From: Epiperipatus broadwayi
Lineage: Eukaryota; Animalia; Onychophora
DNA: 64,000 nucleotides
Direction: 5' to 3'
Assembly: GCA_028023455.1 (NCBI GenBank)
Contig: JAQFVV010000005.1
Location: 12,400,001-12,464,000, forward strand
The translations under genes and the position numbers were made by a program. Of this stretch, positions 1-64,000 are shown one piece after another (positions within the stretch are counted from its first letter, which is position 1; each line of letters opens with the position of its first letter). The notes below the pieces were generated by a model, which was given only the letters and a program-made list of their open reading frames with translations, ran no database searches and was not told the origin of the DNA.

Positions 1-1576
1 ATGCTAAGAAATTTGTGGGTATTTGATTACAGATGTACATTCTCAAAAAAAATCACTAGTGAATTCTGAATACCAAATGATTTCAAATTATTGAAGACAT
101 ATATCTTAAAAACGTTTGCAAATGATTTCAAATACAAAATAAGACCTGTTTAAATCTAATAAACTGAAAACTAACAGAAAAATGTATATATAATGTAAAG
201 GCATAATTGCAATCAAGAAGTATATAGGGTGCCCTGAGAAACAGACACTCTACTGAACACAAAATTGAGATTACATTTACATTATGTGCATTAAGTTTAT
301 TAGCTTTCCATTAGATTGATTCATCACCTGATATTATTCATACCAGGTATGAATATAAAAGCTATAGGAAATGACATAGATGCTAACTCTAACACTTATA
401 TGGAGATAGCTTTATAAATTAATACCCTAATCCTCATTTAATCTAAATGAATAAAATGTAAAATTTACCTAAATTATATGATTACAAATTATAGTTTAGC
501 CAGATACCTCATTTAACAAAAGGAGTAAAATCATTAATTTAATTAATAACAAAACAATTTATTTACATTCAGTTATAATATACTTCATAAATAATCCTGG
601 TTAGATATTAAGTGATAAATATAAAGGGTTGTGTCTATATAATGCATTAAACCATTTGCAGTGTTAGACAAATAACAAATTTGGAATTGAACAAAAACAT
701 ACAATTATTCTCATTTATACGATATAAGTTCATATAATTTATGACTTATTCAAGTTTGAAATACTATCTAATGATAAATCAACTAAGTATCAAATCTTTT
801 CCATTAATTCACACATATATATTGTACTGGACAAAACATGTTTATCCATCTAACATGAGCTGGAACTCACAAAATGTACTTCAACCTGGGCTGGGAGGTT
901 TCCATTTCAATATATATATATATATATATATTAACCATTGACTATGTCTAAATAAAGTATTGGAAGGAAGTTCAGGATGATGAAGTGATAAAACACATTA
1001 TCAATGCTTGCTTAAGCACTTTAAAGGATCTAGTATATTTTACTTTATCCTGAGTAATTGGAAGGTTTAAGGTCTAATAGTTATTGACAATTATTCCTTA
1101 GTAAATTGTTAGATGATTTTATTATCTGCAGTTTTATTAATCTTTACTGATTGTCTTTCCTTAATCCAACATCCTATAACTCTAGGTTTTGGTAATAGCT
1201 GTAAAGGCATAAACTATTTGATTATTTAATATCTTCTTCAAAGAGATTTGTTTTCCTTGTCATGTATATTCCTATGGTAATAATATATATATATATATTC
1301 CATTGCATTATGGGCTAATCCTAAAGCATCAAGATATCTGCATGAAGAAATAAATTTTTTACATTTTATTATTGTACATATATAATTCCATTGCATACAT
1401 CCTTTGAAGCTAGCACTAAATATTTAAGCAATTATTATTTGATGTTTAAATTTCCTTTTGATATAGTTTATCTCTAATCTGTTTATGGTCGCTATTATTG
1501 GTATTTCCAAAGTAATTTCGTCATCATTCCATATATGGAGTTTAAATATTCTATTTTAGCCAACACACACATATAT

Positions 1577-1786
1577 CACATGATCACCATTTCTTATGCT
1601 TGCTCAAGCTGTTAAAACAGGCAAAACTCTCCATACAGTAGTGCCACTTGGTGCAAACTAGAAACTAGTCTGGGGATATTGGATGAGTAGGCACTAGATA
1701 GGGATTTTATGCACAAACCTTCTTGTACCCTCTGATTACTCTGGCTTGCACTGAGTGGCACTACTGTATGGAGAATTTTACCTGTT
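1577..1786. mobile_element. HHR family A fold-back insert (half hammerhead only)
   Basis: Antisense tail plus AAACAGGCAAAACTC segment switches at CTAGAAACTAG into sense GAAACTAGTC^TGGGGAT...CCTGTT. Flanked by a degenerate 13-bp TSD, CACACACATATAT (1564-1576) / CATACCCATATAT (1787-1799). CTGANGA core absent. Confidence 0.85.
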
Positions 1787-2564
1787 CATACCCATATATA
1801 TAAAGACTTCTTGAATTTGGCTTTGTAAACTTGAAAATCTCAGTATAGAGAATAAATTCCTTTTTGAGCACTAAGTTAATATATTCCAAGTGTTATTAGA
1901 TCTTGATTTACATTTAGATCTCAATGTTGGAGGTATGTCATGATACATTATTCATTCAGCACTTCATCTCTAAGCTTTTCTTACACTTGTACATTATAAA
2001 TGAATACAACTTTTAGCCTTTACTGTTTCATAACAATTTTACTTTCGTGAAATTTCCTTTGGAGGTAGAAATGGTTTTTTTTTTCTTTTGTATATATAAA
2101 GTAGTAAATTTTATATAAAAGAACAAGGAAAAACCTTTTTTTCAATAAATTCTAGTTGTTTTCTCAAGCAATTGCATTGTCAGGTATTATCTAAGCTCAC
2201 AGTCCTTGGTTTTAATTTTCTCATGGGATTTATTGTTGTAGGAGGGAATTTAATAAATGATCACTCTTATGTTAAAAAAATATTTTAAAATATTATTTAC
2301 AGGCACAATTACATGCATAGTTACATTTATATACCTGTTTATTTTCATTAAATGCATATATATGTATAGTGAAGGTCTTGGGTGATAACTTTAAATTACT
2401 GCTTTAAATTTTAAATGTTGTTTTGACTTTTGTTATAAAAGAATTGTTTCTGCTGGAGATTTAAATGACATCTTAAAATGACCTTATTAAATAAATATTA
2501 CATTTTCTTTTAGAAGATTCAAATTACATTAGATCATTATTATTTCTTATTCTTAATTTTATAG

Positions 2565-3420
2565 CTATCGAAATGTGTTCTTACTGTATAGTAGAGTGTA
2601 GGTCAAACAATGTGGAGATTGAATTACATGGAGGTTGTAAAGATAATGGCCAGTTATTTCATTAATCAATAATCTTAAATGAGTAAAAAAAAATTTATAA
2701 TGTATATTTTGACTACAAAAGGAGTGGTAATACACTTTAATGACATAATACGCTGTAAAAATCAAAACATCACTTTCAACCATTTATAAATCTAATCTAT
2801 TGCAGAATGAGTCATTTTTAAAATTAATCCTACTTCCTCTGATCCATAATTTTTCTATATCAATGCAATACTGAAAAAATTCCTTCTCTCATATATTCAT
2901 GTCATTTTTGATCTTTTTATATTAAGTGTACGATTTCTATTTTCCATATACTGCAATCTTTTTATAAATACATCTGGCCTAATTCCATTTCATCATCTTA
3001 ATTGCCTAAATAACATCAATAAAATTTGTTTCTTACTAATAAATTTCACTTTGAATATATCTATCCTTCACAACTGCTACTCCATTAAGAAATAAATACA
3101 ACACAGGAATGTAGTATAATCACTGCTGTTGGATTCTGATAATTATTTTTCAGAATTTAACAATATACCACATCTAGATAATGTTTTGAAGTTTTAATCA
3201 CTACATAAATATTTAGTCAAACAATTTTCTGTATTCTAAAATTTCAATAAAAAAATGGAAACTCATATTTATTGATTTTCTATATAAATATATATTCTCT
3301 TAATGCATGGATGTCGTCTATCTCTTTTAAATCCAGTTCATTCTCTTAGTAGTTTAAATCCAGAATTCTCTATATATAACATCTAATGATCCATTTACAT
3401 ATATGTTGGGTTTTAATTAG
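2565..3420 (-). pseudogene. Highly decayed non-LTR (LINE) reverse transcriptase remnant
   Basis: Minus-strand readings resemble RT motifs in the expected order (E.Q.GF.R..S-like, IHALRE, FI...YRKLFD, G..IN...L..D region) through many stops and frameshifts. Extent uncertain. Confidence 0.4.
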
Positions 3421-5751
3421 TGATATCGTCTTTATTTTTCTAAAATATTAATAGCACTACCTCATTCTTCCAATCATATGGTAGATTTTATTCTTCCAGT
3501 TATACAATATCATTTTATTCTTCCAATCATGTGATATGTCTTTATCTTTTAGAAATTACCTACAATGATTTTTTGTGTATTAACTAGTATAAAGCGCCAT
3601 CAAACGATTTGTATGGTCAAAAAAATAACTACCGATTTTTTAATAATTCAATTATATGAAATTTCATCTCCTGTCTAGAATTAATTGCTTTTCTCATAAT
3701 TTCTTTCAGAATATATGGCATTATAGTTGCTAAGTAGTTTTCTTACTCTCTATTCTCTTTTTTAATAAAAATCTTTCATATTTTGTCATGTCATTTCTGC
3801 ATTTTTTTATTCTTTTTATTATAGAATAAACTTTTTTCGAATGCCAAAATGAAACTTTACTCTAGGAGACTTACATTCTTTTGTACAACTTTTTTTCCAT
3901 TTCAGTTTTACTCCCTTAAATTATCATTATTTTTTTTCTTATCACTTGACATATTCCATTCAAAATAGATTATTTGGAATTATTTTCATAGCCATCACTT
4001 CCTGCATATCCAGTTTCATATCAATTCTAAAATTATGTTTTTAAATTGTTGCATAACTACCCCAGCGATGTATAGAACTTTTTTCCTGAATTTTATTCAA
4101 GATGGGCTATTTTTAAAATATCTCAACAATTTAAAATGTGTTGTACATTTTGATTTAAATTCACTGGAGTATTCTTAAAAACTAAAGATATCAGTTACTA
4201 CTACTGTAGCAGTTAACAGTTTTTTAGCTTTGCATTCACATTTACTAAATATCTCACTTATACAAGGATCACTTCCTGTACTGAATCAATTATATTATTA
4301 TATTTAAATGTATATTTCCTATTAGCTAAAAATGAATTCAATTCTTTTTATCTCCGAGCTATCATTTTTATTATCTCTTTGGATTTTGTTTTTTTTAAAA
4401 AAGTTCCACAAATTTATATCCACTGACTGCACTTTTATCTCTCAAATATTATCTAATTTCAGCATTAAAATCTACCAAAACAACTTTAAAATGTTGAAAT
4501 ATTTTTAGTACATATAACTTTGGCATAAATCTGAATTACATGCATGTGACATTTTTCATTAAGTTTAATGCCTATTCTAATATACTATCAATCCCAATAT
4601 TAAAATGTTATGTGACATAGTAGCCCATCTTCCGTGCCTACAATCTGATGTTCGAGTTAGAGCAAGTAGACCTTACTGGATTCTTTAGGTCATAAGATAA
4701 CTTATAACTTTTCTCAGATAGATAGTCCACAGTCAACTCAGCAAAATGTTTAGTGAATAAATGGGTATATAACTGCAAGATAAATACTAGAGATTAATCT
4801 ATATTGATCACATAACTGCTGATATACTGGCTGTAAAACAAATGATTATAACATGATGCAGTTTTCACCACTAATGGAGAAAATATCATATCCTTGTGAC
4901 TATTAGAATCATAAAAGTATGAAATCCTCATAAAGTGGAAAAGGATCAACTTCTATGAGCATAATAATGCAATAGAAGTATGAGATCTTCACTAGTACAG
5001 AGGCATTATAATTCTAGGAACAGGATATTGATCCCTTATATTCCCACTGTTTATGTTTTATATTAAAAGACAACTTTTAAGTCATCTTTTCTTCTAATTT
5101 CATAGTCTATTCATATCCTATTAATAATTTAATTCTTTCAATTTATAAAATCTTCCTTTATTTGAAAATATAATTATAGATAGCTAAATAAAATGCCTAT
5201 AATACAGTTATTCTTAACAACTTCTAATTTTGCACACCCATTTCTGCCTTGGAGTTGATGATTTCACAGAATTTATAAAAAGAGAAGCATTCTTTTCAAA
5301 AAATTTGTAAATTCAGAGATGAAAGATAGTAAACTCATCACACTTGCTCATGACTAATGGTAAAATGTGTCATACATGTTTGTTTGAAGCATCAATATAA
5401 AATAAAATTCTCCTGTCATTAACAACAAACTTCTTTTTGCAGTCACATATATATTATTATATAATTAATTATTTTAAATAGCTAAAACTGAAGAGGCATT
5501 AAGTGAATTCTTTATGAAATAACATATTAAATGATATATATGCATAATAGCCAACTTTTGAATTGTAAACTAAGGCACATAAAAATTCCTTCATCAGCAA
5601 TGCCATCATGTATCATCTTATTATTTTTAATCTAGAATATTAATTTTTATGTAACAGTGAGTTTATTAATCTTTTTATAATTATAATAGAGAAGATTAGG
5701 ATAAACCTAAAAAAAATCAATTACAGCACTAATTAAAATATATATACATAT

Positions 5752-7528
5752 TGAACCGGGTGGGAGACGGATCGAATAAAAATATATATATAATAGAATT
5801 TTTTTTACTCTTTAATAAGAAATATCATTGTGATAAGCAAAATTGTAAAACAAATTGTTGACTTCTTTTTATAGAAAAATAAAAATATTATAAAATTATT
5901 TATTATAAATTCGATCTACTCCAGCTGCAATTTAAGTATTGCACCACACCAGTCCCTTAGGCAGAGAAGCATAATCCCCAGAGGGTACCTATGGCCAGGC
6001 CGAAGCTATATAAAATATATTACAACCACCTTACCAGGCAACAGATTTTCTCGACTGCTGAATTCAACCCCAGTCATTCAAAGCAATAATTTGTTTTGAA
6101 GTAAACATCAGGCACCAGCTAACTACAAGAAGTAGTTAACATGCCCTGAATGATGGCAAACTAATTTAGCACTCTAAGAAATCCCAACTAGCTCAATGGA
6201 AATAAATGGAATAAACTGTGTCTAACTTCTTTGCTACATTGTTCTTAGTGGTATAATTAAAGAATTGCCTGACAAATGCTAAATTTCCAAGAATAATTTA
6301 TTTTATAATACTTTAAACCAATTTATAAATTCATTCATCATTCCTTCTCTGAATAAAATAATAATACATAGCATATCAGTCACTCACACTGTAAATAAAC
6401 ATAAAGCATTAAAATAGGTACAAAGCATTAAAACACGCATATATTTTACCATAAGCTATTTGTATCTTTAAGAAAGTTCTATCAATATCTGTTCATTTTT
6501 AGTTGATTGTGGAGATACTTAAAGATTGCAATGGCTACTTATAGATTAATATAAAAAATCAGGAATGGGAATAAGAAAATGTTATTACCTATAGGATTTT
6601 AAACATTGTGGATTCTTGCTCTTTGCTGCTGCATGTGTGGTTTACCAACCAGTTGGATTTTAGGCTTCTGATGCAGTCCTGACGATTGCGGTTCCGGGCT
6701 ACTTCTATTTCAGGCAGTTAGACATCCTTGGCAGCTTCAAATTATTAGACAGGCATGGATTCTATTGGGCAGATGGCTGATGTTCTTGCGGATGAAGGCT
6801 GGAGCTTGGTCGCATGCTCCGATTTCTGCTTAGCGCGGCATGGTATTCATTAAAAACTAAGTCTAATAGGTGATTGAATTTAGATACGTGAATGACTGAA
6901 TGACAAAATTTGCAGTCCTATTTATGGATGCTATCTTGTTGTTATCTTTTAATTAATTTTAAATCCGCTAATTATTTTCATTGTTAAAAATCTGTCCACT
7001 GCTTATGTTGATTAAATTTTGGATAAGATGCATTTTAATTAGTCCTGTTGTTTATGGATTTTAATTTATTAATTAGTAGCCATTGCTAATTCCATTCCTA
7101 TGGAGCTTATCAGTATATACAATCTTTAAGGGAATTTTTTTTAACTCAATTATAAGCTTTCATTTATTTTAATATTTAACTTTCATATTTTATTTACATA
7201 CATCTTTTAATGTTTTTTTTTTTTTTTTAAATCAACACAAGCATTTTCTTTTAAATAAATGATGAGAGAAATATAGTTTTTAAATCTTTTTTTATTTAGT
7301 TAAATCTCTTCCCCCTCACATTGTTTCATTATTATTTAAAATAGTAAAACTTATACTAATAATCTGCGCTGCGTCTTTTCAACAAAATTAAACAAAACTT
7401 CTTTTTAAAATTTACTATTGACATCGGACTTCTAACACTAATTATTTTTCCCTCTTAAATATTTTTGGAATAAAATTTTAATCTTAAATCTTTTATTATG
7501 AAATTTGTAATGCTTAAATAGCGGTACA
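5752..7528. mobile_element. Solo LTR-like insert (~1.78 kb)
   Basis: Begins TGAACCG and ends CGGTACA (6/7 inverted), with ATAT on both sides (5748-5751, 7529-7532). Contains CpG-retaining GC-richer patches and a T-rich 3' part. Confidence 0.6.
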
Positions 7529-7626
7529 ATATATATATAAATATTGATAGCTCACTATATAGAAAGAAATATATGTTAGCATCTTGACAATAAAACATAA
7601 GTTACATGTGAAGGTCATTCTAAAGA

Positions 7627-8400
7627 GAAGGTAATCAAACCTCCACACATGTGGCATACTATAATATTCAATTAGCAGTTTTAAATATGGATAAACTCTC
7701 GATCCAAGTCACAATATAAAGACTTTAAAAAGATAAGATTGGTCATCTTATCTTGGTACCTAAATGCAATTATATAGGCAAATTTTAAGCCTCTTAAAAC
7801 AGGAGCATGAATATATTAAATTATTCACTTTACTTATATTTCTTTTTTATATCCTACTAACACTTGCGAAATATTGAAATTTATTAGTGTTAATACTAGA
7901 TGTAATACTTAATGTAAAGAAATTTTTACTAGCAGTGTCAAATTATAATTCTAAGAAGGTAATCAAACCTCCACATATGGACCATACTATAATATAAAAT
8001 TAGCATTATTAAATATAAATAAACTCTCAATACCAGTCACAAGATAAAAACTTTGAAAAAATAAGAACAGCCAACTTATCATTATATATAAATGCAAATA
8101 TATAAGCAAATCTTAAGCATCTTGGAATGAGAGTATGAATGTATTAAATTATTCATTTTATTTATGTTTCTTTTTTATATCCTATTAATTCCAAGGTGCT
8201 TAAGATTTGCCTATATAATTGAAGATAAGATGGCTGTTTTTATCTTTTCAAAGTCTTCATCTTGTGACTTGGATCAAAAGTTTACTTGTATTTAACACCG
8301 CTAAATGAATATTATATTATAGCGGATGTTTGGAGTTTTATCTTTTCCTTAGAATTGTAACTTGACACTGCGCTAGTAAAAATTCTTGATTATTTACATT
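7627..8400. repeat. ~328-bp direct tandem pair plus an inverted third copy (fold-back)
   Basis: GAAGGTAATCAAACCTCCAC starts at 7627 and 7955. 8189-8400 is the reverse complement of ~7911-8127, leaving a ~60-nt loop. Confidence 0.85.
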
Positions 8401-9929
8401 ATATAAAGATCATTATAACTCACTGTTATAAATTAGCTATAGACAAAGCAGCAATCAAATTTTAGTATTAAATGTTTGAGTTAAGGGGATTTTCTATGTT
8501 TAGTAAGTTTATCACAGAAATTTTTACATAAAATGAAAGAATAATTTTGAAGTATTACAATATCAAATAACACTGATATTTATGTAGTACTGGTATTATT
8601 CATTGAATGCTTATTTTCTGGAGTGAATAACTATAATAGATTCCAAAGACTAAAGAGATTTTAGTGTCATAATTGGTGTCCAATAACCTTAAGAATTTAG
8701 CACAGGTCATGATGATGGAACAGACTCTAGCAAATGTAAAGATTAATGAATCACAGTTACATGTCTAAAATATCCGTTGACATTTAGCTTGCAAAAGAAA
8801 CAAAACTTTATTTATGTTTTTAAAGTACAAAACATGAAAAGATAATTTTGCTTAAATGTTTATATGATGGATTAAGTTTAAGCTATAAGTTTTAAAGACA
8901 GGTATAAATATCCATTAGATATTTTATGTTGGATAAATGGACAAATAAGATTAACAAATGCTTTAATTGAAGCATAGTTCCTGTACTTTTGTTAAACTAT
9001 TTGTTTTTACAGCAAAGAATAATTCATAAATTTTAGTTGTTCATTTTTTATAGAAAATTTAAAAAAATTTCTTTGATGTAACATATTCTACATTATTTTG
9101 AATATCATTATGTAATTTAAAAAGACTGTTTAAACAAGTGCAATATTTTTAACCAAAAATATCAAACTAAAACAATCTAAAAAAATACTGCATGAATTTA
9201 GAATTGATTTTTAAAATTGAAAATGGTTAGATTATTATGAGTAGAAAATTATTAGATAAAATACTCTCAATAATTTCATCCTTACTGCCATTTTAGTACT
9301 TTTTATTTTTTCAAATAAGTGATTCTTCAAATTATACTATCAAATTTATAAAATACTTTATGAATTTTATAAAATATATGGATTTGAGAAAATTTTACTA
9401 AATTAAAACATATCTTTCATTAGTAATGACAAACAAGCAATTAAATTCTGTAGCTACATTATCTTTTGAAAATGATGTCAAAAATAATATGAATGATAAT
9501 CTAATATTTTTGTGGGCTTAAGATTAAAAAAGAGTTTTGCGAAAAAACTACAAACTTAATGTTAAGCAATTAAAATGTCTAGATTTTAATGGAAATCTAT
9601 TAATATTTGCAAGATAAAACAAAACTTTCACGATGTTTTTCCCAAAACTTAAAAAACAAAAAACAAATATTGTTTGTCCCGGTGCAATGAATGGCTTGGG
9701 GAAAACCAGTATATGATTGATGAACACAGAGCTATTATCAGCTTTAGAAGAAAATCTGCATTTGGCTAGATAAATATATATGTAGTCATTTCAATTTAAC
9801 TTCTAAATAACATATGAATAGCTTATTATTCATGATTTTCAATGTAGCATACTATAATTTATGACTGTTTTCTTCTAAGTAATTTAAAAAAACTGTTTTG
9901 CTGTTCATAGGATTACATTTAACAGTATT

Positions 9930-10176
9930 ATAATGAATATTTCGGTAGTGTAATCTTCATTACACCACTCTCACACAAGGTGAGGAATGGTTTCTATCCG
10001 CTTTTAAGGATCTTGGATGTAATCATAAACATATGACCAAAGACATGTAAAAAGATGTCTTTGATCATGTGTTTATGATTACATCCCTCCACAAGGTGTT
10101 AAAAGCCAATAGAAACCATTCCCTACCTTGTGTGAGAATGGTGTAATGAAGATTACACCACAGAAATATTCATTAT
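9930..10176. repeat. 247-bp near-complete palindrome (MITE-like or fold-back)
   Basis: ATAATGAATATTTC...GTGTAATCTTCATTACACCA is mirrored by TGGTGTAATGAAGATTACACC...GAAATATTCATTAT, with pairing continuing to a small central loop around AAAGACATGTAAAAAGATGTCTTT. Confidence 0.9.
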
Positions 10177-10368
10177 TGAATAATCTTTAGTCTAGTGACT
10201 GACTAATAAAAATTATTAATAAGTGTCATAACTATGGCAAAGTAACCATGACAATGCAAATAACAATCCTGGATCTTGGGTCCTCTTTGTTGATTATTAA
10301 AGAATAATTTAACCTGCTAAAATTATTCAAAGTTGTTGTTTTTACAATTGTTTCTGCTTTGTTTATAT

Positions 10369-11873
10369 TGTAACGGGAACCCGACGATCGAAAGCTTAAA
10401 CTTCCCTTTTATATAGATATAATGGGGAATTCTTATAATTCAAGATCGCCCACTTTCCGCTACCGCAAGCAGAGAGAAAATACGGACATAAACGAGTCTA
10501 CAGCCGTACTTGACCGAACTTATATGCTATACGGGTATAGCCCAAGTTATATTTCCCGGTCAACTTTCTCCCGACTGCTGTAAGATTTAACAGAGTTACA
10601 GCGCTTGGATAATTATAAATTTAATGGGATCAAATACTGCACCACCAGCTTCACGTGTTAATTAAGTACTCAAATGCATAATAATTATTTTCCAAACTCT
10701 CAGATTATATTATTTTTGGAAGTGGCGAAGAAAGAGACGAAACAGATTTTACATAAATAAAAGATATTTAATACAATAAATTATAATAAAAGAAACACTC
10801 TAAATTATAAACACTCAATATAAAAAAAACAGATTATGCTATAATACTACAAAAAAAACAAATAAAATACAATAGATGATTCTATAAATGATTGCAATCT
10901 GTAGAAATAAATTATCCCTTTATACTCGTTTCAAATATTAAAAGAGTCTAATTAATGTCTATCTCATTATATGTGGGATTGGCAATTGCATTAAAATTTA
11001 ACGATATGTGCACATAAGTATATAAAATGTCTTGTTCATAATTACCTAGGTTGTAAAGTCTTCAAATAAACTTGGCGGTTAGATTTGATTGTTGGAACTC
11101 CTCCGTATTGTGGGCATCAAGGCAAGGCAAAACGAACCCTTCGGCAGGCGCTACGTCGGCAGTTGTTACATCGATTCGTGAACCATTATAGCACGGAAGT
11201 CTGGATCGAACGGCGATCGCGACTGGCCCTTAGCTACACATCCTCGAAGCTTCCCTTATGTTATAGTTTGTTTTCATGTTCCCAAATTTAACTTTCATGT
11301 CTGCTTTCTGTTATATTTCTTTGCTTCTTATCAGAGCAGTGTCCTCACTGAAGTCTCGACCAATATTGTTTTCCAATTAATTAATTAATGTTCTTTATTT
11401 TTCAAATTCCTTCCTTATCTTGATCTCTTGCGGGGTTTTTTTTATTTCACACCCTTTTACTTTAAAAATGCTTTCAACAACTTATACAAAATTACTTTCA
11501 ATTTGATACAATTTTATAATATATTTTACATTTATTTATCAATCATTTTCTTTAATAAAATTATTTCATTTTGACATGAAACAAACTGTCCTCTCTTTAT
11601 TCATACCTTCACATATGCATTTCATTTTTCGTCAAAATGTGTAGTTTTAAGAACAGATCTTTATCTTTCGTTGCATTCTAAATTTTACTTATATTTTATT
11701 TAAACTTCCCAAAACTATCACTTTTGTTTTTATATCTTTAAGTTTTTATTTTATTTCATTTCTCAATTTTTTAAATCTTACATTAAACACATGATATAGA
11801 TATTTTTTAACCTTAACTTACTTTTTTATGTTAAATATCTATATGTGTGACCGCAGTATATGCCATCATCACA
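10369..11873 (+). mobile_element. Solo LTR-like insert (~1.5 kb)
   Basis: ATAT|TGTAACG start and candidate end CATCACA|ATAT. CpG-rich body, TATAAA near 11020, AATAAA near 11065, T-rich distal part. The right boundary is less certain; an internal GTTACA also occurs at ~11169. Confidence 0.5.
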
Positions 11874-13445
11874 ATATATTCAAAAAAGTACTGTGATATG
11901 ATATATTAAAATTGATTTACTTTGTGCAAGCCCACCATCATCACAAAACATTAATAAAATACAAAGAAAAATATAACCTCACTTAAGAAAATATGAGAAG
12001 TATAATCAATAGATGAAAAGATTACATCTAGTTTGGCATCTTATTCTATATGCAAGACTACTTTTAAATATTTAGAACTGCGTAACAGATAATGGAAGTA
12101 GCGATATAGAAATTGCAATTATTTGCTTCTTAATTAAGCTCATTCATTATGCAATCTATAGAAATTTCAGGGAATACTTTTTAAATGTTTCGTTTGAAAT
12201 ATAAATTTACATATCATCAACGGTATTTTATTACTAAAGGCAATATACTAATAAAAATAAATCAAGTAATTCAATAATTCTAAAAAAAAAATTATAAAAA
12301 AAAAGATGTTTTCATTTTAAAGATAGCTGTTTAAATTACGTTATTTATTCTCTACGCCGTACTATCCACATTATTTAATGAATGTACATCTCTAATCAAG
12401 TTTATTTTAAAAATATTATATTAAATGATACCATATATAATAAATATATTTGTACTACCCAAAAACAGAATCATACCTTAGTCTTATTATTGAAAGAAAA
12501 CGTAAACGTTAAATAACAATTTTTTAAGCATAAGTCTCAATGAAAGCTGCCATACGTGATCTTTAAACGAGATTTTAAAAAAATCTTAATTGAAACTAGT
12601 TTTAATTTTTTCGCTATATATTTTATTTAAGGTTTTGTAATGTACTTAATGGTAAAGAGGATTAATATATTTGTTATATTATGGTAGTACTATTACTGGA
12701 TTATATTTAACGTTTATGATAATTATAGTGAAAAATAATTATATTGAAAATGCATTATATTCATCTTATTTATTTATTTACATACTTAAAATTTATAAGC
12801 TTTTACATTAAAAATAACACATAATTTTTTTTTATATACAGTATATTAGTATTTTTTTTTTTTTCAAAATCAAATGGCGACGCCAAATTTTTGGGGCCCC
12901 TAAAAACAAGAAATAATTCACATCTTTTGTAATAGTAAATCTGTTTATTCATATTAGTGAAGTACTCTATTCAGTAGTTCTAGATTTTATCTATCCTTGT
13001 TATTATGATCATGAAGCAAATTTTTTTTCATTGTAGTGTCTTAAAATTTCACCTATTACTCTTTTTATGCATTATAGCACGTTTTACTATTTACTGTGAT
13101 GGACAAGCGTGACTTATTATATAAAAACGTATTATGAATATATTTATAATGTAGAAAATGCAATCATACTTGAATCTCCTCCCTCCCCCTCTCTTTAATG
13201 AAATGAAAATGAAGGCACTGTTACGATTATGTAATGAATTATAAATATCATATGAGGCTCTTCAGGGAAAAATAGAATGGACATTAGTGCATGAAAGACT
13301 ACAATATATGAATGTAAACAAATTAGTAAAAAAAAAAAAAAGTAGCTAGATTATATGCAGGTGGTAGCAAACAGCTAAAAAGATATTACTATATGAAAAG
13401 TTAATAGATAGTTTACATTAAAAAAATAATGTGTAAAGAATATAA

Positions 13446-13900
13446 GCCAATAAACATCACATGATCACAATTTCTTATGCTTGCTCTTAACTGTTATTAA
13501 AACAGGCAAAACTCTCTATACGTATTACCACTCAGTATAAGCCAGAGTAAGGCTTGTGCATAAAATCCTCATCTAGTTCCTACTCATCCAATATCCCCAG
13601 ACTAGTTTCTGGCTTGTGGCCTTAGTCAGTGAGGAGCCTTGGATCTGAGAGCACTGCACCTAGATCTTAGTATCTAATGCAACCCTTCGGCAGCCACCTT
13701 TTATCTCTACCTAACTACAAAACTATGAGATTTAAATTGAAAACACTATTTTCAATTTAAATCTCGTAGTTTTGTAGTTAAGTAGAGATAAAAGATGGAT
13801 GAGTAGGCAGTAGATGGGGATTTTATTCACAAGCCTTCTGGCATCCATTGATTACTCTGGTTTGCTGAGTGACAATATGTATAGAGAGTTTTGCCTGTTT
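13446..13900. mobile_element. HHR family A fold-back insert
   Basis: Perfect 12-bp TSD TAAAGAATATAA (13434-13445 / 13901-13912). The antisense unit turns at the TTGAAAA-CACTA-TTTTCAA hairpin and returns as sense sequence ending CCTGTTT. Confidence 0.93.
13594..13635 (-). ncRNA. Minimal type I hammerhead, core-mutated (CUGACUA, G8U)
   Basis: Reverse complement reads TCCTCA CTGACTA AGGC CACAA GCCA GAA ACTAGT C TGGGGA. Confidence 0.7.
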
Positions 13901-14626
13901 TAAAGAATATAAATCTAATCCTGGACTGTCATAATACATTAGGTAACTTAGACATTTATTAGAGGCAGCATTAAAATATATAATATATTTTATTTTTATA
14001 TTAAATTTACTTTTATACTCTTTAGACATTGCCTAATAATTGAATATGTATTTATATTTTTTTCTCTTTTAAATTGAAAAACAGGCCTGTCATCCATAAG
14101 AACAAATTGGGTAATGCATTCATCCAAACATATCTTTCTTTGAATTAAATATTTTGCATGGATTATTATAATAAAGACCAGAAATAAGATGATTATATCC
14201 ATATGAACAGAGATAACTTTTGCTTATAATGTTGCCAGGAAACTATCAATTACTACTAATTGACAATCTTCCTGAAACTAAATTAGTTTACTCCATTGAC
14301 TTACAGTAGATCTTTTATCAGGTGTATTGTTGAATACAAGAGTATTCACAATATAAATAAAATAAACTTTTATTTTAAACTTTTTTTTTTCCAATATTTT
14401 AATATTTTGTATCTGTACATAGATCCATTTCTTTTATATTTATAAGATTGAAATAAAATATTGTGTTTGTTTTAAAGTGTGTTGTGTTTTCTAAAACGTT
14501 ATTAGATTTTGATGGGGGAAAAGCCAAATACCATTGGCATAAAGTTGATATATATTCTTATGATGGTACTAATGCCATTACTTAAGAAAGTAGGGAGAAA
14601 AACAAGATATGTCTAAAGGTTGACCT

Positions 14627-14944
14627 ATGGGTCTGCCTGTTGTTGCACAAGTTTGCAATTTTGTTTTGTCTACATGTAAGAATAGTATTTTAGATATGTG
14701 TACTTTTAAAGATATTAAAATTTACAAAAGGTATGTGGATACTTTTTTCGTTTGTGGAAATATTAGTACTATTAATTTGTTTGTAGAGGAGTTAAATAAT
14801 TTGAATAGCTTGAAATGGACTATTGAAAAGGAACAGGACAAAAATATTAAATATTTGGCTTCAATTATTACAACAGATAATAGGATAAGTTATAAATTAA
14901 TAATCAAACCATTGCAAAAAATGGGATATATAAATTGTAAATGA
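14627..14944 (+). pseudogene. PLE reverse transcriptase fragment
   Basis: MGLPV (cf. MGSPLS), YKRYVDTFF (cf. RYVDDTF), LN...KWTIEKEQ...KYL (cf. LN..I.FT.E.E...PFLD), KP. Confidence 0.8.
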
Positions 14945-15142
14945 AAAGTATCAATTATGCATAAGATGGCAAGTTTAGATCTTTTTTGTTTCGTAATGAA
15001 AAATTATGTCACTACCAGTATGATAAATTAAAAAATATTGAGATATTTGCCAAGGAATTGCTTGAAATTGGTTATACAATACTATATGTCAATTTAAAAA
15101 GAATTACAATGATTTAAAGGAATTGAAGATTGATAATAAAAA

Positions 15143-15454
15143 ATGGATATCTGTTTCATATATTTCAAATACTCAAGTGAAATTTTTTTAAAGATATATA
15201 TAAGAATGGGTGTTAATAAGTTAGGAAATAATTCTAAAAATATCATACCTGTCAAGCAGAAAAGTAATGTTGTGTATCAAATTTTTTGTGGATGTATGTT
15301 ATCATATATAGGTAAATTGAAATGCAATATTGAAAAAAAATTAAAGGAGCATGAATACAAGTGTGTGAAAAATAATAATGATTTAATCATTATTTCAGTT
15401 TTTTTGAATCATGAAAGAACATATAAATATAAATCTGATATTGAAAGTTCATGA
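15143..15454 (+). pseudogene. GIY-YIG endonuclease fragment
   Basis: KSNVVYQIFCGCMLSYIGK...KLKEH matches the PLE VVY.I.C.C...YIG.T.R.L..R..EH pattern. Confidence 0.85.
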
Positions 15455-15800
15455 AGAGAGAAAAGATAATGAAAGAAAAATTAAGGAGACAATTTTAATA
15501 AATGGAAATAAAATGAGTATGATTAATAGATTAAGCTGCTAACATTAAAATTCAGGATTTGAGTTGATGATATTTGCTTCAGTTATGTTTTTTGAATTTA
15601 ACAGTAGTTGAGGAGGGTTAAAGAATTAATCAAAAGTACTTCTGCAGATTGAAAAACTGTATATAAGAGTTAATTATTATTATAGTTATTATTTTTTTTT
15701 TTATTATAATAGTTTTTAATTAACAGACATTTTATTTGTAAATATATTTATAAGACATATTTTGCGGGTTCATCTGTGTTAAAATATTTTAAAGAATTGA

Positions 15801-15847
15801 TATACTGACGTTTCGACTTGGTAACGCAAGTCATTCACAGAGTGATA
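15801..15847 (-). ncRNA. Degenerate PLE-type minimal hammerhead
   Basis: Reverse complement reads ATCACT CTGTGAAT GACTTG CGTTAC CAAGTC GAA ACGT C AGT: 6-bp stem II, ACGT palindrome, GUC triplet. The CUGANGA box is corrupted. Confidence 0.5.
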
Positions 15848-18141
15848 AAAGGTAGAAAGACGGTTGTAGAGGCGCTACAATCACTGATTTGAAAAAAACG
15901 TTAAAGTTCCACCAATAGCAAAAATGTTAAATTAAGAATGTTTTTTAAAAAAATCTTTCCAAATAGGAGGAAGTTTGCATGTATCATCTTGCTTATTGAT
16001 ACAATCTGGCCTTTTAAATACCTCAATAGCTTCTCTAATTTTGCATTGGTATAGATTATCACATCTGGATATGATCCTGGCACTAGAAAAATTAATTTTA
16101 TGACCTGAATCAAATGCATTTTGATAACATTAAAAGTAATTTATTGATGTTTGACTGTAATCAAGGAAATTTAGATACAAAAAAAAGGAAGTGAGAATGG
16201 TAAACGAATTGTGATTCCTAGTTGTGATTAATGAAAAGATAGAGTATTGAAAATTTATTTTGAAATCTAGAAAGAGGATTAGGATGAATTGTATGGAGAG
16301 TGAGAGAAATAAAAAGATATACAAAGCAAAAATAGTAGAAATGTTTTGATTTTCTGTTGATGTTTTTATTGTGAAAATAATGAATATAAAGAAAAGATAC
16401 TGAAATTAACAGACTTTTATTAAAATGGGATAGGCAAAACAATTTTCTAACAATTTTTAACTATTAAATAAAAATAGTTAGTTATCCATTCACCAAATTT
16501 TAATAGATGATTATCTGAGTCAGTTACATAAACAAAAAAAAAAAACTTTAGCTGATCAGAATCTAGTTTTATACATGTTGAGTTTCAAACCAAGGTTGTA
16601 AGTTTAGTAGGTGTATAGGCTATTTTTTAATCACAAAATTCTTTATATACATAATGTTGTTTTTTAAATAATTATGTTAAATACAGTGCTTTATGTATTT
16701 TTAAAATTGAATGGATTTTTTTATTGAGTTAATTAAACTATTGCATGAATATTTAAACAATAGTCTCGTTGATTAAAATTCCTATTGTTTATTTTGAGTC
16801 AAGCCTAATTAATCTTAAACTATATCAGCTACCTAAAACGTATAGGGTAATAAGTCTGCAGTTATAAATAGCTCTTAATGATCATTGGTTTTAAAAATGT
16901 TTCTGCAGCTAAAAATATTTTCTAGGTTTTTCAGTATAATTCTGTTAATCAGAAATAAATCTCCTGACTATTTTTGCTGAATAATCCAAAGTCAAAAACT
17001 ATCAACTCTTCTCTGCCTTCATTAGCAGTTTTGAAGACAGTTGCTGATATTGTGATGCTAATCTTTTTTATTACTTCATATTTAGCTATAATTCCATTTC
17101 TTCACTGTTCTTTAATTCTAATAACAGATTAAGTAATAACAGATTAAGCTACTTTCAGGGATAATTGTGATGATACTACTAATCCTTAATTTACATTTGG
17201 CTTCATTTATTATGACTTCATTATATATTCTATATATAAGCTGATGAAGTAGAATGACTATATTATAATTCACAAACACCAAATTTGTAAATAGTAAACT
17301 AAATTATTATGCTGGCTAAATAAATCAAATCATTAATCAAATTACCAATTATAAATTTAAATTACTTAATATTAAATTATAAATGAAATTCTCATTCCAT
17401 AATTAATTAACTGGAAAAAATGACATCCTGTTGAAAGTAGTAACAAGATGTCAATTTCCCTATTTCCTCATTAATTAATCATGAATTCCTAACATCTGGA
17501 CTATAAGTACATAACTATATATTTGAATATAATAACATTAATTGTAGTTTATATAAATAGAAAATTTCTATATTTTCTCGAAGAAATGGATTAATTAACT
17601 GTTGATTGATATTTTCAAGGCATAATGAGATTAATAAAAAGCTTCCAGACATAGAGGTTGTTGTTTCTTTAATCTATGAAGATTTATTTCTGTAATTAAT
17701 TAGAACTGATAAATATATTTTAAATGAAAATGCTACATATTAAATTTAAAATTACTGAAAGTAAATACTAAAGTTCCTTTTAATATTTGTTTATCTTAAG
17801 TTTATCTTTTGATAGGATATAATGGCATTATCAGAAACACTCAATTCTCCATACTTTATATAGTTTTGGCCATAGGTAATATCATATGAAAGTTGAAGTA
17901 ATAATCTTATCTATCTATTATATTAGGAAATAACCACATAGATGCTTACCATTTTTTTTTCAACTAGCTTTTCTATAGTATTGGATTTCCTCACTAAATA
18001 CCCAGAACTACTTATTATTTGACACTTTCTTGTTGATTTATTAAATTCTTTTTAAATCAAATAGTCTTCATTAACCTGTTGATGATGCAGGGAATTAGAA
18101 ATATTCTCCAATAGCTTTACACGAATGGCTGAAAGACGTCA

Positions 18142-18444
18142 ATGAGAAACAGCATCAAACATGACTCCATGCTCAGCAAATCATGCAATTACAATCTCCT
18201 TGCATTCCGGTACAACTCAGATGATGATTATTGTTTGAACCGGCATGTTCTCATCAGCACTATGACTGAAGTGTGTCCTTATTGCAAGGCTATGAAATTT
18301 AATGGAGAAATGAAAGGAATGTGTTGCACTGCCGGAAAAATTAAACTGCCTCAATATGGAGAACCGCCCGAGCCATTAAAATATATCGCTGAATCAAAGC
18401 ATTTCCTATCTAACATCAGGAAATACAACTCATGCTTCCAATGA
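18142..18444 (+). pseudogene. Helitron RepHel N-terminal fragment
   Basis: CPYCKAMKF...MCC.AGKIKLP..GEPPEPL...[14 protein letters not shown] is the typical Helitron N-terminal signature. Confidence 0.85.
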
Positions 18445-19037
18445 TGTCTAACATTCAAAGTGAGGCAGTCATATACAAGTCTGTCAACACTGTTGTGGAA
18501 GCAGATGAAGTGGTTAATTATCCAATAGAATTTTTGAATTCACTTGATCTGCCAGGGATGCCACCGCATGTACTGCAATTGAAAATTGGCGTGCCAATTA
18601 TCATGTTGCAATATATCAAACAGCCAAAGCTTTGCAATGGCATGTGGCTTGAAGTAAAAAAATTAATGAGCAATATCGTAGAAACAACAATTTTGACAGG
18701 ACCTTTCAAAGGTGAAGATGTCCTCATTCTTCACATTCCCATGATTCCAACGGATATGCCATTTCAATTTAAGAGATTGCAATTCCCAATTCGATTGGCA
18801 TTTGCATTCACCATCAACAAAGCTCAGGTCCAATCTTTAGAATTGTGCGGTTTAATCTGGACATGGATTGCTTCTCACAGGGACAATTATAAGTTGCGTG
18901 TTCTAGAGTCAGCAAACCAGACAATCTCTATATCTGCACAGACAATGGAACAACAAAAAATATTGTATACCCACAAGCATTGTGAAATTAAACATATTAG
19001 AAATGTGTGCTTTCTCTTTTCTTTCTTTTCCATTTAA
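18432..19037 (+). pseudogene. Helitron PIF1-like helicase C-terminal fragment
   Basis: [27 protein letters not shown]...LCNG..L...[23 protein letters not shown]. Confidence 0.92.
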
Positions 19038-20448
19038 CCAGACTGAGCCACAGCAACGCATGGCCAGGTATGACTAGTTATAAATAATTTTTATTTGAGA
19101 AAACAAAATAAATACATATTATTTTCTTCCTTGTTTTATTGCGCATTAATTAACCTAATTTAATTTTTTTTTTTTCACAAATTCTGATTCTAAAAGATAA
19201 AAATGCTATGGAAGAGAATCATTCTTGACCTATGTTGGTATCACATTAACATGACCAAAACATTGTGAAACATTTAGATATAAAGGTTGTAGTAACTGAA
19301 AAATCTGCATTTCCACATAATTAGTGCTTCTACAATTCCATTACTTCCATATGATATTCATTGTAGGGCCTACAAATTTCAGAGTTTTGGCAAAAAAAAA
19401 AAAAAAGAAACATAGCTCATGCAGGTCTGGATTTTGCTAAATGCAAGGCCTTGGTTGCAGTCGCACTATTCATAGGTTGGCTCTCTTCATAGGACTAGAG
19501 GAGCTGGAATTCAGTTTACACAAAGAAGCTATTTGCCCATGCAGTGGCCCTCAATGGAGCTATCAAGGTCCTAAAGTGAAGATACACCATTTCATTGCAA
19601 ACATTAGCTATACCGCAAAGAACTAGATTTACATAGTTTGTCAATCGTTATGCAGTTGAATCATATCTAAACGATGGTATACACTGTATAAATACTGTAA
19701 ATATAAATTTTGTATTGTTAATATGATTGATAAATATCTGTATATTTATTGGTAGAGTTGTGTGTTTTTCTTCAATGACCATAAATATTACTTTTATTTA
19801 TACTACAGTATAACACAGCATTTTGTTATCTATTCTGTATAACAATGTTTTGTATTTTTTTATAATTTATTTTCCTTTACATTTAATTATAAATAATTCT
19901 GAAAGTTACTTAACTTTGCTTTTGAAATATGTCTAATTAATTCCAAACAATTTTTTGTTTGAATTATCTACTGGATTTAATCTTTTTGCTAATACCAATA
20001 TTTCTGTAAATGATTTAAATACACATATTTAAGAATTATTTTAATTTTATAATAAATATGCAACTGAGAGCATCCATTGTTTTTCATTTTCGATAAATAG
20101 AAAAAAAAAATTACAATTATTAGGAAAATTGATTTAACTCATACAGAAATTTTTGTAAAGTATATATATATTGTTGTGTCTGGGTCTCCATTCACTGGCC
20201 ACTTTCTATATCCAAAAGGCAATTGCTGTATTGAGGGCACTCATCTGAAGATGATAGAAGAAAACAGTACCTTGTCATTTGAGCCTATAAATACTCCACC
20301 ACCAATTTTAAGTGCATGGATTCACAACATCAAGGAACATGTATCAAGGGTTGTCCAAATATCACTGAAAATGCTAGAAGGCAAAAAAAACCTATTGTGA
20401 GGTATATAAATTATTGTACCCTGCACAAAGTGCCATTCATACAGAAAC

Positions 20449-20986
20449 TTATTAAAACAGGCAAAACTCTCTATACATATTGCCACTCAGTGCAAGCCAC
20501 AGTAGTCAATGGATTCCAGAAGGCTTGTGCATAAAATCCCCATCTAGTGCCTACTCTAGTGCCTACTCATCCAACATCCCCAGACTAGTTTCTAGCTTGT
20601 GACTATCGTCAGTGAGGAGCCTTGGATCTGAGAGCACTGCAACTAGATCTTAAGATCTAATGCAACCCTCCAGCAGCCACCTTTTATCTCTACTTAACTA
20701 CAAAACTATGAGACTTAAATTGAAAACTCTAATATTTTCAATCCAAGCTCATCAGCTTATATAGTCATATAGGTCTGAACTCAGTTCAGTACCTTTATAT
20801 TTTGGTGTCTTTGGTTCTTTAATAACCTTAGCCATCACTATTGGTTTTAAGCCAATAGACATCACTATCCATTGATTACTCTGGCTTGCACTGAGTTAGT
20901 ATGTATAGAGAGTTTTGCCTGTTTTAATAACAGTTAAGAGCAAGCATAAGAAATAGTGATCGTGTGATGTTTATTGGCTTAAAACC
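20449..20986. mobile_element. HHR family A fold-back insert
   Basis: ~415-nt antisense unit (20449-20865) followed by sense sequence 20867-20986 ending in the tail TTGGCTTAAAACC. Possible degenerate TSD (CATACAGAAACTT / CCTATAGAACTT). Confidence 0.92.
20577..20618 (-). ncRNA. Minimal type I hammerhead, intact core
   Basis: Reverse complement reads TCCTCA CTGACGA TAGT CACAA GCTA GAA ACTAGT C TGGGGA: 6-bp stem I, 4-bp stem II, palindromic stem III, GUC triplet. Confidence 0.88.
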
Positions 20987-22756
20987 TATAGAACTTGGAC
21001 TTAATAATCCAAAAGTCCAGACTCTGGCAGCTGGAGCCTAAATACGTGGAATTTGTCATTAAATTTAAACTCGTCTCCTTACCTACAAGTCACTTCCTGG
21101 TTTGGAGGAGGGGTATCGCAGGCTTGATTCCTTGTGTCAGTTATGCAAAATTGATGAAGAAACAACAATGCAGCACCTATTTTAGAAACGCCCCTTCCTG
21201 TGGCCCTTAAGATCTCTCGTTGTCAGCAGTGTCGCTGACGATAACAAAGATGTGTTATCGCTTAACAAGGCATTAAAAAGTACCACCTTTTCCACAATTA
21301 GAATGGCTATCTTTCTATTGTTTGCTGTGTGGCTCACCAGATGCAAGCTTGTGATCAGTCGGGTGAGTTATAGTGCACAGAAAGTTTTTATATTAATCAT
21401 TACTGATATTAAAAAAAGGAATAGACTGCTGGCGCCGGAGTGGCTGCATCGAGACTCCTGGGCCAGTTACAATTACCCAGACGATGAGGGACCACCACCT
21501 CGGAAACTAAGACATTCTAAAGCTACGTTCTTTGTAACCGATCTCTGATTTCAATCAAAGATGCACCATGTTAAATACTCTGTATATTTGAATTGTAATC
21601 AAGAATAAATTTTCTTTTTTTTTTTTTTAATAAAAAAAAGAGTTTCCTCTAAATTGAACTTTTTTAATAACGATAATTTTAGAAAACTTGATGGATTCAA
21701 TTAATAGATGTCACCACTTGCTCGAGAGTAAAAAAATTGATCACAATACTGTTTTTTTTTTGGACATAATTTTGAAATCAAGAGGACGGAGAATGAATGC
21801 TTATCAAATTTAGGTGAGGTTCTGGCTCGGCAGATTTATCTTTCTCATTTTAGAAATATATATCAGTTTATAAGTTATTAGAATTTATGTTGGATTTTAG
21901 TAACGTTTTATTGCAATTTGAGTGCTTAATTAAAAATATATTTTTTAAAAAGTAAATATTTTAAATTAATTTTTGTATTTATTCTATTCTGATACTTTTT
22001 TTAAATGATTAAGCACTTAAAATTTCACTTCCGCGCATTAAATTTTTGCAAATTAATATGGTCAATGTATGCTTATAAACGTAACTGAGTTCCAAAAATT
22101 CTCTTATATAATGTTATTCTACATGCTTTTATTTTTCATAAATTAATTTTTTTTAACTTTTTTTTAATACTGAATCTTTAGAAAATTTTATATTTATTTT
22201 TACATGTTGTATGCTTCCTATAAGCAACTTTCGTTTACACTTCATTTTTTCAAAAAGATTGATTGAAGAAAAGAATATTTCTTATCAGCTTTGTCTAAAT
22301 TCATTAAAAACGCAATGTTGATAATATCTTTTTGTACTTTATTTGTTCTAATTTGTGAGGATGTCTTCTAATTTTAATAATCACCCATTACGCCAATTTG
22401 CAATAAATGCTGTCTATAAAAGAAAAACATTTTATAATAACATATTTATATTTTTAAAGAGGAAATATTGCAGTTAGAAATCAATCCCTACCCAGCGTGT
22501 GTGTAGTGAAAATAACACCGTAGAAATATTATTTATTAAGTGAAATATCATTGCAATTATATTCCTCTCTTTTTGCTTTTTAACCATAATTCATCCGTGG
22601 TAAAGTGTGGAACATTTGCAAATATATAGTGTAAAAAACTTCTTTCTAAAAGACATTAATTTATGTTAATATGTATAGTTATTTTATAAAGTCCTGTTTT
22701 TTTCACTTTATATTTACTTGTGTCCAGTATTTTAGAAGTTTTGTTTATAACAAAGC

Positions 22757-23508
22757 ACGGATAATTCAACCAATGACGTATTTGACTTACCGATTTCCCT
22801 TCCGGTAGACATCGACGTTTTTTGCATGACAATGTTGTCATGGCAACCAAGTGACTGGCGTGATTAATCCATCACTTGGAGACGTTATCTTAAAATCGCA
22901 ACATTAGACTGATATGCCTTCAGGGTAATACGTCATCGGTTGAATTATCCGTATTGACCTTATTTTCTATTTAATGCATGTACATTTTCAATAATTTTTT
23001 AAATCAAATTAGCAATATACAGTACGTTTTTATATTTTGTAAATTTTTGTTTTTTTGTATTTTTTTTAATTTTGTATTTTTTTTTTCAGGACCAAGAAAC
23101 ATGGTGTTGTTTGTTTTCTGCCCGCCAAGAAGCCATCTAAAAAACCACGTGACCATATCATCCTTTTTTTTTTTTTAATATGTAAATTGTTTTAATTTTG
23201 TATATTTTTGTCATGTGACCATTGTTTTGTACTTTGTCATGTGACCTTTTTTTTTTTTTGATCCTGTGACCTGCGTCACATTTTTGTCTATTTTTTATGT
23301 TTTTTATCACGTGATCAACCGATGACGTATTATCCTGAAGGCATATCAGTCTAACCTTGCGATTTTCAACGTACCGTATTCATGTGATCTGCGGACACAT
23401 ATTAGTGACTAAATGTGTCTGCAGATCACTTGAAGACGTTATCTTAAAAATCACAACATTAGACTGATATGCCTTCAGGGTAATACGTCATCGGTTGAAT
23501 TATCCGTA
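22757..23508. repeat. Cluster of direct and inverted copies of an ~84-bp CpG-rich motif around a 17-bp hairpin
   Basis: Near-identical direct copies at 22871-22953 and 23425-23508, inverted partials at 22757-22782 and 23315-23372, and hairpin GTGATCTGCGGACACAT / ATGTGTCTGCAGATCAC at 23384-23429. Confidence 0.85.
22834..22847. promoter_or_regulatory. RFX X-box-like site
   Basis: GTTGTCATGGCAAC fits the GTHNYY-AT-RRNAAC X-box consensus and lies in a CpG-retaining region with several CATGTGAC/CACGTGA E-box-like motifs. Function not shown. Confidence 0.35.
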
Positions 23509-23540
23509 AGTACCATGAGTTATAATTAATTAATTCAATT

Positions 23541-23860
23541 TTGCAAATATTTTTTTATCTGCATATTAAAGTGATTTTTCTTCTTTATAACCTAATTTTT
23601 TTTTTTAATGTATCAAAGCATCAGCCAGGAAGCAAACCCTAGGACAACTGCTTGTGCTAACCATTCAGCCACCAAATGCACTTTCGGTGAAGTTCACCAT
23701 AATCATGCAAACATTTGTTCATTTGCATAATGAAGTGATTTCTTTCTTCTTTATAGCGTAATGCTAAGTCGTGATTATAGTAAACTTCACTGAAAGTGCA
23801 CTTAGCATTAGGTTATAAATAAGAAACCATTTCGATATGCAGATGAACAAACATTTGCAA
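23541..23860. repeat. Interleaved direct and inverted repeats (BC...A-B-C-A'-C'-B')
   Basis: 23675-23708 pairs with 23770-23803, 23732-23770 with 23800-23835, and 23707-23731 with 23836-23860. 23541-23596 is another direct BC copy. Confidence 0.75.
23618..23673 (-). mobile_element. Degenerate tRNA-derived SINE head
   Basis: Reverse complement GGTGGCTGAATGGTTAGCAC (A box) ... GGGTTTGCTTCCTGGCTG (B box with CpG decay). Too degenerate for a tRNA cloverleaf. Confidence 0.5.
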
Positions 23861-24125
23861 ATTTAAATTACAAATACAAATGAAGGGAAGAATCAATATT
23901 ATAATTAGCTAAATAAGTAACTCTTTTTTTAAAAAAAAAAAAAAATTGATCCATTAATTCTGATGTATAAAATTGTAATGTACAGAATTTGAAAGAAAAT
24001 AAGTATATCGATAATAAAACAGGCAAAACTCACTATACGTATTGCCACACCAGCAAGCTAGAGTAATCAATGGATGCCAGAAGGCTTGTGCATAAAATCC
24101 TCATCTAGTGCCTACTCATCCAATA

Positions 24126-24167
24126 TCCCCAGACTAGTTTCTGGCTTGTGGCCTTTGTCAGTGAGGA
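24126..24167 (-). ncRNA. Minimal type I hammerhead, core-mutated (CUGACAA, G8A by CpG decay)
   Basis: Reverse complement reads TCCTCA CTGACAA AGGC CACAA GCCA GAA ACTAGT C TGGGGA. Confidence 0.72.
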
Positions 24168-24650
24168 GCCTTGGATCTGAGAGCACTGCACCTAGATCTT
24201 AGGACCTATCTAATGCAACCTTCTAGCAGCCACCTTTTATCTACCTTTAACTACAAAACTATGAGTCTTAAATTGAAAACGCCTTAATATTTTCAATCCA
24301 AGCTCATTAGCTTATATAGTCATATATGTCTGAACTCAGTTCAGTACCTATAACAGTTATAAGCAAGCATAAGAAATGGTGATCATGTGATATTTATTGG
24401 CTTAAAACCAATCCTGCCTAAAAGGATAGTGGTGTCTATGGATATTAAAAAACCAAAGACACCAAAATGTATAGGTACTGAACTGAGTTCAGACCTATAA
24501 TACTATATAAGCTAATGAGCTTGGATTGAAAATATTAAGGTGTTTTCAATTTAAAACTCATAGTTTTGTAGTTATGTGGAGATAAAAGGTGGCTGCTAGA
24601 GAGTTGTATTAGATTCTAAGATCTAGGTGCAGTGCTCTCAGAACCAAAGC

Positions 24651-24692
24651 TCCTCACTGACGAAGGCCACAAGCCAGAAACTAGTCTGGGGA
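24651..24692 (+). ncRNA. Minimal type I hammerhead, intact core
   Basis: TCCTCA CTGACGA AGGC CACAA GCCA GAA ACTAGT C TGGGGA. Predicted cleavage after 24686. A-A mismatch at the base of stem II. Confidence 0.88.
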
Positions 24693-26278
24693 TATTGGCT
24701 GAGTAGGCATTAGATGGGGATTTTATGCACATGCCTTCTGGCATCCATTGATTACTCTAGCTTGCTGGGTGTGGCAATACGTATAGTGAGTTTTGCCTGT
24801 TTTAATAATTTATATTTTTGCATGTGTTTGGATGCAGAATGTATTGTTGAAAAAGCAATGAATTTAAGAATGAGAAACTAAACATTGAATTTTTAATCTA
24901 ATTTAATAACAATATGAGAGAGTGCTATTAATAACAAGGAAAAAATGATCTCATGCTTTTTTAAAAATATAAAACTAATAATTTTAGATGGCAGCAATAT
25001 TCCATATATAACAGTGTTTTATTATATATTTGTATTAAGTTATAAAATTGTTTAATTTGCTTCTTTCAATTTCAGTTTTTAATCTTTCTGTTTTTTCTTT
25101 AAAAATTGGTTTTATACATAATTTTGTATTGAAATGAATTGTAAATTGAATGTTCAAAATAAGATAATTTGTCACACATGCTCATTTTGGAATTTTGTAA
25201 GAAAATCAAGGATCCATCCTTTAACTTCAGTGAACATCAAAGTTTAACTGTTACAATAAAAGAACAATGGTTTAAATGTATTTAGCACATGGATAAGAGA
25301 ACTATGCATTTGTAAGATGATAGAATTTTTCCCATCATTTTTTTTATAATTATTATTAAATTTTAAAAAATAAAATATTTTATACTAAAACGAAAATCAA
25401 TCATATATGTAATTGCCCCTTGTATTTTATTGATGAATTAATATAAAAAATATATATTCATATGTGACAGTTTGATATGTATTACACATTTGGATCAATT
25501 TTTTTAATAGCCTATAATAAATTTTGGATTTTTTTGTACACATAGATATACATTTTTTTATTCATGTCCTGTGATCTTATTAATCTTGAAATTATCAAAA
25601 TCTAAATTCAGGAATTAAAATTCATAATTCATGATAAATATACTATTTATTCCCCTATCAGGAATGTTTAAATGGGACACCACTAATTGCTATAGTTTGT
25701 TGTTTTTTATACTGGCATAACAGATATTAATTATGTTTCAGGTTAATGTGCATCCATTAAAAAATTAGCAAATACTGCTTACAATAGATGCATAATGGTT
25801 TCTCAGTCACATTATCATCAGATCTTCAATTTTTCAAAAATTTGTCTTTTCTCTTGAATACCCATAAGAACAGTGAAACCATTGATGGAAACAGTTCAAA
25901 GTACTCACCATTTGATTACATATTTCAAATAAATTTTTCATCAAGAAATGATTTCATGATACCAGTTCAGTCTAACTAATCCAACAGTTTAGAAAATAAA
26001 AGATTTAATATTTCCAAGTTATGATTGACCATATTTACATCTTGTATTATGAGAAGAATCATTTTTATGTTCAACAATATAAAGTACAAGTTTGACGACA
26101 ATATCAAATGTTTTCTCTGCTAAAAATCTCCTGGTGTTATTTTTAATTTTTTTACTTTACTATTGTAAACATCCCTGTTCTTATTTAGTCTGAGTTATTA
26201 AAATTGGAGACTTAAAACAGCTGTTAAACAATGTCCTTTGCTTTCATGTTTATTGATTTTTTTTTTTGTTTTGTTTAG

Positions 26279-26375
26279 GTTGGCAGTGATAATCATTTGA
26301 AGAATTCCATTTTTAAAAGTTATGTGGATCATTGTGATTGGATGCAGAAAAGAAGCTGCGCAACTTCCATCCAAT
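26279..26375 (+). CDS. Candidate 97-nt internal exon, product unknown
   Basis: Long polypyrimidine tract ending TTTAG| and donor |GTAAGT. One frame is open (VGSDNHLKNSIFKSYVDHCDWMQKRSCATSIQ). Could be a UTR exon of the downstream ZF locus. No motif recognised. Confidence 0.35.
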
Positions 26376-26384
26376 GTAAGTCAC

Positions 26385-27385
26385 ATCTGCATCTTTTGAG
26401 TGATCTCTGATTGATTGTTAGTCATTTTGATCACTAATAAAAACAAATATGATGACCCTAAGTACATATTCATGGCTTAGTGACTATAATCTTCACTGAA
26501 GCTTATTCTTATTCATTGTTGCATTTCTCTAGAAACTGCTAAATGAACTAAGTACTATCTTTTGTGAATGCCATATGTTTATTCTATTAATCGTTTATTA
26601 TTTAAATTTTCAATGATGTGTTTACTTCTATACCATACCATCTACTTAAATAGTAATTAGACATTTTTCACTTATTGATTCTGTGTATTAATTAGTAAAT
26701 CTAATATTACATTTATAGATTTAATGAAATATACATTTTGGGGGGAAAAAGTACATTCAAGATATTGGATTAATATTTAAAAAGATTCTGGGAATTCACA
26801 TTATTTGCAATTGTTTGATAAAATAAATTAACCTTTATAATTTCATATAAGGAACAGTACTTTAGTACTTGATGTATCAGTAGTGTTTATTGCCTTTAGT
26901 TTTTATTGGACAGTGGTACTCATTCAGAATACTTGGACCATTGTGAAGCAATTACCTAACTTGTTTGCAGAATGTCAGCATGACCATTGATTATCTGTAT
27001 TTCTTGTGTAATCTGTGATTGTTTACTATTCATTGTGATCACTAACAAAACAATGTTGAGGCTTTACTAAATTTTAAAGATAATTCTTATTGGTTGTTGT
27101 GTTTCTTTAGAAATAATAAAATTAATGTGAACTATCCTTTATAAATACATGTTTGGTTATTGCTGTTAATCATGCATTATATTGCTTTTCAATGGTCTCT
27201 TCTATACATACTACTGGAATAATAACTGGAAGCTTCCAGATATTGTGTTTGTGCATTGAAATAAATATGAAATATAGAATGTATGAATTCACATCACATG
27301 GAATTGTTTAATAAAAGAATGAATCTTCATAATTTCATAAAAGAAAAAGTATTTTAGTACTTGATGTGCTGATGGTATTTGCGAG
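26385..27385. repeat. Old imperfect tandem duplication
   Basis: Colinear shared blocks: TGATCACTAA.AAAAC, TTATTCTTATT, TTTCT.TAGAAA, GAATTCACAT, ATAATTTCATA, TTTAGTACTTGATGT. Confidence 0.6.
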
Positions 27386-27974
27386 GCTATAATTATTTAA
27401 TTAATTGAAAATCTCTACATTGCTTAATCAAGCTTGTTTTTAAATTATAAATGTATGTTCTAAACTTGTAATATTGTTTATAAATAATGTAAAATTATTC
27501 ATTTTAAGAAACAATTTTAATTTTAATACTAATAATTGTTACTTTTGTTAAGACAAAAAATCATATCTAACTTGACTTAGATTATAATTTTAATTTTTTC
27601 CCCTATTTATTGTTAAGAATTCCTTAAATATTTACTACCAAGACTAATAATATTTAGTGTTAATGTATTTCCAGAATATCTTAATAAGCTATAAATGATG
27701 TGAATTAAAAAGCAATGAATTTTGAGACATCAATTTTTTTAAGAAATTGATAATTAATTTATAAAAGATTTTACAGAAATAAAAATCTTTTCAGCACAAT
27801 TATATTATAAAATAATGTTTTTAATAGTCTGAATAAATTAGTACTATATATAATATATATTAAGATCATCCATTGGCAATATTTTAAAATTATGTATAAC
27901 ATTTCATATAAAAAAAATATTTTTTCACATCATATAATTAATATTAGGACAATATTACTAGAAAAGAAGTTTAA

Positions 27975-29980
27975 AAATGCATGAAATAATTTACACAGAA
28001 GAAAAATTTGTGTAGGGAAATTAGTGGACTACAGCAAAAGAAAGCTTTAAAATAATACATCAAAGAACATGTGACAAGATTGAATTAAAAGACAATCTTA
28101 AAATATATAAACAAACACATACTAAAGAAAAACTTTACTAGTGTATTATGTGTGAATATAAGACTATTTATGAAAATTGTTTAAAAAAACATGAAAACTT
28201 CCATACAAATGAGAAACTTTTTCTCTGCAAATTATGTGATTATAAAACTACTGACAAAAATAATTTCAAATTACATAGAAAAAATCATACAGTGAATAAA
28301 TTTTGTTGTAATTTGTGTAATTACATAACAGACTGCAAAACACATTTTAATGTACATGAAAGAAAACCTGCAGGAGAAAAAATTTTCAAGTGTAACTTGT
28401 GTGATTATAAAGCTGCTGACAAAAGTAATTTAATAGTACATGAAGGGTGGCACATGCAAGAGAAAACATTTCTCTGTAGCTTTTGTAATTACAGAGCCAT
28501 TGGCAAACATGCTATAAAACTACATGAGAGAACACATACAGGAGAAAAACCTTTCCACTAACCATATGTGATTATAAGTCATCTATTAAAGTTTAAAAAT
28601 ACATGAAAGAGTCCATACAGGAGAAAAATGAAGATAAAAATACATGGAAGAATACATACTGGAGAAAGACATTTCCATTGGACTTTATGTGATTATACTT
28701 GTGTTCACAAAAATAGTTTGATCTTACATGAACGATGTCATAGAAAAGGAAAACTATTTCTATGTAAGTTTTGCAAGTATAAGGCTGCTGATAAAAATAG
28801 AATAAATCTACATGAAAAACCGGTCTCTTGTACATTATATAACTATAAAACTGCTAAAAGAAGTTATTTAAAAGTACATGATAGAATTCATACAACAGAA
28901 AAACCTTTTCAATGCAACTTTTGTGGTTTTTAAGACTGCCATAAAAAGTAACTTAAAAATGCATGAAACTATGCATACAGGTCAACAACCTTTTAAGTGC
29001 ATGTTTTATTATTATGAAACTCCTGGCAATGCAAAATAAAAACTACATAAAATAACGCATACAGGAGAAAAACCATTTCAGTGTTGTTATTGTGATTATG
29101 AAGCTTCTTACAAACACAGAATTAAAGAACACATACAGGAGAGAAACCTTTCCACTGGGTTTTTGTGATTATAAAACCTCTATAAAAATTAATTTAAAAA
29201 TTCATGAAAATGCACAATGCAATAAAGCTTTTTTCCTGCAACTTTTGTGATTATAGGGCTAATGACAAAAACAAAGTAAAAAATACATGAAATGTCACAT
29301 ACAGGTAACAAACCCTTTCTCTTGTAATTTGTGTAAATATAAGACTGCTAGAAAGAGTTTCTTAAAAATACATAAAAAAAACTCTTGCAACTGAAAAGCC
29401 TTATCACTGCAGTTTGAAATGCATGAAACATTCATACAGGAGAAAAACCTTTAAAGTGTAACTTGTGTGGTTACAAGACTGCTGATAAAAGAAAGTTGAA
29501 AACCCATGAACGAATACATACAGGAGAAAAGCCGCTTCAGTACAATTTTTGTAATTACCATGCTTATTATCAAAGCAGGATCAGAGCACATGAAAGTACA
29601 CACACAGGAGAAAAACCGTTCAATTATAAGACTGCAGTAAAAAATAGATTAAAACGGCATGAAAAATTACATACAGGAAAAAAACTTTCTACTGTATGTC
29701 ATGCAATTACAAGTCATTTGATCAAAAAAATTTTAAAATGCATTAAAGCAGTCTTGATGAAAAATCTTTGCATAAAAGTTTCTGTGGTTTTAAGAATAAA
29801 ATAAAAAGCACATTAGCCATACATTTAAAAAGTCATAATGGAGAAAAATGTTATTGCTGTAGCTTGTGTGATTACAAGATTTCTGAACTAAAAACTTTAA
29901 AAGCACATGAAATAACTCACATTCAAACACTTAACAAAATGGAGGATTGTAGCACAGATTCTCTCCAAGTCCATTGATAA
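27975..29980 (+). pseudogene. Decayed tandem C2H2 zinc-finger array (roughly 20-24 finger remnants)
   Basis: Repeated CxxCDYKT.....LK.HE..HTGEKPF units at ~84-bp spacing, with many stops, frameshifts and lost Cys/His ligands. No intron visible inside the array. Confidence 0.9.
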
Positions 29981-30809
29981 AACTTAAAGAATATACTCAT
30001 ATAAAGCAATCCTCTTTGAAGTTGAATATAAACTAACAAAATTTGTGCAAAAATTTCCCAGGTTTTAAATGCCATTTGTGTGATTATGAGGACATAGAGA
30101 AAAGTGTGTTGGAAAATCATGAAGTGAATCATTTCATAGATTATGTCACTTTCGAGATAATCATACGATTAACTTGATAAAATTTTCTGACAAATTTTGA
30201 AATGAATCAACACAATTTCTTAATGTTTATCAAATAAAAAACTAATCTGTCTATAGTCATTTGAATCAATGTTAAGAAAAATAAATATAAAAATTAGAAG
30301 AATTTTAGACTGAAATATTATTTTCTTAATGCAATGCCAGTTTACTCGTGTAATGGAATGACAGTGATTTTCAGCAATCACCATGCAACAAAGAAATTTA
30401 GTTTATGATGTTTCAGCAGATGTATATTAATAAAGAAATAATTGTCTTTTATTTGAAATGTGAATATAGATTTACAAATTATGAGTTATTTTATAATTGC
30501 AAACTGTTGTTAGCTAATTAAAATGTTTAGAACATTTCTCAAATTGAATAATAGTAAAAATGTCCAGAATTGAAATAATTAATGCTAAACAATAGACTTA
30601 TTGACATTAGAACTCAAAAAATAAAATAGCCATTGTGACTGAAAACCTTGCAGAATCAAATTGTGGAAAGGGCAAATATAATCATTTAGTTTTCTTGATA
30701 TGTTCAATAAACAAGTCTGTTAAGCTAACATTTGCTATCAATATACATGTGTTTAATAATTAATGTAAAAAAATATTAACATAATTGTTATTGACTATTT
30801 ATAGGCTTT

Positions 30810-31170
30810 GCTTTAAGTCTTAAATGATGTTATACTGCTAAGAAAACTAATATATGGTTTGGCTGAAGCTATTTGAGTTAGATAACTGGGTTTGAAGGCA
30901 TTTAAATGTCTGAAAATTTTAGATTTTCTATTCTATAGTTAACTCTTAGATACTGGCTTTGGGTTGGTATTTTTAGATCTAGTGTCTGAAACTATCCTAG
31001 CACCTCTCTGAGGAGTGCCAAAGTATGAAACCATTAGTCAGGGGTTGGGAGGGGGGGTTCTTGACCAAGATATTTTAAATGCTTTCTCTGGCTAAGCATT
31101 TATCACAAAGCTCTTTGTTTATATTTTACAAGCTTAAAAGAAATTGAGTCATGTGATATGACTATTTTTA
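30810..31170 (+). mobile_element. HHR family B, diverged single-orientation copy
   Basis: Homologous to the 57170-57711 element (GTTTGAAG.CAT.TAA.TGTCTGAA, AGCATTTATCA.AAA, ACAAGCT, GTCATGTGATAT). Possible degenerate TSD 30794-30809 / 31171-31187. Confidence 0.75.
31002..31045 (+). ncRNA. Type I hammerhead (CUGAGGA core)
   Basis: ACCTCT CTGAGGA GTGC CAAA GTAT GAA AC CATTA GT C AGGGGT: 6-bp stem I, 4-bp stem II with wobbles, 2-bp stem III, GUC triplet. Confidence 0.75.
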
Positions 31171-31208
31171 ACTATTACATAGTCTTTCAATTCGCAGAAG
31201 TATATATA

Positions 31209-32701
31209 TATATATTATAGTTATCACTGAGCATACATGTCTGATATAGCAAGCATGTATTGAATTCTTAAAATTTATTTAAAATTAGTTTAAATTTAAA
31301 GTATCATTATTTTTTGAATGTGTATTGGGTGTGTGTGGTTGGAAGACATAAAAGCATTTTACTTGGTGGTGAATAAACAAATAAAAATATGAAAAAACTT
31401 AACTTTAATCGATGTAAGATGATTTAAATTAAGAACAAAAAATTAATTAATTAAATTTTTGTAGAAAAAGAAAATTAATTTGATCAGACTTGTTGTTAAC
31501 AAAATTGAATTTACAAACACTAATTTAAAAATAAGATATCTCAATTTATTATTGAAGTTTAATTACAGATCTATTGCATATTTGTAATTTGAAAAAAATG
31601 TGAAATTGTTAAGAGAGAGAATAAAAAGTCACTTTTTTTCATTAATTATTCTGGACAAGAGAGTTTATCTCTGATTCTTGGAAAAGCACAGAAGACACCC
31701 TTTAGCTAACATGGAGGAAATATATACCACTGTTTCTACAATTATGCTGCTGTAAAATATAGAATATTAATCATCCTTGCCAGAAACGTAACATTTGCTT
31801 TATGGAATCCAAGGATTATTTGTTGATACAGTCAGAAAATATGCAGTGCTAATTACAAAAGTGTGCTGACTCACCATAATTTATGTAAATTTCTTCTGGA
31901 AACTTTTTGAGTTTGAACTTCTATGCTTAACCCAGGATTAACTAAAAATACCAATGGAAAATTTGTGCCTCTATATCATCTTGAAAAAAGGATAATTTGA
32001 AAAAAAAACTAGTTGAACAAAAAGCATAATTTTTATACCATTCTGATCAGTAATGGAAGTACTAAAAATAAAAAGACCATAGTAAGAATATTCATTTTGA
32101 AACTTTAAAAAAAAATTATATTGAATAGATGATCTTAATTCAGTGCAATCTGATTTTTTTATTAGAATATATTTTGTATGTATTAGTTGCTATTTATTTT
32201 TAGTTATTCAACTTCTTAATATGCTTAATTAGTGTAAATGCATTCTATAGTAATTATTTTTAACTTTGTGTGTGCTTACATGTGTAAATTGATTTTAATT
32301 GTTGAATAAATAATTATTAATTTTAAAAATTCAAGTTGTCTGTGCCATTTTATTTCATAGCTTGCATTTAAAATATTCACTTTAGCACTTATCAGTTCCA
32401 TGTTTATCAGAGAAAAATATATAACTTAATGGGAAAGAGTGTTTAACCCCTGAGCAAAATGCCAGAATGTTCTGTGAATAGAGGAATCATAGTATTTGGA
32501 ATTGACTTATTCAGCCAAATAGTTAAAAGAATAAATTTAATTATTGCAGAGTGGTAAATTTCAAATCATTAATGTGGATTTTGGGGAGGTCATTTGGAAA
32601 TATAATGTTCAATCATCACCATGTTTTATTTTACATATGACTCTATAAAATTTACAATGATTAGTCATATTTAAAGATTGTCCCTCAAGGTTACTGGTAC
32701 A
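31209..32701 (+). repeat. 5' LTR of the Gypsy element
   Basis: Colinear with 40157-41460 plus 42771-42941 (e.g. GCATACATG.CTGATATAGCAAGCATGTATTGAATT). Start is embedded in (TA)n. Confidence 0.8.
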
Positions 32702-35029
32702 ATAAAATGACATCCCAAATAAGGCACAATTAATCCTTTTTACTTGAGGATTCGGGACAAAAATGACTTCCTAATATGTGACTTGATAATATATATTATA
32801 TAGAAATATTTATGAACTATTTTGAAAAGAAGAACTGTGTGCTTAATATATTAAATTATAATATATACTGTAATGCTAGTGAGATATGTGCTATGAAACA
32901 AACATATATACTAGCGTTACATATTTATAATTTAAAAATAAATGATTAAATTATTAATAGAAACAAAAATGAAAAAAAAAGTAATATATTTTAGTTCTGG
33001 GGATGCAAACTTTGTAAAATAAAAAGATTGCATTATATTTTTTTTTAAAAGGGAATAAAGCTATTTATTAAAAGCAAGTGGGGGAAAGAATTAGAAAAAC
33101 TCTTCTTTTTTAAAAAAAACCTCTCCTTTTATAATATAAAAATAAGTAAATAGAGAAAATTAGAATAAAATTTGTTTGTAAAAGAAAACTTTTGAAAATG
33201 CAATTAGTTTAAAAGATTACTGATTGAATTAATTAAAAGAAAAAACGTAAACTATCTCATAAAAGCGATAATAGATTATTCTAAGAACAGATTAGATAAT
33301 GAAAATGTAAAAATCAATTAGATTAAGGAAATGTAAAAATTAAGTAATTAAAAACAAACTTGTTTGACCAAAATTAAAAATAATAAAACAATGGGAAAGG
33401 AAAAAGTATAAAAAGTCGCAACTCTATTATTATTAGTCTGGTCTTCAATCTGTAAATCAGTCCACTCTTCAACCTGTTAGATTACTCTGCTTTTGAGTCT
33501 GTAAATGATTCTGGCCTTATTTTTGTGATTCGGTTTGGATTATTATTATTCAGTTCTGACAAAATGCAGACTCAAAGTTTTTCATTGAGAATCCAAACAA
33601 CCTGAGATCCAGATATTCAGAAACTGTAAATGCAGTAGTAAGCCAGTCAATTACTGCTGCAGTCAACGTCAATGAAAAAGCCATAGATCAGTCATTGTTC
33701 GAAAATTTCAGGCCCCAATGACCTGTTAAAATCAACTGTACTCACCTGGAGCCAATGCCTGGAACAAATGCCTAAGCTCTAAAGGAGATGCTGGTACATT
33801 TATCTCTCTCCCATTGTCGAGCCAAAGAAATAGAGACAAGTCCTGGAACCATTGAAGAAACCAAAAGGCCAACCGATTGGAAATACACACAATTGAAAAC
33901 CTAGGTAAAGATATTTTGAATAACTAAATAAATGCTTGATTTTATAGATGCTTGATTTTAAATGAAATGAACTTTAATGAAGGACTATTATAACTATAGC
34001 CTAAAATCATCATTTATATTTTCTTATATAAAAATTTATTGTTATATTATGTAAAGTATATGTGTGTGCTTGAATAAATATTAATGTTGTTTAATTGTTA
34101 TTTGGTCTATTCTTTCTCTCTCTTGTCACTGCATCACCAATAATTTAAGTGTATAGTTATTTTTTGTGTTAAATGAATGTGCTGGACCCTGGTTTAAAAG
34201 TATAAGCTAGCTTGGGATATTTCAAGTGCTGGAATGTGCACCTGTCATCCTTAGCATGCTGGCTGTATAATATGATTGGTTGGTGCCTGAGTTTGATCCT
34301 CAAACCAAATAAAATGCTTTCGATGGTATGATTTGAATCCAGCAGTCAAGGCGAGCCACAGTCTGGAAATGTGATCATGTTATGCTTGCATAGCCCGATC
34401 TGGCCATGGGAATCATTGATGGCTATGCTATCAATGGTATTCTTCTTCATGCTTTAAGGGCTGGTCCATTCCTGTAGTATTAAAGTAAATGTTAAACTTA
34501 TTAACATTTAGATTCCAAAAGTTATTATAAAAGTTATTTAAACCCATTTCAGGGGACCTGATTCAATATATATAAGAGCATACTCTGAGAAAACTAAATA
34601 TTAAAAAGTGATTAAATTTTAGTGAATATATATATATTACTACATTATAGTTTTATTAGTTATACATCAATGCTATTACCATAAATATATGACCAAATAA
34701 TATATATATAATTTATTAAAATAAATAATTTGAAGTATGAAATATTATCATTTGAAATGTAAGTTGAGACTGACACTTGAATTTATTATAAGAACTGGTT
34801 AGTGAGCTCTAACATTAAGAGCATACAAGTTAGAAGATTGAATAGGCTAAAACCCAAATCAGCATAAATGTGTGAGTTCAGGCAAGTTCAAATATTTATG
34901 AAGAGGTTATGATAAAGCTTTTTGCACTAAACTATATTTTAAATTTTTTAATAGTAATAGATATTGTATTTTTAATTCCCTGCATAAGTCAAATAAATAG
35001 TAACAATAGACATATAAATTAGATAATCA

Positions 35030-36480
35030 CCAGATCAATGAAGAAAAATAAGGAAAAAGGATCAAACATAGACAAGTCAGTGATACAAGAAGCAGAACAT
35101 ACAACAGAGTTGGAACTGGAACAAACAAAACTTAAATCTGTTGAAGAAATACCACTCAGTAATGACATAAAAATGTTGTGTGATTTTATTAAAGAAAGCC
35201 AACAATAAAAGAATAAAATGCTTAATGATTGGTAACAACAAAAAATGATATTAAGTTTGAGAAAACACTACAAATGATTAGGGGAGTCTGTGAATAAATA
35301 AGGGAAAAGTAATCATTGGATAGAAAGATCTCTGAAAAATATGAGGGAAAATTTAGTCAACTGAGAGAAAAGCAAGAAAAGTATAATGAAAAAACGTAAA
35401 GATAAATGTGCAAATGATAAAGAATGAGAAATCAATAAATGAAATACAAAAAATGTAGAAGAGATAACTGGGAAGTTAAAGGATATAAAAATTGATTGTG
35501 AAAAAGCAATATGTAAGAGTCATCAAGTGAATAAAGAACAAACAAAGGAAATTAAAGCAAATATAATACATCGGCTTGATTAAAATGGAATATAAACAAG
35601 TAAAGATAAAAGAGAGAATGAAGACCATGAAGTCAGCAAATCTAGAATTAAACAATCATAAAGTGATTATAAAGAAAATAAGGAAATAGAATCAAAAATC
35701 ACAGAGATTAAACATGGTAATTTTGAAGAAATTAGCCCCACTATAAACCAATTTTTAAAAATTGGTCTGTAGAACATCTATATGGGTTAGAAAGATATTT
35801 TAAACTAAATGTGATATCTGAAGAATGTAAGTTAGCCATCACATATAACCACTAACAGAATGATGCTCTAGCATGGTGGGATTCTCTATTTGACAAACCA
35901 AATACATTTCAAAAATATGAAGAGGTCTTGGTAAATAACTTCTAGACAGAAAAGAGACAAAAGTGTGTCCAATACCAGATAATGCAGAAAATTTTCATGG
36001 AGGTGAAAGCTAGTCTGCTTTTTCGAATACAGATAGCCAAGGTAAGAACACTAGATGCTCACAGAATGACTGAGAGTCAGATTGTACAAATAGTGCATCA
36101 TAACCTGTCTTTCAAAATTGAATAAACCATCATAAGTACAGATATAAAGACCATACAGCAAGTAGCTGAACTCCTAAATGCTCTGGATACAAGTAGGCAT
36201 GACCAGTCTAGTAGGCAATCTGATAAAACTTATAACCAAGCCTATATCAATGTTCTAGAATTTGAAAATAGTGAATATAAGCAAAATAAAAACAAATCAT
36301 GGCATTCTTAAAAAAGATTGTCAAGAGAAGATCAAAAACAAAATAAAGGTCTAGTTTGAACTGGAAGCAAAACTAGAATTAAAGAAAGTTATGAAGCATC
36401 AACCAAATATGTATCATCTATGGCTGGGTGTAGTTATGTCCTTGCTATTAAGTCAAAAAAGGAAGGATAATGAAAACTGA
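35030..36480 (+). pseudogene. Probable gag remnant
   Basis: A-rich, coiled-coil-like decayed reading upstream of the protease. Assignment is mostly positional. Confidence 0.4.
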
Positions 36481-36639
36481 TCTCAATAAGTGGTTTTTCA
36501 TCTAGAGGCTCAGAAATATAAGAGGGTCAATAAAACAGATTATTAAATCAATATTAAACTTGACATAACCCTGGGAGGATTGTGTGCCTTTCTATGTAAT
36601 CTAGAATTGTCCAAAAATTAATTTCAATTTTGGAAGTTG

Positions 36640-39417
36640 CCATGGAAGCCTTATTAGACTTTGGCAGCCAGATATGTCAGATCAGAAGTGTACACTAAAA
36701 TTGTGTCAGTGAACTGTAAAGATATTACCTTTGAAAGCAGTAGAAGTAACCCTGTCTAATAATTGTAAAGCCAAGTTGGTGACCAAACAGATTTGGGTAC
36801 AACTTGAGCTCAATATAAAACTTGTTATGCATCATGTTTTTTTAATTTTAAAAGGACTGATCCATGATAAAATAATGGGATTAGACTTAATGCATAAATC
36901 CAAATGTGTATTGGATTGTGGAAGGGATTTTGTACTATGTGGTGGGGAAACTATTTACCTTGTGTCCAAAAACTTGTACACCTTTATGACGTTTGAATGG
37001 ATTGACAAATCCAAACTAATTAAAAATAAAATGGGTGAACAGTTGCAATCTATTTTGACCAGTGTCACATCAGTATAAAGTGGAAGTAGAAAAACAACTG
37101 AAATATATGTTGGAATGAAGTATTATATCTAAATGCTCATCTCTATATAGTAATCCTATTGTAGTAGGATCAGTGAGAATATGTTTAGAAGTATGTCAAC
37201 TAAATATAGTAACAGTATCTGATTGTAATAATCCACCCATCCATGAGTTGTTGACACAATCCAAAAGTAAGAATTTTTTTTCCATCTTTGACTTAACATC
37301 CAATTATTGACAAATTAAACTTCATCTAGAGAATGACCAATGTACTGAATTCAGTTACAAAGGCCTTTTGGTTTAATAGTTCAGGATCACTAAGATGTTT
37401 AGACCAAATCTTATCTCCTGAGATCAAACAGATTATAACAATATATATTGATGTTGTATCAGGGGTATCCAGTGACTTAAATGAACATCTAGAGCACCTG
37501 AGGATGTTTTTTTTCAGGAGTGCAGTTGTAAAGGCATTAAAATTAACTTAAAGAAAAGTATGTTAGCCATTGGTGATGTCAAATTCTTAGCCCATATTAT
37601 TGGTAAACAAAAATTCAACTTCATCAACAAAAAATCCAGTCTATTAATGAGTTTCCAACACCAAGAACAAAAAAGCAAATAGGATCCATTTTAGGAGTAT
37701 CAACTTTTATAACTGCTTTAACCAGGAATTTTCAGAAGACATTGTGATTATTGCCAGTAAAAGGAGGTGCAGTGGAAATGTCTTCTGAGCATGATAAAGC
37801 TTTTGAAATATAAATATTGGGTTTTTGAAGTGGTTAATACTTGCATTCCTGGATTTTAATAAACCCTTTATTGTCCAAAGTGACAGTAGCAGGTATGGAT
37901 TGGGTGTTACTTTCTTCCAAATTCAGAAGAATAGCCAAATTGGAGTTCTCTATTTTATAAACCATTTACTAAAACATCTAAAGATCAATTATACTGTTAT
38001 TGAAAAGGAGGCTTTAGCAATAGTATGAGCATTTCAAAAGTTTTGATAAAATTTTTATTAGGATCTGAAGTGATTGTAGACATAAATAACAAAAATTTAG
38101 AATTTCTGAATCAATTATTTAACTAGTAGCCAGTTAGTTCATTGAAGTCTAATTTTAGAGGAATTCAACTATACCATCAAGTATTGTAAATAAACTGAAA
38201 ATATAAACAGGAAAAACTCTCTAAGCATATTGCATGGTGATCATGTGATGTTTATTATCTGAAAATATAATTGCAGACATTCTAAGAGTTCTGTTTTTAG
38301 ATGAATTCAACTTTACCATCAACTAAGGTAAAAGATCTGAAAACAATTGTTCTAAGATGCCATCCAATTCATGAACACCTCAGTGTAGAGTATAACTTCA
38401 TAGCAAATATGAGCTTAGTAGTAGATAAATGTGGAAGATTTAAAGCAACTAGTTAGCAGACAATAGTAATATAAACATTTCTAACAAATTATTAGAATGT
38501 TAGTGAGATTCATGTTTTGCCAATTAATCACTATAAATTAGAAAATGATGTTTTAAAGCATAGGGATGGAAAAAAGGGGGGAAGCAATGATTCCATCTGT
38601 AATGTACAGTCCTTTCATTCAATACATCCATTATCTATATGGTCATTATGGAGTGCACAAAGCATTTGATCAAAAATGGTTTTACTGGCCACATATTGTG
38701 ATGTATGCCAGAGAACAAGATCAGCCAACAGAATTCACATGGGTCCTTTACAACTAATTATATTCATAAAACCCTAAAGAAATGGTGCTCATTGAGTTGT
38801 GTGGACCATTGCTACCATTTAGATGAAATATTTGTTCTCAAAACTTGTATCATATCATCCTATGCCACAAGTAGGGAAGCTTATATCTGACCATTATATT
38901 CCATTTGTATCTAAGGAATGGAATAAATGGATAATAAGCATGTTTTAACTTCAGTTAGAAATCCTCAATCAACCCATGTGAGCATGTTATGGGTAAATTA
39001 AATCATATATTTAAAACCTACTTAAATTCCAATCATTGAGGTTGGCTAAAACAGGTACAGCAGGTAGTTAATTATATAAATTGGTCCACGAATGAGTCTA
39101 ATGGGTTTGCACCTATGAACCTGCATTTTGGCAGACATGGTCCTAAGCTGTATAAAACAAACCTTCCAATGATTCAAAAGGAGACCACAGATATAGAATT
39201 AGATTGTGTTAAAGCCCATCAAAGATTAATACAGTCAGTTAAGAAGAGAGACAAAAAAGCAGAGTTCCATGCAAAATTTTCCAATGTTAGTAATCCTGTG
39301 AAATTTACATACAAAAAATTTCTAAACCTGTATGATAGTCTTTACACTATTGTTGGACAACAAGTTAACAATGCTTTTTGTATTACAACTCATAATGGTA
39401 TAAAAGGGATCATATAA
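36640..39417 (+). pseudogene. Gypsy pol remnant (PR-RT-RH-IN)
   Basis: ALLDFGSQ (protease), FSIFDLTS.Y.QI and IYIDVV (RT), DFNKPFIVQSDSSRYGLG...EKEALAIV (RNase H), H..YGHYG...FYWP (integrase Zn-binding). Confidence 0.88.
38207..38258. mobile_element. 52-bp family A micro-insert without ribozyme
   Basis: ACAGGAAAAACTCTCTA (antisense) plus ATGGTGATCATGTGATGTTTATT (sense tail), between a perfect 12-bp TSD CTGAAAATATAA (38195-38206 / 38259-38270). Confidence 0.9.
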
Positions 39418-41585
39418 TGCTTGAATAATAAAGCAATTCAAGGCTGTGTTGATTTGAAAGATTCATGTAAGTCATGAGTGATTTATTGTAGTTGATGCAT
39501 ATGCTAGGTTGGAGGAGCTACACCTTTTGTTTTTAAGGAAATGATCCCTTCATTTATTATAGATGATTATTCATTTAAAGGTATTAAGATTCTATTTGTA
39601 TATTCCAGTCAATGATTTGGTCTATTCTTTATTAGTTATCATATGGAAGTTATAAGGCTACACTTTTGGAATTATCACAGTGCAAGTGTGAAAGTTGATT
39701 ATATCCCCTAGTTTCTAGGGTATAATGATTTTATCTGTATATCATGATTAGTGTCTTGGTCTATTTTTTATTATTGTTACTAAATATATGGAAGTTATAA
39801 GGCTCTACTTGTGGCATAATACCAGTGTGTGAGGATTGAAGATATACCCTAACTTCTAGTATATTCATGTTTATGTGTTACATTGTTATATCTTAGGTTT
39901 GGTATCTGTCAGATGGCTCAAATGAATTTATTATTATGTGAATATGCATATCGTTACACAATATGGACTGAGGTCAGGCAATAGCAAAAATTCAATGGTG
40001 CAACATTTGATAATAAAAATTTCCATGTTCAATTTATTTGTTAAATCTAAAAGAAGTTGTGAATATGATAAAAAAAAAAAAGTACCACTGGAATAAAATG
40101 TAGAAAGAATGAAATGAGAAATAATGTTTTTATGGTCTCATTTTTGTAAATGGGGGTGTATATTACGGTCACCCAGCATACATGCCTGATATAGCAAGCA
40201 TGTATTGAATTGTTAAAATTTATTTAAAATTCTTGTATGTGTGTGCATGGGTGAGACATATAAAAGCATCTTACTTGAAATGAATAAAAACAAATGATGA
40301 AAACTTGTGACATTTATTAAAATGAATTTTAATAACTTAAAATCTATGTAAGATGACTTGAATTAAGTAAAATAAATTGAAATAATTATTATTATTATTA
40401 TTTTATTTTAAAAAAGTGAATTTGACCAGATTTACTGCTAACAAAAATGAATCTACAAACAGTAATTAAAAAATGCCTCCAATTTATTATTACCATTTAA
40501 TTACTGATATATTGTATACTTGTAATTAAAAAAATGTAAAATAATTAATAAGGGAGAGAATAAAATATCATTTTTTTGTCATTAATTAATCTGGACTAGA
40601 GTTTAGCTTTGATTCTTGGAAAAGCATAGGAGAAACTTTTTAAACTAACATGGAGGAAAAATATATCACTGTTTTTACAATTATGCTGCTTTAAGATATA
40701 GAATAATAATCGCTCTTTCCAGAAACAGAGGTTGCTTTATGGTATCAAAAGATTAGGTATTGATATAGCCAGAGCATATGCAATGCTAATTACTAAAGTG
40801 TGCTAACTCACCATAAATTATGTAAATTTATTTTGGAAATGTCCTGAGTTCAAACTTCAATGCCTAACCAAGGATTAATTAAAAATGCTGATGGAAAATG
40901 TTTGCCTCTATTTCATCATGAAAATCATTTAAAAGAAAATCACTTGAAAGAAAAATATCACAATTGTCATGCCATTCTGGTCAGTAATGGAAGTACTAAA
41001 AATAAAAATACCATGATAAGAATATTTATTTTGAAACTTTACAAAAAAAAAAAAACAATATATTGGAAAGGCCTTAAGTCAGCACAATCTGGTTTTTTTT
41101 ATTAGAATGTATTTTACATGTATTAATTGCTAAGATTATTCAATTTTTTTATATGCTTAGCTAGTGTAAATGCATTCTACAGTAATTATTTTTAACTTTG
41201 TGTGCAAGTGCATATATCTGTGAGATAGTTTTATTTGTAATTATTAATTTTAAATATTCAAGTTGTCAGTGCCATTTTATTTTGCAGCTTGCATTTCAAA
41301 ATGTTCACTTTATCACTTATCAGTTCCATGTTTTTCAAAAGAGAAACATGTATAAAAAATGTTTAACCACTGAGCAAAATGCTGGAATGTTCTGTGAATT
41401 GAGGGATCATGGTATTTGAAATTGATTCATTTAGCATAATACCTTAACAAAAGAATAAAATGCATGTTTTTTTATTTAAATTCAAGGTTATTTTCTCTTA
41501 GTGTGTTGAAATCGCTTGAGGGTGTAATTTTTATACAAATGCACAGAAATATGTCATTTAAGTGGCCGCGCACTATATAACATTC

Positions 41586-41884
41586 TAAATGCTTGAAAAC
41601 AGAAAGGGCACATATTATAAAGTTATGGAAAAATAAATATGAAAAAAATAATTATACAGAAAGTAGATTATTGGTTTTTATGCTGGGTTTGGAAAAAGAT
41701 AAGGGGGATTTAGATATAAAGGCTGTAGAGTTGACAAAGATTATGTTGTGGAAATGGGATGGAGCAGAATATGGGAAAAATTAGATTGGGGAATGTAAAA
41801 TTAAGTAGCTAACAAGTTTTTCTTGGTATATTTGCTGAGAGATTCTTGACTTCGTTTAAGAAGTAGCTACAGTACATCACATCC
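41586..41884 (+). mobile_element. 5'-truncated 3' fragment of the LINE family at 47440-49031
   Basis: High similarity to 48736-49031, ending in the same CATCACATC tail. Confidence 0.85.
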
Positions 41885-42299
41885 AATGGTTAAGCATAGA
41901 AATAGTCTGTTTACTTGTCTGTGATGCCTATTTCTATGCTACAGCACAGAAATAGGACATTTATTCTGCCACAGAGGACGCCACCACTTACGGTGAACTT
42001 TGTTATGCAATTTATACAAACAATCCCATTTTTAATTTAACTACAGTGTCTATTTCTATGCTATGCTATTTTGTGAGGGTGTCTGTAATTGAGACTGTCA
42101 AAAGTCTTCAAATTTGCATGTCCAAGTCATTATTTTCCAATCCAATGATGTAGTATGAGGCAATAAAAATTGGGCAAACTTTGACCCGCTTCTCTAGATA
42201 AGAGTGTCAAAGGGGAGGTGTAAGCATGATTTTTACGAAATCATGCTAAAATTCACGTTTGTGCAAGATAAATCGCGAGACCAATCGAAAATACCGGCT

Positions 42300-42550
42300 T
42301 TATTTTTGACCATGATGTTATGTGTTTGAATAAATTCTTTCTTTTTATTCTTATTAAAATTACAAATTATATCTGCGTGGCCACGATGTTGTTTTGGGGA
42401 AATCTTTTTATTCTTGTTAAAATTAATAATTTTATTTGTGGCCATGATATTTTGTTTTGGAGAAATTATTTATTTTTCTTCACATTAAAATTTGATTTGT
42501 GTCGCCATGATATTGTTTTTATTCTTGTTAAAATTACAAATTTCATTTTA
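42300..42550. repeat. ~60-bp minisatellite, about 4 copies
   Basis: Repeats of GCCA(C/T)GAT(G/A)TT.TTTT...TTTTATTCTTGTTAAAATTA. Confidence 0.75.
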
Positions 42551-42944
42551 GAAAAATAAAAATTAAGAAAAAAAAGGTTTATCCAATTTATTTTTTATTT
42601 ATTTTAGATAAATTTCATTATTTATAATTTTATTGTAAATCAAAAAACACTATAAAGTTGAAAAAAAAACAACAACAATGGCCCGGTAACATTATAATTC
42701 TGATTGTTTACATAGAAATTACACCCTCAAGTGGTTTCAATACACTAAGAGAAAACAAACAAATTGAATTATTATTGAGTGGTAGAACTATTTCAAATCA
42801 CTAGTGTTAATTTTGGGGAGGTGATTGGAAAATATAACCTATTTAGATTCAATCATCTCCATTTTCTACTTTAAATATGACTCTATGAAATTTACATTAA
42901 TTAGTCATATTTAAACATTGTCTCTCAAGATTATCAGTACAATA

Positions 42945-45900
42945 TATATTCAGATTCTAATGGTAAAACTATCAAAATGATGAAAATGAAAGTACTCTGT
43001 GTTTTAAATGGAAAAAAGATTAAAAATAATGAAATTGATGAATCACTATGGCACATCAAAAAGGAACCAAATTTTAGGTCTATTCAGTGAATACAAACAT
43101 GATAGTCATTGAAATATATACATAATAAAAATTTTCTTTGATTGTTAATAGAAAAATAAGTTAATACGTTTATAAATGAATTGGGGGGACATGAATAAAA
43201 TACATATATTATTACCAAAAATATGACATCTTCTACTATCTAGATACAATGTCAGCTATTGTGATGCATAAAAATATGCCCAAAGAATTAAATAATATTA
43301 GTACAGCATATATATATATATATTGTAACGATACATAAATATGTCGTTACATTAATTTAAAATAAAAACTTACAAGTTCGCAAATAAGAGTAAAAAACTA
43401 AACGCTAAAATTAAAAATGTTTGTTATACGTATATACATTCGCACAGATGCTAAACTTTAAAAGTATTTTTTTCATAAACAAAAAAAAAAAGTATCTGAA
43501 CGTATTTTTTTTAATAAAAAAATGCCAGATTGAAATATAAAAATATTTTAATAAAAAAATAACGTAAGTTAAAGTAAAAACAGGTATTAATTAATTCCTG
43601 TAATCTGTAAATGGAAATGATTGTTTATTAATTATCTAAAAGCTGTGTAATTAAAAAGTCAGATGAAAAGTTAGATAAGAGAAGAAAGAAATTTTAGCTT
43701 GACCAATGGAAGCACTAAGCCTTGGCTCGGACCCTAATGAAAGTGATAGACTAGTGACGTTTTGTTCATTGAATCCTTGTGGATAATATAAAAAGGGAAA
43801 TACAGTTTTTTTCTGACAGTTCCAGCGTTGTGTGTTTGAGAGATGTGGTATGACGCACATACCACACTCTCTATAAAAAAAAAAAATGAAAAGACTGTGA
43901 TACCTTGAACCAGCTATTGCCATCTCCAGAACATTACCTTCCAATGGAGGCATCGCGGGAATTGAAAGCAGAGGCCTGGACTCTTCTACCATAAGCTATA
44001 TGAAATGAACAATTGTTAAAATCAATTAAGAACTTTCGTCAAGTTTTACAAATTGATAAACAAGCCAACTGAAATGTTAAAACGGACTCTTATCTGACTT
44101 TTGTAAGTTTTTAAATCAAATTAATAATGTTTAATTTTATATGTTTTCCGATTGATAAACATCATTTCCATTTTTTTTTCTTATTGTAAAGATTATTTAA
44201 ATGTATGAAATTTAAGTGGTTTATAGACGCTTGCATGGATTCGTTTGCGATTAATTATATTTTGGTTTTCATATTTGATCAAAATATATAGACATTCGAT
44301 AAATAATGATACCTTACTTGACTATCTAAATAATAAATTTATTCGGATGTCTTTTAAGTTATTGGTGACAACGCAAGTATCTTATGGTGAATACTATTGG
44401 GTTACTTATAAGTTTCCCTCTGCGATTGTCGGTATCAATAATTTTGTATTTTGATCGTTTATGTTTATTTTGAAATGTTTTTGACTGTGGAATCTATGTA
44501 ATCGATCTATACCCAACATTTTTAAACAAATCTGTGCGAACGTATTTAAATGTTAAAATTAAGTCGGGCGTGAATGGCTATATAGTTTTGTAAAGTTGTA
44601 TTAAGGGAGGGTAATCTTAGGTTATTCATTTCGTAGTTGAATTGGTTCAATGGATTGGATATATTTGTGTAATTAGTAGATGTAGTATGAGGTCCGCTAC
44701 GGGCAGGATTATAGATATATGCCACACACCCTCTGTTTGCCTATGGATGGGTTTGTAAGTCGGCAGAAGACCGCAGTCCATTCCTATGGAGTTTTTTGTT
44801 TATTGTTCTACTTGCCAACAGATGTCACATTCCTGTTGGTGGAGAGTCAATGTCTTCTCTATTTCTACTTATTGTTCAGATGTACATTCCTGACAATATA
44901 GTATTTTGTGTTGTCGTATCATGCTACATTGAATACATGAATGTATCAGATGGATTGGCGCCAATTTGGTTGCGAAATTTGTTGCCTAAGGTTAAATCAG
45001 GGAAGAATATTTTCTTTTCAAATGCAGATCTATGTAGTCTATTCATACTTGACTATCTAAATAATAATTAAACTCATTGAAACTTAGTTAAATGTAAAAT
45101 TCAAAGTTAATATAAAAATCTAAAATGTTAAACTTATTCCTCAAAATTTAAATATTATTTTATATGTGCGTAAATAAATATTTTTATATGTTAATTTCTG
45201 GCAGTGGCTTTTACTCTTTGATATTTAAGATATAAAATTTATAGATTTTTATCTCTGCGTCTCCGCTGAGCTAGTGACTTGGGCTAACGATCGGAATATT
45301 TAAATAAAGTGGAATCTTAACAGCGCGTATCTGCCTACTCTATAAATTTTTCTAGGCTCAAATGCCTAGATGGCGCCCTTGTAGTGCAGATATTGTTTTT
45401 GCGGTTAGATTCGATCTTCACTTTCATTCCGATTGGTACAATATATATATATATATATTATGATAGCTGTATACTATTAACATGTTCATTCGGTAACAAT
45501 ACCCTGCTTGGTTTGGTGTAATAGTACAGTAGCATTAGCAGGTAGAATATCAAGATCTATGGCTTATGGATCAGTCTATTGTTTCTATTGCTTGAACTTC
45601 TTATGGACTCCAAACATTACATCATGCAATTATTTTTTATTAATTATGTTGTGGTAAATTATTAATAAATTGTGCTTATTTTAATCACGTAAATGAAATT
45701 ATGAATTCTATATGTCAAAACACAAACATCTGTCCTTATTAATTCATAAAAAATTTGAATAAAGAATTTTTTTTATATATTAATCCTAAAAAAAATATTT
45801 TAAAATATAAATTTTAAATGTATTCTTTTTTATTATAGTAAAAAAATGCATTTTTCATTCTTTTGCAAAAGCGTTTAAGGATACTTTTCAAATAATATTT

Positions 45901-46750
45901 AGAAATAAACATTGAATTTTATTTTTATTTGTCAACATCCGTATATAAGTATTTTTAATATTTGCTGCAAAAAAAATTACATTTAGGCAGATCAAAACAC
46001 TTGAAGCAATCTCACTTCAAATTTTTTAAAAAAATGTTGGAAAAGTGCCATTCTTCACAAACACAATAAAAATAAATTTATTTTTGGTTTAGAAAATACT
46101 GTACTTTTTAATGTTTTATAATTCATGTTTGCTATTATTAGTAAAATCTTTAATCTGAGATGGCTAGGTAACTAAATGTGACAAATTATTGGTATTACAT
46201 TAGTAGCTGGAAAACATAACCATGTATTTAAATAATTAAGGTCATATTACTAACTCCAAATATCAGTATTAAAAATATGGAGGAAGTTTCTGTATTTACA
46301 AAAAATAAAAAAAATTGACATCAGTATTCAATATAAAGTAAAAATAATAGTTAAATAATTCAATTTCAACTTTAGTATTTAATAACAAAATATACTATTT
46401 ATAAATTAGTAATTGTACACCATGAAGACAGCATTGGAATTACAAGATAAATATTGGTCTACTGTCAGATCTATAAGTTCACTAACAATTTGGCTTAGGT
46501 TTCAGGTTATTAGCTTGGTAATATAATGAATTCAAAGTGATTGATAGATATTTGTGTTAGGCCGAAAGAACTTTACTGATAATGGTCATAAGCCAGAAAT
46601 TAATATGGGATGTTAATATAATAGTCATTTGTCTAGTGTACCTTGATTATTCAAGTTTTTCTGTAAAAAATTTTTGATTTGTGCTTTGGATTGATAGTAT
46701 TTCATTTTCTTAATAAACCAGTATTTTAAGTGTCTCTATGTATTAAATAT
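42945..46750. repeat. Dispersed direct duplicate, copy 1 (contains the solo LTR at 43324-45440)
   Basis: Colinear with 58905-60780 (TATCAAAATGATGAAAATG..., GATGCATAAAAATATGC, GGTAACA.TACCCTGCTTGGTTTG, GAAGACAGCATTGGAATTA). Confidence 0.85.
43324..45440. mobile_element. Solo LTR-like insert (~2.1 kb) in (TA)n
   Basis: ATAT|TGTAAC ... GGTACA|ATAT. Absent from the paralogous site near 59325. CpG-retaining body. Confidence 0.8.
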
Positions 46751-47439
46751 TAATCACTAGAAATATTTTATATGTATATATCCTATACTTTGTATTTTTT
46801 GGATAATCAATTTATATATATGCAGCTACTTTTACCATATCATTACATTAAACATCAATTTCATTTTTTAAATATATAATTCTATTAAAGTATATGGAGT
46901 AAATCAGTTGTTAATAACATTAAAGTCTTATTACGAAAACTGTATCATCATTTCCATAAATCTATTCATTTTCTATTTTACCATTTATATACATTCTTTT
47001 ATTTATAAAATATCTTCCACTTAAAAAATTTTTATCGCCAAATCTAAGTTAAATTTCCATCTATCTAATTTTACTGAATAGTTTTAGTAAACTTGTCTAC
47101 TAATATTTTTTGAAGAAATGCTCAAGTGCACGAGTACTTTGAATAAATAGTGGAATTCAAACCAGCATGTTATGATAGCCATAGAATATATCATTTTAAT
47201 TTACAGTACTTAATCAAGTCTTTATGTAGAATTTAGCAGGAAGTCAACCATATATTTTAATTACACTTTAAATGTCTTACTTTTCCTTTTCACATTTTTT
47301 TTTTATTTGCTACTGTAATTTATGCGTAATTTAAATATATATAAAAAAATGCAGATTGACTAACAGACAAAAAAAACAAACATCAGATTAACAATGAGCA
47401 TTTAGCTAATAGATATCGCCACATGTTGAATCGATCAAG

Positions 47440-49031
47440 CGTTAAGTGTGGTGAATAGATATAGTTATTTGGGAATTATTTTAAGTAATCATAAAAATTG
47501 TTTGGATGAATGGAAGAAAAAATTGATAAATGAAGCAAAGAAAAGAAAGGGATTGATAAAGAAATTAACAGTGTTTTCATATAATAAATATGATGTAGCT
47601 AGAATTTTTGGTAGGTTGCAGTTTATGGATAGTAAAAGAATAGCTAAAATAGTATTTAATTGGGTTATGAGTAAAGGGCATGTAACAAGATGGGTGAGAA
47701 AGGTAATGCGGTATGCAAAAGATTTGGATAAAGAATTTATATCAGTATATTTGTACAAAAGATGGGCTGATTGTGTTAAGAGGATTATTGGGTGTTATAG
47801 TAGTAAGGATTGGGATAAAAGAATAAGTTTATTAATAAAGACTAGGGAGTTAGAGAGATGGAGAAATAGTATGGAGAGTAAAAAGAGTTTAAATATATAT
47901 AGAAATAAACAGAATATTAGGTGTGAGTTAATATATGGTCAAGGTATAAACATATATAATGTATAATGAATATGTAAATAATAATAATTGTATAAATATA
48001 ACGAATATATAAAAGTAATAATAATTGTATAAATGTAGAATAAAAGTAACAACTGTAATGTATAATAAATATGTAAAATAACTGTATAGTAATTAAGAAT
48101 AACGATTGTGTAAAATTACAATGTTATTAAATCATAGAAAGTTGTATAATAATAAAAAGCCCAGCTGTCCTTATAGGGTCAGAAAACTATGTAAAATACC
48201 ATATACGGTGAGAAACGTAAAAATACTTTGTGTTTGTGAAAACGTATGTGAAAACACCGTATATGGTTAGGAATGTAAAAGACTCCAGAAGTCTTGAGGG
48301 GTATATAAGCCCCCATAAACTAAACTAATTGTTCTTATGTTCTGAATACGTTCTGAGTATATTCTAAGTTTTAATTATGAGTCAGAGACTCCTGCCTCTG
48401 TAAGTCGAAAGCAGGACTAGGGTATTTTATGTAGGTCACCACGACCTTTTATTATTTTATTACGCCTTATAATAGGCGATGTATATAGTTAAAATTATCC
48501 GTATTAAACTATAATCTTACCATCTCAATTCTGCCTTTGTCCATTTATTTACTTGCAGGTCATAAGACACTGCAATATGATAATAGTAAGGAAAGTAGTT
48601 TATTGTTTAAGGCTCGAACAGGATCTTTAGCTACAAAAGAATATACATGTAAATGGAAAAATATGGGTGATTTATTTTGTAAATTATGTAAGGAAGGAAT
48701 AGAAAATATTAGGCATTTGTTAATTGAATGTAAATGTTTGAAAACAGAAAGGGTACATATAATGAAGTTGTGGAAAAATAAATATGAAAAGAGTGATTAT
48801 ACAGAAAGTGAATTATTGATTTTTATGCTGGGTTTGGGAAAAGATAAGGGGGATATAGATATAAAGGTTATAGAGTTGACAAAGATTATGTTGTGAAAAT
48901 GGGATGGAGCAGATTATGATTAAATTTAGAGTGGGGAATGTAAAATAAAGTGGCTAACAGGTTTATCTGGGCATAATCGCTGAGATATTCTTGACTTCGT
49001 TTAAGGAGAAGCCATAATACATCACATCACA
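47440..49031 (+). mobile_element. 3' portion of a non-LTR retrotransposon (RT thumb + CCHC-like knuckle), split by a solo LTR
   Basis: VNRYSYLG..., then ...NIRCELIY joins DNSKESSLLFKARTGSL...CKLCKEGIENIRHLLIEC once 47936-48574 is removed. CATCACATCAC tail. Confidence 0.8.
47936..48574 (+). mobile_element. Solo LTR-like insert (~640 bp)
   Basis: TG...CA inside the LINE TTAATATAT/GAT junction with duplicated AT(A)T. AT-rich tandem U3-like repeats and a TATATAAG box near 48300. Confidence 0.65.
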
Positions 49032-51089
49032 ATAATTGTGCTAGCGGTTAATATTGCACTTTTAATTAGCAAATTTATATATTTAAAAAATAATAATTTA
49101 GATAAATTATTAGGATTAATTTAAGTTAGAGGCAATGGAAGACATGTTACTGTAATAAAAGTTTACTTTTTATATGTCGTAAATTCAAAATATTTAAAAA
49201 AAGAATTTAATTTCTATATATATTCCTTTCAAATTCTTAATTTTTTTCTCATAATCTCTCAAATAAACATGGTTCTGCTAATTTAAGCTTCATTTCGGTA
49301 AAAATTGGTGAATTTGAGAATATCATGAATTTTATAATATTTGGATACTATTCTAGGCCAATATAACTCCGTGTGATCGTGGAGATGTCTTTATTTGATT
49401 TTAGTTCAGTATAGGAAGAAAAATAACAGTTCCAAATTGTTCATTTGAATGAAACAGCAGAGATCAATTTTGTTCTCGTTCTAAGTATAACTATGCCCTC
49501 TAACAACAAACTTATTACAATGTATATGCGTTTATTATATATATGGAATTTTCTTTCTTTCTGCTGCTATTCATGAATTGGACTGCTCTGTGAAAGCCTT
49601 TTCCTAATCAATTTAAATTTTTTAGTAAAAATTCCGCGAAATTTTTTTTATTAATTAATACTTATTACAATGTGATATGTCAGACTTTGAAACATTTATA
49701 TGAATTCTGTTTTTCTCATATGTCCTTGTATTCTATAATTATCTAATAAAGTTTGTTAAAAACATGAGCTTATATTAATAGACGTCCATTGTATTAGGTG
49801 TATAATAAATAACACTGCTTTATTTATGAATGAAAGTGATTAATTAAAAGATAAAGAACAATTATAATTAATTCTAGAACATTCCACATTACGAGGAAAT
49901 ATATAAAAACTCGAAGATAAAAAAAATCGAGGTCTTTTTACACACACATCATTTTAGCTGCTCATGCTAGAGAAGTTAAAAGTAATCGAGTGTAATGAGG
50001 ACTATGGATGGACCCAGTGAACACAACCACTGAAAGTTCCAAAGACCTAGGGACTATACAGGCCACATTGGCCTTATTATAATTTATGTACGCCTTGTTG
50101 GCATTTCGTAAGTAATATTAGTCATATGCACAAATTGTAAATATATTGTGTTAGTAGAATCTTACTATTTTATTTTCTGTTGGTCTGACCATTTTTATCC
50201 CTGATTGTAGTATTCATGGTGGCTGTGCATAGCTGAAACCAATGTAATTTTCAGCACTATTTTTATATGGTTTGGAGTTATCTTATCTTTAAAATTCAGA
50301 TCTATCTCTTGTTGTGTGAATCCTCTGATTTATTGACCATAGATAACTCCGTTACTTTCCATGAGATCCGATTTTTTATTTGTCAAATACCTTACTTACA
50401 AGCTCCTATTTTTGAGTGTGAGTAGCAGTCTTTTTAATTAAATTATTTCAATTATTTATATCCTTAAATTTAATCTAGTAATATGTTTACAAGCATTTTA
50501 ATTACTTTTTCTAGAATATCATTTTCACCTTTTTTATTGTTAAATGAAAACACGTTTTGTTTTTTGTTTTTATTGATGGCATACGTTAAAGTAATGTATA
50601 AGACTGAATTATCTCGTATCAATAAGCTATATATTCCGAATCCAGGAGTAGCACATTTTTTTGATTTATATTTGTTCAGAAGTTTATATGGATGATATTA
50701 ATTACTGAGTCAACAAGATCATGCCATTAGATTTTGAGAAATTTCATCTTTTTTTAACTTTCTTTAACTTCTCATGCAGAAAACCCATTTGCTCCAAATG
50801 TAAACAGTTTCTTCATGATAACAAGACAGGGTATTGTGCATTTAACTATGAAATATCTCATGTATATATCTACTGTAGATTATGCCATACAAAATATTTA
50901 CCAAGATACCATTAACCTCTTCATCTCCCTGTTTACTTCATTGTATTTTTCAAGCCCACATTGCAATGTAAAAAGAAAAAAGTAAACTTCTGGAAGTACA
51001 TATGATTTCTCTTGGCATGTATTATAAAGATATTTTATAAGCTGAAAACAGTTATATAAAAAATGCAAATCCTTATGTTTTTAATATAA

Positions 51090-51403
51090 GTATAGAGGAT
51101 TTGAACTCAGATTTTCAAGCACCCTTCAACTATCCACATTATCTCATACAACGGATACCCATGACCACAGAGCATTGATTATATATATATGTGTGAGAGA
51201 TGATAGTCTGGACCAACTGATGAGTGCTGGTTTAGCATGAAATACGTATATTGGTGATTATTAATCTTTTCTACATGTGTGTGGTCATGTGTATCAGTTG
51301 TATGAGATAATGTGGATAGTTGAAGGGTGCTTGAAAATCTGAGTTCAAATCCTCTATACTTACAATTAAGCTCCCAGGTTTGTGAAGAGTACCTGGTTTT
51401 CAA
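51090..51403 (+). mobile_element. HHR family C fold-back insert
   Basis: Perfect 15-bp TSD ATGTTTTTAATATAA (51075-51089 / 51404-51418). ~83-bp arms (51087-51169 / 51280-51362), a ~41-nt unpaired tail on the right, and an HHR in the loop. Confidence 0.92.
51212..51255 (+). ncRNA. Minimal type I hammerhead, intact core, AUA triplet
   Basis: ACCAA CTGATGA GTGC TGGTTTA GCAT GAA ATACGTAT A TTGGT: 5-bp stem I, 4-bp stem II, 8-nt palindromic stem III. Predicted cleavage after 51250. Confidence 0.88.
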
Positions 51404-51428
51404 ATGTTTTTAATATAACAAAATAAAA

Positions 51429-54070
51429 CATCATCCTCAGCTATCATCAATCCATTGCAAGATGAAGGTCTCTCCAAATTCAATCTATCTTCTCCAATCT
51501 TTAGCCATTTTTCTCCACATCACTCCTGTACACTTTCTTATTTCATCCATCCATCTCACATATAATTTTTCTGGGTCTTCTACGATTTCTTGGAATCCAC
51601 TTTAAGATTTCAATTGTCCATCTATTATAATCTCTTCTAGCAATATGTCAAACCCAACTCTACTTTAGTCTGTGAATTCTTTCAATGGATGTCAGTAACA
51701 CCTATTGTTCTCTTACCATATATTATGTTTTTGATCTCTTCTTGTTATTCCTAACATATATCTCTCCATACTTATTTTGGTGGTTTGCAGTCTCTGTATT
51801 GCTCTTCTATTAAGTGCCTAAGTTGCAGATTCATAAGTAATAACTGGTAAAATACATTTATTAAAAACCTTCCTTTTCAAACACATAGGCATATTTCCTT
51901 TTAATATTAAGTAATTTCTACAAAAAGCACTCCAACCAAGTTTATTTCTATGATTAATTTCATCCATTATGTTTTCATCTCTAGTAATAATCTGACCAAA
52001 GTATTTGCTGTTAACTTCTTCTAACTCATCATAATCAATCTTTATTTTCATCTTTTGAGAAAATCCAACATTACTTTAGTCTTTTTAACAGTTACCTTTA
52101 GTTCTACTTTCTTACTTTCATCTGATAACTCTTGTAACATTTCCTGAAGCTCTGCAGCATTATTTTCAAAAGCAACTACATTATATGCAAAATCTAAATG
52201 ACTTAAATAATCTCCATTTATTTTTACTCTTTTAGCTTCCATTTTAATCCACAAAATACTTCTTGTAGCACTGCAGTGAAAAGTTTTGGAGATATGGAGT
52301 CACCCTCTTTTATATCCTTCTCAATCTTAATTTTCCTAGTATTATTGTGTAATCTAATTATTGCTGTTGCATTTTTATAAATATTCTTCAAAATATGATG
52401 ATTCAATGCTTTAATCACTGAATAAATGGTTATAGAATCAAATATCTTTTCATAATGTACAAATCCAAAGCATAATGGCAACTCATATTCATTGGTCCTT
52501 TCTATAACTTCTCTCAATACTTGGATATGATCTACTATATTAAAACCATTTTTAAATCCAGCTAGTTCTTTTGGTTGGTGGAAAGTTGTAATTATTTTGG
52601 TAAAAATTTTGTATAAAACTGATAAAAGACATGGGTCTGTAATTTCTAATATTTTCTTTATCACTTTTTTTAAATATTAATATTAATACTACATTTTTCC
52701 AACCATCTGATACATCTTTATCATTTAGACATTTGATATATACCTTGCCAAAAAATTTTCTATTTCTTCACCTGCTTCTTTTAACATATCAATTATAATT
52801 CCATCATTAGCTGGAGCTTTTTCCTTCTTCAAAAATTTAATTGAATGTCCCACTTCTTCATTTAAAATCCTGGACAATTCAGAACATATAATAAATGTAG
52901 GAGGTACTTGTTCTTTATTACTATATAATTCTTGATAGAACTCTTCTACCCATTTCATGATGTCATCTCTCTTTTTATTAATAGTTCCATCTTTTTTTCT
53001 TATTGCAGATAAAGTTTCATACCCATACTAAAATATTGTTTTACACTCTTGAAACTTTTATTCTCTTCTACAGCTTTCCATACTAGTTCACAATTATACT
53101 TTTTTATATCATTATCAACTCTTTTTCACACCATTTTACAAAATTCAAGATGTTAAATCCTTCTTAATGCACTATTTTTGTATATCTTCATATTTCTTCT
53201 TTTCTTCATAAATTCTCTAGTCTCAGTAGAAATTTTATTGGTCAATTGCTGCTTTTTTTAGCAGCTATTTTTGTTGCAGTTTTTAAAAGTCTGTCAGTTA
53301 ATTTTTCTATTAATTTCATTCAAATCTGAATTATGTTCAAAATTTATTAATACTTGAAAACGATTTACAAGTTCTAATTTAAATTCATTAAAATGTTTTT
53401 GAAGATTATAGATATCAATTGTAAATAGTCTTTTTAAAACTTTTGTCTCTCTAGTTTTGCATAATACATATTTTACATCTTACTAATCGATGGTCACTTC
53501 CTGTGTTGAATTTATTAAGGATATTACAATCTTGAAATATGTATTTTCTGTTAGTCAAAACTTAATCCAATTCTGCTGTACCTTTATTTGGATGCTTCCA
53601 TGTCCATTTCCTTTTAACACTTTTCTCAAAAAAAGAATTCATAATATAGTTTTTCTTTTTTTGCAAACTCCACAAGTCTATGTCCTCTCTCATTTTTATT
53701 ACCATAACTAAATTTACATTTAACACTTTCATTTGTTTATCAATTCTAGCATTAAGGTTTTCTCTAAGAATTTTAAAATGTTGTTTACTCTGATCAAAAG
53801 CCTTTTGTACATCCATATAAAAATCTTCTACTACTTCATCACTATGAGAATTTAGTTGGGGCATAAATCTGAATTATCTGCATATAGTATCTGCCATTAA
53901 GTTGAATAACTAATCTTACCTCTATATCCGATGCATCATCAGTCTCACAATGTTGTTCTTTCACTTTTTATTTATAATTACTCCTACTCTACTTGTACTT
54001 CCAATATTTATGCCTTTACGTATCCACTTTTTAATTTAATTGTCTTTTCATCTTTCCTTCCTAACTGTTT
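51429..54070 (-). mobile_element. Decayed RTE-clade LINE (APE endonuclease + RT)
   Basis: IIQIYAPT..HSDE.VEDFY, FFEK..KRKWTW (APE); KAP..DGI, Q..GF..GF..VDHI..LREVIE, GDSISPKLF, HLDFA (RT); 3' end GAGACCTTCATCTTGCAATGGATTGATGATAGCTGAGGATGATG. Confidence 0.9.
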
Positions 54071-55529
54071 TACATATTTATGGTTCAAATATATTGGCAT
54101 TTGGTAATATTTAAAAAAAGCTTTAGAAAGAAGTAAAATTTAAAGATCGTTTAAAAGATGCAATTTAGTTTTTTTTAGTCGGTATGATTTATTTTTTTAA
54201 ATAATGTACAGTGAGTTATTTGTGTTTCTAATTATTTATTTAATTAAAAAATAAAAGTTAAAATTGGAGGGAATAAAAAAGGCATGCAGATTATTAATCC
54301 AGATAAACAAAAAATAAGAAATTCCAATCATAAAAGATTACCATCAGAAAAAACCTTTTTAAGTATAATTAAAAATGGCCAAAATAATTTATAAAAAGAA
54401 ACTTTGTAATTAAAAAATACAAAATTAATGTATAAGATTACTGTCTTGTATTCTGATAAAAAAAAGATAATATATGCTCAGAGGTCTAAAAACTAATCAT
54501 AAGTGTAAAAGGAGGAAAATAACGGCAATCAAGGTCTTGTGTCTTTTCCTTAGCTAGCAGTTTCCATTGGGTCCAGGGTAGAGAAAATGTCCTATCCTGG
54601 ACTAATATGCAGAACTACTAATACTCATATGCTGAAATAAATTGTCATGTGGGAGAGGAACCGGAGCATTTCTTTGTAACATCTTTCGTCATAGAGGCTA
54701 GCCACTCCAAGCCTTAGGATGGACCAAGAATAGTTTAATACCTATGACCACAAGCTCATTCATCCCAAATACATGTATGCTACTCTAATCTGTACTTACT
54801 GGTAAGATTATTCATATCCTAAATTGTGATTAAAAAGGTTTTCAAACTAACATTAACTATAAGCATATAATACTGATAGAGACATTTAACTTTAAATATG
54901 AAGTTTCTAATACCAACATAGACATTCATTATTTTTATTATTCAAGGAACTCTCTAGAAGAAATGTGTAACAAGAACTTTAATTACATAATCAATATTAT
55001 TATCTGAATTAGCATATATGTGCTTTCCAATTTCATTTAAATATTTTAATTTGTTAGAATAAAATATTTATCTTTAATATCAACTTTTCATTGAGCATTA
55101 TTAATGTTAGTTTATTAGATTTATTGTTAATTAATTACGTGAGAAATGTTAAATTATCTTTGCCAATATTTTGGTTTTATAGTTAAGGCCCAGGAAAGAT
55201 TCATATAAAAGCTTTAAAATGACAAGAAAATAATAATTCCCAATCTTTTAATAATTTCCTTCGTAAATGATGATGGAAAGTGATGGATCAGTGAATTCTT
55301 CTAGAGAATTCTGGCACCCTGTTTTAAATAAATAAAAAACTGATTCCGTCAACAATTCAAATCGTAATAATTATTAGGCCAGTTAATCAGAAAATATAAC
55401 TATGTTTTTAAGATATCTAAACTTCTATATGAATAGAAGATTCTTGTTTTTCATAGCTTGATTAACTTGCACTTTTTAGTGCATAAAAGAAGGCCTAAAT
55501 CCAACTGTGAACAGGAAAATAGACCATGA

Positions 55530-55770
55530 ATGGTACACTTCTAACTTCACAAAATCCAATAATGTCCCATTTAATATGAAACAGTTCTTCGTTCGCTTGA
55601 AAGTTATCTGCAGTTGCAAGTATCTAAATAAAAAGTCATCATCAAATGGCAATGTAGGTCCACAATCAGAATTCTTAGCACCCTCCAGTTTTGGCCACCA
55701 ACCACTGCCTTGGTTGGTGACTTCACAGCCTCCTAGGAATAAAGGTCATGATTTATTTTTGTCTGTCATG
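55530..55770 (-). mobile_element. 5' fragment of an RTE LINE
   Basis: EELFHIKWDIIGFCEVR is the RTE APE N-terminal motif. It may be the displaced head of the 51429-54070 element or a separate copy. Confidence 0.7.
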
Positions 55771-57333
55771 ATTGTGTACATTTATTAGAAGAAAAAAAAT
55801 TCATTCACACATACATTTATTCTGCCTTATCAGACAATTGAAAAGAAAGACCTTGATATTTCTTGATCTTAAACTCAGAATAAAAAGGCAATAAACTCAC
55901 CATGCTGGCTAATGCATGTTAGTGAGCAGCCCATCTATGTTCATATACTATATGAATAATCACATAGTAATAATAGCTGCAATGACAAGAACGTATAGAG
56001 TGGACATTAGGAATTTGCCCTGCTCAGTTACTTTAAAGTCTTAAGAGGAATCAAAGGATCTTCTTTCAGTTAACAGCAAACTCATTTCTGTAGCCAAAAT
56101 AAAACATATTACAGTCAATTCTACTAGAAGAAAATACTAAATATTATTATTTTGATAGGTAAAATTATAATTGCTAATCCATAAAAAGTTTGGTTAGGAA
56201 TTATTACCTATCTTACTTAAAATAACATCTAATGAGCTCAAAAAGTTTGATATTTATGAAAAAAATATCTGAGTTGTGGTGATAAAAACACTTCTCACTG
56301 AAACTATTGTAGAAATAGAGAGTATTAAACAGTCATGTGACAGACAAAGAAAAAAGAATGGACTGATTCTATAGACCAGGAAGATATTCTTATTTATATA
56401 GAGTTAAGAGAAACATAAACAAATGAAATAAGTTACAAATTGATAATTTAAATATGTAATCAAAGCTAAAGAAGATATTAAATGAGACAATATTTGATGA
56501 AACCATAGTAAAATGACAAAAATTATATCTTGCAATGCATTGTCTCTCAGTTGCTGTGCCTAAAATCAGGGTGACTATTGCTAAGAAAAAAATAGATAAC
56601 TTAATAAATGTATTAGTACCAAAATACTACATCCTATATAACAAGTCTTTCATAATAATTTTGCTTCAATAAACAAAAATGAATAATAGATCCAAATAAA
56701 AAGCAGTTGTCTGAATAAACATCGTTTACTATCACTAAATATGAATATTAATTATTAAGATGTACTATTATACTCATTACACAAATAACTGCTATGTATT
56801 TTATTGCAAAACCAAAAGATATGGTCTATAAAGAAAAAATTCTTGATAAATTTATTGTTGAAGGTATGTAAAATAACTAAGTAGTCGAATTTTAGAACCA
56901 AGTATTGATCATTATCAGCAGCACTTCATTATTTTACAGTCATATTTGGCATCTCATATAATATTGCCACTATAAATTAATAGATTTTTAAAATAGGTTG
57001 ATGATGAAATAATCAAAGGGGAAAAAATATTTTATGAATTATATCAAGGCACCACATCAAAAGTTTGAGTGCTCAATATGGATCCTACCATCCTATATGT
57101 CATAGTTCAACCCTTTTCCTCTATTAGGTAATTAGAAATCAGTTTGAAAAATTATATATATATATATATTAGTAAAATATCAGTCATATATCACATGACC
57201 TATATAGCTTGTATTACCAATATGTAATATATAAAGAGCCTGCTAATAGCTCTAAACAAGCTTATTTATTTTATTTTTTTATGATAAATGCTACAAGAGA
57301 AAATACCTGAAGCCTTTATCTATGATGGTCCCC

Positions 57334-57377
57334 ATCCCCAGACCGGTTTCAAGCTTATGGCTCTCATCAGTGAGGAG
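57334..57377 (-). ncRNA. Minimal type I hammerhead, intact core
   Basis: Reverse complement reads TCCTCA CTGATGA GAGC CATAA GCTT GAA ACCGGT C TGGGGA. Confidence 0.9.
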
Positions 57378-57568
57378 CTAGGACATTAGATTCAAAATAT
57401 TAACTCAAGCCAAGCATTTATCTAATTCTTAAATATTAAGAAAAAGATCCAAATCTTCAGACACTTACATGTCTTCAAACTCAGCTCTTTAACCAAAGAA
57501 ACTATATGAGCCTGAACTATATATATATATGTTTGGCTTGAGTTTATATTTTGAATCTAATGTTCTAG

Positions 57569-57612
57569 CTCCTCACTGATGAGAGCCATAAGCTTGAAAC
57601 CGGTCTGGGGCT
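57569..57612 (+). ncRNA. Minimal type I hammerhead, intact core
   Basis: CCTCA CTGATGA GAGC CATAA GCTT GAA ACCGGT C TGGGG. Predicted cleavage after 57605. Confidence 0.9.
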
Positions 57613-60309
57613 GGGGACCATCATAGATAAAGGCTTCAGGTATTTTCTCTTGTAGCATTTATCATAAAAAAATAAAATAAATAAGCTTGTTTAGAGCTAT
57701 TAGCAGGCTCTTTATATATATATGGTTATTCTCCAAATGTCACTGCCATCACTTCACCCATAACATTTAGGTGTTTGCATTTGATAAACTCATGGTTATA
57801 TGTAATGTATGAATACAGAAACATTTATATCAACAATATAGTGCCAGAATTACTCAATTTTGAAAAAGTATATTTATGGAGACATTACTATTACTAACAT
57901 TTCACCAACAGGTTTTAGAGATTTGGAAACCTATAGAGATATGTAACATATAAAAATAGAAATATTTGTATCAATAACACAATATCTGATTTTACATTAC
58001 TTACATCCAGGCTATATATGATTTTATTTTTATCAAAGGCAAGAGTTTTGTATACAAGAGAATTCGCAGTATCTATGCTAATGTTTAAGATAGAGATATT
58101 AAAAAAACTAAAATGTTAAAAATATATTCATTAATTATTATCTTGTTCTTTAAGATATTGAACATTTAAAATTATAATATTTCTTAAATTAAGAATTGAG
58201 TACAGTATGTGTATTAGGCCAAAGAGACCATACTGCATATATTTGAAGACTGTAAGAATTTTAAGAAACGGGACAGCAAATTTTAAAATGGCAGATATTA
58301 AAGTGAAATATGTATGATTGAAACTTTTTAATGTAATCATAGTGTGTATATTCTGATTTGCTATATGTTATGAAATGTAAATTTGTTTTCGATAATAAAA
58401 AATACCATTCATTAAAATTTTAAATGATAGAAAATATATAAGTATTTACATACAGCAATAATAATAATTAAGAATAATGATGTATTACAAACAATTAATT
58501 ATGGTTATAATCATATATATGGTAATAAAATATAATATTAATGCATAAAAATAATAGCGAAAAAAAAAAGATACTAACCATAATAAAAGTTGCAATTCAA
58601 AAAAAATTCAGAAAATAATAATTAGGATATAATGTATTTAATCAAAACTTTATTTTAAAATAACTTAAATTTTATTGTGTACATATTTTTTTTTTACTAT
58701 AAACAATGCCTATGAATTATAAAAGTCATGCATTGAATGCCATCATTAAATATAAATTTTGGTCTTTCCGATTTTAATTACATTTTATTTATATACATTT
58801 TTTTATTAAATAAGGTAAAATTATTTATTTGTGAGAAGTTATAAAATATTTATTACTGTATACAATATATATAAAATTAAATTGTAATTCTAAAACTATT
58901 AAAATTATGTATTAATGTTTTAATTCTGAAATTATCAAAATGATGAAAATGGGAGTACTCTTTGATTTTTAAATGGAAAAAGGATTAAACATAGTGAAAA
59001 TGATGAATCGCTATGACACATCAAAAAGGAACCAACTTTTAAATCTGTTCAGAGAATAAAAATATGATAATTATTGAAAGAAATACATAATCAACTTTTC
59101 TCAGATGGTTAAACAAAGAAATAAGTTAATATGAAGTGATTTGGGAAAAAAGAATGTAAACTATCATCAGAGAGTTATTTAACAGTTGAGAATTTATGAG
59201 TAACGTGTACATTATTAATCCTGCTTCCAAAAATTTGGCAACTTCTGACATCTAGCACAATATGTCAGCCATTTTGATGCATAAAAATATGCTCCATGAA
59301 TTAAGTAATAGTAGCATAATACATGTATATTATGGTAACAGTGCACTATTAACATTTTCATTTGGTAACATTACCCTGCTTGGTTTGATGAGTAGCAGGC
59401 AGGACGTCAAGGTCAATGGCTTGTGACTGTCCATCACTTCCATTACTTGAAATTCTTTCAACTATTTTTTATTAGTTGTTATGTTATGGTAAACTTGATT
59501 TATTGTACTTATGTTAATCATGTAACTGAAATTATGAATTCTAGATGTGAAGCACAAACATGTGTCCGTATCAATTCATGAAAAATTTGAATAAAGGAAT
59601 TTTTTTTATATATTAATCCTAAAAAATCTTTTAAAATACAAATTTTAAATGTATTCTTTTTTTATTATAGTAATAAATGCATTTTTCATTCTTGCAAAAG
59701 CGTTCAAAAATACTTTTCAAATAATATTTAGAAATAAATATTGCATTTGATTTTTATTAACATTTGTCAACATTCACATATATAAATGCATATTTTTATT
59801 ATTTACTGCAATGAAAATTATATTTAGATAGATCAAAACACATGAGGCAACCTCATCTCAAAATGTTTAAAAAGTGTTGGAAAAGTGTCATTCTTCACAC
59901 ACACAATGAAAATAAATTTAAATGTATTTTTGGTTTAATAAATACTGTATTTTTTTAAGGTTCTATAATTCATGTCTGCTTTTATTAACAAAATTTTTAA
60001 TCTGAGATGGGTGGATAACCAATGGTGCCAGATTAATAATATTGCATTAAAACCTGGAAAAGATGTCCATATGTTCAAATATTTAAGGTCACATATTAGT
60101 AACTCCCAATATATGAAAAATACAGAGGAGACTGCTGTGCTTAAAAAAAAATAAAAAATTGACTTTAGTATTCAATATAAAGTAAAAATAGTAGTTAAAT
60201 AATCAATTTTAAGTTTAGTACTTTAATAATAAATATTGCCATTATTGTAGAGTTTTTCATACTGTTTATAGATTAGTAATTATCTAAAATGAAGACAGCA
60301 TTGGAATTA

Positions 60310-60505
60310 AACCACTAAACATCACATGATCACCATTTCTTATTCTTGCTCCTCACTGACGAAAGCCACAAGCTAGAAACTAGTTTGGGGATATTTGATG
60401 AGTAGGCACTAGATAGGATTTTATGCACAAGCCTTCTAGCATCCATTGATTACTCTGGATTGCACTGAGTGGCACTGTTGTATGGAGAGTCTTGCCTGGT
60501 TTAAT
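60310..60505. mobile_element. HHR family A insert with inverted tail
   Basis: 13-bp TSD AGCATTGGAATTA (60297-60309) / AGCATTGCAATTA (60506-60518). Empty site at 46430-46442. Inversion junction at GCTC microhomology. Confidence 0.95.
60350..60391 (+). ncRNA. Minimal type I hammerhead, intact core, GUU triplet
   Basis: TCCTCA CTGACGA AAGC CACAA GCTA GAA ACTAGT T TGGGGA. Confidence 0.82.
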
Positions 60506-61629
60506 AGCATTGCAATTACGAGATAAATATTGGTCTATTGTCAGTTCTATATAAGTTTATTAGCAAGTTAGTTTGGATTTAAAACCTTAGAATATTTTAA
60601 AATTTTAGATTATTCACTTGATATCATAATGAATTCAATGTGATTGATAGATGTTTGTGTTAGGTCCAAAGTTTTTACTGACAATAGTCATAAGCTGGAA
60701 ATTAATATCAGGTATTAATATAATAGTTATTTGTCTATTCTCTATTGATTAAATAAGTTTATAATAGATGATGTGAGAGTAGAGTGAAGAGAATTGTTCT
60801 GCAAAGATAAAAATTACATAAATGTAGGCACTTGAATATTTTACAATACATTGTAACAAGATAGTGAAATATCTGCTCAAAGCAATTATGAGATATTCCT
60901 TCTTCAACTATCTTTTCTGCATTAATTATATTAGTGCTAATACAAAAAGCAATAATATGAAGCACATTTTTCATTTTATTTATTCAATACAGCACAATAA
61001 TTTTATTAAATTCTCCAATCCTGTTGCTAGTTTTAACTGTACATATGAAGGTTGTTGTATAGTCAAAACTATCGTCATCATTAGAGAATTTAGCAAAAGT
61101 TTTTGCATTGCATGGAGTGCATAAAGAAAATTAAATATTATATTGCCTTTTATAATAATAAGATATTGCAAAATAAATTAAAATGAAGATATTTAAGAAT
61201 ATTATAGGGGCAATTCTTAATTCTGTAAAATACATTCCAAAAATCTGAAAAAATAAAAAATTTTATTTCTAGAATATCTTATGTCAATTTTGGATTAATT
61301 GATAAAGCTGTCCTCAGTAATCTCTAGTCATCATTAAATCATAAAACAGCAACTTTTTCAAAATCAATTTAAACATGGTTATTAAAGTGTGTAATTGCCA
61401 TAATTTTTCTTAAGAATATTATTTCTAAACTATGTTGCTACTAGTATTACTAATTTACAAATTAAATATATATTTGTGATGCTTATTGCTTTTTATATTA
61501 ACTAAATAATCAAAATGAAAACAACAAAATTCCAATGTATTTTATCATACATTTAATTTGTCAAATATTTAATATCAAATAAACTTGTTCATTACATTTT
61601 TCAACTGTTATTTATCCCCTGCAAGGTGA

Positions 61630-61900
61630 ATGTTTCTTCAAGTTTAATGTAGTTTATTGATTCATAGTTTCTCCATATCACTTCAACAATCTTTCTTATA
61701 TCATCCATTCATCTCATATTCTTGGGATTCAGTATTCAATTGTTTATTCTTGTCATCTTTTCTAGCAATCTGTTCAGCCCAGATCCATTTTAACCTTTTA
61801 ATACTGCTAACACTATCTATTTTTATTTTCATACACACATTTTGCTCACTATATATTTAGGGTTTTCCCAACATATATCTTTATATTCATTATATAGTCT
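61630..61900 (-). mobile_element. 3' fragment of an RTE-like LINE
   Basis: LKWIWAEQIARKDD...MDDIRK resembles the RTE C-terminal LKW.WAGH.AR..D...W.DDI motif. Confidence 0.6.
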
Positions 61901-63354
61901 AAAGTTCTTCATATTGTTCTTTTGTTAAATATCCAATTGTAAGATGCGTTTGTAAATATACATGCCTAATTTAAAATCTTTGTTTAATCGCAAAAACATA
62001 TTTTTCTGTAAGTGACGATAGAATGTTCTGATGAAATATGTATACATAGTTTGTTCATGGAATAAAAACATGATTTGTAAGGAAAATTATAGAAATTGAG
62101 AGATAATAAATATACCTTTCAAATTTGCTGCCAAACTTAACTGATAGAGGACGCCATTTAAACTTCCAGTGACGTGTTTGGGTAAAATCAGATCTTTCAT
62201 TTATATATTATTATATATTTATTTCCTAATCATGGATGGAAAACAATATCTGGGGATTTAGGTAAGTTTCTACTGCTGGTATTTGCAGATTCATGTTTTC
62301 TAAGTTTTTTGTACATTATTAGAATTAATATTGGATAGCGTATTGCGGGCCTCTTCATTAATCTAAAAAGTATAACTAAATTAAACCGTTAAATTTATAT
62401 TACTTAAATATTTTATTCAATTGTTTTAAAGTAGCCATTTTACACAATAAAAAAACTCATTTTGTGACTTCTTCTTTTGTTTTGTTTATTCAGCACCTAC
62501 TAATTAGACTTCAAATGATTTCATTATAAACTGTAACCGACATTTTAGTATCGAGATGCTTTTATTTTCCGATGACAAATTTTACTATTTTACTTTCCAA
62601 AAAATTATAGACTTCCTACGTAACATCTATGCATATAATTTTCTGTTTACTTTTATTAGGATCCTTTTTTTTTTTCATCAAATCTTTCGTATATTTTTGT
62701 AAAAAGTAAGTAATGGAATAATTTATTTATGAGGGTTTATAGGAACTTCAAGCACCGCTAATGACTGAGCAGCAGCCGCCGTCCATGGCCCTTGAATTTC
62801 AAAATCTGCCATTCTAAATCATAGAGGTAAAAAAAATCTAAATCGCTATGAATTTTAATAGATTTTTGGGTGAATGTCAATAACAAAAAAAAAGTAAAAC
62901 AAATATTAATAATGTAATTTAACTGGCCTAGAAGAATTTAATTAATCCATGTCAATATCGTGGTTTATCAATTGAAAATTTTGTTTTTCGTTTATATTTT
63001 GAAAGGCATATTACTCAAATTATATATTTAAAAGTTTTTAATGAAAAACTTGCATTTTCCATTAATTTCGCCACTGGTGAGATTCCTGAAATATACGGAG
63101 CTAGTTCCATTCAGAAAATACGAAAGCAAGCATTATTTTATAGTTGTTTTTAATAACACTCGTTTGTTTTTACAATACTGTATAATAAATTATCGTTTTC
63201 TTTATATTCACTTTAAGCTGAAGACAAGGTGACTTGGAGTATGTATTTAAAATATAGTATTTCTTTTATTCAGTATTAATATTCAATATTATAAATTGCA
63301 TTTATGGCTTCCTAGAAGGAATAAAAGTTCAATCATATTAAAAATGATAGTGTA

Positions 63355-63879
63355 TAATAATTGTAAACAAATTAATCATAATTGTTTTGACTTATTATTG
63401 ACACCTATGTGTATGTATAGACAAAAAGAGTTTGTGATAGTACTTTTGCGACATATTTGATGTGGATGAAACTCAAAAATTGTTTCAAATAGTAAGAACT
63501 GAAACACAGGCTTATTATATACCTGTGTCTAATAATTGTAAACAAATTAATCATAATTGTTTTGACTTATTATTGACACCTATGTGTATGTATAGACAAA
63601 AAGAGTTTGTGATAGTACTTTTGCGACATATTTGATGTGGATGAAACTCAAAAATTGTTTCAAATAGTAAGAACTGAAACACAGGCTTATTATATACCTG
63701 TGTCTAATAATTGTAAACAAATTAATCATAATTGTTTTGACTTATTATTGACACCTATGTGTATGTATAGACAAAAAGAGTTTGTGATAGGGCTTTTGCG
63801 ACATATTTGATGTGGATGAAACTCAAAAATTGTTTCAGATAGTAAGAACTGAAACACAGGCTTATTATATACCTGTGTC
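63355..63879. repeat. 3 x 175-bp near-identical tandem array
   Basis: TAATAATTGTAAAC starts at 63355, 63530 and 63705. Only a few substitutions, in the third unit. Confidence 0.97.
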
Positions 63880-63899
63880 TATATATGTAATATATAGGG

Positions 63900-64000
63900 T
63901 ATATGAGCACAGACTTTCACACCACCCACCACTCTATCTCATTGCACTGATACACCCAAACACATATATGTTGAAAAGATAAATAATCACCAATATACGT
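63900..64000 (-). mobile_element. Second family C copy, cut by the window edge inside its hammerhead
   Basis: Reverse complement ACGTATATTGGTGATTATT.ATCTTTTC.ACAT...GTGTATCAGT matches 51244-51350. The ribozyme core would lie just beyond 64000. Confidence 0.85.

Follow-up and report, generated by a model that had tools for sequence, protein, structure and literature searches.

Non-autonomous hammerhead retrozymes with a Penelope-like insertion signature in the genome of Epiperipatus broadwayi

The hammerhead-bearing inserts scattered through a 64,000-nt stretch of the Epiperipatus broadwayi genome (contig JAQFVV010000005.1, positions 12,400,001-12,464,000, forward strand; hereafter the window) are pieces of tandem monomers that lack open reading frames (ORFs), that is, ordinary metazoan non-LTR retrozymes present in thousands of copies. 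Their insertion scars match those of Penelope-like retrotransposons (PLEs), and the four families to which they belong (A, B, C, and D) are therefore new members of the known retrozyme kind; they form neither a separate fold-back class nor a new kind of element. What is new in this analysis is the insertion signature, whereas the fold-back form is the ordinary inverted-copy architecture of PLEs. The inserts are most likely non-autonomous, ORF-less hammerhead retroelements that were copied by the reverse transcriptase (RT) and GIY-YIG endonuclease of PLEs.

PLE integration is still poorly understood, and animal retrozymes have been connected with PLEs chiefly through co-occurrence and through pseudo-LTR similarity in vertebrates. 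The small non-coding families described here supply insertion events by the thousand, formed naturally in the genome of an invertebrate, and the two priming sites, the junction, and the target-site duplication (TSD) can be read from each. These insertion scars are an argument that retrozymes use PLE machinery.

Results

Ten short, gene-less inserts were placed in the window by self-BLAST and monomer mapping, in agreement with a first-pass annotation that had reported at least ten short non-coding inserts. That annotation had recognized three families, but four BLAST-distinct ones were found; the insert at 30810, formerly assigned to family B, has no BLAST similarity to it and is now family D. 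Their resemblance is limited to the ribozyme and a pair of short downstream blocks. Asymmetric fold-backs account for eight of the ten inserts, as had been claimed for most of them, and the exceptions are the plain truncated D insert and a second family C copy that is severed by the window end.

The first family A insert (A1, 1575-1786) is a short asymmetric fold-back that has a left tail and contains only the 3' half of the hammerhead (monomer +14-80 / -59-190); no clear TSD was found in its flanks. A2 (13446-13900), a fold-back with a left tail, carries a G8-mutated hammerhead at 13593-13637(-) and is flanked by an exact 12-bp TSD (13434-13445 and 13901-13912). A3 (20449-20981) is a fold-back with a right tail and an intact hammerhead at 20577-20618(-). 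The large fold-back A4 (24012-24808) joins a single arm to a complete permuted monomer; of its two hammerheads, that at 24651-24692(+) is intact and that at 24125-24169(-) is G8-dead. Among the family A fold-backs, A4 alone has no tail on either side. A5 (38207-38258) is a micro-insert of ~52 bp, in which ~20 nt from start site 1 stand head-to-head with a tail of ~40 nt from start site 2 between the copies of an exact 12-bp TSD (38195-38206 and 38259-38270). A6 (60310-60503) combines a left inverted tail with ~160 nt that include an intact hammerhead at 60350-60391(+); its TSD (60295-60309 and 60504-60518) spans 13-15 bp with mismatches, and an uninterrupted empty paralogous site for this insertion is found at 46430-46442.

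The family B insert (57164-57711) is a near-palindromic fold-back within a (TA)n run; its 58-nt tail is confined to the left end, and both of its hammerheads, 57335-57376(-) and 57571-57610(+), are intact. Family C is represented by an asymmetric fold-back with a right tail (51090-51403), whose intact hammerhead at 51212-51255(+) has an 8-nt palindrome as helix III and whose TSD (51075-51089 and 51404-51418) is an exact 15 bp; the severed second copy, C2, covers monomer positions 78-241 and lies at 63842-64000(-), where the window end cuts through its hammerhead. The D insert (30780-31169(+)) is a plain 5'-truncated copy of a ~425-bp monomer with no fold-back; it holds an intact hammerhead at 31002-31045(+), and its 3' end lies ~130 nt past the hammerhead cut site. 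The exact duplications of 12, 12, and 15 bp, together with the imperfect one at 60310, bear out the earlier description of 12-15 bp TSDs in several inserts.

Elsewhere in the genome, these families form tandem arrays with periods of 455 bp (A), 426 bp (B), 477 bp (C), and ~425 bp (D). The first-pass annotation had viewed the dispersed fold-back form as distinct from tandem-array retrozymes, a view that does not hold, since the same families build arrays of 426-477 bp monomers. Longer copies of A, B, and C continue into the next monomer, up to ~4 units. The longest stop-free stretch in a trimer of the monomer is 46-77 codons, and GC content is 32-37%. First-look candidate counts across the genome are lower bounds, namely at least 4295 for A, 1793 for B, 376 for C, and 4181 for D, in line with the expectation of very large genome-wide families.

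The insertion signature was measured in families A, B, and C. In almost all fold-back arrays, both outer ends, read inward, start at one of two fixed monomer sites: ~1 or ~55 in A, 299 or 357 in B, and ~196 or ~243 in C. The spacing between the two sites, here called the tail, is 46-58 nt, and site 1 lies 118 nt (A), 120 nt (B), or 115 nt (C) downstream of the hammerhead cut site. The tail is present at exactly one end in 27 of 28 fold-backs of A, 16 of 16 of B, and 13 of 15 of C, or 56 of 59 in total, while ends chosen independently would give a mixed pair in at most half of the cases (binomial P ~6e-14). With the tail confined to one end, a fold-back lacks matching terminal inverted repeats. 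The position of the inner junction varies between copies and the arms are unequal; some copies are plain 5' truncations that stop at the same 3' termini. TSDs in family A have a median length of 13 bp (range 11-16) and are 85% A+T, with 23 of 27 above the 95th percentile of mismatched-flank controls. In family B, 11 of 16 inserts have flanking repeats of the (TA)n type.

The descriptor used to identify hammerheads set minimum lengths of 4 bp for helix I and 3 bp for helix II. In order, it called for helix I, CUGANGA, helix II, GAAA, and helix III, the last either perfectly palindromic or no shorter than 2 bp, with U and H after it. Seven intact minimal type I hammerheads were found in the window, all with the type I core order CUGANGA ... 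GAAA ... UH, compared with a mean of 0.03 expected by chance (200 first-order Markov simulations). Two further hammerheads have a mutated G8, reading CUGACUA at 13593-13637(-) and CUGACAA at 24125-24169(-); the nine motifs with seven intact cores proposed earlier were thus recovered as seven descriptor motifs plus two G8 mutants. When hammerheads were aligned across families, 92% of cells were paired and 5 of 11 pairs showed compensatory changes on both sides. The covariation score of 0.372, obtained with a structure derived from the same sequences, was reached by none of 500 shuffles, and slid controls gave at most 0.114. The helix III palindromes differ by family: ACUAGU in A, ACCGGU in B, and AUACGUAU in C; helix III is not palindromic in the window copy of D. 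Because helix III is a short palindrome, the predicted ribozyme should act as a dimer. MFE co-folding of two ribozyme copies paired the palindromes, a calculation that does not address the active fold.

Rfam models detected no hammerheads in the whole window, either at the gathering threshold or at E<=10, and on stretches of ~100 nt they gave sub-threshold scores only (Hammerhead_HH9, 19.2 bits against a cutoff of 52; Hammerhead_1, 10.5 bits against a cutoff of 34). A search for the variant cores A3-U8, U3-A8, and G3-C8 returned a single match, which was AT-rich and chance-like. CpG decay at core positions 7-8 of family A has produced UG, which is harmless, in 20 copies and CA, which kills G8, in 17 copies; this equal decay indicates that inserted copies are not under selection. 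Conservation in family C was 0.87 in the ribozyme and 0.83 in the flanks, so that the within-family comparison is uninformative. Families A-D presumably encode active ribozymes. Contigs from run X1, the type of which is uncertain, fell heavily on A and B and almost nowhere on the unique DNA between them, a pattern that fits expression or low-coverage DNA of high-copy repeats; contigs cannot show RNA ends.

Intact PLEs with RT and GIY-YIG domains are apparently present in this genome. More than 10,244 first-look GIY-YIG candidates were counted, some of them within open frames of 870-901 codons. One PLE, L091, has a 901-codon frame predicted to encode RVT_1 followed by GIY-YIG, and it repeats every 3,135 bp; this single PLE was compared with families A-D, and no similarity or common motif was found. 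LINE RT remnants occur within the window, one of which ends ~20 bp from family C. A linkage between the two was considered and rejected, as other copies of this LINE are not joined to C ends and the neighbor represents an independent insertion.

Discussion

The insertion signature of families A-C, with its truncated inverted copy, one-sided tail, two RT starts, and both-strand priming, is the published signature of PLEs (Craig 2021, PMC8557442), for which in vitro work offers an explanation (PMC11167929). PLE insertions are 5'-truncated partial tandems, often with an adjacent inverted truncated copy, carry a tail of 30-40 bp at one end only, and favor microsatellites (PMC8557442). A purified PLE protein cuts and extends both strands at AT-rich sites (Frangieh 2024, PMC11167929). 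In the anole PLE, RT starts at two internal sites set one tail length apart, ~85-92 nt past the hammerhead cut (PMC11167929). The inserts of this study share with PLE insertions the truncation, partial tandems, inverted copy, one-end tail, and AT-rich or microsatellite targets (PMC8557442, PMC11167929), and they share with PLEs the two RT start sites downstream of the hammerhead and the extension of both DNA strands (PMC11167929). The families reproduce in vivo, and independently, the two internal starts and both-strand extension of one in vitro study. The measurements differ somewhat: tails are 46-58 nt in A-C compared with the 30-40 bp published for PLEs, and site 1 lies 115-120 nt from the cut site compared with ~85-92 nt in the anole element. 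Unlike PLEs, families A-D contain no RT/GIY-YIG ORF. The first-pass annotation had proposed ORF-less hammerhead retro-inserts mobilized by PLEs, and the PLE-specific signature in A, B, and C supports this proposal, in which mobilization is what we infer from the scars.

According to the portions consulted of two sources, metazoan non-LTR retrozymes have been proposed to be non-autonomous PLE derivatives (PMC7229834; Li, Clavereau and Pollet 2026 preprint, 10.64898/2026.07.22.740005). The same portions describe TSDs longer than 4 bp and thousands of copies, as here, and also tandem arrays and solo monomers (PMC7229834; 10.64898/2026.07.22.740005). The monomers of A-C, at 426-477 bp, are at or just over the 150-450 bp quoted there for retrozymes. 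Head-to-head fold-backs, fixed alternative 3' termini, and a one-sided tail did not appear in the parts of these two texts (PMC7229834; 10.64898/2026.07.22.740005) that a keyword scan covered. Plant LTR retrozymes are likewise non-autonomous, hammerhead-bearing retroelements (Cervera 2016, PMC4918200), but their hammerheads are of type III and lie in true LTRs, and they have a PBS and PPT, TSDs of 4 bp, and Gypsy partners (PMC4918200); none of these features was noticed in A-D. Similar to the minimal hammerheads of PLE pseudo-LTRs and satellites (PMC4209133), those of A-D have helix I of ~6 bp, helix II of ~4 bp, and helix III of 1-2 bp capped by a small palindromic loop, and helix II can begin with a base that is unpaired or mismatched.

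The resemblance raises the question of whether the inserts are heavily 5'-truncated pseudo-LTR fragments of coding PLEs rather than independent non-coding families. As early as 2014, Cervera and de la Pena recorded opposite-strand hammerhead pairs separated by 100-700 bp (PMC4209133), and widespread single and opposite-strand minimal hammerheads were then read as truncated PLEs; the carriers here are non-coding tandem families, with ribozymes known from sequence. The insertion signature, being identical to that of PLEs, would suit such fragments equally, and the comparison with a possible partner covered one PLE, L091. However, the monomers have no ORF, longer copies enter the next monomer 426-477 bp on and, over up to ~4 units, reach no ORF, and a tblastn search with PLE protein gave no match in the window or in 90 family loci (290 kb). 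We consider an origin as PLE fragments unlikely.

Slightly less probable still is mobilization of the retrozymes by LINE RT, through SINE-like parasitism and twin priming, instead of by PLEs. LINE RT remnants do lie in the window, as close as ~20 bp to family C, and 5' truncation with variable TSDs of 11-16 bp would also suit LINE target-primed reverse transcription (TPRT). The inserts nevertheless have no poly(A) or simple-repeat 3' end, and their termini fall in unique sequence; the window contains no tRNA-like gene or Pol III module, and the LINE beside family C was inserted independently. Two fixed internal termini, a one-sided tail, and both-strand priming are, moreover, unseen in non-LTR TPRT (Craig 2021, PMC8557442). 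Finally, it is highly improbable that the inserts are DNA-level elements (fold-back or MITE transposons) or satellite fragments spread by recombination in which the hammerhead-like motif is incidental, for although they are palindromic in shape, other palindromes without a hammerhead occur in the window, and plant miRNA models derived from MITEs give scores on the hairpin at the center of family A, their TSDs have no fixed length (11-16 bp), their inner junction differs from copy to copy between unequal arms, plain 5'-truncated copies share the same 3' termini, and the ribozyme fold covaries across families.

Copying by PLE enzymes would proceed on a monomer laid out as a hammerhead with palindromic helix III, ~115-120 nt, RT start site 1, ~46-58 nt, and start site 2. 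The identity of the enzymes and the order of the steps given here are those that the scars suggest. The endonuclease would first nick AT-rich DNA or (TA)n with a stagger of 11-16 bp. cDNA synthesis on the element RNA would then be primed by both freed 3' ends, from site 1 in one case and from site 2 in the other, and the converging cDNAs would be joined at a variable point. The expected outcome is a fold-back of two unequal arms arranged head-to-head, with the tail at a single end and a TSD around the insert; tandem monomers would arise from longer templates.

The near-obligate one-sided tail, seen in 56 of 59 fold-backs from three unrelated families, allows a tentative further reading: each integration could use both start sites at once, one per strand, through a paired (dimeric) PLE complex on one template region. 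If so, the tail would be a built-in by-product and not an optional extension. A snap-back hairpin model would then be excluded, since copying one arm from the other would duplicate the terminus as well. The monomer of 426-477 nt, with its hammerhead, ~118 nt, site 1, ~50 nt, and site 2, would in that case represent a minimal cis-acting template for PLE retrotransposition.

For genome annotation, the label that should be given to such fold-backs is PLE-type retrozyme insertion rather than MITE or miRNA-like hairpin. The top Rfam matches in the window came from plant miRNA models and fell on the hairpin at the center of family A; these were taken as a hairpin artifact.

Retrozyme families

The short inserts of the window are partial copies of retrozymes, and the anatomy of their insertion supports the main proposal of the first-pass annotation, namely that ORF-less hammerhead inserts were mobilized by Penelope-like elements (PLEs). 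The window has a G+C content of 25-32% and spans G000:C5:12400001-12464000 in an animal assembly of 5.6 Gb. Self-BLAST and monomer mapping recovered the annotated inserts as real dispersed repeats: family A at 1575, 13446, 20449, 24012, and 60310, with a 52-bp micro-copy at 38207; a near-palindrome of family B at 57164-57711; and family C, as an asymmetric palindrome at 51090-51403 and as a further copy where the window ends. The latter is abutted by a ~175-bp unit repeated three times in tandem with 96-98% identity (63350-63890). The insert at 30780-31169 had been placed in family B, but it lacks BLAST similarity to that family and is therefore named family D here. When aligned, B and D prove to share the ribozyme and, downstream of it, two short blocks, which marks them as distant relatives; a tail hairpin is common to both as well.

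The target-site duplications (TSDs) of 12-15 bp reported earlier were confirmed. Exact repeats of 12 bp occur at 13434/13901 and 38195/38259, and one of 15 bp at 51075/51404. The insert at 60310 breaks up a segment whose older paralogue is intact at 46430-46442, an empty site that gives a TSD of 13-15 bp. Because one paralogous pair supplies this empty site, the insertion postdates the duplication. Paralogous pairs with 75-88% identity were found at 31224-32535 and 40169-41459, 45447-46658 and 59319-60760, 42943-43329 and 58906-59339, and 41586-41887 and 48731-49033; they represent either old segmental duplications or other repeat families.

A first-look search of the genome, whose counts are lower bounds, returned at least 4295 (A), 1793 (B), 376 (C), and 4181 (D) candidates, in line with the very large families that had been predicted. 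In 90 sampled loci, the sequences repeat head to tail every 455 bp in family A, 426 bp in family B, and 477 bp in family C; the period of family D, taken from hit spacing, is ~425 bp. The monomers (G+C 32-37%) are without an ORF, as claimed, the longest stop-free stretch in a trimer being 46-77 codons, and tblastn with a PLE protein as query gave no match in the window or the 90 loci. Thus, the families belong among the ordinary metazoan non-LTR retrozymes as PMC7229834 defines them. The contrast with tandem-array retrozymes drawn in the first-pass annotation does not hold, since the same sequences are tandem at other loci; the inserts are no separate class.

Predicted hammerhead ribozymes

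Rfam called no hammerhead on the window, either at its gathering threshold or with the cutoff relaxed to E<=10, and stretches of ~100 nt yielded sub-threshold matches only. An explicit descriptor that permits a short perfect palindrome as helix III was therefore used. It found seven motifs, where 200 first-order Markov simulations of the window yielded 0.03 on average; two more family A copies carry a mutated G8, a residue of the hammerhead core, which reproduces the earlier count of nine motifs, seven of them intact. When the motifs of all four families were aligned, 92% of the cells paired and 5 of 11 pairs showed compensatory double changes. The covariation score of 0.372 was reached by none of 500 shuffles, and slid controls gave at most 0.114. 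Helix III is a different perfect palindrome in each of three families: ACUAGU (A), ACCGGU (B), and AUACGUAU (C). A short palindromic helix III is typical of metazoan type I hammerheads, which are expected to act as dimers (PMC4209133), and the predicted ribozymes of families A-C have this form.

Copies of families A and B among the loci sampled outside the window (L002-L060) showed strong CpG decay. At core positions 7-8 of family A, a CpG, UG was found in 20 copies and CA in 17, and CG was kept in 17. Helix III of family B reads ACCGGT in 18 copies, ACTGGT in 9, ACCAGT in 7, and ACTAGT in 2. The ribozyme of family C is barely more conserved than its flanks. Inserted copies thus decay neutrally, so that any selection would act on source copies only. 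The family A palindrome, ACTAGT, is identical to the doubly decayed palindrome of family B, which hints at a restoration of palindromy between families. Contigs of the one sequencing run listed, of uncertain type, are dense on A and B and almost absent from the intervening unique DNA, a pattern compatible with expression but also with high-copy repeats in low-coverage DNA.

Insertion signature

When every array of families A, B, and C was mapped onto its own monomer, the outer ends proved non-random. They read inward from monomer position ~1 or ~55 in family A, 299 or 357 in family B, and ~196 or ~243 in family C. Fold-backs (head-to-head inserts) of all three families point the hammerhead-sense 3' end outward on both sides, and plain copies have the same 3' ends with variable 5' ends. 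These fixed ends define two alternative 3' termini per family, site 1 and site 2, separated by 55 (A), 58 (B), and 46 nt (C), the first lying 118, 120, and 115 nt, respectively, downstream of the predicted cut site. In family A, 27 of 28 fold-backs with canonical ends carry the stretch between the two termini, the tail, on one side and not on the other; the same is true of 16 of 16 in family B and 13 of 15 in family C. If the ends were independent, mixed fold-backs would make up at most half (binomial P ~6e-14). The one-sided tail argues against an origin of the second arm by a snap-back hairpin, because an arm copied in this way would reproduce the end of the first.

Dual priming seems to have left a direct footprint in the 52-bp insert at 38207, in which ~20 nt copied from site 1 are joined to ~40 nt of tail copied from site 2 within a 12-bp TSD. 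The arms within an insert are unequal, and inner junctions do not cluster strongly at the ribozyme cut site; uncleaved RNA thus seems to be the usual template. Family A TSDs are perfect or near-perfect, with a median of 13 bp (range 11-16) and 85% A+T, and 23 of 27 exceeded the 95th percentile of mismatched-flank controls. Flanking repeats of the (TA)n type were found at 11 of 16 family B copies.

Comparison with Penelope-like elements

PLE insertions are characterized by strong 5' truncation, partial tandems, often an adjoining inverted 5'-truncated copy, a tail of 30-40 bp that is often at one end only, and a bias toward microsatellites, hallmarks stated to be absent with LINEs (Craig 2021, PMC8557442). 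The purified PLE protein of the anole cuts both DNA strands at AT-rich sites and extends both of them; reverse transcription starts at two adjacent internal RNA sites, roughly 85-92 nt beyond the hammerhead cut site, the tail is the intervening sequence, and integration persists with ribozyme mutants (Frangieh 2024, PMC11167929). The retrozyme anatomy described here agrees with these features, although its tails and spacings are somewhat longer than the published values. This PLE-type anatomy argues that PLEs probably mobilized the families.

A GIY-YIG profile search gave more than 10,244 first-look candidates in the genome, some of them in open frames of 870-901 codons and in tandem or head-to-head pairs. 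At locus L091, for example, a frame of 901 codons encodes RVT_1 followed by GIY-YIG and recurs every 3,135 bp; this PLE, the one locus compared, showed no similarity to families A-D. In the same apparently intact element, the motif AUGAAUA overlaps the ORF stop codon (L091:383-440; G000:C12394, about 20946980).

The novelty of these results is modest. Animal retrozymes are already known, coding PLEs are known to have the fold-back and tail architecture, and a 2014 paper reported hammerhead pairs on opposite strands (Cervera and de la Pena, PMC4209133). A 2026 preprint argues from co-occurrence and pLTR similarity in vertebrates that animal retrozymes are non-autonomous PLE derivatives (10.64898/2026.07.22.740005). 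The present analysis contributes a quantification of the PLE insertion scar carried by ORF-less ribozyme repeats in an invertebrate, and a strikingly constant layout across three families with a tail that is almost always one-sided. Keyword searches of PMC7229834 and 10.64898/2026.07.22.740005 turned up neither this layout nor the one-sided tail.

Other features of the window

A decayed LINE with RVT_1 lies on the minus strand at 51429-53873 (ORF pieces at 52227-52676 and neighbours), and a second copy at about 3400-4345. Its 3' end is ~20 bp from the family C insert. This proximity looks coincidental from the sequences compared, because the other copies (L073, L014, L024, and L075, outside the window) had no junction with family C ends. 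On the plus strand, a 201-aa ORF with a Pif1 helicase 2B domain (18432-19037; E=1e-13) may be a Helitron-type helicase remnant, and a 119-aa ORF with a weak zf-RVT match (48537-48896; 27.4 bits, cutoff 27.5) is probably another LINE remnant. A C2H2 zinc-finger repeat array on the same strand (28100-29800; ORFs 28148-28561 and 29463-29804; internal self-similarity 63-72%) looks like a zinc-finger gene or pseudogene.

Against the plant models MIR5185 and MIR5070 (cutoffs ~100), the central hairpin of the family A monomer (13688-13808) reached 54 bits, a score taken as an artefact of a long hairpin and not as a sign of a miRNA gene. Palindromic repeats without a hammerhead motif at 7921-8384, 9930-10176, 23315-23498, and 23706-23859 could represent MITEs or fold-back inserts that lack a ribozyme; of these, 9930-10176 gave weak miRNA-model matches.
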